NCBI RefSeq assembly: GCF_004010195.1
Contig: NC_057753.1
Coordinates: 10,013,679-10,069,423, forward strand
Direction: 5' to 3'
Length of the DNA: 55,745 nucleotides
Origin: Chiloscyllium plagiosum
Lineage: Eukaryota
Shown piece by piece: positions 1 through 55,745 of the stretch (position 1 is its first letter; every line of letters begins with the position of its first letter). The notes beneath the pieces are model-generated. The model ran no database searches, was not told the origin of the DNA, and saw nothing but the letters and a program-made list of their open reading frames with translations. Both the position numbers and the translations under genes were made by a program.

Positions 1-1810
1 ACCTTGTAGAACGCCTTACTGAAGTCCATATAGATCACATCTACCACTCTACCCTCATCAATCCTCTTTGTTACTTCCTCAAAAAACTCAATCAAGTTTG
101 AGAGACATGATTTCCCACGCACAAAGCCATGTTGACTATCCCGAATCAGTCCTTGCCTTTCCAAACACATGTACATCCTGTCCCTCAGGATTCCCTCCAA
201 CGACTTGCCCACCACTTACGTTAGGCTCACCAGTCTATAGTTCGCTGGCTTGTCCTTACCACCCTTAAAAAGTGGCACCACATTTGCCAACCTCCAGTCT
301 TCCGACACCTCACCTGTGACTATCGATGATACAAATATCTCAGCAACAGGCCCAGCAATCACTTCTCTAGCTTCCCACAGAGTTCTAGGGTACACCGGAT
401 CAGGTCCTGGGAATTTATCCACTTTTAGGCGGTTTCAAGACATGCAGCACTTCCTCCTCTGTAGTCTGGACATTTTGCAAGGTGTCACCATCTACTTCGC
501 TACAGTCTATATCTTCCATATCCTTTTCCACAGTAAATACTGATGCAAAATACTTGTTTAGTATCTCCCCATTTTCGATGGCTCCACACAAAGGCCGCCT
601 TGCTGATCTTTCAGGGGCCCTATTCTCTCTCTAGTTACCCTTTTGTCCTTGATATATATGTAAAAAAACTCTGATTTTTCTTAATTCTATTTTCCAAAGC
701 TATCTCATGTCCCCGTTTGCCCTGCTGATTTCCCTCTTAATTTTATTTCTACTTCCTTTATACTCTAAGGATTCACTCGATCTATCTTGTCAATACCCTA
801 CATATGCTTCCTTTTTCTTAACCAAACCCTCAATTTCTTTAGTCATCCAGCATTCCCTATACCTACCAGCCTTTCCTTTCACCCTAACAGGAATATACTC
901 TCTCTGGATTCTTGTTATCTCATTTCTGAAGGCTTCCCATTTTTCAGCCATTCCTTTATCCGCAAACATCCAATTAGCTTTCGAAAGTTCTTGCCTAATA
1001 CGGTCAAAATTGGCCTTTCTCAAATTTACAATCTGGTCGATCCTTTTCCATCACTATTTTAAATCTAATAGAATTATGGTCGCTGGCCCCAAAGTGCTCC
1101 CCCACTGAGACCTCAGTCACCTACCCTGCCTTATTTCCCAAAACTAAGTCAAGTTTTGCACTTTCTCTACTAGGTACATCCACATACTGAATCAGAAAAT
1201 CGACTTGCACACACTTGACAAATTCCTCTCTATCTGAACACTTACACTGGGACTGCCATAGTGTTATGTTTGGAAAGTTAAAATGACCTATCATAACCAC
1301 CCTAATTTTCTTACAGATAGCTAAGATCATGGACAGGTTGGACCAAAGGGTCTGTTTCCTTGCTGTACATCTCTATGACTCTATGATCTCCTTACAAGTT
1401 TGTTTCTCAATTTCCCTCTGACTATTGGAGGGGTCTATAATACAATCCCAATAATACAATCCTCCCTTTCTTATTTCTCAGTTCCACCCAAATAACTTCC
1501 CTGGATGTATTTCCAGTAATATCGTCCCTCAGCACAGCTGTAATGCTTTCCTTTATCAAAAATACCACCCCCCTCCTCTCTTGCCTCCCTTTCTATCCAT
1601 CCTGTAGCACTTGTATCCTGGAACATTAAGCTGCCAGTCCTGCCCATCCCTGAGCCATGTTTCCGTAATTGCTATGATATCCCAGTCCCATGTTCCTAAC
1701 CATGCCCTGAGTTCATCTGCCTTCCCTGTTAGGCCCCTTGCATTGAAATAAATGCAGTTTAATTTATTAGTCCTACCTTGTCCCTGCCTTGACTGTTTGA
1801 CTCGCTTCTC
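1..1810 (-). mobile_element. CR1-clade LINE, decayed 5' part of ORF2 (APE endonuclease to start of RT)
   Basis: Minus-strand peptides LNCIYFNARGL...DIIAITETWL, GHFNFPNI, AKLDLVL, KANFDRIRQEL, PGPD...EDWRLANVVPLFKGG..ANYRLVSLT are CR1 ORF2 motifs; frameshifted. Confidence 0.93.
1329..1385 (+). mobile_element. Very short CR1 3'-tail insertion nested in the older CR1
   Basis: atggacaggttggaccaaagggtctgtttc...(ctctatga)2 tail interrupts the host CR1 at a gatc. Confidence 0.7.
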
Positions 1811-1811
1811 T

Positions 1812-2225
1812 TTTACGTCACATTCTCGAGATGACTTGAGGTTTAATATAAAAAAAGGTGGCATCTCAGCTCAAACAATGCATGAAAGGTGTGATGTTCG
1901 AGTCTGTCAGTATCCCAATCTTGAATTAGATTGGTTCTATTTCCAAAATAGGAATTTATAAAATGTTACATGGATTGACTGCCTGCAAATTGTGTGCTTT
2001 TTGAGCAAAATTGAATGGATCTGCAAATATAATTCTGCCAATACAAAGTCATCCCATAGAGTTGAGTGTGTGCATGCGTGAGAGAGTTTGATTGTGTGCA
2101 TGAGAGTTTGTGTGGAGAGTGCATGTAAGCATGTGCGCATGCTTGGTAAAGTGTGTGTGATGGAGTATAAGCCTATCAGAGTGTTGGTGGAGTGTATGTG
2201 TGCGTGTGTGTCTGAGAGAGCTCTG
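1812..2225 (+). repeat. Penelope-associated repeat with TG-rich tract; inverted copy at about 11575-12240
   Basis: Reverse complement of 11575-11970, which continues into a hammerhead-like terminal repeat at about 12110-12240. Confidence 0.6.
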
Positions 2226-3075
2226 AATAAAAGCAAGGGATTGAGTTTTGCTAAAACAAGGACGGGCAGGACTTGTACAGTTAATGGTAGGGCCCTGGGT
2301 TGTGTTGTAAAACAGAGAGACATGGGGGAATGGGGGGGGGCGGAGGAGGAGTTCGGTACATAGTTCTTTGAAAGTTGCATCACTGGTAGATAGGGTGGTG
2401 AAGAAGGCATTTAGCACAAATGCCTTCATTGTTCACACTGTTGAGTTTCGAAGTTGAGACAGCATGTTAAGGTTGTACAGAATGTTGGTGAGGCCATTTT
2501 AGAGTTCTGAGTACAGTTGTGGTGGCCCTGTAATAGGAAGAACTCTATTAGAGGGGATTCGGTAAAGATTCACCAGAACGTTGCCAGGACTGGAGGGTTT
2601 GAGTTATAAGGAGAGGGTGGAGCACAGGAGGTTTAGGGGTGACCTCATTGAGATTTATAAAATCTGAGGCGTGGAGGTAAGGATTATAGCAAAGGGCTGT
2701 TCCTTAGTGTCAGGGTGCTCAAAGCTGGGGGGCATATTGTTTTAACGTGAGAGGAGGGAGATTTAAAAGGAACCTGAAGGGCAACGTTTTGACAGAATGT
2801 TATTTGCATGTGGAATGAACTTGCTGAGGAAGTGGTAGATGCAGGTACAGCTACAGCTACAACATCTAAATGACATTTAGATGAGTACATGAATAGAAAG
2901 GTTGAGAGGGATATAGGTCAAATGCAGGCAAATGGGACTAGTTTAATTTGGGAATCCTGGTCGGTATGGACGAGTTGGACTGTGCTGTATATGAACCAGA
3001 AGTGATCTTATTCAAACCAGTAGAATTCTGAAAGGGGCCCGACAGGATAGATGCAGATAAAATTGTCCTTTGTTG
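2225..3075 (+). mobile_element. Degenerate CR1 LINE 3' fragments
   Basis: Typical CR1 3' sequence (ggtgacctcattgagatttataaaat, tggaatgaacttgctgaggaagtgg); paralogous to 28260-29070. Confidence 0.85.
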
Positions 3076-3219
3076 GGGGTGTCATAGAATCCTGGCGACG
3101 TGGAAGCAGGCCGTTCGGCCCATCTATTCCATTCTGGCCCTCCGAAGAGCATCCCACCCATACCTACCCCCTTACTCTCTATTTCCCATGGCTAATCCAT
3201 CCTAACTTGCACATCCCTG

Positions 3220-4010
3220 TCAATAGGACTCGGTGTGAGAACCTCTCCAGCTGTGTAGAAGACATCTTGAAACCCATCGTTCGGGGAACCCCTAGATTCC
3301 GTCACGACACTACAGATTTCTTAGAGATACTCAGCACCCATGGACCAGTCGAACCGGGAACATTCCTCGTCACAATGGATGTTTCAGCACTCTACACCAG
3401 CATCTCCCATAATGTCGGCATCGCGGCAACAGCCTTATTACTCAACACCAACAACTGCCAATCTCTGACCACCGTCCTACAACTCATCCACTTTATCCTT
3501 GAGCACAACGTCTTCACCTTTGACAACCAGTTCTTCATCCAGACAGATAGAACAGCCATGAGACCAAATTTGCACCCCAATATGCCAACATTTTCATGCA
3601 CAGGTTCGAACAAGACTTCTTCTCTACGCAGGACCTCCAACCAACACTATACACCAGGTACATTGACGACATTTTCTTCTTCTGGACGCATGGAGAGGAG
3701 TCACGGAAAAAGCTACACAGTGATATCAACATGTTCCATCCCACCATCAAACTCATCTTGGACTATTCTCTACTATCTGTCTCATTCTTGGACACCTCCA
3801 TCTCCATCAAGGATGGGCAACACCTCAGCACCACATACAACATCAAACCCACGGATAACCTCCCGATGCTACACTCAAAACAGCCATCCCCTAATGGACG
3901 AGACCTACGCATACACAGGATCTGTTCAGATGAGGAGGAACATGATGGGCACTTGGAAGTACTCAGGGATGCTTAACTCATTGACCGCCAGTTCTGACAT
4001 GCCATGGTGA
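3220..4010 (+). mobile_element. Penelope-like element reverse transcriptase fragment
   Basis: FLVTMDVSALYTSI, NVFTFDNQFFIQ, TAM and YTRYIDDIFFFW, SFLD, LRIHRICS in two frames. Confidence 0.9.
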
Positions 4011-4487
4011 ACCATGGGAAATGCATGGTTATAGTTTCATTGTAATAGAAGCAAGAGTAGGCCATTTGGCTCGTCCAGTCTGCTCTGCCATTCAATAAGA
4101 TCATGGCTGATCTATCCATCGTCTCAGCTCCTCCTTAATATACTTAATGAAGCTGCCTCTACTGCTCCCTTGGGCAAAGAATTTCATAGATTCATGACTC
4201 TCTGGGAATAGTGGTTCCTCCTCCTTGCTGTTCTAAATCTACTCCCCCTAATCTTGAGGCCTGGTTCATCCACCAGCAGAAATGAGTGGATAGGGTAGGG
4301 CTACATTCCCACAGAGCAATGAATTCCCATTTCCTACCAAAATCCCAGATGTACTCACTTAGTTACTGTCTCACAATTGAAAGATTTTACTGTAACTTCT
4401 TCTGCTCCCAGTAAGGGCAAAACCTCTTTGAAAGTTGCTCAAAGTCCATTCTTCATAACCACATTTCTGCTTTCACCGAGGATGATT

Positions 4488-5375
4488 AGAGTCATATAGC
4501 ATGGAAACAGACCCTTCAGTCCAGCACGTCCATACCAACCAGACATCCTAAATTAATCTCGTCTCATTTGCCAGCATTTGGACAGCATCTCTCTAAACCC
4601 TTTCTATTCATGTACTCAGCCAGATGCCTTTTAAATGTTGTAACTGTACCAGCCTCCTCTACTTCCTCTGTTAGTTTGTTCCATACATGCACCACCCTCT
4701 GCATGAAACAAATTGCCTTTCCTCACCCACCTTAAACCTATGCCCCTCTTGTTCTTGATTCCCCTTCCATGGGAACAAACCTTGACTATTCACCCTATTC
4801 ATGCCCCATATAAACATCTAAGGTCACCTCAGCCTCCAATGCTCCAGGGAAAACATCCCTGGCCTACTCAGCCTCTCCCTGTAGCTTAAACTCACCAACT
4901 CCTGAAGAAGGGCTTGTGCCCGAAATGTCGATTCTCCTGTTCCTTGGATGCTGCCTGACTTGCTGCGCTTTTCCAGCAACACATTTTCAACTCTGGCAAC
5001 AGCCTTGTAACTTTTCAGAACCCTTTCAAAGTTTCACAACATCTTTCCTATAGTAGAGAGACCAGAACTGAATACAGTATTCCAGAAGTGACCTCCAGTA
5101 CTGCCTCAACATGACCTCCCAACTCCTATACGCAATCCACTGATCAATAAAAGAAAGCATACCAAACACTTTCTTCACTACCATCTCTACTTGTGACGCC
5201 ACTTTCAAGGAACAATGAACCTACACTTCCTGTCTCTTGGTTCAGGAACACTCCCCAGGATCTGACCATTTAGTGTATAATTCCTGTCCCAATTTGCCTT
5301 TCCAAAATGCAACAGCTCACATTTCTCCAAATTAAACTCCATCTGCTATTCCTCAGCCCATTGGCCTATTAGATA
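4488..5375 (-). mobile_element. CR1 LINE 3' fragment with a nested PLE terminal repeat (4901-4992)
   Basis: LLEYCIQFWSLYYRKDVVKL on the minus strand; CR1 tail at about 4490. Confidence 0.88.
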
Positions 5376-6289
5376 AATTATCATTCGTAGTGAACTCGCT
5401 TTCCTCTCTTATTCCCGAGAAGCTGAAAATCTCTGTCCCACACACTCTCCCTCTATTTTTACTTTGCTGAACCTCATCCTGAAGGGTCTGGATCATGCCG
5501 ATGAACAGGCCCACACTCAGGGGGAACTAATTGAAATATACAGAATACTGAACAGCCTGGCCAGAATGGACATTGGGAAGATGTTTCCACTGGTAGGAGA
5601 GACTAGGACCCGATAGCACAGCCTTAGAGCAAAGTGAAAACCTTTCAGAATGGAGGTAAGGAGAAACTTCATCAGCCTCTCCCTGTGGAATACATTGCCA
5701 CAGAAGGCTGTGGAGGACAAGTCACTGAGGAAGTTTAAAACTGAGATAGATCAGTTCTTGAGTATCAAGAGGATTGAGGGTTACGGGAAGAAAGTGGAAG
5801 AATGGGGTTGAGAAACTCATCAGCCATGATAAAATGATGGAGAGAATAGCATAATTTCTGCTCCTATGTCTTGTGGTCTGTTGATGTCCTGGACACAGTG
5901 TCAGAATTGGGAGCAGGAGTAGGCCATTTGATCTTTCGAGCCTGGACCAGCATTGAACAGATCATAACTGGATATGAATCTACCTCCATCTAGGTGGATA
6001 GGCTGAGACTTTTTCACTGGAAGCAAGTGAGAGCTGCAGATGCTGGAGAGCAGAGTCGAGAGTGCAGTGCTGGAAAAGCACAGCAGGTCAGGGAGCATCT
6101 GAAAAGCAGGAAAATTGACATTTCGGGCATAGTCCTTCATCAGCACTCCTGTCAGTCTATTTTGCCAATTAAGACACAGACCTGGACCAACATTTCCCGA
6201 GTCTACCCCCTCCCTGGATTCGCTCCTTCTCCTTTCGGTTGCTGCAAGTCAACAATTAAACCCCAGAATGAAAAATATATAGAAAAGGG

Positions 6290-6500
6290 GGTGAGAAAAG
6301 AGAGTGTTGTATTCACAGATGTTAGACAGAGGAAGGAAGTTGCAGTCTGGGCTGAAGCTCAATCTTCGTTCTGAGAGAGTGGAGCAGCAGCAGCAGCTTC
6401 AGAAGCTCGTGGTCCACCTACTTTCAGACAGTAGGGAAGCTCTGATTAGCAAGAGGACAAGTCTCCTTCAGGTTCTCCAGTGCTCCTTATTGGTCCATCA
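6290..6500 (-). pseudogene. Decayed copy of the ZNF promoter and non-coding exon 1
   Basis: Reverse complement aligns by eye with 19925-20125 (ggaccacgagcttctgaagctgctgc...gaagattgagcttca...catct|gtgaat); donor GT kept, CpG/CCAAT motifs decayed. Confidence 0.8.
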
Positions 6501-6989
6501 AAAGAAGGTCTTGTGCCTTTTCTGCCGACAGCAAGGTACATGCCCAATGTTTTGGTGACACCACTGAACACGTGCCCTGCAACATGCTCTGTGGCGATAC
6601 TAGTGTTACTGACAGATTTTAAGTGTCCAAATACCAAGAGGAGGAAAAAAAGGTGGAGCCACAATTTTCTTTCCCACATGGCTTGACATTTTATTGTTTT
6701 GGCATTTTGTCTGGCTGCTCAACTTTTTTGTTTTTTCCCCAGTGTCGCGGTGAAGTTCAGAATTAGAGGGCAGAGGTTTAGGTTGAGAATGGAAAGATAT
6801 AAAAGATACCTAAGGGGCAATGTTTCCATGCAGAGTTTGGCGTGTGTATGGAAGGAGCTGCCAGAGGAAGTGGTGGAGGCTGGTGAAATTACAACATTGA
6901 AAAGGCATCTGGATGGGTATGTAACTAGGAAGGGTTTAGAGGGATATGAGCCAAGTGCTGGCAAATGGGACAAGATTAATTTAGGATAT

Positions 6990-7788
6990 CTAGGAGAAAG
7001 TGAGGACTGCAGATGCTGGAGATTAGAGTTGAGCGTGTTGGAAAAGTACAGCAGGTCAGGCAGAATCCGAGGAGCAGGAGAATTTAAATTTTGGTGCATA
7101 AGCCCTTCTTCAGGAATCTTTTCTGAGGATGTAGAAATGCAGATCTGGATTGCAGGTCTGGGAAAATGAGGCTCTGAGGACTGACTGCTGGTAGAGTAGA
7201 TGGCGGCATATGGCTGATAGTGTGGAGTGGAAATCCAGAAAAAGAATCGTTGTTGAAGGTTTCAGATTTGTAGTGTGTACTGGGTATCCTGTGCAGGTCC
7301 AAACTGGGTTGGTCTGAATGTGGGATCAGATGGTTCCGTAGGCAAACACTGAGAAAGAAGATGTGGCTGTGATAGTCAAACTGCTTGTGGATGTGGCTGA
7401 AGAAATTCAGGGCAGAGGAGAGGACTTGGGGGGGGGTTACAGTGAGAGAGGGACTCTCAGATCTTTGTAGACAGAGGAGGAGAACTTCTTCCAGGTAGGC
7501 ATCCATGGAAGAGGCTTCGCAGTAATGTTGAAATCAACTAGGAGAAAGTGAGGACTGCAGATGCTGGGGATCAGATGCGAGAGTGTAGTGCTACAAAAGC
7601 ACAGTAGGTCAGGCAGCTCCGAGGAGCAGGAGAATCGACGTTTCAGGCATAAGCCCTTCATCAGGCGGGCTTATGGCCGAAAGGACTCAAAAGATTCCTG
7701 ATGAAGGGCTTATGTCCGAAACATCAATCCTCCTCCTCCTTGGATGCTGCCTGAGCTGCTGTGTTTTTCCAGCACTACATTGTCAATG
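6990..7788 (-). mobile_element. Penelope-like insertion: inverted partial pLTR + pLTR + 5' ORF fragment + pLTR, flanked by a TSD
   Basis: Repeats at 6990-7115 and 7538-7665 (-) and 7695-7785 (+); ORF 7506->7084; ttaatttaggatatct (6976-6991) vs ttaattttggatatct (7789-7804); inserted in a CR1 tail. Confidence 0.85.
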
Positions 7789-8206
7789 TTAATTTTGGAT
7801 ATCTGGTCGGCATGGACGGGTTGGACCAAAGGGTCTGTACAACTCTATGACTCCAAATAATAAGAAGCATACTTTGACAAATTACAAACTACTGTACATC
7901 CATATTAACAAGACTTAGTACATCACATGCTTTACTAGCCATTCTCAAAAAGTCCTTCAATAATTGAGGAACATATACATGCTGTGCATAATCTCCTTCA
8001 CTAGTATTTACACACTAACCTCAGCAATTGCACAAGTAATAGCACAAGTAAACAGCACAAGGATTTTTTAAAAAGTGAGGGTAAACAGCACAAGGATGAA
8101 TAAAACAGTGAGGGTAAAAAGCAGATGGAAAGTGAGTGTAAAATATCACTATGACAGGACAGGCCCCACATTCCTTCCCCTCCGTCCCCCCCACAACCTG
8201 CCTCAC

Positions 8207-8458
8207 CTTTCACCTCCCGGGCCCAGTACCTTCCAGGTGGCCCCATAGTTGACACAGGGGCCGCCCCACGACCAGTAGAACTCCACCACCCAGGCGGCCG
8301 ACGAGTTCCCAAGCAGGCCCTTAACCCCATCCGCCTCCAGAATGCTCACCGGCTCCTGCCTGCTGTACAGCCGGCCGGTGTGGCCGTGACACAGCAGCTG
8401 CGCCAGGAAGGCGGCGGTGCCCAGTGACGGGTGTCTGCCCCGGGCCGCACGGCGCCAT
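8207..8458 (-). pseudogene. QSOX2: QSOX (sulfhydryl oxidase, QSOX2-like) exon 1 pseudo-exon in a CpG island
   Basis: [50 protein letters not shown](AREVK) matches the QSOX thioredoxin N-terminus; WCGHC has become WGGPC; frameshifts; ends at donor aag|gtgagg; no downstream exons seen. Confidence 0.85.
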
Positions 8459-9436
8459 TTTCCTAACGGCCGCCCTCCCGCCGCTTCCCCGCTCGAGCGA
8501 CTTCTCCTCCCAACCGCCTTCGCCCCCGCGTGACATCTGCACGGGTGGATGGGCGGGGCCGGGGGAGCCTCACCGTCACCAAGCAACAGCCACCTCGCGC
8601 TACAACTGCTCATTCACAAAAACAAACTCTCCTGTCTCGCTCTGCAGCTGCAGGGGGACACTGCTACGTTTTGAGGAGCCCTGTCTACATTGGGAAAGCT
8701 CAGTTCAAAGAGATATTCCGACATATTCGAAATGTCGTCATATCTAAAGGGGGAAATCTGCATTTTAAAGGGACATGGACATTTTAACGGGCTATTTCTG
8801 AAAATAAAGAGATTTAATGGATAAGAGCTCGTGGGTCCACAGTTAAAATGCTTTGAACAACCTTTTTTTTTATTTCCCTGCCTTCCCAGGATATAGAATT
8901 TCTCCCACCAGAAATTGTTTGCCCAGAAAAAAGTCCAGCAGGAATATGATTATGGAGCTATCAATAAAAATGTCTAATTTGGGTCACCCAACGTTATTAA
9001 TGGAAGGACATATCTCTTCAAGGATACAGTTTGATTTGCCCATTCAAAATTCCTTGAATTTAAGGTGTTCCAATTGTAGTTTCAGTTATAATCCATTAAA
9101 AGCAGTATGCAGTCTCATCTGAGTGCAGAACCAACTCAAACTGACTGAACAACCGAAACAACATTTCTGTATGCACTTTAGATGTGACATCCTCTCTCCC
9201 TCTCTCTCTGTTGACCCAACAGCATTACCAGGGCTGGAAGTACCACCCTCGGAATACAATTGCTGATCTATAGTTTGCTTCTCCTGCTGAACATAAGGAT
9301 TTAAAAGCTGCTAGCCTGATCCCGCACAATGCACAAAAACAGACTGTTCACCCATGTCTGCGCAGAGGATAATTTTCACTTGGAATGGATCACAAAATAA
9401 CAACTCTTACCAGTCCCACAACTCATGAGTTTCCCA

Positions 9437-9740
9437 TGGACAAAGTTAAAAATCGCACAACACCAGATTAGAATCCAACAGGTTTATTTGGAAGTAGTGG
9501 CTTTCGGAGCGCTCCTTCATCAGGTGGAGAAAAAGATCGTGATCACAGAATTTATAGCCAAAGGAGTCAAGTATCATGGAAATGTGATATATTAAACAAT
9601 TTTAGATTAAATCTTTCATCTTTGATATGTTAATCCCTGAATCTGTTTTTAATTACCTTTTCAAGAATGTCATTTAAATTCAGAGTTTTTCTAATAACAG
9701 GTGTGAATTCTGTCTGGGTCCCAATGTTGAGTCAGACTGA
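9437..9740 (-). mobile_element. Second PLE terminal-repeat family with hammerhead-like core
   Basis: Reverse complement reads ctgatgaaggagcgctccgaaag; matches 11940-12240 in the opposite orientation. Confidence 0.7.
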
Positions 9741-10439
9741 GAAAGACTTTAAAATGGCACGAAGGGTACCTTTTTTTTTGCACAGAGTGGTTTGTGTGTG
9801 TCACAAATGTCCAGAAGAAGTGGTGGATGCAGCATTGAAATGACATTTGGATAAATACATGAATAGGAAAGGTTCAGAGGGGCATGGGCCAAACGCAGGC
9901 AGGTGGGACTATTTCGTTTGTGAGTATAGTCAGCACGGACTAGTTGGACTGAAGGGTCTATTTCTGTGCTGTATGACTCTGTAACTGTCCTATACTGGTC
10001 TTAAAATCATTTTCTTGCCTTTCCCCATAAACGTTCACTTATTTGATGTTCAAAAATCAGATGATGCAGCCTTGGATATATTCAATGACCCCCTAACTGC
10101 AGGAAGGCATTCGCACTTTACAGCAGAATTCCTCTTGCCAAAATACCACTTACCTTGCTGATTGCTTGCTGCACCTGTCTGACAACTGGCAGTGACTGGT
10201 GTAGAAGGACGCTGAGGCCCCTTTGTACATTCACACATCATTCCTGAGGAAGGGCTCGTGCCCGAAACGTCGACTCCCCTGCTCCTTGGATGCTGCCTGA
10301 CCTACTGTGTTTTCCCAGCGCCACACTTTGACTCGGATCTCCAGCATCTGCAGTTCTCCCTTTCACCACATCCCAATACATCACGGTTTAAACAATACAC
10401 CTCCTTTCTGCCTTTTTTCACAGCAAAGGCTACAACTTC

Positions 10440-11025
10440 ACATTACGGTACTGCATTTACCATGTGTTTGCAAATTATGGTATTCTCTACATCAGGGAGA
10501 CCGAGCGTAAACTTGGGAATGGTTCGCCGAGCATCGCAGCCGGGTCCGCAGAGACTGACCAGACCTCCCTGTCACCACCCATTTTAATTCTCCTTCCCAT
10601 TCCCTTTCTGACATGACCATCTTTGGCCTCCTCCATTGCCACAACAAACTAAACCGCAACTTGGAGGAACAACACCCCATCTTCCACCTGGGCAGCCTAC
10701 ATCCCAGAGGACTCAACATCGAGTTCCCCAATTTCAAATAACTTCACTTCCCATCCCCCGATTCCCTTCTCAGCCTCGACCCCTCCTTTCCACTCCTCTC
10801 TGCCACCAACCAGATTCCATCCTCCCGTTGGCCAATCAGGTCGTACCCTCCACCTGTCTTCACCTATCCCCACTTCACCATCGTGTTCCCAGCACACCCT
10901 TTCTCTGTATCTCTCCCTGCACCCACCCCTAGTTATGAACAAAGGTTACACCACGATGTCGACTCCTCCACCTCCTGATGTTGCCTGGCTTGCTGTGTTC
11001 TTGCAGCCTCCTGCCTGTCTATTTT
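10440..11025 (+). mobile_element. Penelope GIY-YIG endonuclease 3' end plus terminal repeat
   Basis: ILYIRETERKLG..FAEH, HFNSPSHS, LEEQH..FHLGSL.P.GLNIEF-type remnants; paralogs at 15655-15830 (+) and 31150-31680 (-). Confidence 0.8.
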
Positions 11026-12682
11026 GCCCATTACGACACAGACCTGGAGCAACGTTTCCAGAGTCTGTCTCCTCCCATACTCACTCCCTTTCCTTTCAGT
11101 TTTTTCCAGACATCGATGAATGTGCCCAGTGTTTTGCTGACATCGGCAGGCATGTGTAATACGCTTTTTGGGGATGCGGGTGTTTATTAATACATTTTAA
11201 ATGTCCAAATACCAATAGGGAAACCATTGACTGTCAGGTTCCTTTTAAATCTCTCTCCTCTCACCTTAAAGAAATATGTCCCCTGGCCTTGAGCTCATTT
11301 TAAAACCCCCTAGTTTTATGCTAAGGAAGAACCCTTTGCTATTCACCTTACCTCCACTCCTCATGATTTTATAAATCTCAATGAGGTCACCCGTCAGCCT
11401 CCTTCACTCCAGTGAAAGAAGTCCCAACCTCTCTTTAAAAAAAAAAGTACCTGATCCCTCACCCCCCCCATGTCTCTCTGTTTTACAACAGAACCCAGGG
11501 CCCTACCATTAACTGTCCATGTCCTGCCCTTCCTTGTTTTCACAAAACGCAAGCCCTTGTTTTTATCCATACCTCTCTCATACACACGCTCTCTCTCAGA
11601 CACACAGACATACTCCCCCCAACACACTCGCAGGCTTATACTCCATCACACTCACAATTTACCTGCACGCACACAATCTTACATGCACACACTCACATTC
11701 TCTCATGAATGCACACACATAACTCTATGGGGTGAATTTGTATTGGCAGGATCATTCTTGCAGATACATTCAATTTTGCTCAAAGAGCACACAAACTGCA
11801 GGCAGTCAATCCATGTAATATTTTATAAATTCCTACTTTGGAAATAGAACCAGTCTGATTCAAGATTGGGATACTGAGACTCGAACCTCACACCTTTAAA
11901 GCATTGTCTGAACTGAGATGTCACCTATTTTTTATAAAACTTTAAGTCATCTCGAGAATGTGATTTAAAAGATTTATATTAATGAACCAAAACCTGCAAC
12001 CCATCCTAAAAGATGAAAGAGTTAACAGCAATCTAGGTTTGTTCAATATACCCTATCAGTTGCATGACACTGATCTTTTGCTATGAAATCTGTGTCTTAT
12101 TACCCTGGTCCACAGCTACCCGATGAAGGTGCAGCACTCCAAAAGTGAGTGCTTCCAAATAAACCTGTTGGACTATAACCTGGTGTTGGGAGATTTTTAA
12201 CTTTATCCACCCCAGTCCAATACCGGCTCCTCCACATCATATCTCGTGAACACAGCCCACACCGTTCATTACACTTTACAATGCCAATGAAATGACTCAC
12301 TCTGCACTCCTGAAAAATTCCCAATTTCTCAAGATACTAGCTACTCATTCACTGCTCCATTTGATATGCAACATTGGAAACTTAGTGCAGCAGCCTGAAA
12401 GAAATGAGCAGCTTTAAAAATTAAAACTCTTGGAGCTCAAAGCTTTCAATGAGAATCTGAGCCCGGCAGTAAGTTCGGGTAACCTTTATTGTGACCCAGC
12501 TTTGTCACAGCTTCAGAGCCCCACCCCAGCAAAAAAGCGTAGAAAAAGGAACTGCTTTTTAAACCGTTCAAAGCACACACACTCTCCACCCATCCCACCC
12601 CACCTTCTTTACTGTTTGTCACCACCAAGTTGTCCCTTTGTAACTGGATCCTTGGTACAGTGTAACTCGAAGGAAGGCCGCC

Positions 12683-13216
12683 TACTTGTGGAACGTTTCA
12701 GAGAACACCTCTGGGACACCCGGACCAACCAACCCAACCACCCAGTGGCTCAACACTTCAACTCCCCCTCCCACTCCTCCAAGGACATGCAGGTCCTTGG
12801 ACTCCTCCATCGCCAGACCATAGCAACACGACGGCTGGAGGAAGAGCGCCTCCTCTTCCGCTGAGGAACCCTCAACCACAAGGGATGAACTCCTATTTCT
12901 CCAGTTTCCTCATTTCCTCTCCCCCCACCTTGTCTCCTTTCTAACCTGCAATCTTCTTCCTGACCTCTCCGCCCCCACCCCCACTCCGGCCTATCACCCT
13001 CACCTTAACCTCCGTCCACCTATCGCATTTCCAACGCCCCTCCTCCCTACCTTTTATCTTAGCCTGCTTGGCACACTTTCCTCATTCCTGAAGAAGAGCT
13101 CATGCCCGAAACGTCGATTCTCCTGCTCCTTGGATGCTGCCTGACCTGCTGCGCTTTTCCAGCAACACATTTTCAGCTCTGATCTCCAGCATCTGCAGTC
13201 CTCACTTTCTCCTCGA
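12683..13216 (+). mobile_element. Penelope GIY-YIG C-terminus plus full terminal repeat with hammerhead core
   Basis: ERFREHL...HPVAQHFNSPSHSSKDMQVLGL...RRLEEERLLFR; ctgaagaagagctcatgcccgaaacgtc at 13088-13115. Confidence 0.88.
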
Positions 13217-13449
13217 AGGAAGTATTGCCTCACTCAGCAAAAAGAAATTGTCAATTCAGGGTGCAATGCAGCTTCTTGATGAACAACCAGCAACGAAATG
13301 GTTAACGTCCCCAGGAAGGTGGGAGAAAAATGAAACATCAAGACATTAACACCAACACACTTCAGTCAAACATTTCTGCTCCCAGTAAGGGCAAAACATC
13401 CTGAAACTCCAGTCTTCACCATCAGATTTCTGCTTTCATAGAAGACGAT

Positions 13450-14140
13450 TAAAGTCATACAGCACGGAAACAGACCCTTCGGTCCAACTTGTCTGTGCCA
13501 AACAGGCCGTATCCTAAATTAATCTAGTCCAATTTGCCTGGATGTGGTCCATATCCCTCTAAATCCTTTCTATCATGTACTCAACCAGATAACTTTTAAA
13601 ATTCCCCTCTCACCTCAAACATATGCCCCTCTAGTTTTGGACTCCCCTACCCTGGGGTAAAGACCTTGGGTATTCACCCTATCCACGCCCCTTATGAATG
13701 TCGACATGGTCACCCCTCAGCCTCCGATGCTCCAGGGAAAATATCCCCGGTGAATTCAGCCTCTCCCTGTAGTTTAAACCCTCCAACTGTGGCAACAGCC
13801 TTGTCAATCTTTTCTGACCCCTTTCAAAGTTACACAATATATTTCCAATAACAGGGAGACCAGAAACAAATGCAGTCTTCCAAACATGGCCTGTACAGCT
13901 GCAACGTGACCTCCCAACTCCTATACTCAATGCTCTGACCAATAAAAGAAAGCGTACCAAATGCCTCCTTCACTATCCTGTCTACCAGTGACTCCACCTT
14001 CAACGAACTATGAGCTTGCACTCCAAGGTCTCTTTGTTCTGCAACACCCCTCTTAAGTGTTTCAGTCCTGCCTGCATTGCTTGACCAAAATGCAAACCAC
14101 GCATTTTCATCTGCCACTCCTTGGCCCTTCAGCCCATCCA
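13450..14140 (-). mobile_element. CR1 LINE 3' fragment (paralog of 4488-5375)
   Basis: QRDLGVQAHSSLKV..., LEDCICFWSP. Confidence 0.85.
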
Positions 14141-15440
14141 ATCAATTCTAATTTATAGTGAACTCTATTTTTCCTCTCTTGTTCCCTAGAATTTGAAAAT
14201 CTCCATCAGTTTGCTCAGCCTAATCCTTCCTGTACCACAATCTGAAGGGTCTGCTTCATGCTGGTTAACAGGTCCACACTTGGTGGGAGAGGGGTGTTCT
14301 AATTGAAACAAACAATACTGAATCCTGAACAGCGTGGACGTTGGGAAGATGTTTCCATTAGTTGGAGAGACTAGAACCAGTGGGCACAGCCTTAGAGTAA
14401 AGGGAAGACCTTTCAGAATGGTGGTGAGTGGTGAATCTATGGAATTCACTGCCACAGAAGGCTGTGGAGGCCTGGTCATTGAGGATATTTATGACTAAGA
14501 TGGAGACTTTGAGTATCAAGGGGATAGAGGGTTACAGGGACAAAGTGAGAGAATGGGGTTGAGAAACCTATCAACCATTATTAAATGGTGGAACAGGCCC
14601 GATGGGCTGAATGGCCTAATTTCTGCTCCTATGTCCTATGGTCTCTTGCTGTCCTGGACACAGAGTGTGAGAATTGGAAGCAGGAGTAAGCTATTTGATC
14701 TTTCAAGCCTGCACCAGCATTCAACAGATCATAACTGGATATGAATCTGCCAACATCTACGTGGATAGGCTGGGACATTTTCACTGGAACATAAGAGGCT
14801 GAGAGTTGACCTTACAGAAGTTTATAACATCACAAGGGACATAGCTGAGTTGACCGCCGGGTATCCTTTCCCTAGGGTGGGGGTTTCAAGATTAGGCAGC
14901 AAATTTGAAGGTGAGAAGAGAAAGATTTTAAAAAGGCATGAAGGCTATCTTTTGTTTTATACACAGAGAGTAGTTTGTGTGTGGAATGAACATCCAGAGG
15001 AAGTGGTGGATGCAGGTACAGTTACAATGTTTAAAAGGCATTTGGATAAGTACATGAATAGGAAAGGTTTGGAGGGGCATGGGCCAAACACAGGCAGCTG
15101 TGACTAGTTTAGTTTGTGAGTATAGTCAGCACGGACTAGTTGGACTGAAGGGTCTGTTTCTGTGCTGTATGACTCTGTAACTGTCCTATACTGGTCTTAA
15201 AAACATTTTCTTGCCTTTCCCCATAAATGTTCACTTATTTGATGTTCAAAAATCAGATGAATGCAGCCTTGGATATATTCAATGACGCCCTAACTGCAGG
15301 AAGGCATTCGCACTTTACAGCAGAATTCCTCTTGCCAAAATACCACTTGCCTTGCTGATCGCTTGCTGCATCTGTCTGACAACTGGCAGTGACTGGTGTA
15401 GAAGGACACTGAGGCCCCTTTGTACATCCACGCATCATTC

Positions 15441-15468
15441 CTGATGAAGGGCTCGTGCCCGAAACGTC
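15441..15468 (+). ncRNA. Minimal hammerhead ribozyme core in PLE terminal repeat (best-preserved copy)
   Basis: CTGATGA-agggctcgtgccc (stem II gggc/gccc)-GAAAC-GTC; palindromic ACGT minimal stem III. Confidence 0.7.
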
Positions 15469-16046
15469 GACTCTCCTGCTTCTTGGATGCAGCTTGACCT
15501 GCTGTGCTTTTCCAATGCCACACTTTGACTCAGATCTCCAGCATCTGCAGTTCTCCCTTTCACCACATCCCAATACATCACGGTTTAAACAATACACCTC
15601 CTTTCTGCCTTTTTTCACAGCAAAGGCTATAACTTCACATTACGGTACTGCATTTGCCATGTGTTTGCAAATTGTGGTATTCTCTACATCGGGGAGACCG
15701 AGCGTAAACTTGGGAACGGTTCGCCGAGCATCGCAGCTGGGTCCGCAGAGGCTGACCAGACCTCCCCAGTCACCACCCATTTTAATTCCCCTTCCCACTC
15801 CCTTTCTGACATGACCATCTTTGGCCTGGACCAACGTTTCCAGAGTCTGTCCCCTCCCGTATTCACTCCCTTTCCTTTCAGTTTTTTCCAGACATTGATG
15901 AATATGCCCAGTGTTTTGCTGACATCGGCAGGCATGTGTAATACGCTTTTTGGGGATGCGGGTGTTTATTAATACATTTTAAATGTCCAAATGCCAATAG
16001 GGAAAAAAGGGTACAGCCACAATTGTTTTATTGCTTTTGCATTTTA

Positions 16047-17610
16047 AGACCATTCGGCCCATCGAGTCCACTCCGCCATTCAATCATGGCTGATAGGCAT
16101 TTCAACTCCACTTACCCGCATTCTCCCCGTAGCCCTTAATTCCTTGTGATATCAAGAATTTATCAATCTCTGCCTTGAAGACATTTAGCGTCCCAGCCTC
16201 CACTGCACTCTGTGGCAATGAATTCCACAGGCCCACCACTCTCAGGCTGAAGAAATGTCTCCACATTTCTGTTCTGAATTTACCCCCTCTAATTCTAAGG
16301 CTGTGTCCACGGGTCCTAGTCTCCTCGCCTAACAGAAACAATTTCCTAGCGTCCACCCTCTCCAAGCCATGTATTATCTTGTAAGTTTCTATTAGATCTC
16401 CCCTTAATCTTCTAAACTCCAATGAATACAATCCCAGGATCCTCAGCCGTTCCTCATATGTTAGACCTACCATTCCAGGGATCATCCGTGTGAATCTCCG
16501 CTGGACACGATCCAGTGCCAGTATGTCCTTCCTGAGGTGTGGGAACCAAAACTGGACACAGTACTCCAAAAATGGAGCCTAACCAGAGCTTTATAAAGTC
16601 TCAGTAGCACAACAGTGCTTTTATATTCCAACCCTCTTGAGATAAATGACAACATTGCATTCGCTTTCTTAATCACAGAGGAGAAAGTGAGGTCTGCAGA
16701 TGCTGGAGATCAAAGTTGAAACTTTATTGCTGGAACAGCACAGCAGGTCAGGNNNNNNNNNNNNNNNNNNNNNNNNNNNNNNNNNNNNNNNNCCTCTCCA
16801 CTTCCTCAGTACTACCTGCCTGTCAACCTAACTTTGTATCATCGGGAAACTTCGCTAGAATGCCCCCAGTCCCTTCATCGAGATCATTAATATATAATGT
16901 GAACAACTGTGGCCCCAACACTGAACCCTGCGGGACACCGCTTGTCACCGGCTGCCATTCCGAAAAAGAACCTTTTATCCCAACTCTCTGCCTTCTGTCA
17001 GACAGCCAATCCTCAATCCATACCAGTAGCTCACCTCGAACACCATGGGCCCTTACCTTGCTCAGCAGCCTCCCGTGTGGCACCTTATCAAATGCCTTTT
17101 GGAAGTCCAGGGAGACCACATCCACTGGGTTTTCCCGGTCTAATCTACTTGTCACCTCTTCAAAGAAATCCAACAGGTTTGTCAGGCACGATCTCCCCTT
17201 ACTAAATCCATGTTGACTTGTTCTAATCTGACCCTGCTCTTCCAAGAATTTAGAAACCTCATCCTTAATGATGGATTCTAGAATTTTACCAACAACTGAG
17301 GTTAGGCTAATTGGCCTATAATTTTCCATCTTTTGTCTTGATCCTTTCTTGAACAAGGGGATTACAACAGCGATCTTCCAATCATCCGGGACTTTCCCTG
17401 ACTCCAGTGACTTTTGAAAGATCTTAACCAACACCTCCGCTATTTCCTCAGCCACCTCCCTCAGAACTCGAGGATGTAGCCCATTGGGGCCAGGAGATTT
17501 ATCAATGTTAAGACCTTTTTAGCTTTTCTCGCACTTTCTCTTTTGTAATGGCAACCATACTCAACTTCGCCCCCTGACTCCTTTTAATTGTTGGGATATT
17601 ACTCATGTTT
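16047..17610 (-). mobile_element. Relatively young CR1 LINE ORF2 (RT) fragment, interrupted by a PLE repeat and a gap at 16678-16792
   Basis: Long open frames: [59 protein letters not shown]. Confidence 0.95.
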
Positions 17611-18679
17611 CCCTGGTAATTGTAATTTTCTTCAGTTCCTCCCTCCCTTTCAATTCCTGATTTAGCTAGTTCCAGGGTGTTACTTGTATCCTCTCTAGTG
17701 AAGATTCAAGCTCTTTTCAATTCATTTACCATCTCTTTATCCTCCGTTATTGAATCCCCATACTCATTTTCTATAGAACCAACACTTATTTTGTTAGCTT
17801 TTTTAAAGAAAGCTGAAGAAACTTTCCAACCTGTTTTTGTATTTTTGGCTAACTTTTGAACCCTAATTGCTGTGCTACTGCCTGCATTATTTCAGCTGTT
17901 TTGCCCGAGCTCTCAACTCGAGCATCAACCTGTCTGCTTCTTCTATTGAACTGACCTTGATTTAAGTATTACAAAACACACAAGTCTTTCCTCTCCAGAA
18001 CGTCTTGGTACTTAACATGATCAAATTCACTTTGAAATATTGTTCATTCAAACTTTACCAAGCACATCCTACAGATTCAACATCCCACAATGAGATGCAG
18101 TTTTGTTACAATCATTCAGTTTGAAGAGAAAAACTATTAATTTTGAAGAGAAGTTTGAAAACCCAGTCATTAACTGGAAGAACAATTTTTTTTTGTTTAA
18201 AAATGTGAAAACCTAATCAACAGGAGTAACTTAGCAGAATAGTATGTATGGCATTAAATTGTAAATCTAGTTTTCTTTCCTTCCCTGCCATAGTTCCCAC
18301 AAATCTTTATATGAATCTTGATAGTTCATTCACTTACTGGGAATAGTCCAAGACATGCAATATCTTTCTAGGATTCACTTGAATTCTTCTCAGGATTCCA
18401 AGTATATCTGGTAATTTTATGAGGATGCCTCCATTAGCTTTTGCCTAAGTGAACTTCTAGATTTCATTTGAGACTTCAAGGTTTAGATTGATCAGTTTGA
18501 GCGTTGGTTGGAAACACATCTGGTTCCTCATGGCTGTCCGTACTTTTAATCTCACAGCACCTAGTGCGTGAATGACTAAGCTGCTGCTGAACACAAACTG
18601 CTTTCTGTCAGCAATGCAAACTCGGTGGGTTGTTTGAGTGTTCTCACCATCTGGAAAAATGATGGGGCAATCTCAGCCA

Positions 18680-19078
18680 GGATAGCACAACAACACTTCT
18701 TCCTCAGGAGGCTTATGAAATTCAGTATGTCAATAATGACCCTCGCCAACTTTTACAGATGCACTATAGAAAGTGTTCTATCTGGATGTGTAACAACCTA
18801 GTCCGGCTACTGCTTTGCCCAGAATGATAAGATACTACAGAAGGTTTTATGGACATCACAGACCATCATGGAAGTCAACCTACCATCCATGGTCTCCACC
18901 TACACTTCTCTTTGCCACCAGAAATGCTGCCAACATCATCAAATTCTCCTCCAACCCCCTAATGCTCTCTCACAACCTCTTTGGTCAGGCAGAAGATACA
19001 GAATCTGGAAACACATGTACCAACAGGTTCAGAAAGAGCTTCTTCCCTGCCATTGTTAGACTGATGAATGGACTCTCT
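18680..19078 (+). mobile_element. Rex1/Babar-type LINE 3' fragment
   Basis: Translates as QQHFFLRRL.KF...LANFYRCTIESVLSGCVT and TNRFRKSFFPAIVRLMN. Confidence 0.75.
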
Positions 19079-19774
19079 TTGTACATATGGAATGATCTGC
19101 AGAGGAAGTGGTGGAGGCTGGTACAATTACAATATTTAAAAGGCATCTGGATGGGTGAATGAATTAGGAAGGATTTACAGGGATATGGGCCAAGTGTCGG
19201 TAAATGGGACTAGATTTATCCAGGTTAACTGGTCAGCATGAACGAGTTAGACTGAGGGGTCTGTTCCCATGCTGGACATCTCTATGACTCTGTCCAATGC
19301 CCACTTACCATCCCCTTCAATAACAGCATAATTGGAAGTATATGACATGGCTACAACACATAATTACAACAATTAATTATAAACGAACGTGAGAAAACCA
19401 CGAAGAGCACGTTGAATGTTTAACAATTTAATAACACTGGACAAATCTCTGACCCTTTTCACGTTCCAGTCTTGATAAATGCCATGAGGATCAGAAAGCC
19501 TTAACAGAGAGCGAATCTGAAACCCCTTCACTTGCATTCACCCTCTCTGCCGCCAGTTGGTACAAGTGTACAGTGCCTTCCCCATTCTCTCTCCCTCCCA
19601 GGATGAGGAATAGAAAGGGGGAGATATTGCTTTGCTCGCAGATGTTGCCCAGAGTTGGGGGTATCAGTCTGAAATTGATGGGAGACTGGATCAGTGGTGC
19701 TGGAAGACCACAGCAGTGCAGGCAGCATCCAAGGAGCAGCGAAATCGACCTTTCGGGCAAAAGTCCTTCATCAG

Positions 19775-19995
19775 GGCTACTTCCGCATTGTGACGTCCAC
19801 ATTCGGGGGCGGGACGTCCGGAGGGAGCTAGCCGATGACGATCCCGTGTTCCAAGCTAGTTCTCTCCTATTGGCCACGCTCCATGACGTCACACAGGTCA
19901 ACAGTGAGCCAATTGGAATCGCTGGATGACCGGAAGGAGACTGGTCCGCCTGCCAATCAGAACCGCCCCCTATTGTCTGAATGCGGAAGTTGGAC
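19775..19995 (+). promoter_or_regulatory. CpG-rich promoter of the first ZNF gene
   Basis: GC box 19805-19814, CRE TGACGTCA 19884-19891, CCAAT/ATTGG at 19869, 19909 and 19953, ETS CCGGAAG 19930 and GCGGAAGT 19983. Confidence 0.7.
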
Positions 19996-20087
19996 CATGA
20001 GCTTCTGAAGCTGATGCTGCTCCTCTCTCCCTGAATGAAGATTGAGCTTCACCTCAGATTGCAACTTCCTTTCTCTGTCTACCATCT
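19990..20087 (+). other. Probable non-coding exon 1 of the ZNF gene (intron 20088-20724)
   Basis: Donor ct|gtgagt at 20088; acceptor ctattttacag| ending 20724; the exon has paralogs at 6317-6420 and 26805-26915. Confidence 0.6.
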
Positions 20088-21068
20088 GTGAGTACGGCAC
20101 TTTCTTTTCTCACCCTCCCTTTCCATTCTGGGGTTAAACTGCTCAGTTTCTGACTCCTTATTCCATCCAGTCCATGCTGAACATGATTCTAAACTAACTA
20201 GTCTCCACCTGTCTGGAAGTGGTCTCCCATTTCAGGTAGAAATGAGGAATTTATTCTTTTCTTGTTAGTTTATGGAGTGTTCCCCCACAGAGAGTAATGG
20301 AGACTGGCTCATGGAATGTATTCAATGCTTAATTGAAGAGAATTTTGAGTGACAGGGATATGAAAGGTTATGGAGAACAGCAGGAAATGGAGTGAAGGCC
20401 AAAGCAGCACAGATATGATTTTATGGAACAGCAGAGCAAGCCCTAAGAGCTGAATGGCTCACTCCTAGTTCAATCTGTGACAACCTGTGTCCAGGGCAGG
20501 AAGAGGCGAGCATAGATCAATCAGTCAACATTTTTCAGCATTTTTAGGAGAATTTGAAGCATGAGGCAATAATACTTAGTGAGAATGGAGGGAGACTGTG
20601 AAATTGATATTCACATTCTGGGGGGATGGAGAGAAGAAAGAATGTTCCACAGGAACCAGAATTGTCTGTTTGGAATTTCTATCCTGTGTAGATGGTGATG
20701 TCTTCTGTATTCTCTATTTTACAGGATATGAGAACGGATGGAATTGCAGCCAGATATCTCAAAACAAGATCTGATCGAGACAATCGATTCACTGGCACAG
20801 GAATGTTATCAGCCTTTTGAATCTCACTAGATATTTTATTTCTCTTCTGTCCTGTCTGCTTTGAAAGGTTTCAAACTTCAGTGAGACTGAAGTACACAGA
20901 CCTCTGTGAGCATGTACCAGTGAACTGACTGTGGGAAGAGCTTTAAGCAGGTACAAAGTCTGAAATAGCAACACCCCATTCGCAGCAGCAAGACATAGAA
21001 CACCTTCCATTTGTGAGTGGTCCTTCAACTGATTGTCGACAGTAGAGGGCGGTGGGGATTCCCACGTG

Positions 21069-22082
21069 ATGGAGAAACCGTGGAAATGTGGGGACTGCGG
21101 GAAGGAATTCAAATTCCCAAGCTTGCTTGAAAGCCATCGCCGCCGTCACACTGGGGAGAGGCCGTTCACCTGCTCCGTGTGTGGGAAGGGGTTTACCCAT
21201 TCATCCGCCCTGGTGACCCACCAGCGGGTCCATACGGGGGAGAGGCCTTTCACATGCAATGTGTGTGGGAAGGCGTTCGTTCAGTTATCCTCCCTGCATA
21301 GTCACCAGCGGGTCCACTCTAGGGAGAAGCCTTTCACCTGCTCTGTATGTGGGAAGGCGTTCAACCAGTCTTCCAACCTCCAGAGTCACCAGCGGGTCCA
21401 CACCGGGGAGAGGCCGTACACCTGCTCTGTCTGTGGGAAGGCGTTCATTCAGTTATCCACCCTGGTGACCCACCGGCGGATTCACACTGGGGAGAGGCCG
21501 TTCACCTGCTCCGTGTGCGGGAAGGCATTCACCCAGTCCTCTGCCTTGCTGACCCACCAGCGAGTCCACACCGGGGAGAGGCCTTTCTCCTGCTCAGTGT
21601 GCGGGCAGGTATTCACACGGTCTTCTGCCTTGGCGAACCACCAGCGGGTACACACTGGGGAGCGGCCGTTCACCTGCTCAGTGTGCGATAAGCACTTCAG
21701 CGATTCATCCACCCTGCGGCGACACCGGTGGGTCCACACCAGGGAGAGACCATTCACCTGCTCCATGTGCGGGGAGGGCTTCATTGATTCGTCTTCTCTG
21801 CGGAGACACCAACGGGTCCACACCGGGGAGAGACCGTTCACGTGTTCCATATGCGGGAAGGCTTTCATTCAGTCCTCTAACCTGCAGAGTCACCAACGGG
21901 TCCACACCGGGGAGAGGCCGTTCACCTGCTCAGTGTGTGGGAAGGGGTTCATTGATTGGTCTTCCCTGCGGAGACACCAGCCTATCCACACTGGGGAGAG
22001 ACCGTTCACCTGCCCCGAGTGTGGGAAGGGATTCAGTCAGTCATGCCATCTGCTCAGACACCAATCCAGTCACACTGAGTAG
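21069..22082 (+). CDS. Tandem C2H2 zinc-finger protein, 12 fingers, 337 aa, no KRAB/SCAN/BTB domain visible
   Basis: Intact [15 protein letters not shown]... with 12 CxxC-x12-HxxxH units and TGERPF linkers; first ATG is 21069 (the ORF track starts at a TTG). Confidence 0.93.
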
Positions 22083-23405
22083 CGAATATTTGGATGCTTT
22101 GTGGATTTACTTGTATTAATATTCAAGAGGGCATATATTCCTTGATGAGTTGAGCACCTATTAAGACACACTTACTGATTTGGAGCATGTACTGAAGTCA
22201 GGAGGTGTGTATCTGTCATGTTTGACTCCGGAGAAATCTGCCCTGTGTAAAGATTGGCTGCGGTTTCTACGACCCCACCAGGCTGCCAGGACGATAACAT
22301 GGTGTGTGAGATTGTATTTTCGGTCTCTTTACTAACCCACTCTCAAACGCTTTCTATTTAGTCATTCATAACTCTTTTCTAACCTGCTCACAGGAGCCCT
22401 ATATCTAATAATACTGCATTCCCATTTCATTCACTCATAACTCTTTCCTATAACATAGCTTCATTCATTCAAAAAAATCGCAGTTTTGTAGTATATTTTG
22501 CTATTACAAAATAGAATAAGTTAAAACACCTCTTTCGATTCCTTCCTTCTTTTTCACATCTTCAAGCCTTATCAGCTCTTGCTACAAGCAGTGTTTAGGC
22601 CTATTTCTGCATCAAAGCTACCTCTGAATAACTGTCAACATAGTAATGTTTTCAGAACAATACCTCCCTGCCATCTTATCTCCATGAAAGAATACAATAT
22701 TAATCAGCTCTTGCCAACCGTCTATTGGGACGTGAATAAATACAGAGCATCAAACAGTTTCCCTGACTCGCAGCCACTGTCCCCTTTAAGAAACTGACTA
22801 TCGAGGCTGCGCTTCTATGAACTTGCAGGAATGAATGAAACTCATGCTGGTAAATACTAAACAAATCTCTCAATCCAGCAGTGATAAACAGTTTAATATC
22901 CTTTATTATTTTATTCAGTGCAGGTACAATGTCCAACTTATTTAGAGCATACAGGCTGAGTAATTTTACTAACATTTGCTGACTTAAAAGACAAAAGGAC
23001 TAACACCTCTTAATTCTGCAAGCAGACCACACAGACAATCTCAATCATATCGGGAGTAGTAGCCAACGTTTGTGTACAATAGTTAAAACAATGGAACACT
23101 ATAGTGACGGAATGTTAATCTCTGTAAGAACAGTGTGTAAAGAGACTGCTGTAAGGACAGTATTTGCGGTTGCTGAATAAAGAGGCTATTTTCGCCAGTT
23201 GCTGATTTTGGTCGCTATTTGAACACGATCCCACAACAGGAACAGAGAATGCTCGCCCAGTGCTGAAGGTTGGACAAAAAGGAAAACTAAAGTTTCTGAC
23301 AGTGGCTGACAATCCGAGTGGCGTTTTTGAGAAATGCCCAGAGCTATGTGGAAATTGTCAGGGTCTGGATGACCCAACGATGTTCCCGGGTTCTGAGCCA
23401 CACAA

Positions 23406-23578
23406 CAAGTGGCAGGGTAGAGGGGGGAATGTGGACACGGGTTATGTCCCCACCTGTTTTAAAAAATTCTCAAGGTCAGGTTCGTAGGAGAGTAGTCTGA
23501 CACAGAACAAACGACCAAGAGGCGAGTCTCAAGTGGCAGGGTAGAGGGGGGAATGTGGACACGGGTTATGTCCCCACC
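23406..23578 (+). repeat. Exact 49-bp direct repeat resembling PPT plus LTR start
   Basis: caagtggcagggtagaggggggaatgtggacacgggttatgtccccacc at 23406-23454 and 23530-23578. Confidence 0.85.
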
Positions 23579-24449
23579 ATAGAGCTGGACAGCACAGAAA
23601 CTGACCTTTCCATTCAACTTGGCCATGCTGACCAGATATCCGAAATTAATCTCATCCCATTTGCCAGCATTTGACCCATATGTCTCTCAACTCATGTATA
23701 TGTACAGATACCTTTGAAATATTGTAATTGTACCAATCCCACCACTTCCTCTGGTAGCTCATTCCATACATGCATCACCTTCTGTGTGAAAAGGTTGCCT
23801 CTTAGATCCCTTTCCCCATCTACCTTAAACCTATGCCCTCTAGTTATGGACACCAAAGGGTCTGATTCCATGCTGTACAGCTCCATGAATCTAGCGTAAG
23901 TGATAACATATTGGTGGGTACACACTTGATGGGCCAAAGGGTCTTTTCTGTACTGTATGATTCTGTGATCAGAAAACTCCCGTAGGGTTCCACAAAAAGC
24001 ATGCCTCTCTGAATCGGACACCATTTATAACAGATTAATGCAATAATAACCTTAACATGGAATTTAAGAACAGACATCATTCCATTAGAGCATGTTCCTT
24101 CTGTGCTGAAACCATTCTATTGTTTGTGGGAGATCAGGCTGAGGAGCTTTAATTATTTAGGTTTAGATGTTATGCATATAAGTCTGGAATAACTGTGGAT
24201 TAGGAATCGTGTTTAGAGAGAATGGTACTCCAAGCCTCTCTCATCCTGTTGCATTGACGAGAGAGAGAGGATGTCGCATCTACAAATCCGACAGAAGAGT
24301 TGTGCAGCTTGTTCGGTCAGTTGAGTTAGTTCTGCTCTCAGACAAGACTGGATGTTGATTTTGATGGATCCCTATTAAACGCTACATCAGAACACTCCAA
24401 ATCCAAGGAATGTGTCATGAGTAGATCAAACATGACATTTGTGAAGAAG

Positions 24450-25190
24450 ACTAAGCAGGGCAGACTGATACAGTGAATGGTGGAGCCCTGGGGAGTGTTG
24501 CTGAACAAATACTCCCAGGAGTGCAGGTTGAAAGTGGAGTTGCGGGTAGACAGGGTGGTGAAGAAAGTGCTTGCTTTCGTGGGTCACAGCATTGAGTAAG
24601 CGAGTTGGGAAGTCATGTTGTGGCTGTACAGGACATTGGTGAGACCACGTTTAGGACACGACATAGAAGTCTACTCGCCATTCATTTGGAAGGACCCTGT
24701 TAAACTTGAGAGGCTGCAGACAAGATTTACAGGGATATTGCTGGGACTGGAGGTTTTGAGTTATAGGGAGAGCTGGGGCCTTTTTTACCCTGGAGGGTGA
24801 GAGCCTGAGGGGTGACCTTATACTGGTTTATAAAATCAGGGGCATGGAGAGAGTGAATAGCCAAGGTCTTTTTCTCGGGGGAGTGGGGGGAGGAGGTCCA
24901 AAACTAGAGGGCATAAGTTTATGTGAGAGGGGGAAATATTTACAAAGGACCTAAGGGGAAACATTTTCATGCAGAGGGTGATGCTTGTATGGAATGAGCT
25001 GCCAGCGGAAGTGGTGGAAGTGGGTACAATTACACATTTTAAAAGGTATCTGGATGAAGGGTTCAGGTTTAGAGGGATATAGGCTAAATGTGGAATTTGG
25101 GTCTGGGCCAGATTGGAACATCTGGTCAGCATGGATGAGTTGAACCGAAGGGTCTGTTTCCATGCAGTGTAACTCTATATCTATCCCTCT
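24450..25190 (+). mobile_element. CR1 LINE 3' fragment
   Basis: MLWLYRTLVRPRL...KLERLQTRFT; CR1 tail. Confidence 0.88.
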
Positions 25191-25329
25191 TTGACCAAAA
25201 CAAGACCTCTTCACTGATAATCTTCCTGCTAGATTTTTTTTAGTGCGTCCAATTTCAGGAGATTTCTGGTGGGTAAAATTGGCATCCGTCATGTATCATG
25301 GAAATTCTGGAAAATAAAAATAAATAGTT

Positions 25330-25590
25330 CTCCCTGTGAATGGTACAATCCTCCCCACTGCTACCTCTCCAATGAACAATTACAATCCTTTCCGCCCCCA
25401 CACCCATTCAGGGTACAGTCCTCCCCTACCCACATCTGACATGAATGGTATGACCCTTACTGTCTGAATTGTATAATGTTCCCCCTCCCATGTGAATGGT
25501 ACAATCCTTTCACCCCCCCACCACATCCCATGAATGGTAGGATCCTTCTCAGTCCCCATTCCCCCCAGAATGATAAAATCCTCCCCTGAG
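25330..25590 (+). repeat. Degenerate minisatellite, core tgaatggtacaatcct(cccc), about 7-8 units
   Basis: Recurrent variants of the core spaced about 30-40 bp apart. Confidence 0.7.
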
Positions 25591-26066
25591 AATCCTGAAC
25601 TGGGAACTCCCAAGTCTCTGTGTTTCCAGCATGGACCCCTTCTGGAACTCCACTTGCCCCCTCTTGAAAAATGTCCCTTTATACCACCACTCTGCCTTCT
25701 GCCAGCCAATCCTCTATCCATGTCAGCACCTTGCCCCTAACACCTGGGACTCATCTTATTTCACAGTCTCCTGCGCTGCACCTTGTGAAAGGACTTTGAA
25801 ATCCAAATCACTCACGTCCACTGGCTCTTCCTTTGTCTAACTTACTCATTCCCTGCTCAAAGAATCCTAATAGATTTGTCAGACATGACCTCCTCTTGTC
25901 AAAGCCATGCAGATTCAGTCCTGTTTTACTGTGCACCTCGAAATATTCCACTCTCTCATCCTTCAAAATGCATGTTCAGCTTACCCATTTTACCATAAAT
26001 AAGTTCTTCTGTTCATTAAAATGTAATCAATTTTAAAGACTTCATATTATGTATGTACACTGTCTT

Positions 26067-26434
26067 TGTCCCTTGTAATATATTATCCTTCTGAAGAAGT
26101 CCTTCAAAAATATTAGCACAAGGTATGAAATGGACATTGGTGTGAAAAAGGACGAGAGGTGTCTTAATAGAGGTATACAAGATGTTGAGAGGCATAGAGT
26201 GGATAGCATTGGAAGAAATGATTGTTACAAGTTGGCATAATTTTAAAGTGTCCCTTGTAATATATTATCCTTCTGAAGAAGTCCTTCAAAAATATTAGCA
26301 CAAGGTATGAAATGGACATTGGTGTGAAAAAGGATGAGAGGTGTCTTAATAGAGGTATACAAGATGTTGAGAGGCATAGATAGAGTGGATAGCATTGGAA
26401 GAAATGATTGTTACAAGTTGGCATAATTTTAAAG
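26067..26434 (+). repeat. Near-perfect tandem duplication (182 + 186 bp)
   Basis: 26067-26248 repeated at 26249-26434 with one substitution and a 4-bp indel. Confidence 0.92.
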
Positions 26435-26799
26435 TAATTGGAGGAAGGTTTGGGGGAGATGTCAGAGTAGGTTCTTCACGCAGAGAGTGGTGGGTGCATG
26501 GAATCCACTGCCAGCAGTGGTAGTAGAGTCAGATATATTAGCAACATTTAAGCGACTCTTGGATAGGCACGTGGAAGTTAGTACAATGAAGGGTATGCCT
26601 CATCTGAGCGTAGGATAAAGTGCCTGTACTGTTCTGTGTTCTATGTCAAAAGTTTCGGATTTGTGAGCAGTACAGTCAGATCCGAGCAAACAAGGACATG
26701 CAGGTCATACGGCGCTTAGACCGAGCGAGGCGTGCAGGGTTACGGCTGCACAGGGGGTGCACAAAAGCAAGGTCAACATTTAGATTTCAAATTGGACCA

Positions 26800-27125
26800 T
26801 TTGGATGGTGTTGGACAGAGGAAGGAAGTTGCCGTCTGAGTTAAAGCTCAATCTTCATTGAGAGAGAGGAGCAGGAGCAGGAGCAGGAGCAGCTTTAGAT
26901 GCTCATGGTCCGCCTTCCGCATTCAGACAATACAGGGCGCTCTGATTGGCCGGATTACTAGCCTCCTTTCGGTCCTCCAGGGTTTCCCAAAGATTGGTCA
27001 GCCGTCCATCAGATTGATGAGGGGCGGCGCCCCATGCCTATCTGACACATGCGCACCAGCACCTCCCTCTCAGCGCACGTGCGCTATCCGTCATCAGAAG
27101 AGGGGTTTCTCCATCGCATGGGAGT
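26800..27125 (-). promoter_or_regulatory. Paralogous ZNF-type promoter and exon 1 on the minus strand, splice donor lost
   Basis: Reverse complement of 19900-20085 (ccttccgcattcagacaata, ctgattggc, aagctcaatcttcatt); contains (gagcag)4. Confidence 0.8.
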
Positions 27126-28259
27126 GTGGGAGATATAGCTGCCATTAAAGAGATGAAATCAAGTCTCATATGCCTCCTTAATCGTCCTACTCGTGTGTTG
27201 TTGTAGTACATCTCAGGAACCAACCTCTAATCGATTTTAAATGTATACACTGAATGAAAGACTATAGGTGTTTACCTCTAAACTCTATTTCCAGTTCAGT
27301 GTCAGTATACTGTATTGCTCTTTATCTGTCCTCAAATAAGGACCGAGTCAATACCCTCCACCTGTCACTCCTGAACGTTGATTTTGTTTTTTGTTTGCAC
27401 ATTCCAACACTCCGTTTCAATCATTTGTTAAAAGTTATTCGTGGTACATGAGAGTTGCTGGCTGGCCAGCATTTTGTTCCCCTTGAGAAGGTGGTGGTGG
27501 CCTGCCTTTTTGAACTGCTGTGGTCCACACGCTTCACGATGACCCACAATGCCCTGAGGGAGGGAATTCTAGGATTTTAGACCCAGCGACACTGAAGGAA
27601 CAGCAACCTATTTCCAAGTCAATCTGATGAGTGGCTTGGAGGGGTACTTGCAAGAGATTGTGTTCCCAAGTAGCNNNNNNNNNNNNNNNNNNNNNNNNNN
27701 NNNNNNNNNNNNNNNNNNNNNNNNNNNNNNNNNNNNNNNNNNNNNNNNNNNNNNNNNNNNNNNNNNNNNNNNNNNNNNNNNNNNNNNNNNNNNNNNNNNN
27801 NNNNNNNNNNNNNNNNNNNNNNNNNNNNNNNNNNNNNNNNNNNNNNNNNNNNNNNNNNNNNNNNNNNNNNNNNNNNNNNNNNNNNNNNNNNNNNNNNNNN
27901 NNNNNNNNNNNNNNNNNNNNNNNNNNNNNNNNNNNNNNNNNNNNNNNNNNNNNNNNNNNNNNNNNNNNNNNNNNNNNNNNNNNNNNNNNNNNNNNNNNNN
28001 NNNNNNNNNNNNNNNNNNNNNNNNNNNNNNNNNNNNNNNNNNNNNNNNNNNNNNNNNNNNNNNNNNNNNNNNNNNNNNNNNNNNNNNNNNNNNNNNNNNN
28101 NNNNNNNNNNNNNNNNNNNNNNNNNNNNNNNNNNNNNNNNNNNNNNNNNNNNNNNNNNNNNNNNNNNNNNNNNNGTGTTTGCATGCTTGGTAAATTTTGA
28201 GTTTGATGGAATATAAGCCTGTGAGTGTGTTGGGGGGGGGTTGTATATGACAGAGTGAG

Positions 28260-29070
28260 CGGTTGCGTTTTGCTAAAACAAGGAAGTGCAAGACTTGTAC
28301 AATTAATGGTAGGACCTTGGGTCATATTGCAAAACAGTGAGACATGGGCGGGGGGGGTTCAGGTATATAGTTCTTTGAAAGTTGCATCACTGGTAGACAT
28401 GGCAGTTAAGAAGTCATTTAGCACCATTGCCTTCACTGTTCACACCATTGAGTATAGGAGGTGGGACATCATGTTGAGGTTGTGCAGGATGTTGGTGAGG
28501 ACACTTTCCGGGTACTGAGTATATTTCTGGTGGCCCTGTAATAGGAAGAATTCTATTAAGAGGGTTCGGTAAAGATTTACCAGGATGTTCCCAGGACTGG
28601 AGGGTTTGAGCTATAAGGAGAGGCTGGGACTTTTTTTCATTGGAGCACAGGAGGATGAGGTGACCTTATTGAGATTTATAAAATGATGAGGAGTGGACGT
28701 ACGGTGAATAGCAAAGGGGGAAGCTCGAAACTCGGGGCATATTTTTAAGGTGAGAGGAGAGAGATTTAAAAGGAACGTATGGGGCAATGTTTTGACAGAG
28801 GGTGATTTGCATGTGGAATGAACTTGCTGGGGAAGTGGTAGATGCAGGTACAGTTACAACGTTTAAACAACATTTGGATGGGTACATGAATAGAAAGGTT
28901 TAAGAGGGATATGGGCCAATTGCAGGCAAGTGGGGCTAGTTTAGATGAGTTGGACGAAGGGTCTGTTTCTGTGCTATATGTCTCTATGAACCAAAGAAGT
29001 GATCTTATTGAAACCAGTAGAAAGGGGCTTGACAGGATAGATGCAGATAAAATGCTCCGTTGTGGAGGGA
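28260..29070 (+). mobile_element. CR1 3' fragments, direct paralog of 2225-3075
   Basis: Colinear similarity with the same element junctions. Confidence 0.85.
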
Positions 29071-29872
29071 GTCATAGAATCCCGCCAATGTGGAAGCAGG
29101 CCATTCAGCTCATCTATTTGTCACTGGCTCTCCGAAGAGCATCCTACCCATACCAACCCCGTTACTCCATATTTGCCATGACCAGTCCACCCTAACCTGC
29201 ACATCAGTGCGCCCTATGGGTAATATAGTGCAGCCAATCCACCCTAACCTACACCCTTATCGATAAAATTACCTTCTCGAGAATGTAATTTAAATGCAGA
29301 GCTTTTCTAAGAAAAATGTCAGTCTGACTCAACATTGGGACACAGACAGAATTCACACCTATTGTCTCTTATAGAGATATTTCTGCTTATAAATAGGGCA
29401 ACGTCTCCTCGAAATGTAGATTCATTTAGATATGACTGCGTCACTTTACATATTAAGATATTCCTTTGAATGTGCACACATCCGTCTGAAATATACTCTT
29501 GTCCATTTAAATCTCTTTATTTGCAGAAATAGCCCGTTAAAATGTCCATGCCGTTTAAAATGCAGATTTGCCCCTTTAGATATGACAAGGAATCGTTATA
29601 TGTCGGAATATCTCTTTACATTAAGCCGTGAGCTTTCCCAATGTGGACAGGGCTCCTGGAAACGTGGCAGTGTCCCCCCTGCAGCTGCAGAGCGAGACAG
29701 GAGAGTTTGTTTTTGTGAATGAGCAGTTGTAGCGCGAGGTGGCTGTTGCTTGGTGACGGTGAGGCTCCCCCGGCCCCGCCCATCCCCCGTGCAGACGTCA
29801 CGCGGGGCCGAAGGCGGTTGGGAGGAGAAGTCGCCCGAGCGGGGAAGCGGCGGGAGGGCGGCCGTTAGGAAA

Positions 29873-30088
29873 ATCGCGCCGCCCGGCCCGGGGCAGACAC
29901 CCGTCACTGGGCACCGCCGCCTACCTGGCGCAGCTGCTGTGTCACGGCCACACCGGCCGGCTGTACAGCAGCCAGGAGCCGGTGAGCAACTCGTCGGCCG
30001 CCTGGGTGGTGGAGTTCTACTGGTCGTGGGGCGGCCCCTGTGTCAACTATGGGGCCACCTGGAAGGTACTGGGCCCGGGAGGTGAAAG
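29873..30088 (+). pseudogene. QSOX2: Second QSOX exon 1 pseudo-exon (inverted copy)
   Basis: Reverse complement of 8207-8458; ATG changed to ATC; 36-bp internal deletion; same WGGPC and donor aag|gtgagg. Confidence 0.85.
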
Positions 30089-33000
30089 GTGAGGCAGGTT
30101 GTGGGGGGGACGGAGGGGGAGGAATGTGGGGCCTATCCTGTCATAGTGACATTTTACACTCACTTTCCATCTGCTTTTACTGGGGCTTGTGCTTTTTACC
30201 CTTTTTAAAAACTTCTTGTGCTTTTTACCCTCACTTTTTAAAATCATTATTTTTTTTAACCCTTGCTGTTACTTGTGCAATTGCTGAGGTTTGTGTGTAA
30301 ATACTAATGAAGGAAATTATGCACCAGCATGTATATGTTCCTCAGTCGTTGAAGAGGCGGGACTTATTGAGAATGGTTAGTAAAGCATATGGTGTACTAA
30401 GCCTTGTTAACTTGGATATAGTTTGTTATTTGTCAAAATATACTTCCTATTATTTAGAGTCGTCAGAGTTGTACGGCACAGAAACAGACACCTTTGGTCT
30501 AACCTGTCCATGTCGACCAGATATCCTAAATTAATCTCGTCCCATTTTCCAGCACTTGGCTCATATCCTTCCCACCCAGATCCTTTTAAGTGCTGTAATT
30601 GTACCAGCCTCCACCACTTCCTCTGGCAGCTCTTTCCATACACGCACCACCACCATAAGGTACCTTTTATATCTTTCTGCTCTCACCCTACACCTATGCC
30701 TTCCCCTACACTGGAGAAAAGTCAAAAAAGTTGAGCAGCCAGACAAGTTGGAAAAGCAATAAAATATCGAGCCATATGGGGAAAACAATTGTGGCTGTAT
30801 CCTTTTTTTCTCCTATTGGCATTTGGACACTTAAAATCTGTCAATAATACCAGCAGCATCACTGAGCATATTATATGCGTTCCTGTGTCAAGCACGGCGC
30901 ATGTTCACCGGTGTCACCAAACCATTGCGCGTGTCCCTCGCTGTCGACAGAAAAAGCGTGAGACTTTCTTTTTATTGATCAAGAGTACGACACTCTCATT
31001 TCTCATTCCCTTTTCCATTTATTTTTCATTGTGATGTTCGATTGTTGACTTGCTGCAACTGAAAGGAAAGGGAGTGAATCCAGGGAGGGGGCAGACTTGG
31101 GAAAAGTTGGGCTAGGTCTGTGACTCAATTGGCAAAATGGACAGTCAGGAGGCTGGAAGATCGCAGCAAGTCAGGCAGCATCAGGAGGTCAAGAAGTCAG
31201 CGTTTTGGGTGTCACCCTTGTTCAGGACGGGATGGGTGAGAGCTGCAGAACAAGGATGTGCTGGGGGCAGGGTGGTGAATTGGGGATAGGTGGGGACAGG
31301 TAAAGGGTACAACCTGGTTGGTTAATGGAAGGAAGGAATCTGGTTGGTGGAAGCAGGGAGGGGCTGGGAAGGGATTCAAGGGGTGGGGAGGGAGGGAGGT
31401 TGTTTGAAATTGGTGAACTCAATGTTGAGTCCTCCAGGCTATAGGCCGCCAAGGTGGAAGATGTGTTGTTCCTCCAATTTGCAGGTTGGATCGTTGTGGC
31501 AATGGAGGAGGTCAAAGATGGTCATGTCAGAGAGGGAGTGGGAAGGGGAATTAAAATGGGTGGTGACTGGGAGGTCTGGTCAGCCTTTGCGGCCCCGGCT
31601 GTGGACTGTTCCCCAAATTTATGCTCGGTCTCCCCAATGTAGAGAAGACCACAGTTGGCAAACACATGGCAAATACAGTACCCCAATGTGAAGTTAGAGC
31701 TTTTGCTGTGTAACAAAAAAAGCAGAAAGGAGGTGCATTGTTTAAATGTTGATATACTGTTTTTGGGATATGGAGAAAGTGAGGACAGCAGATGCTGGAG
31801 ATCAGATTTGAAAAGTGTGGTGCTGGAAAAGCACAGCAGGTCAGACAGCATTCCAGGAGCAGGAGAGTTGACATTTTGGGCACGAGCCTTTCATGTGTGG
31901 ATGTACAAAGAGGCCTCAGCGTCCTTCCTCACCAGTCAATGCCAGTTGTCAGGTGCAGCGAGCAATGAGTAGTGCAAGTGGTTATATTAGCAAGAGGAAT
32001 TGAGTTCAGAAGTGCAGATTTCTTCCTGCAGTTAAGGGGTCATTGAATATATTGTGATTTTTGAACAACAAAGAAGTGGATGTTTATTGGGGGGGGAAGG
32101 TGAGAAAATGTGTCTGGGCATTCATTCCACACACAAACCACACTCTCTTTTTTCTTAAAAAAAATGCTGCCTCAAGTCTTTCTAAAATCTTTCTCTCTTC
32201 ACCTTCAAAATTTGCTGCCTAATCTTAAAATCTCCACCCGAGGGCAATGACACCTGCCGTTCACCTCCTGTATCCCCCTCATGATTTTATACAACCTCTA
32301 AGGTTACCTCTCAACCTCCTGTGCTCCAGTGAGAAAAGTCACAGTCTATCTACCAAGATGTAGGTAGATTAATACCCAGTTATGATGTGTTCAATGCTGG
32401 TGCAGGCTCGAAAGACAAATGGCCTACTCCTGCTCCCAATTCTGACATTCTGTGCCCAGGACAGCAAAAGACCATCAGACATAGGTGCAGAAATTAGGCC
32501 GTTCAGCCCATCAGGTCTGTTCATACCACACAATCGTGGCTGATAAGTTTCTCAATCCCATTCTTTCACTTTCTCACTGTACCCCTCAATCCCCTTGATA
32601 CTCAAGAACCGATCTATCACAGTCTTCAATATCCTCAGTGACCTGGCCTCCACAGCTGTCTATGGCAAGGAATTCCATAGATTCACCACTCTCTGGCTGA
32701 AGACGTTTCTCCTCTCCGTTCTAAAAGGTCTTCCCTTTACTCTAAGGATGTGCCCTCGGCTCCTTGTCTCTCCTACCAATGAAAACATCTTCCCAATGTC
32801 CACTCTGTCCCAGCTGGTCAGTATTTTGACCCTTCAGGATGAGGTACAGGAGGGATTTGGTTCAGCAAAGTGAAAACGGAGGGGGAGTGTGTGGTATGGA
32901 GATTTTCAGCTTCTAGGGAATAAGAGAGCAAAGAGAGTTCGCTATAAATTAGAATTTTTGGGATGGGCAATAGGTTGAGGAGTGTCCGATAGAGTTTAAT

Positions 33001-33268
33001 TTAGAGAAATGAGGTATTGCATTTTGGTTGAGAAATCCAGGCAGGACTGACAGTTCAGGGGAGTGTTGCTGAACAAAGAGATCTTGGAGTCGCAGGTAGA
33101 TAGTGAAGAAGGCATTTGGTATGATTTCCTTTATTGGTCAGAGCATTGAATAAAGGAGTTGTGAGGTCATATTGTGGCTGTATGTTGGTTAGGGCATTTT
33201 TGGAATACTGCATTAAGTTTTGCTCCCCCTGATATAGGAAAGAAGTTGTGAAACTTTGAAAGGGGTCG

Positions 33269-33929
33269 TGAGAACGTTTGTAGCCTTACAACTTGTCCTT
33301 AAGCATTTAGACTAAAATGTCATGTTGAATTATAGAACACATTTTCTCCACACTAGAAAATAGACAGGCAAAACGGTTCAGGCAATTAAGAACATTTGCC
33401 TGAACATCAGTGAATTTGTATAAACAAGATATTAAGTGATAACATTCACGGCTGTTCCTTTGTGAAATGAATAAGTGTTTGATTCTGACCACAACACGAA
33501 ACTCGGTATCAATTACTTCTGTCCTGAATTATTGTCCTTCACTGTTATCTGTCAAGTTCAGAACATGCAGTGCTTTTGTAAAAAAAAATCATATAAAGAA
33601 AGCATGCTTGCGACAGCACCGCCTTTGTAAAAAAAAACTTGTGTATAAAATTAGTATAGGAAGTAGCCCACCAGGGCTGTTGAAAGGAGAGCGATTTGCT
33701 ACTCTTCTGGGTTAATAGAATCCAATTAGATTGTCGTATAGGTATCAGTGTTATGTTGTAATGGTGATGGTATTAATGAAGGGGATAATTTAAAATTAAA
33801 CTGTCTGTAAGAGTTTTTCTTTTTATTCCAGACTTCCAAAGAGTACGATCTCTGGGATGAACCAAGATAGGCTGACAGGTCTGAGTCCACAAGGGACTCC
33901 CTGCACAGTCTCATATCTGTACTTTATCA
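33269..33929 (+). mobile_element. Probable 5' LTR of the endogenous retrovirus
   Basis: Starts TGAGAA where host CR1 similarity stops; ends TTATCA (imperfect inverted termini) 3 nt before the PBS; TATAAAA at about 33644; ATTAAA at about 33795. Confidence 0.6.
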
Positions 33930-33932
33930 ATT

Positions 33933-33951
33933 TGGCGTTGCGAGCAGGGTT
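33933..33951 (+). promoter_or_regulatory. Primer binding site, tRNA-Ser-like
   Basis: TGGCGTTGCGAGCAGGGTT; as recalled, 2 mismatches from the complement of the vertebrate tRNA-Ser(TGA) 3' end. Confidence 0.7.
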
Positions 33952-34691
33952 CCAACAAGGGCTACATTTGAGTGAAACTGGAAAAGAGGAGCTCCACCTA
34001 AGGGTTGGACTCGAGACCAATGGGCCCACAAGGTAAAATTGTACCTTGATTACTCTCTGTCTACTTCTGTGTGGTGTTTCCCCCATTTCACTCTCTCGGT
34101 ACCCTGATGGAACCCTAAATGAGATCGTTTAAATAGGACTAAAAACAGAAACTGTCAGGATTTTACAATGTTGAGAATGTTTTGCAGAAGTAATTAGTCT
34201 TGTTCATTGTCAGGTTGTTGATTATTGAAAGTTTTAAGTCGAGATTATCTTCTCTGTTGTATCTGTTCAGCTTGGCTTGTCTTGCTTTGCTGTTTTGTCT
34301 TGTTTGTTAGTTATGGTTTTGTTCTGTTTGGGTGTTCTTTGTTTATGAAATATAGAGGGTGGCTGCTGCTTTTGTCATGTATAAAAAAAGAAAGCTGGCC
34401 AGTGATACAATTCTTGCATACTTGGTTAAGCAACTATGTGCCACATCCAGGATTTATGAGACGTCTGGAATGTGAGTGCCTCATTCCTCTTAAAATGTTC
34501 AAGTGTACGTATGAGAGCAAGTGCACGAGACAGACTCTGCACTGATTCCCTGCAGCTTGCAGAAAGTTTAATCCTTTGAGATTTGGTTTGGATGCACATT
34601 TGCTTGTTGACAAGTGAATGTTTGTGTTTTGTGGGATTGGAGCCCCTATAGATCGGTAGTTTTGTGAAGATTTAAAGTAGGTAGGATAACT

Positions 34692-36729
34692 ATGAGCGTG
34701 CCCCTAAATAAGATGTAAGACAAATGTCCCCTAACAGAAATAACAAGTCTGTTTCCTTAATTATGAGAAACAATTAAGGAGAATAGCAGCTGCAGCTGCT
34801 CAACAGAATAAGGATTGGTCTCTAGGAGGCACACATGATTTAACTCTATTCACTAAAATTGAACAAGGGATTTGGAAAAAAGGAAAGGGAAGTAAGCAGA
34901 AAGAAGTCTTATCAGAGTGGAAAAGGGTAGCTCGGGGGAAAAACTGGAAAAATCCATGCAATCATCATAGAGACAAAACTGTATTAAAAGGGGAATTAGT
35001 CCATTAACTGAGGAAGGATCTGAACTAAATTGGACAGAACTAAAACATAAATGTGAAGCACATGATTTAGAAGCAGAATTGGAATTGGCTAGGGAGAAAA
35101 GTTTTTAAAAAGCAAAGATTCAGAATCTACGTTGAAATGTCAAGGGCACCAAAGAAAAATAAAATTGATGAATAGACAACAGACTGCAATTGCAGCTGCG
35201 CAGGACGAAGCTGACAGGGACTGTTCCTTATACCCCATCCTTCCCCTCTTCCAAAGACCCATTACTAAAGAATCCTGATCCGTTTGTGGATGGTGGATGG
35301 GATACTGATTCGGAGGAGGAAGTATTTTATGCCTCCCATCCTGTCAGCTGACCATCTCCAGTTCCCTGCCTGAACCATCCCCCCTTACTCTGATGATGAA
35401 CGTGCCAAGGCTCATGACCTTTCCCCCCCCTCCCCAGCTGTTCAGCCGAATAAGAATTCGGCTTCCCACAAACCTACCGCACTCGTAGTCAATTAAAATT
35501 AAAACCTGATAGAAACGCTGAAGAGACTCCTTTTGATTTCCACTGCCCCTAAACTAAGAAGTCCTGAAGACATCAATGACTTGCAATCAAAGTCTCGGGA
35601 CCTTAATATCAGACCTTGCACTCACCCTGATGTGGGAGGGCCAAAAAGAAATTTCCTGAATAGAAGAGATTCCTAACCCCCAGGCTCTGAATCCGGGACA
35701 AGCCCAATTTGTGGATCTTTATCAACCATGGAAACCTCATGACTCTCAAGCATTATCAATAAGGCTGCAGATTATGGAAGGAATCCTGAGGGATCTGTTA
35801 ATTACATTAATAGGACTTAGACCATTGATAATGCTTCCTCCCAAGACCTACTTCACCTCTGAATGCAGCCTTTCACCTGAAAAATGGGCTCGTTCTTAGA
35901 AATTTAACAAGGTAATAATCATACCCAGCTTGTAGTCCGGCACCTGGCCGAAACTATCAGATTGGATTATTACCTGTCTCCACCAAGCAGTGCGTCGTGC
36001 AGTTGATGTGGGTAAAGTCTTAACATGTAAACCTAGCTCGGGCGAAGGGGCTGAGGAGTTCCTTACCCGTTTTAAGGAATGCTATGGCGCTTCCTCTGGT
36101 GACGCTAACTACCTACAAGGGTGATCATCCCAATTTAATGCCCTATATATGATAGTCTTATCTGATCAGGTTCGGAAAGCTATTAAAACCCACAACATCC
36201 ACTGGCAAGATGCTGAGATTGCACAATTCAGCCGAGAGGTTTGTTACTTCTGGGAAGTAAAGGATCCCAAGAGTAAGGCTACCATTGGCACGGTCAAGAC
36301 AGAACTTGCCCAAACTACAGTGGCTAAACCTAAACCCAGGATTCAAAGAAGACCTTTCCGTCTGCAAGGTCAGTCAAGCTAGCAAGTGAAACCCTCATAC
36401 TATCGTCCAGTATGGCAGGACAGGAGAAATGGTACTGTGTATTCAGAACATCCCAATGGACCTTGCGGTCCTCCTATGTATCCTTCCCCTATAGTCCATG
36501 ATGCCTCTATACATCCTCTCATTACTCTTCACTGCCTCCTCCACCCCCTAGAGACCCCCATCAACTACACCTTTGTTTCAATTGCAGTGAACTAGGACAT
36601 TGGTCCAAGAACTGCCCTTTCCATAGCAGTCACTGGTTCATCACCGGAGTAAAAACAACAGACAATCTGCTGGTCTCCCTCCCCAATGAGGTTGCCCCTT
36701 TTACTGCACAAAACCCTTTTCAAAACTGA
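34692..36729 (+). pseudogene. gag: ERV gag, disrupted
   Basis: MA-like DWSLGGTHDL (about 34813), LYPIL late motif (35228), CA YQPWKPHD, MHR-like KPSSGEGAEEFLTRFKECY (about 36030-36085), zinc knuckle CFNCSELGHWSKNC 36574-36615, TGA 36727-36729; start approximate. Confidence 0.85.
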
Positions 36730-38843
36730 CTCCCGGATATAGGGCAGTTTCCTGCTTTGAATTGTCCCGTACTTACCGGTAGCCCAGAAGATGGACCTAT
36801 GCTAATTCTTAACATTAATGGCCACTATATTGAACTCATGTTTGACACAGGAGCCACTGTTTCATCACTTCCCATCCATCTTGCTAATGCTTTTGATTTT
36901 CAACTCTCGGACAATGATGAAATCCTGCGATATTTTGATGGTTCCTCTAATAAGTATGCACATGCTGTCCCTCTGACAGTGGTGTGGAAGACTTGTGTCA
37001 CGCTCCCTTTTTGCTTTGTTGTTGCTAATGGATTACATATACCACTACTCGCTAGAGATCTCTGTCCTCTAAATATTAGTATTGAATGTCATGATGATGG
37101 TATCCTGATTCAGGATCCACCTCATTTTGTTCAATGCATCAATACCAAACCAAAGCCGCCTCGATGGTGGTCATTTGATTTGGATCCTTATGCTTTCGAT
37201 CCTATTTTACATAATGTCCCTCACCCCCACATTACTTTAGCTTATGACTCATCCAGGAATGATCTCAGGTTTGAACACATGTTATAATCCCTTACTGGGC
37301 ACTACTCAGCACGCTTGGGTGATTGGTGAGATCAGGTCACCAGCTGGTGGCGTTCTTTTCGTGTCAGTTCCCCTTCATATCTGGAAAACTGGCCCTCTCA
37401 TTTTCCCCTGTGTCACCACTCACTTGAACCCAGAACACGAAGTCCAAGAAGTAGGTTTTGACACTAAAACTCATTTTGTTTTTGACCGTGCTGATCAAAC
37501 TTGCCGTGAAATTTGGCTGCTTGCTCAAGCATCAATCCTATTTTATGCACAGCTTTAGTCGATTCATGGCAGCCTTCATCATCATCATGCCCACCCTCAC
37601 CCACAGGATGCAGTATATCTGGGCGGACTCTAAAACACAAGTGGTCCTTGCTAAGGTCCCACCCATCTTCATTCTGATCAAATCTAATTCTGTCCTCCTG
37701 TCTATACCTCAATACCCCCTGAAACCAGAAGGTGAAGCTGGCATTCAACCTGTCATTGATTCATTTCTAAAGCAAGGCCTTCTAGTCCCATGCCATTCTT
37801 CTGTCAATACACCTATCTTTCCGATCCCTAAACCGGGATGTCCTGAATGTCGTTCATGACCTTCGTGAAGTAAATAAAATCATTGAGCCTCATCATCCTC
37901 CAGTTGCCAATCCTGCTACTATCCTCAGCCAAGTTCCAGTTGATGCCAAGATCTTCACTGTCATTGACCTCCAACATGCATTCTTTTGTCTTCCTTTGCA
38001 TCCAGATAGCCCAATACATTTTTGCCTTCTTTTAAGGGCCACCAATATACGTGGACCTGCCTACCTCAAGGGTTTATTCACTCACCCACACTCTCTTTTC
38101 AGAGACTCTTCACGCCCAGCTTGAATCATTTGAATTTCCTGGAGACGCTACCCTAGTTCAATACATCGATGACCTCCTCGCTAGCCCTGATGAAGTGTCC
38201 AATCACACTGACTCCACGACCTTTCTCAAACATCCACATCAATGTGGCTATATTGTACTCCCCCGCAAAGTTAAGCCTAATCAGAAAGAAGTTAAGTTCC
38301 TAGGTACTCTCATTTCTGAATTCGATTGGTGCTTGACACCTGAATGTATTGATCCTATTCTTTGTATTGCCCCTCCAACCACTCCTAAACAGATACGATA
38401 GTTTCTCGACCTCATCAATTATTGCTGACAATGGATTCCTAATTTTTGGGTCAGAGGGCACAATTATCTCCCCTGTCCTCGTCTAATGAGCTTAACGGTA
38501 TGAACTCACCCCATAACAATTACAAGTCTTTACGGAACTTAAAACTATCCTCTCTTCAGCACCCATGCTAGGCCGACATTTGTAGACTGCCACTTTCATC
38601 TTTATGTTGCCATCCTTGATACCTGTGTTACAGCGGTTCTCACCCAGCAACATGGCTCCTCTTGGTGCCCTATTGCCTATTATTCTACTAAGCTTGACCC
38701 TGCTGCTTAAGGTATGTCTTACTGCACCCAGATTCTCTCTGCCATCCATACATGCATGGTAATGGCTGCCTCAAATATAACTTTACATCAAAATGTAGAA
38801 GTCTGTACCTCATATTCTGCAGTATCCTTGCTGATCTCTAAAC
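36730..38843 (+). pseudogene. pol: ERV pro-pol (protease, 2H-phosphoesterase-like domain, RT, connection), disrupted and 3'-truncated
   Basis: MFDTGAT (D at 36844), PLLARDL, IPQYPL...VNTPIFPIPKPG, DLREVN, FTVIDLQHAFF, TWTCLPQGF.HSP, LVQYIDDLL (38162-38173), PIAYYSTKLDP. Confidence 0.93.
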
Positions 38844-39038
38844 CTAGGAGAAAGTGAGGACTGCAGATGCTGGAGATCAGAGCTGAAAACATGTTGCTGG
38901 AAAAGCGCAGCAGGTCAGGCAGCATCCCAGGAGCAGGATTCCTGAAGAAGGGCTCTTGCCCGAAACGTCAATTCTCCTGCTCCTTGGATGCTGCCTGACC
39001 TGCTGCGCTTTTCCAGCAACACATTTTCAACTCTGATC
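38844..39038. mobile_element. Inverted pair of PLE terminal repeats with hammerhead core (38942-38969)
   Basis: ctaggagaaagtgagg... arm followed by its reverse complement. Confidence 0.85.
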
Positions 39039-39039
39039 C

Positions 39040-40060
39040 TTTAAGTCCCTTTTATTTCTTTCCCCTCTCATCCTAAATGTATGCCATCTAGTTCTAAACT
39101 CCCCCCAACTCAGGGAAAAGACCTTGTCTGTTTATCCTATCAATGCCCCTCATGATTTTATAAACCTCTATAAGGTCACCTCTCAGCCTCTGACGCTCCA
39201 GGGAAAACAACAACAACCTATTCAGCTTCTCCCAATAGCTCAAATCCTCCAACCCTGGCAATGTCCTTCTAAATCTTTTCTGAACCCTTTCAAGTTTCAC
39301 AACAAACTTTTGACAGGAAGGAGACCAGAACTGCACATACTATTCCAAAAGTGGTCTAACCAATGCCCTGTACAGCTGCAACATCATCTCCCAACTTCCA
39401 TACTTGATACTGTGACCAATAAAGGAAAGCATTCCAAACTCCGCCTTCGCTATCCTATGTACCTGTGACTACTTTCAAGGATCTATGAACCTGCACTCCA
39501 AGGTCTCTTTGTTCAGCAACACTCCCTTGGATCATTAAGTGTATAAGTCCTCCTCTGATCTGCTTTTCCAAAATGCAGTGCCTCATATGTATCTAAATTA
39601 AACTCCATCTGCCACTTCTCAGCCCATTGGCCCATCTGATAAAGATCCTGTTGTCCTCTGATCTACGCAACTTCGCTGTGCACTACACCTCCAATTTTGA
39701 TGTCATCTGCAAATTTAGTAACTATACCTCATATATTGACATCCACAGCATTTATATAAATGACGAAAAGTAGTGGACCCAGCACCCATCCTTGTCACAG
39801 GCCTCCAGTCTGAAAAGCAACTCTCTACCACCACCCTCTGTCTTCCTACCTGTGAGCTGGTTCTGTATCCAAATGACGAGTTCTGCCTGTATTCCATGAT
39901 GTCTAACCTTGCTAACCAGTCTCCCTTGGGGAAGGCTTTTGCCTGAAACGTCGATTTTACTGCTCCTCGGATGCTGCCTGAACTGCTGTGCTTTTCCAGC
40001 ACCACAAATCCAGAATCTTGGGGAATCTTGTCAAATGCCTCACTGAAATCTATATAGTAC
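39040..40060 (-). mobile_element. CR1 LINE ORF2 3' fragment
   Basis: IDFSEAFDKIP, QFWSP..KLERVQKRF..LRGDLIEVYKIM; small PLE repeat nested at about 39930-40015. Confidence 0.9.
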
Positions 40061-40611
40061 CCTGACATGTAGGCCGTCAGGCACAGGGGACTTGTCTGCC
40101 CTCAATAGTTTGCTGTGTACCTTTTTCCCCTCAATGTTGATTGTTTAAGTTCTATCCTTTCTATCACCTCTGACTTGCCCGTTCCAATGGGAATGGCACT
40201 ATTGTCCTCCAGCTTGAAAACTGAGGAAAAGTATTGACTTAGCGTCTCTGCCATTTCAGTGTTCCTCCTATTAACTCGCTGGTTTCATCTTCCAAGGGAC
40301 CTTAGCGACTCTGTTCCCTTTAGCATTGCCGACAGAAGCTTTTGCTATACTTTTTGATATTTTGTGCGAGGTTTCTTTCGTAATTTACCTTTATTCACTT
40401 TTTTTTAGTATCCCTTTGTTTATGTTTGCAAGTTTTCCAATGTTTCAGTCTACCAGAGATCTGGAATAACGTTTCGGAAAAGACTGAATTTAAAAAAAAA
40501 AAATGACGTTAAAACTTAATAAAAATAACCCCACCTTTCAGATGGCTGGTGAGGGGAGAAGGGAACACATTCGCCCAGCCCCCATTGTCTCCGATTGGTT
40601 GGATGTCGCTT

Positions 40612-41117
40612 CTGCTATGAGTCCAGAGATGGGTGAGTCCATGGGTCTGCCGTTGATTTGTTCATATATTTGGTTGTTGAATTCACCACAAAGGTAGTGT
40701 GGCTAGTCCTTTGGGTTGTGGCATGTCCTCATTCTGTTGTCTTTCCCTTAGGTATCTGTTGATGAAATTGCGGGGGTATCTGTTTTTGGCGAATACATTG
40801 TATAGGTGTTCTTCTTCCTCTTTTTGCAGTTCTGGTGTACTGCAATGTGTTGTGGCCCTTTTGAACAGTGTCTTGATGTAACTTTTGTGTGTTGGGATGG
40901 TTTAGGACTTGGTCTGTGTGTGTGGCTTTCCTGTATACCTTTGTGGTGAATTCAACAACCAAATATAGGAACAAATCAACGGCACACCCATGGGCTCACC
41001 CATCTCTGGACTCATAGCAGAAGCGGTAATGCAAAGGTTAGAGCAAACAGTCTTACCGCAAATTCAACCTAAACTCTGGGTCAGATATGTAGATGATACC
41101 TTTGTAATCATTAAAAA
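40612..41117. mobile_element. Rearranged Penelope RT fragment with internal inversion
   Basis: QINGTPMGSPISGLIAEAVMQRLE...WVRYVDDTFVI (+); about 40615-40696 is the reverse complement of about 40936-41025. Confidence 0.88.
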
Positions 41118-41576
41118 GTCGAACCGCGCCCACTACATGCGGGGAGACGTCACGTTCTGGGCACCTAACCCCTTGTGCATGTGCAGTGTAGGTCATGTAG
41201 GGGACAAAGGCAGTGTTACTGAGTGTGAGAGGAATGGCACCAGCGGCTTAAGAAACAAAAACAGAAACCCCTGGAAAAGCTGAGCAGCCCTGGCTGCATG
41301 TGTCAAGAGAATCCGAGGAAACGTTACGGGTCCAGTGATCCTCCTTCAGAACAGAAATAGGCTTCGGAAACATCCCGGGGAGGTCGCCAGGCCTGAGCGC
41401 CCGGGGAGAGGAGACAGTGAGACAGGGGAGGATTGGAAATCGCGGGAGGAGGGAGACTGGGGAGTTTATAAATTCCTTGGGGAGGCCGGAGGCTGCGAAT
41501 AAAAGCTCCACAGGCCCAGTGTTTACTTTGTTTGGGGAAGGACCTCTGGGGGCAACCGGTCGCCATATTCGTGAGG
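41118..41576 (+). promoter_or_regulatory. Candidate promoter/first exon of the second ZNF gene
   Basis: CpG-enriched; ACTACA and GACGTCA motifs; donor agg|gtaaga at 41577. Confidence 0.45.
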
Positions 41577-41699
41577 GTAAGATGCATGTTGTCTTGGGGT
41601 GAGGAGCGCGGGCATCCATCTTGGTGAGGGCACCATCAACTGTCATTTCTGGGAGAGATTTCCAACTTTGTGGCAGCCTTTGTGTCAACTAGAATTTTC

Positions 41700-42135
41700 T
41701 CATTCTGGATGTAAGTTTGCTCGCTGAGCTGGAAGGTTCATTTTCAGACATTTCATCACCATACTAGGTAACATCAGTGAGTCAGTGAAGAGCTGGTGTT
41801 ATGTCCTGCTTTCTATTTATGTCTTTTGGTTTCTTAGGGGTGGGTGCTATCATTTCTGTTCTTTTTCTCAGAGCATGGTAGATGGGGTCCAAATCAATAG
41901 ATTTCCAGTTGGAATGTCATGTTTCTAGGAATTCTTGTGCGTGTTTCTGGTTGGCTTATAAGGATGGTGGCTAGTCATAGGATGGATGGATGGTCCCAGT
42001 CAACGTGGTGTCCTCCTTCGTCTGTATGTAAAGATACTAGTGATAGTGGTTCATGTGTTTTTGTGGCTAGTTGATGTTCATTTCTCCTGGTGGCTAGTTT
42101 TATACCTGTTTGTCAAATGTAGTGTTTGTTACAGT
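41700..42135 (-). mobile_element. Penelope 3' end (GIY-YIG plus terminal repeat, third hammerhead-like variant at about 41747-41779)
   Basis: Reverse complement gives ctgatgttacctagtatggtgatgaaatgtc and aaacactacatttgacaaacagg (HYIGQTG-like). Confidence 0.7.
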
Positions 42136-42445
42136 CATAGAATTCCTACTGTGTGGAAATAGGCTCTTTGGCCCAACAAATCCATACGGACCCTGTGGAG
42201 AGTATGCCAGCTAAGCCCATTCCTCTACAATTACCCTTGACTTATGTAACACTATGGGCAATTTAGCATGGCCAATTCACTTAGCCTGTGTATCTTTGGA
42301 TTGTGGGAGGAAACCGGAGCACCTGGAGGAAACCAACACAGACATTGGGAGATTGTGCACACTCCACACAGACAGTCGCCCCCGGATGGGATTGGACCCG
42401 GGTCCCTGGCGCTGTGAGGCAGCAGTGCTAACCACTGCTAACCAC
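42135..42445 (-). mobile_element. HE1/V-SINE-like tRNA-derived SINE
   Basis: Reverse complement begins tggttagcactgctgcctcacagcgccagggacccggg; core ggtttcctccaggtgctccggtttcctcccaca. Confidence 0.85.
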
Positions 42446-43499
42446 ATTATATTTCAACAATCTTCCAATTTTAAACACATTCATCACAGTCCTCCCAGAG
42501 GATTAAACTGTTCTCTCTCATTAGAGATGGCTGGTGGTGGTTTATCTTGAGGGTCACCACACCTCAGCCGAGGGGAAAGGCTGAGAAGGAGATCCTCACA
42601 TTTCTCCAACTTGGGTGATATATAATGTAAAGCACCTTGGTATAACATTTTAACAAAAGTATCATCAGTATTAGCTGCTGCTGTAGCTGTCTTTTTTGGC
42701 AAGACTCGTACGTCGAGTGAAACAATTTTAGCAAGAAGTTGGCAGCTGGCAGAGGTCCCCAATCTAATGCCAAAAAAGTGAATGCTTTTTTGGGTGAAAG
42801 AAATTGGCAAAGAAAAAAATAATTTAAAAAGTATCATGTACCTTTAGAAAGGGTGGAAGGGTTGATCTTTGAAAATAAATGAAAACAACATTTATGAAGT
42901 GGAGCAACTGGATCCAGTTTCAACAAATTAAATTAACAACGCAAGTTTCTTTTCACATAACTGCACTACCGCAAATTTCTGTATTGCGGGAAAATGTTAT
43001 GTACTAAAATATGTTCTTATTTTGTAAAGAGTCAGGTCAATAGGTTTAATTTTGTAAACCGTGATCAATAAGATCTTGATTTATACAGCATCTATGTGAG
43101 ATACACTGGTAGTTAATATTTGATTGAATAAGTCTCCACTGACCACCACAAGAACAAAGTTTTTCCCTATCTGAACTGTCAGAAAAGATGTGCTTTCTTC
43201 ACAAATTTTGAGTTCCTGATATGTTTGTCTGTCTTGCAATATTTGATTTTAAAATATGTAATTTGCAGTGAAAATGAATTATTTGTGTTTTTTTCATGTT
43301 GATTTTAAGGTACACTGATCAGAAACTATGTAGGTATTTAGGCCGTCTAAAAATAGAATGCTTTTCATACTCAAAGTTGCTGTGCAAACAAAACCTGTGG
43401 TGTCAATACATGCAACCACTGTCTTTCACTCCTTTTTTTTTGGAAATCATTGGGAATTTAGCACCTCACACTACTGCAGCAGAATCTGAGCACGTTACA

Positions 43500-44068
43500 T
43501 CGGAGTACTGAGGTCATGTTGCAGTTGTATAAGACTCTGGTGCGGCCGCATCTGGAGTATTGTGTGCAGTTTTGGTCGCCATACTATAGGAAGGATGTGG
43601 AGGCACTGGAACGGGTGCAGAGGAGGTTTACCAGGATGTTGCCTGGTATGGTAGAAAGATCGTATGAGGAAAAACTGAGGCATTTGGGGTTGTTTTCATT
43701 GGAGAAAAGAAGGTTTAGGAGTGACTTGATAGAGGTGTATAAGATGATTCGGGGTTTAGATAGGGTCGACAGTGAGAATCTTTTTCCACGTATGGAGTCA
43801 GCTATTACAAGGGGGCATAGCTTTAAATTAAGGGGGGGTAGGTATAGGACAGATGTTAGGGGTAGGTTCTTTACTCAGCGAGTCGTGAGTTCATGGAATG
43901 CCCTGCCAGTAGCAGTGGTGGACTCTCCCTCATTATGGGCATTTAAGCGGGCATTGGATAGGCATATGGAGGATAGTGGGCTAGTGTAGGTTAGGTGGGC
44001 TTGGATCGGCGCAACATCGAGGGCCGAAGGGCCTGTACTGCGCTGTATTCTTCTATGTTCTATGTTCC
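43500..44068 (+). mobile_element. Young 5'-truncated CR1 LINE 3' end
   Basis: Uninterrupted ORF2 C-terminus 43516-43989 (LYKTLVRPHLEYCVQFWSP) and (ttctatg)n tail. Confidence 0.93.
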
Positions 44069-45340
44069 CATCAGGATGCTATAACAAAACTCAACCTAAT
44101 TTGGGATGTTGGGGAAAGTGCAAAATAAATGATTCACTAGTATATACCCTGTGGTTAAAGAGCGCTACAACAGTATTGTACAGACATGTCAGCTGTCTTG
44201 GTGAGACCTAACTTTACTCTGCAACACCTTGATTGGCTCGAGTTGTTGCTGACTGCTTGTAAAACGAAACATTGTGAAGTAAAGACAGTTTCAGTTGTAA
44301 AACTGTCTTATTTGGCCTTCAGCAGTCACACCTAAACTAATACCATATATTTTGCTGCTTATTTTGATTTAACTTGATGATATGTAACCTCAGTTGCTAA
44401 ACAACTCTCAGTGGAGCCTCAAGCGTTATTTGACATCCAACACAAAAGCCAACTTCTTCCAAGTGTTGCTGACTGCAAAAAAACATACAAAAGCTTTTAT
44501 CAACTCCCGGATCGATTTACCACAAGAAATAGGAGTATTGGCCATTCAGCTATTCGATTCTGCTCCACCATTCAGTGAGATCATGTCTGATCTGATAACC
44601 CTCAATTCCATTTTCCTGCCTTTTCCCCAAAACCCTTGATTCCCTACTGATCTTCCTTTGACACCATCACTTTTTCAGAAGGTTAACTTATCTAGAACTT
44701 TGAAGACTGAGACACTTGGACACACAGTACCAACATCAATCCTTGTTAATTGTCCCTGCTTCTGTACTACAGAAAATTGTTTTCTGGATCTTTGTTTGAG
44801 TCTACAAATTGCTCAATAAGATCAAACAATCCTCTTCTGCTCTTCTACTGAGCCAATATCTCTGACAGCTCCATTTCAATGAAACTGAGAAAGCTTCCTA
44901 TCACTTTTGGTTGCAGCCGATAGGGCCAGGATAAAAGATGATTCTCGTTTTCCTAAATACTTGGAATAGGTTCAATTGATTTTAAACAAATGAGTTCTGA
45001 CACATGTTTGGGTTCATATGAGAAGTTTAGCAGAATTGATTTCTCAGATGGGACAATGAAACTTCCTTAGATTGTTTCCACTATTGGAGGTCTACCTCCA
45101 GTTCTTGTTCTTAACACATTATAATGATCTTCTTAACTAGTTTTATTTCATTATATCCATCCCTTCAAACAAATGGCTGTACCATTGACTTACTTCCCAT
45201 AAATAAATTCATCCATCTCCAGCACATTCTAGGTGATATTTTTCCTTAAATTCCATTAAAACGTCCTATCTCTTTCCTTAAATCTATGCCCCCCTAGTTG
45301 CTGAAGCCCTCCACCAAGGGGAAAAGGTTCTTCCTATCTA

Positions 45341-45544
45341 GAGGAGAAAGTGAGGTCTGCAGATGCTGGAGATCAAAGTTGAAACTTTATTGCTGGAACA
45401 GCACAGCAGGTCAGGCAGCATCCAGGGAACAGGAGATTCGACGTTTCGGGCACAGGCCTGAAGAAGGGCCTGTGCCCGAAACGTCGAATCTCCTGTTCCC
45501 TGGATGCTGCCTGACCTGCTGTGCTGTTCCAGCAATAAAGTTTC
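45341..45544. mobile_element. Palindromic PLE terminal-repeat insertion with hammerhead core (45458-45485) and TSD
   Basis: Perfect inverted arms; ttcttcctatctaga at 45328-45342 and 45542-45556. Confidence 0.9.
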
Positions 45545-47359
45545 TTCCTATCTAGACCCTAAGTGTACACTCCAAACAGGTCCTCACTCAGCCTCCCCTG
45601 CTTCAAGGGAAATACCCTCAGCCGATCTAATTACTCTCCTATCTGAAACCCACCAACATGCACCACCCTGGGTTAGTATTCCCTTCTGCACCCTTTCTAG
45701 TGCCATCACATCCTTCTAATAATGTGACGACCAGATCCACTACTCCAGCTGTGGCCCAACTAATGTCTTGTACAGTTCCATCATGGTCTCCCGGCTCACC
45801 TGCTCAATGCCTTAACTATTAAGGGCAAGTATTTCATATGCCGCCTTAACCACTTTATCCACGTGTCCTGTTGCCTTCAAGAATCTATGAACACATATAC
45901 CTTTCTCTGATCTTCAGGACATTCTAAGTTCTTGTGATTCATCATGTACTCCCTTGCCTGTTGAACCTCCTGAAATGTATCATCTCAATCTTTTCAGGAT
46001 TGAACTCCATCTGCCATTGTTCTGCCCATCTGACCAACCCATCTTTATTGTCCTGTCGTTTAAAACTTTCCTCCTTGCCATATATTAGTGTGGGTTCTGA
46101 ATTTCTTTTGGGCCTGATTTATTTAGGTTGCATTGTGTTTATTTTGTGGGATATTTTAAGAAGATTGGGAGGACACTTGGATCCAGTATCTGTTTATACC
46201 CAAAGAAGAAACTCAAACCAGAATTTTTTTAATCCAATGTTTTCCCTGGTAACATTTTCACAATGACTTCAATTCCTGCAACACCCTTAGCTTAACTTAA
46301 GCTATGTTCAAATCAAGACATTACTGAATGGAGATCGTAACTTCTTGTACTATTAAATCTGTCTCAAGCAATGCTGCAAATTAGGTAACCTTGCATTATT
46401 ATTTTATAACTGTGCTCAAAACCTTTTCTAAAAAGTGACCGGATGAAGATTGAAGTTGACTGAACTGCTTTCTTCACTTTAAGATATTGCAAAAAAAAAG
46501 TAAATGTTCAAACATATGCAATTTTTTTCTTTCTCTGAAATAGGTAATGAGTTGAAAGGGAATAATGGACAAAGCAATGAAAACAATGCTGACTCTAATT
46601 CAGCAAGTATGTTCTTTTCAATAAGTTTAATTCAATATGTACATTAATTAAAGTTATGTGAGTGACACAAATAACAATACTTTAAGGCTGTTACTTAAGT
46701 TTAGAAATTCAATGACACTCTGTGTAGATGACTTAAAATCATTATATCAAAAGCTTAATGCGCTTGCATAAAACACACAACCTCAGTTATGTTTATTATT
46801 TCCCAAACTGGGTTATCAAGTATTATTGGAGATTTGATGATAGCGGGCAAAATAGCGACTCTAATTTCGCAAGTATGCAAGGTTTAAGCTTAAAATGCAT
46901 GACAGGTTTATTTATCCAAGAAATAAGCATCTTTTACTCTCACTAATATTAGCTCCAATTATCAATATTTGATGTGAGATTAAAAGATCTAGCTTGAGAA
47001 ATCTACAACTTATTGCCACACTCTTGCCATAAATATGACAGGAACACAGTAAAAGTAGTGAAAATTAAGTCAGATCTTTGTTGTTACAAATCCATAAGAT
47101 ACAGAAGCAGAATCAGTCCATTTGATCATGACCAATGTTTCTCAACCCCATTCTCCTGCCTCCTCCCTGTAACCCTTGATTCCCTTACTAATCAAGAGAC
47201 TATCTTTATCTGTCTTAAAAGCACTTTGCCACTGAAACGAGGCAAGTAACTATGAGTTCCACAGAGTCACCTTTTTCTGGTTGAAAAAAATCATCTTTAT
47301 CTCATCCCAGCATTTCTTGCCACAGACAACTATGGGGGCAGAGTCCATGTATGTATTTC

Positions 47360-48705
47360 CTTGCATGGTATTTTGTAACTAACATTTGTTTTGCTGGTTG
47401 TTTGTATAGGGTCTTTCAGGTTCATTAGCCACTGCTTAAGTGTGTTGGTAGGTTTGTGGGCTACCATGATGCTTAGAGGTTTGAGTTGTCTGGACATAAT
47501 TTCACAGATGTCTTTGATGTAAGGTAATGTGGCTAGGGTTTCTGCGCAGGTGTCTGCTTGTTTTGAGTTTGTTGTTGAGAAATCAGCGGGCAGGGTTTAT
47601 TGGGACCCGTTCTTCTTGAATGTGCTGTATAAGTATTTATCTTCTGCTCTTCGTAGTTCTTGGGTGGTGCAGTGTGTAGTGGCTCGTTGAAATAGTGTCC
47701 TGATGCAGATTTGTTTGGGATGATTTGCTTCTACAGTTAGGTACTTGGGTCTGTGTATGTTGTTTTCCTGTAGACATTAGTTTGAAGTTCCCCATTGACT
47801 GTTCCATCTACTGACATCTAGGAATGGCACTTTGTTGTTCTCTTTTGTGAATCTTATGTCAGTAAGGATATTGTTGATGGTGTTGTAGGTTTCCTCTAAT
47901 TTGTTTCATTTTGTGATGACAAAGGTGTCATCACTGTAGTGGACCCAAAGTTTGGGCTGGAATGTTGGGAGGGCTGTTTGTTCGAGTCTCTGCATTATTG
48001 CTTCTGCTAGGAACCTTGATATTGGTGGTCTCATGGGTGTTCTGTTGATTTGTTTGTAGGGCTTGTTATTGAATGTGAAGTGGGTGATAAGACATGGGTC
48101 CACAAGCTTGACAATGTTATCTTTGCTGATGAAGTTGGTGCTGTTTGGTGTTTGTGTCTTTGATTGATCTTGGTTGATCAGTGTTTCTTTGGCCACGTTA
48201 ATGTTAATGGATGTGAACGGGGCTGTTATGCCAAAGGACAGCATTATTTCATCCTCTTCTATCTTGGGGTTTTTGGTGTTCAGGAATTCTTGGGTGGAGT
48301 GAATGGAGTGGCACGAATCTTCTACTCAGTGTTTTAGTCTTCAGTGGAGTTCTTTGACTAGTCTGTATATTGGTGTTCCAGGTAGTGAGACTATGGGCCT
48401 GAGGGGGGCTCCTGGTTTGAAGAGGAGGAGAACAACAACAAAGTGCCATTCCTAGATGTCACAGTAGAGCGAACAGTCAATGGGGAACTTCAAACTAGCG
48501 TCTATAGGAAACAATACACATGGACCAAATACCTGACTACAGAAGCAATCATCCCAACACCCACAAACGAAGCAGCATCAGGAGATTATTTCAACGAGCC
48601 ACCACACATTGCAGCACAGAGGAACTGCGAAGAGCAGAAGAGAAATACGTATACGTACTCCAGAATGGATACCCAATAAACCCAGTCCGCCGATTTCTCA
48701 TTGAT
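47360..48705 (-). mobile_element. Penelope RT fragment with an inverted terminal duplication (48430-48705 on +)
   Basis: SFGITAPFTSI, FTFNNKPYKQIN, WVHYSDDTFVI on minus; PFLDVTV...TSVYRK on plus is the reverse complement of about 47575-47840. Confidence 0.88.
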
Positions 48706-48799
48706 GCTTCCAAGCTGACCCTCCAATTTGGTTTGTCCCTGAATTCTTTCCTGGCTGTCTTTTGTGGGTTTTGAAAACTTTCCCAATCCTCTGACTGAG

Positions 48800-49990
48800 G
48801 GTAGGAGTTGGGAAGTTGTGTTGTGGCTGTACAGGACATTGGTAGACCACTTTTGGAATATTGTGTGGAATTCTGGTCTCGCTCCTATCAGAATGATGTG
48901 AAACTTGAAAGGATTCAGAACACACTTAAAAGGATGTTGCCAGTGTCTGAGCTGAATGGGCTGGGCTGTTTTTCCTCGTGCACTGGAGGCTGAGGGGTGA
49001 CTGAGAGTCATTAATAAAATCATGAGAGGCATGGATAGGGTAAATAGACAAGGACATTTCCCTGGGTGAGAGGATCTAGAACTAGAGGGTAATAGGTTTA
49101 GGGTGGAGGAGGGCAAGATTTAAAAGGGTCCTAAGGAGTAACCTTTTCATGCAGAGGGTGGTGTGTGTAAGGAATGAGCTGCCAAAGGAAGTGGTGGATG
49201 TTGATACAGCTATGACNNNNNNNNNNNNNNNNNNNNNNNNNNNNNNNNNNNNNNNNNNNNNNNNNNNNNNNNNNNNNNNNNNNNNNNNNNNNNNNNNNNN
49301 NNNNNNNNNNNNNNNNNNNNNNNNNNNNNNNNNNNNNNNNNNNNNNNNNNNNNNNNNNNNNNNNNNNNNNNNNNNNNNNNNNNNNNNNNNNNNNNNNNNN
49401 NNNNNNNNNNNNNNNNNNNNNNNNNNNNNNNNNNNNNNNNNNNNNNNNNNNNNNNNNNNNNNNNNNNNNNNNNNNNNNNNNNNNNNNNNNNNNNNNNNNN
49501 NNNNNNNNNNNNNNNNNNNNNNNNNNNNNNNNNNNNNNNNNNNNNNNNNNNNNNNNNNNNNNNNNNNNNNNNNNNNNNNNNNNNNNNNNNNNNNNNNNNN
49601 NNNNNNNNNNNNNNNNNNNNNNNNNNNNNNNNNNNNNNNNNNNNNNNNNNNNNNNNNNNNNNNNNNNNNNNNNNNNNNNNNNNNNNNNNNNNNNNNNNNN
49701 NNNNNNNNNNNNNNNNCATTTCCCTGGGATGGGAGAAGTCCAGAACAGGAGGGTAATATGTTTCGGGTGAGGGAGGCAAGTGTAAGGAATGATCTGCCGG
49801 AGGAAGTAATGGATGTAGGTCCAATTATAACATTTAAAAGGCATCTGGATGGGTATATGAATAGGAAGAGTTCAGAGGGATATGGGTCAAGTGCTGGCAA
49901 ATAAGACGAGATTAATTTAGGCTATCTAGTCGCCACGGATGAGTTGGACTGAAGGACCTGTTTTTGTGTTGTGTATCTCTATGACTCTGG
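48800..49990 (+). mobile_element. CR1 3' fragments spanning a gap
   Basis: RPLLEYCVEFWS...KLERIQ; tail ctctatgactct. Confidence 0.85.
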
Positions 49991-50856
49991 CTTGCCCGTA
50001 ATATTTGTCATGCCTGTATGTTCAGTTTCTGTCTGGTGTCCGTGCCAATGCCTTGATATCTCATTTCCCCCATCTCCCAACTTCCACCTCCCCAGATGTT
50101 AATCATTTCGTGTCTGATTGTTTCTCAAGGAGCTGCATTGAAGGTTCATCCTGAATTGACACTTTTGTTTGCTTCCCAAAATCAGACTTACTCACTCCGA
50201 GATTTCGTGAAAGATACCATCTTTCAGGTGGAGGCATCCAAAATTCAGAGGTGTCTGTCTTGATGTTTTCACTTTTCGGTCACTATAAGATCCTGAATCA
50301 ATACCATGGGGAGAATTAGTTTGAGCGGTGTGAGAATAGAGGGGAGGGAGGGGGTGGGATGGTGCTTTCAATTTTGTGGAAAAAGAAAAGAATGTTCTGC
50401 GGGAAAGTAAAATTGCTTGTTTGGAATTCCTAACCTGAACTGACAGTGATGATTTTTGTAATCTCTTTTTACAGATTATTTGAAGATCTGAAGACGGAAG
50501 TTTCAAAATCAATAGCTGAAGGGCTTTGCCTGAAACATTGACTCAGTTGCTCCTCGGATGCTGCCTGATCTGCTGTGATTTTCCAGCATTGCACTTTGAC
50601 TCTGACTCTCCGGCATGTGCAGTCCTCAATTTCACGTCAATGTCTACAGTCTACAGTCACCGAATCCATCGGGACTATAACAATTTTTGACTATGATTAT
50701 GTTTCAGTGCGTTTTCAGCATCAGTGAGACTGGAAGAGAGACCCTACTGCTGCAGCACTCTGATTGTGGAGCCAGAAAATGTTATACAGACTAGGAAGAG
50801 GAATTCACGGCAGAGAGGTGCTGTACACGCGTTTGTGTGCAGGTGAAGCTTCATTC

Positions 50857-51389
50857 ATGGAGAAACCCAATGAATCCCGTCCCGTGGAGAAACTATGGAA
50901 GTGTGGCGACTGTGGGAAAGGCTTCCGTTTCCCATCTGACCTGGAGNNNNNNNNNNNNNNNNNNNNNNNNNNNNNNNNNNNNNNNNNNNNNNNNNNNNNN
51001 NNNNNNNNNNNNNNNNNNNNNNNNNNNNNNNNNNNNNNNNNNNNNNNNNNNNNNNNNNNNNNNNNNNNNNNNNNNNNNNNNNNNNNNNNNNNNNNNNNNN
51101 NNNNNNNNNNNNNNNNNNNNNNNNNNNNNNNNNNNNNNNNNNNNNNNNNNNNNNNNNNNNNNNNNNNNNNNNNNNNNNNNNNNNNNNNNNNNNNNNNNNN
51201 NNNNNNNNNNNNNNNNNNNNNNNNNNNNNNNNNNNNNNNNNNNNNNNNNNNNNNNNNCAGTTCACCTGCCCCGAGTGCAGGCGGAGGTTCTCATCATTCT
51301 GCACCTTGCAGAAGCACCAGCGGGCACACCAGTGCTCCCAACAATCTGATTCTGCTGGTGAAACTGCTGTGGGTCACTGCGAGGACTGA
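50857..51389 (+). CDS. Second C2H2 zinc-finger gene; array mostly hidden in a gap
   Basis: [30 protein letters not shown][gap]-FTCPECRRRFSSFCTLQKHQRAH...TGA at 51387-51389; acceptor ctttttacag ending 50474 homologous to that of the first gene. Confidence 0.75.
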
Positions 51390-52500
51390 ACCCCTGCCCA
51401 TTCTGACAGTGCTTATAGCGGGAGAGTCGGTCGGATTTTTTTGCTTTATGCCGTCGTGCTCCCCCATCCCCGCAACTTTGCTTCGAATGGGCGCTGCTCC
51501 TCGTTGAGCCCAGGAGATGTTCACTCTAGTTATTTTCTGTCCAGTTAAAGAATTATTGGCTCTGTCTGGGAACGAGTCCCAGTCTGTAAGAAATAGCTGT
51601 TTACGTCAAGGTGTCCATTTGCATTCAGCAGTGACTTTGAAGTTAAATTTACGGTTATGTGCCTGTGAAAAACTCATCATCGAAGGATTGCCCAATGGTT
51701 TGGCAATCCATTGTTGGAAATTGTTTGCTTGAATTCATAATTTTAAAAATTCTCTTCCTAAATTTACACCTTACGTTTCTGTCGACGAGATGGTGGAGGA
51801 CTTGATCAAAAGTCATTTCTATTAACTGGATTATCTTGTTTAACTTTGCCCTCGTAAATTTTCGGTGTTCATAATCATTTGTTTTTGTTTAAATTATGAT
51901 GCTCGTGTGCAAGATCTGTTCATTAAGTGTGGTTCTCTTGATGAAACTGCTGTGGGTCACTCCCAGGACTGAGCCCCTGTGCATTCTGACTGTGTGTGTG
52001 CAGTGGGAGAGTCAGTGGGCTTTTTTGTTTTATGCCCTTGCCCCGCCCTGCCCCGCCGCCAACTTTGCTTCCATTGGGCGTTGCTGCTTGTTGAGCCCAG
52101 GAGCTGTTCTCTCTCGATTCTACTGTCCATTTAAAGAATTGTTGGCTCTTTCTGGGAAATGGCTGAATACTTTGGGGTATCTATTCACATTCAGCAGTGA
52201 CTTTTAAATTAGATTTACAGTTACGTGTCTGTGAAAAACTGATAGTCCAAGTATTGCACAAAGGCTTGGCAATACATTGTTGGAAACTATTTGTTTGAAT
52301 TGGTAAGTTTTTTAAAACAATTCTTTCTTAATTTGCCGCTTAAGTTTCTGTCTCTGAGATGGTGGGGGACTTGATCAAAGGGTTTAAATCATTGCTATTA
52401 ATTAGATTATCTACTTTAAATTTGCCCTTGCAAAGTTGCCGTATTTATAATTTGTTGGTTTTTATTTAAATTATAATGTTGACGTGCAAGATCTGTTCTT
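51355..52500 (+). repeat. Diverged tandem duplication (about 580 bp) of the ZNF stop/3' UTR region
   Basis: tgaaactgctgtgggtcact...aggactga at 51359 and 51942, colinear through gtgcaagatctgttc. Confidence 0.85.
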
Positions 52501-53224
52501 CATCAAGTCTGGTTAGGAACAGTTGAGAAATTGAGGGACATTGCATGTTTTAATTTCACTGTGTTGTGTATCTGGTGACAGTGACATTCATTTGTATTGG
52601 GTTGCTTCCCCTTAGTTGTAATGTCTTTCACCCCAACTATTCACTATGGGAGTGAGTTCCACAGTCTCACCACACTCTGAGGTTTTTCATGAAATCCTTA
52701 GTACAGAATTGGAAGGGAAAATGTTCATGAGGGCAGAATATAGGGTGTTAACTGCAAAAAGCCAGGAAGACATTCGACAAAGTAAGACCATGACAATGTN
52801 NNNNNNNNNNNNNNNNNNNNNNNNNNNNNNNNNNNNNNNNNNNNNTTTGGCCTAGAAAAGTTGCCGTATTTATAATTGTTGGTTTTTGTTTAAATTATAA
52901 TGTTGATGGTGCAAGATCTGTTCTTCATCAAGTCTGGTTAGGAACAGTTGAGAAATTGAGGGACATTGCATGTTTTAATTTCACTGTGTTGTGAATCTGG
53001 TGAGAGTGACATTCATTTATATTTGGTTGCTTCCCCTTAGTTGTAATGTCTTTCACCCCAACTATTCACTATGGTAGTGAGTTCCACAGTCTCACCACAC
53101 TCTGAGGTTTTTCATGAAATCCTTAGTACAGAATTGGAAGGGAAAATGTTTATGAGGGCAGAATATAGAATGTTAACTGCAAAATGCCAGGAAGACATTC
53201 GACAAAGTAAAACCATAACAATGT
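52432..53224 (+). repeat. Near-identical 368-bp duplicate flanking a gap
   Basis: 52432-52799 vs 52857-53224. Confidence 0.85.
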
Positions 53225-53339
53225 AGGGACAAATAAGGAACTTTGACAGCAATGAAGAGGTCACACGTCAGAGTTCAAGATAATGGTCATGACAAAAAGA
53301 AAAAGTGCTCTGCAGATATTGGACATTGTAATTAAGCAA

Positions 53340-53612
53340 GAAGGCCATTCAGTCCATCGAGTCAACATTGACTGACCGTCCCACTCAGACACAGTTTGTT
53401 ACCCTATCCCTGTAACCCTGCATCTTCCATGGTCAATCTACCCTCACCTGCACATCTTTTGGACTGTGGGAGGAGGCCAGAGCACCAGAGGAAACCCACG
53501 CAGACACAAGGGGAGAATGTGCAAGCTCCACACAGAGAGTCGGCCCGAGGGTGGGATCAAATCCAGGTCACTGATGCCGTGAGGCAGCAGTGCTAACCAC
53601 CGTGCCACCACC
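53340..53612 (-). mobile_element. HE1/V-SINE-like SINE
   Basis: Same family as 42135-42445. Confidence 0.8.
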
Positions 53613-54294
53613 ACATGCTGCTCCCTAAAACAGTGAATTTCAAAGACATGAGAACACTTGAGAGAAAAACAAAACTCTCCTATCTTAAATGAGAGGCTAG
53701 TCTCTGGCTAGAAATGAGTGGACATTACATTTACATTCAGTCCTCTCCAGATGTTATACAGCTTCATCAGATCATCTGTTTCTTCTAAACTCAAACTGAT
53801 ACAAGCCCAGCCTGACATCTCCTTGTCCCCGATTATAAGTTGAGTAAATCAGTGACACGAGACCTCACTGGCATGACAAAGGATGCCCTCAATCCAAGTT
53901 GACCTTTACTCTCTAAACTCTTGACCCCACGCCAACATGTGGTCAGCCGCAACTCAGCCCTGAACGAGAGCAGAGGAACTGAATAGACTGCAGTGAGTGG
54001 ATATTGCATTCCCAGAGAATATTATTCAAGTGAGAAAGTTGTTGAGCTCACATTCGGATCATTGCAGGGACTATGTCTCCTGTCATTTCAATGTCTGTGA
54101 TCCCAATAACAGTCTAGTTTTGTTTTATATTGTTTGTGTGTTATTGGGGTTTCATTACATGATTTTCTGTTGCTGACATTCCCATTAGGATGTGTGAATT
54201 CAGTACCAGTTAATAGTCTCAGTTCTGAATTTTCCTTGAGGATTGGTGTAGAACGTACTATTTGTCAGTCATAATGGAAGAAGCGCTACTGTTT

Positions 54295-54505
54295 ATTTAA
54301 CCCTTTGCTGTCATTGTCCCGGACTGTATGAATGGGGAAGTGTAGAGGGAGTTTTACTCTGTATCTAAACCAGTGCTGTCTCTGTCTTGGCAGTGCTTGT
54401 TGAGGACAGTGTTGAGGTAGCTTCACTTTCAATTTAAGAGTAGAGGAAGCTTTATTCTGATTGTAATCCCATGATGTCCTTGTCCTGGGAGTTTTAGATG
54501 GCATC
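54295..54505 (+). repeat. Degenerate tandem repeat of about 60-65 bp
   Basis: About 3 variants of gtgtagagggagctttactctgtatctaa...tgtcctgggagtgtttgatgg. Confidence 0.6.
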
Positions 54506-55745
54506 TGTAATTGCAGTGAATGCAGACTTGTCTGTGGGAGTGGAGGGTACTTCTACCTGAGCACTCCCAGCTTTGAGATTGCTCTGCTGATCAAGACGAT
54601 CTCAGACACCTTCATTCACTTTTCCAACCAACCACAGGGTGGTTAAGGATGGTATAAATGCTGGCATTGCCAGCGATGCCCACACCCCATGCATGAATAA
54701 ATACTTTTTGTTTAAAAGTTACATTCACATTCCAAACCCACTAATGTACGATTACTTACATGGAAAATTCCTGTTAGTTTGGAATATCATTTTAAAACAT
54801 CGGAACGTGTCAACCATGTAGAAATATAACAAGAACAACAAATGGAGAAGTTAACAGGTAATGAGCAGGACCAGAATGCTGAGTCAGTCTGACCTCCATG
54901 GCTGAGAGAGTTCTCCCAGATGTTGAAGTTACACCAGTGCCTTTTACTTTTGCAGCTTCCCCAAAAGTTTGTCCCTGATGTAAGATCATTCAATGACCCG
55001 AAGAACTAACTATTTTTATCTCCATAGCTGCTGCCAGACTTGCTGAGTAATTCCATCCCTTCTGTTTTACCCTTTATGGGATTTGAGCTTCCCTAAATCA
55101 GTGTAATGAAGAACTGCAGATGCTGGAGATCTGAAACACAAAAATGCACCAATTGCTGGAGAAACTCAATAGGACTGGCAGCACATGTGGAGATAGGAGC
55201 AGAGTTTTCAGTTCAAGTACTGTGACCCTTCTTCACAACTGTTTGGACGCAGGCCAGGATATTGACTGTTTCTTTCTCTCTCTCTCCTCCGGTATTGCCA
55301 GACTGGCTGAGTTTCTCCGGCAATTTCTGTTATGACACTTTCACAAGGTTGATATTTGTTGTCCATCCCTAAGTGCAAGGTGTCTTGCTTTTGCCAATTC
55401 AGAGGGCAGTTTAAGAATCAACCACATTGCTGTGGGTCTGGAGGCACATGTAAGCCAGACCAGGTAAGGATGGCAGTTTGCCTCCAGAAAGGACATTGGT
55501 AATCATGGAGTTTTATGACTATTGACGTCAGTGCCATCGATACCATACTGAGACTAACTTTGTGTTCCCCATTTATGATTTGAATTATTCACATCTCACC
55601 TCTTGCTGAGGTGGGATTTGAACTCATGTTCCCTGGATTACTCATCCTGTGACATTATGTCTACACTGTTGCTTCCCATCCTTTGCTATTTTGTGTTTGC
55701 TCTTTGCGTCTTTGTCCTCTGATGTTTGGGAAATTGAACCTGTTT

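Follow-up and report, generated by a model that had tools for sequence, protein, structure and literature searches.

Minimal hammerhead motifs of type I in the terminal repeats of a Penelope-like element from a carpet-shark-like genome

Remnants of a Penelope-like element along the window

The window, the whole stretch of 55,745 nucleotides that was analysed, holds about 18 insertion remnants of the terminal-repeat (pLTR) end of a Penelope-like element (PLE), some of them recopied by segmental duplication: solo units, head-to-head pairs, one 3'-end fragment with a GIY-YIG remnant and one internally deleted element. The ten hammerhead cores listed by the first-pass annotation were all found in the sequence, on the plus strand at 4902, 7698, 10244, 13088, 15441, 38942 and 45458 and on the minus strand at 6117-6143, 7637-7664 and 19747-19774, and every one of them heads a repeat unit of about 130 bp, in shark-like DNA. 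Most of these units are without coding sequence, as had been claimed. The five decayed copies are present as well: that at about 7090 lies on the minus strand, with C3 at 7113 and the GAAA lost, that at about 31200 belongs to a sister family (minus, C3 at 31225), and those at 31870, 39930 and 50516 lack part of CUGANGA.

The C-terminal remnant of a PLE GIY-YIG endonuclease (12586..12885, +), with one in-frame stop, matches P0078 by tblastn (67% over 100 aa, E 1.5e-37; a 64-aa piece gives 89%/75% to P0078/P0079) and ends about 200 nt upstream of the core at 13088, on the same strand. Many related DNA contigs and RNA reads align to the PLE 3' UTR between endonuclease remnant and hammerhead (12886..13082, +), a stretch not common to the upstream side of other window copies. 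This UTR leads into the reference unit (13083..13213, +; core 13088-13115, predicted cut after 13115), a 3' pLTR end with tail, where a private G>A at 13097 breaks stem II; the family reads have G there in about 90% or more. The relative P0079 has GIY-YIG and RVT_1 matches, both under the Pfam cut-off, and a C-x4-C-x2-C linker whose corresponding part is absent from the window, which holds remnants only; a CX2-5CxxC linker between reverse transcriptase (RT) and endonuclease is a motif of EN+ PLEs of the Neptune/Nematis type (PMC8557442). Pfam found 0 families in six raw PLE remnants near units or at 3051-4007. No full-length element occurs in the window, and unit, RT and endonuclease were not seen together in one intact copy. 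The first five plus copies, regularly spaced at 2.4-2.8 kb, were considered as PLE tandems and ruled out, there being no full ORF between them and part of the spacing being segmental duplication.

The internally deleted PLE is a composite insertion (6976..7804, -) made of an inverted unit, a unit, an ORF start and a further unit, and bounded by 16-nt target duplications at 6976-6991 and 7789-7804 (1 mismatch, score 13; a score of 12 is reached by about 0.1% of 1898 random pairs). In its downstream unit (6990..7117, -; C3 at 7113) the GAAA box and stem II/III are destroyed. After it comes a frameshifted ORF piece with codons 1-136 (7119..7502, -), its ATG at 7502 standing at +162 from C3, and then the upstream unit (7538..7665, -; core 7637-7664), which runs into the ORF start, keeps one stem I pair and is buried in a hairpin with the inverted tail-less unit (7684..7786, +; core 7698-7725). 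The latter has lost the palindrome and the 1.1 pair and shows the same ORF-to-unit junction as the 7113 copy, with common upstream letters. The ORF piece matches carpet-shark proteins P0081-P0085 (tblastn, E to 9e-18), and the DNA loose ends behind the unit begin with the same letters as its continuation; on such sequence matches it is taken as the N-terminus of the PLE ORF. The link from this ORF to the RT is weak (P0083 against P0054, E 8.6e-4): a profile comparison with RT-bearing PLE proteins gave no match, and a search for longer fused forms found no RT fusion among 3 matches.

Two units have intact cores, at 10239..10368 (+; core 10244-10271; stem II of 4 bp, palindrome, stem I of 2 bp, mismatch and 1 bp) and at 15436..15565 (+; core 15441-15468), the latter a segmental duplicate of the former. 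The first is followed 3' by a GIY-YIG remnant of a sister PLE family (10448..10789, +; tblastn to P0078/P0079, E 4e-14 and 9e-15) and then by a decayed hammerhead unit of sister family B (10932..11030, +; nhmmer E 1.2e-18 to the 31225 copy); the second is followed by a GIY-YIG remnant at 15646-15837. In the third paralogue (31772..31894, -), with a GIY-YIG remnant at 31454-31684, the 5' core box is deleted. The 31225 copy itself is a decayed family B unit (31151..31225, -).

Solo units include one without tail inside a LINE-derived repeat (4901..4995, +; core 4902-4929), with a stem III that is wobble and not palindromic and a 6-nt flanking repeat not above chance; one with tail (6016..6143, -; core 6117-6143), with a stem II mismatch, a 1-nt deletion and no stem I; and one without tail (19694..19775, -; core 19747-19774), with a stem II mismatch and the palindrome lost. 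A tail-less unit at 39930..40013 (+) starts at +5, without CUGANGA, and has a 9-nt flanking repeat; a decayed unit with tail (50517..50634, +) has broken core boxes, and a strongly decayed 3' piece has no core (55109..55191, -; nhmmer E 6.4e-6). The 3' piece at 16677..16752 (-), cut by an assembly gap (N run), is identical at 76/76 positions to 45340-45415.

Two head-to-head pairs stand apart from the composite. In that at 38844..39038 the minus arm has the tail and starts from +33, the plus arm is tail-less (core 38942-38969, pair 1.1/2.1 lost), and the arms, 60/64 identical, are predicted to form a long hairpin. The pair at 45341..45544 is very young: the minus arm has the tail and starts from +9, the plus arm holds the core 45458-45485, the arms are 78/78 identical, and an exact 15-nt target duplication (a match of 20 nt with 1 mismatch) is present. 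Its perfect hairpin (-188 kcal/mol, z -22) buries the core and would more likely be a source of dsRNA than a ribozyme.

Occurrence, conservation and fold of the core

The pattern CTGANGA-N8-24-GAAAYGTC has 8 strict matches in the window against 0.04 expected, a number reached by 0/100 shuffles, and a stem-II-aware descriptor finds 7 zero-mismatch matches, with 0 in each of 30 shuffles. Further CTGANGA...GAAA matches at 7123, 26091, 26273, 50488, 17635, 5675 and 5356 failed this descriptor. An Rfam scan of the window gave no hammerhead family match; five weak matches to miRNA families on inverted pairs lie far below the gathering score and are taken as hairpin artefacts. The CUGANGA and GAAA boxes and a UH cleavage site (GUC/AUC) are kept in 10/11 parsed cores, 7113 being the exception, and all core features are intact in only 2/11, at 10244 and 15441. 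The copies are not all independent, because 10244, 15441 and 31897 are copies of a single locus that was duplicated together with the sequence around it (92% over 910 nt; 77% over 1117 nt).

The first-pass annotation held that N7 and the stem II loop vary while the core boxes are kept. The variation is clear, with N7 differing in 6/11 cells and loop II in 15/52 (14 copies, two paralogues excluded). The keeping of the boxes is modest only: in the same copies 3/142 cells differ there and 70/681 in the downstream sequence, and a shortage of substitutions in the boxes appears when all are counted (p=0.03), with no significant deficit of private ones in the core relative to elsewhere (p=0.23). Broken boxes at the 5' side are, moreover, cut off by the local alignment and go uncounted in these figures.

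An extra A between A9 and G10.1 is found in 14/14 cells. Stem II is 92.5% paired, its closing pair being G-C in 9/10 copies, and the G10.1-C11.1 pair is kept, as in the min-HHR type. A palindromic 15.2/16.2 without loop 3, that is, a stem III of the dimer type, appears in the consensus and in 6/10 copies, with 2 wobble and 2 broken. Stem I pairing, whose absence from the consensus had been named beforehand as a refutation, is half there: two contiguous pairs, a U-U or U-C mismatch and then one pair, with 54% of cells paired over 5 positions, both inner pairs kept in 4/10 copies and a predicted pairing probability of <=0.02 in the copies folded. For 10244/15441 the stem III duplex is predicted at only -3.1 kcal/mol. 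Lunse et al. have reportedly studied the cleavage of hammerhead dimers. Compensatory changes within the family amount to 0/110 cells; with the sister families added they reach 5/162, as high as in 90/500 shuffles, families B and C being partly misaligned. Four copies sit inside long hairpins, and most copies are predicted to be unable to fold as a ribozyme.

It is unlikely that the motif is a degenerate relic, or a protein or promoter signal resembling a ribozyme, rather than a ribozyme in the shark family. The marginal stem I, the nil within-family covariation and the Rfam result would suit such a signal, as would the hammerhead mutants of the lizard element, without effect on insertion in vitro according to the main text of PMC11167929. 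However, the consensus keeps all invariant boxes while N7 and loop II vary, the boxes also persist in sister families whose stems differ (in B, stem II C-G becomes U-A in 2 copies; a family-C copy has GC in place of the CG palindrome, judged by eye), and the position agrees with that of tested PLE ribozymes (PMC11167929, main text).

Judged by their sequence, the motifs of the window are minimal type I hammerheads in Penelope-like terminal repeats, and this part of the first-pass annotation stands on the GIY-YIG remnant upstream of 13088, the tail, the inverted arrangement and the features given in the main text of Cervera & De la Pena 2014 (PMC4209133), who described min-HHR in pLTRs of metazoan PLEs. 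These share with the shark units a type I core without loop 3, the palindromic 15.2/16.2, the place in the pLTR, the extra base after A9 and G10.1-C11.1; in both, most copies are single, dispersed and truncated, and some form opposite-strand pairs 100-700 bp apart. The host differs, since that text names bony fishes, coelacanth, Xenopus and reptiles. Moreover, stem II has 4 bp in the shark unit and 7-8 in the Schistosoma motifs, and stem I, with 2 contiguous pairs, is shorter than the 4-5 bp of Schistosoma and resembles the 2-bp D. virilis variant; stem I measures 2-5 bp in published families of PLE minimal hammerheads.

Ends of the copies and RNA evidence

The 3' ends of the copies fall at two points about 30 nt apart, +76..+96 from C3 in 6/16 copies and +121..+126 in 10/16. 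The repeat unit is the pLTR, and the stretch between its two 3' end points is the PLE tail, described as 30-40 bp, at one end only, together with an inverted 5'-truncated copy adjoining the pLTR (PMC8557442). In all 3 inverted pairs (3/3) only one arm reaches the far 3' end. At the 5' side, the start lies within -5..+5 of C3 in 13/16 copies (10/13 independent events) and at the cut site (+28) in 0/16, the nearest start being +33; as starts lie at the ribozyme edge and never at the cut site, the RNA that was copied would have been uncleaved. Target duplications of 15-16 nt, beyond the 99.9th percentile of random pairs, were seen in 2/8 insertions tested; the other 6/8 show no clear one.

The RNA evidence comes from a single sample, amounting to about 2% of a poly(A) single-cell run, from an organism in which 60% of the sequence words occur. 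The RNA-seq ends at the cut site proposed as a check were not seen in it: there was no pile of molecule ends or starts and no strand step, the unit being present on both strands with a ratio of 1.44/1.38/1.48 across the site. Joints or end piles were likewise absent from this poly(A) run, which would miss circles. At -4, 214 RNA reads leave the unit family into mixed flanks, and read depth over the unit far exceeds that over the 3' UTR, both in this RNA run and in two DNA runs.

That depth and the missing coding sequence are what non-autonomous, retrozyme-type elements would show, with dimer self-cleavage, circularisation and a spreading cycle of their own, as had been suggested earlier; we consider this quite improbable. 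Non-LTR retrozymes (Cervera & De la Pena 2020, PMC7229834; Li et al. 2026, bioRxiv 10.64898/2026.07.22.740005) are likewise short, mostly non-coding type I hammerhead repeats derived from pLTRs; according to the 2026 preprint, animal retrozymes descend from pLTRs and were detected in one chondrichthyan. Monomers are described as derivatives. Retrozymes, however, are tandem arrays of at least 2 hammerhead units, mostly canonical, with circular RNAs, none of which was found for the shark units, and a canonical retrozyme hammerhead has a 6-bp stem I and loop 1-loop 2 contacts, against <=2 contiguous pairs here. The composite 6976-7804 does hold two same-strand units 551 nt apart, and its inverted arm carries the deletion junction of the 7113 copy, so that the deleted form was probably the template; but this closest pair flanks an ORF remnant and its core at 7113 is dead. 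Same-strand neighbours elsewhere are >=970 nt apart, the core lies in 0/9 tandem-repeat (TRF) rows at a period limit of 500, and the sole hint of a head-to-tail form is a 'goes back 139' joint in one contig. No copy starts at the cut site, and the RNA run shows no ends there.

Cleavage of host transcripts, for which some copies (best 10244 and 15441, with every core feature kept, 5197 nt apart on one strand) would be retained, was also proposed and is very improbable: the overall rarity of substitutions in the boxes is matched by no deficit of private ones, the two copies are 92%-identical duplicates whose third paralogue has lost its core, the stem I and stem III predictions are poor, the RNA run has no strand step, and published PLE motifs cleave poorly (PMC4209133) or only with the element's protein (PMC11167929), as the main texts have it.

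Copying of the element and the place of the hammerhead

The motifs are very probably minimal type I hammerheads in the pLTR of an endonuclease-bearing PLE family, copied from uncleaved RNA and then left to neutral decay. The closest experimental counterpart is the Poseidon element of Anolis (PAc), as described in the main text of Frangieh et al. 2024 (PMC11167929): the encoded protein attaches to the RNA immediately downstream of the pLTR and nicks DNA, and reverse transcription begins inside the transcript, from either of two adjacent sites and with uncleaved RNA as template. This start lies 111-118 nt into an ORF beginning at stem II, which we calculate from its figures as about +120 from C3. 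The hammerhead, as tested, cleaves only with the element's protein. In both PAc and the shark family the copies' 3' end lies about 120 nt downstream of the hammerhead, the tail is defined by two 3' ends, RNA-seq shows no ends at the cut site and the RNA that is copied is uncleaved. They differ in that the matching shark ORF begins at +162 and that the relative P0079 has a Neptune/Nematis-type cysteine linker, unlike PAc.

In the shark family, an internal RT start at two sites would account for the two 3' ends as well as for the inverted pairs and target duplications. Selection would maintain the core in those source elements that are active, and its cleavage there is probably weak and takes place either in dimers or assisted by the element protein. 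Inserted copies would decay neutrally as passengers in host RNA, on both strands.

More tentatively, the excess of ~130-bp units may consist of run-off cDNAs: the transcript would start a few bases upstream of the hammerhead, and RT from +95 or +125, starting internally in the first pLTR, would run off at the RNA's 5' end. This reading, not found in the literature searched (main texts), is suggested because 13/16 copies start within -5..+5 of C3, none at +28, and 214 RNA reads leave at -4. The sharp 5' boundary may also come from RT stalling, or from an endonuclease cut or a joint by microhomology at the ATT that directly precedes the core.

As found, the shark family adds to the class described in 2014, and its copies are mostly inert, so that the finding is of little consequence. 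What PLE hammerheads do is still described as unclear (PMC8557442). If the run-off reading were true, thousands of genomic copies would record where transcription starts, the two sites at which RT begins and the copying of uncleaved RNA only, and the hammerhead would act as a brake by destroying templates, not as a maturation step. The sharp 5' boundary, with no starts at the cut site, makes it possible to test cheaply, on the scale of a genome, whether RNA that has been cleaved ever serves as template.

Hammerhead cores and their folding

All ten hammerhead cores listed by the first-pass annotation were found at their positions, and each stands at the head of the same unit of about 130 bp. 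The strict core pattern has 8 matches in the window against 0.04 expected, and a motif scan of the kind proposed there, with a stem-aware descriptor, gave 7 exact matches against 0 in 30 shuffles; an Rfam scan of the window gave no hammerhead match. A search using just the repeat sequence outside the core recovered 19 matches, 18 to the main family and 1 to a sister family. Copies 10244, 15441 and 31897 (named by core position) are a single locus duplicated together with its flanks.

The proposal that N7 and loop II vary while the boxes are kept was borne out: counted against the majority in 14 copies, with two paralogues excluded, differing cells amount to 6/11 at N7 and 15/52 in loop II against 3/142 in the core, the last figure being biased towards the core because the broken 5' boxes of 31897, 39930 and 50516 lie outside the aligned part. 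Downstream of the core, 70/681 cells deviate. On the multiple alignment the core substitution deficit has p=0.03 for all substitutions and p=0.23 for private ones. This is consistent with the source elements being under constraint and the inserted copies decaying neutrally.

Features given in PMC4209133 for metazoan minimal hammerheads of Penelope-like elements (PLEs) recur in the unit consensus: the two boxes, one additional base following A9, the G10.1-C11.1 pair and a loop-less palindromic stem III. The consensus forms a weak stem I, in which C-G and U-A are followed by a mismatch (U-U or U-C) and then A-U, with 54% of cells paired across five positions. The covariation check found 0 compensatory changes in 110 cells within the family, and adding the sister families gave a few double changes, no more than shuffles give. 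The full feature set (boxes, four Watson-Crick stem II pairs, palindrome, both inner stem I pairs) is kept in 2/11 cores examined, 10244 and 15441, followed by 4902, with a wobble in stem III. Predicted stem I probability is <=0.02 in 8/8 copies folded in context, and the stem III self-duplex has -3.1 kcal/mol. Long predicted hairpins with inverted partners contain copies 7664, 7698, 38942 and 45458; an inverted (opposite-strand) partner cannot act as the second ribozyme of a dimer within one transcript.

Element identity and genomic setting

The assignment of the units to Penelope terminal repeats (pLTRs), already made in the first pass, is supported by a GIY-YIG remnant near 13088, a two-ended tail and inverted pairs. 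The remnant (12586-12885) sits about 200 nt upstream of the 13088 copy, at 67% to protein P0078. Its relative P0079 has RT and GIY-YIG matches, both under the Pfam cut-off, and a C-x4-C-x2-C linker; such a cysteine motif is ascribed to Neptune elements in the part of PMC8557442 consulted. In the following numbering C3 of the CUGANGA box is 0 and the predicted cut lies between +27 and +28. The 3' ends of 16 copies fall at +76..+96 (6/16) or +121..+126 (10/16), and three head-to-head pairs each have one long and one short arm, matching the tail and inverted pLTR described for PLEs in the same portion of PMC8557442. Target duplications are clear in 2/8 insertions tested (15-16 nt) and of 9 nt in one, with nothing above chance in 5/8.

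A sister-family GIY-YIG remnant comes after each of the paralogues 10244, 15441 and 31897, and in two cases the tract finishes with a decayed hammerhead belonging to the sister family itself (10932, 31225). A third family, absent from the first-pass list, has two decayed copies, at 9364-9583 (-) and 12056-12226 (+), with hammerhead-like cores near 9523 and 12120; they have their own stem II and stem III palindrome, and core positions are lost in both.

The segment 6976-7804 is a single insertion composed of an inverted unit, a second unit, a frameshifted ORF start of 384 nt and a further unit. Since the junction left by the deletion in the 7113 copy recurs in the inverted arm, we infer that copying of the internally deleted form probably took place in trans. 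Five carpet-shark proteins match the ORF start over their first 136 residues; the similarity of an ORF-start protein to one bearing RT is weak (E 8.6e-4), and the RT tie was not confirmed by profile comparison or a search for fused forms. Beyond the unit, DNA contigs carry on with the same sequence as the ORF-start continuation. The shark gene models P0081-P0085, which carry the names 'mucin-2-like' or 'uncharacterized', apparently represent the N-terminus of the unit-bearing element's ORF, and the same segment is present in P0087, a model named prostatic acid phosphatase-like.

The window consists of vertebrate DNA rich in repeats. Its retroelement remnants have their best protein matches in Chiloscyllium, Hemiscyllium, Stegostoma, Rhincodon and other sharks, so that the DNA can be described as carpet-shark-like. 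At least two other Penelope-like families have left RT remnants, none adjacent to the hammerhead unit, at 3153-4027 (+), 40909-41217 (+) and 47621-48544 (-). Retrovirus-like protease and RT pieces occupy 36730-38401 (+) in several frames with stops and frameshifts, and the inverted pair 38844-39038 lies directly downstream. Perfect 78-bp palindrome arms at 45381-45544, together with a 100% identical piece at 16677-16752 that stops at an assembly gap, point from their sequence to a very young subfamily; hairpins of the former type may disrupt assemblies. A 182-bp tandem duplication at 26067-26435 (97% identity) is possibly an assembly artefact.

Old segmental duplications, direct and inverted (4988-8827, 9739-11223, 13784-16005, 29496-33267; 72-96% identity), cover about one third of the window. 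A duplicated GC-rich exon-like piece, at 8203-8613 (-) and 29763-30092 (+), closes with a segment resembling thioredoxin (Pfam E 0.02 in the 29763 copy), whose CxxC reads W-G-G-P-C in both copies, and presumably resembles the first exon of QSOX sulfhydryl oxidase. An exon encoding about 11-12 C2H2 zinc fingers is intact at 21033-22082 (+), and a second zinc-finger-like exon, interrupted by an assembly gap, lies at 50764-51400 (+).

Copy ends, transcripts and mode of copying

In the Anolis element, as described in PMC11167929, RT starts internally at two tail-defining sites some 120 nt 3' of the hammerhead core, the ribozyme needs the element's protein for cleavage, ribozyme mutants insert normally, and RNA-seq reveals no termini at the cleavage site. 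The window copies are anatomically a close fit to that model, and RT in the shark family would likewise start internally at two neighbouring sites. With 16752 (cut by a gap) and 55134 (too decayed) excluded, 13/16 copies lose their match to the family at -5..+5; one runs into the 3' UTR, one starts at +9 and one at +33, and 0/16 start at the cut site (+28). When paralogues and a shared junction are merged, 10/13 events have their 5' limit at -5..+5. The position of these limits at the ribozyme edge, with none at +28, indicates that the RNA being copied had not been cut at the site, or had been rejoined there.

Transcription starting at the ribozyme's 5' edge, followed by run-off synthesis, would yield the excess of short units. 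The D. virilis Penelope also has an internal promoter in its pLTR, although, in the passages of PMC2377424 seen, farther upstream of the hammerhead than the start proposed here. The 5' limits may equally well stem not from run-off but from cleavage or joining at the ATT that precedes the core; the Anolis enzyme prefers ATT (PMC11167929).

Four of 24 listed sequencing runs were mapped to 12700-13300 at 80% likeness. In two contig sets unit depth is several- to about 20-fold higher than that of the 3' UTR, which is not a copy number. The RNA data come from about 2% of one poly(A) single-cell run (4198 reads mapped; none in a second run). The unit is present on both strands, with strand ratios of 1.44 ahead of the cut site, 1.38 across it and 1.48 beyond it, and among the matches listed there is no position where many molecules begin or end. 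Loose read ends accumulate at -4 (214 reads, mixed flanks), +80 and +123..+125; a further pile, at +15, probably reflects broken alignments where the 13088 copy has substitutions of its own. This pattern argues against bulk cleavage in one sample, possibly from another species, poly(A) libraries being blind to circles and cyclic-phosphate ends.

Non-LTR retrozymes are described, in the sections available of PMC7229834 and bioRxiv 10.64898/2026.07.22.740005, as tandem arrays with mostly canonical hammerheads and circular RNAs; the earlier reading of the units as retrozyme-type elements is not supported, since no tandem array contains the unit and the sole close same-strand pair includes a dead core, and the suggested cleavage of host transcripts is unsupported apart from two intact-looking duplicates (10244, 15441). 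The literature search found no report on shark Penelope hammerheads or shark Neptune elements, and the supplementary material to the papers of 2014 and 2026 may include shark motifs. The shark unit adds one family to the already described class of PLE minimal hammerheads.
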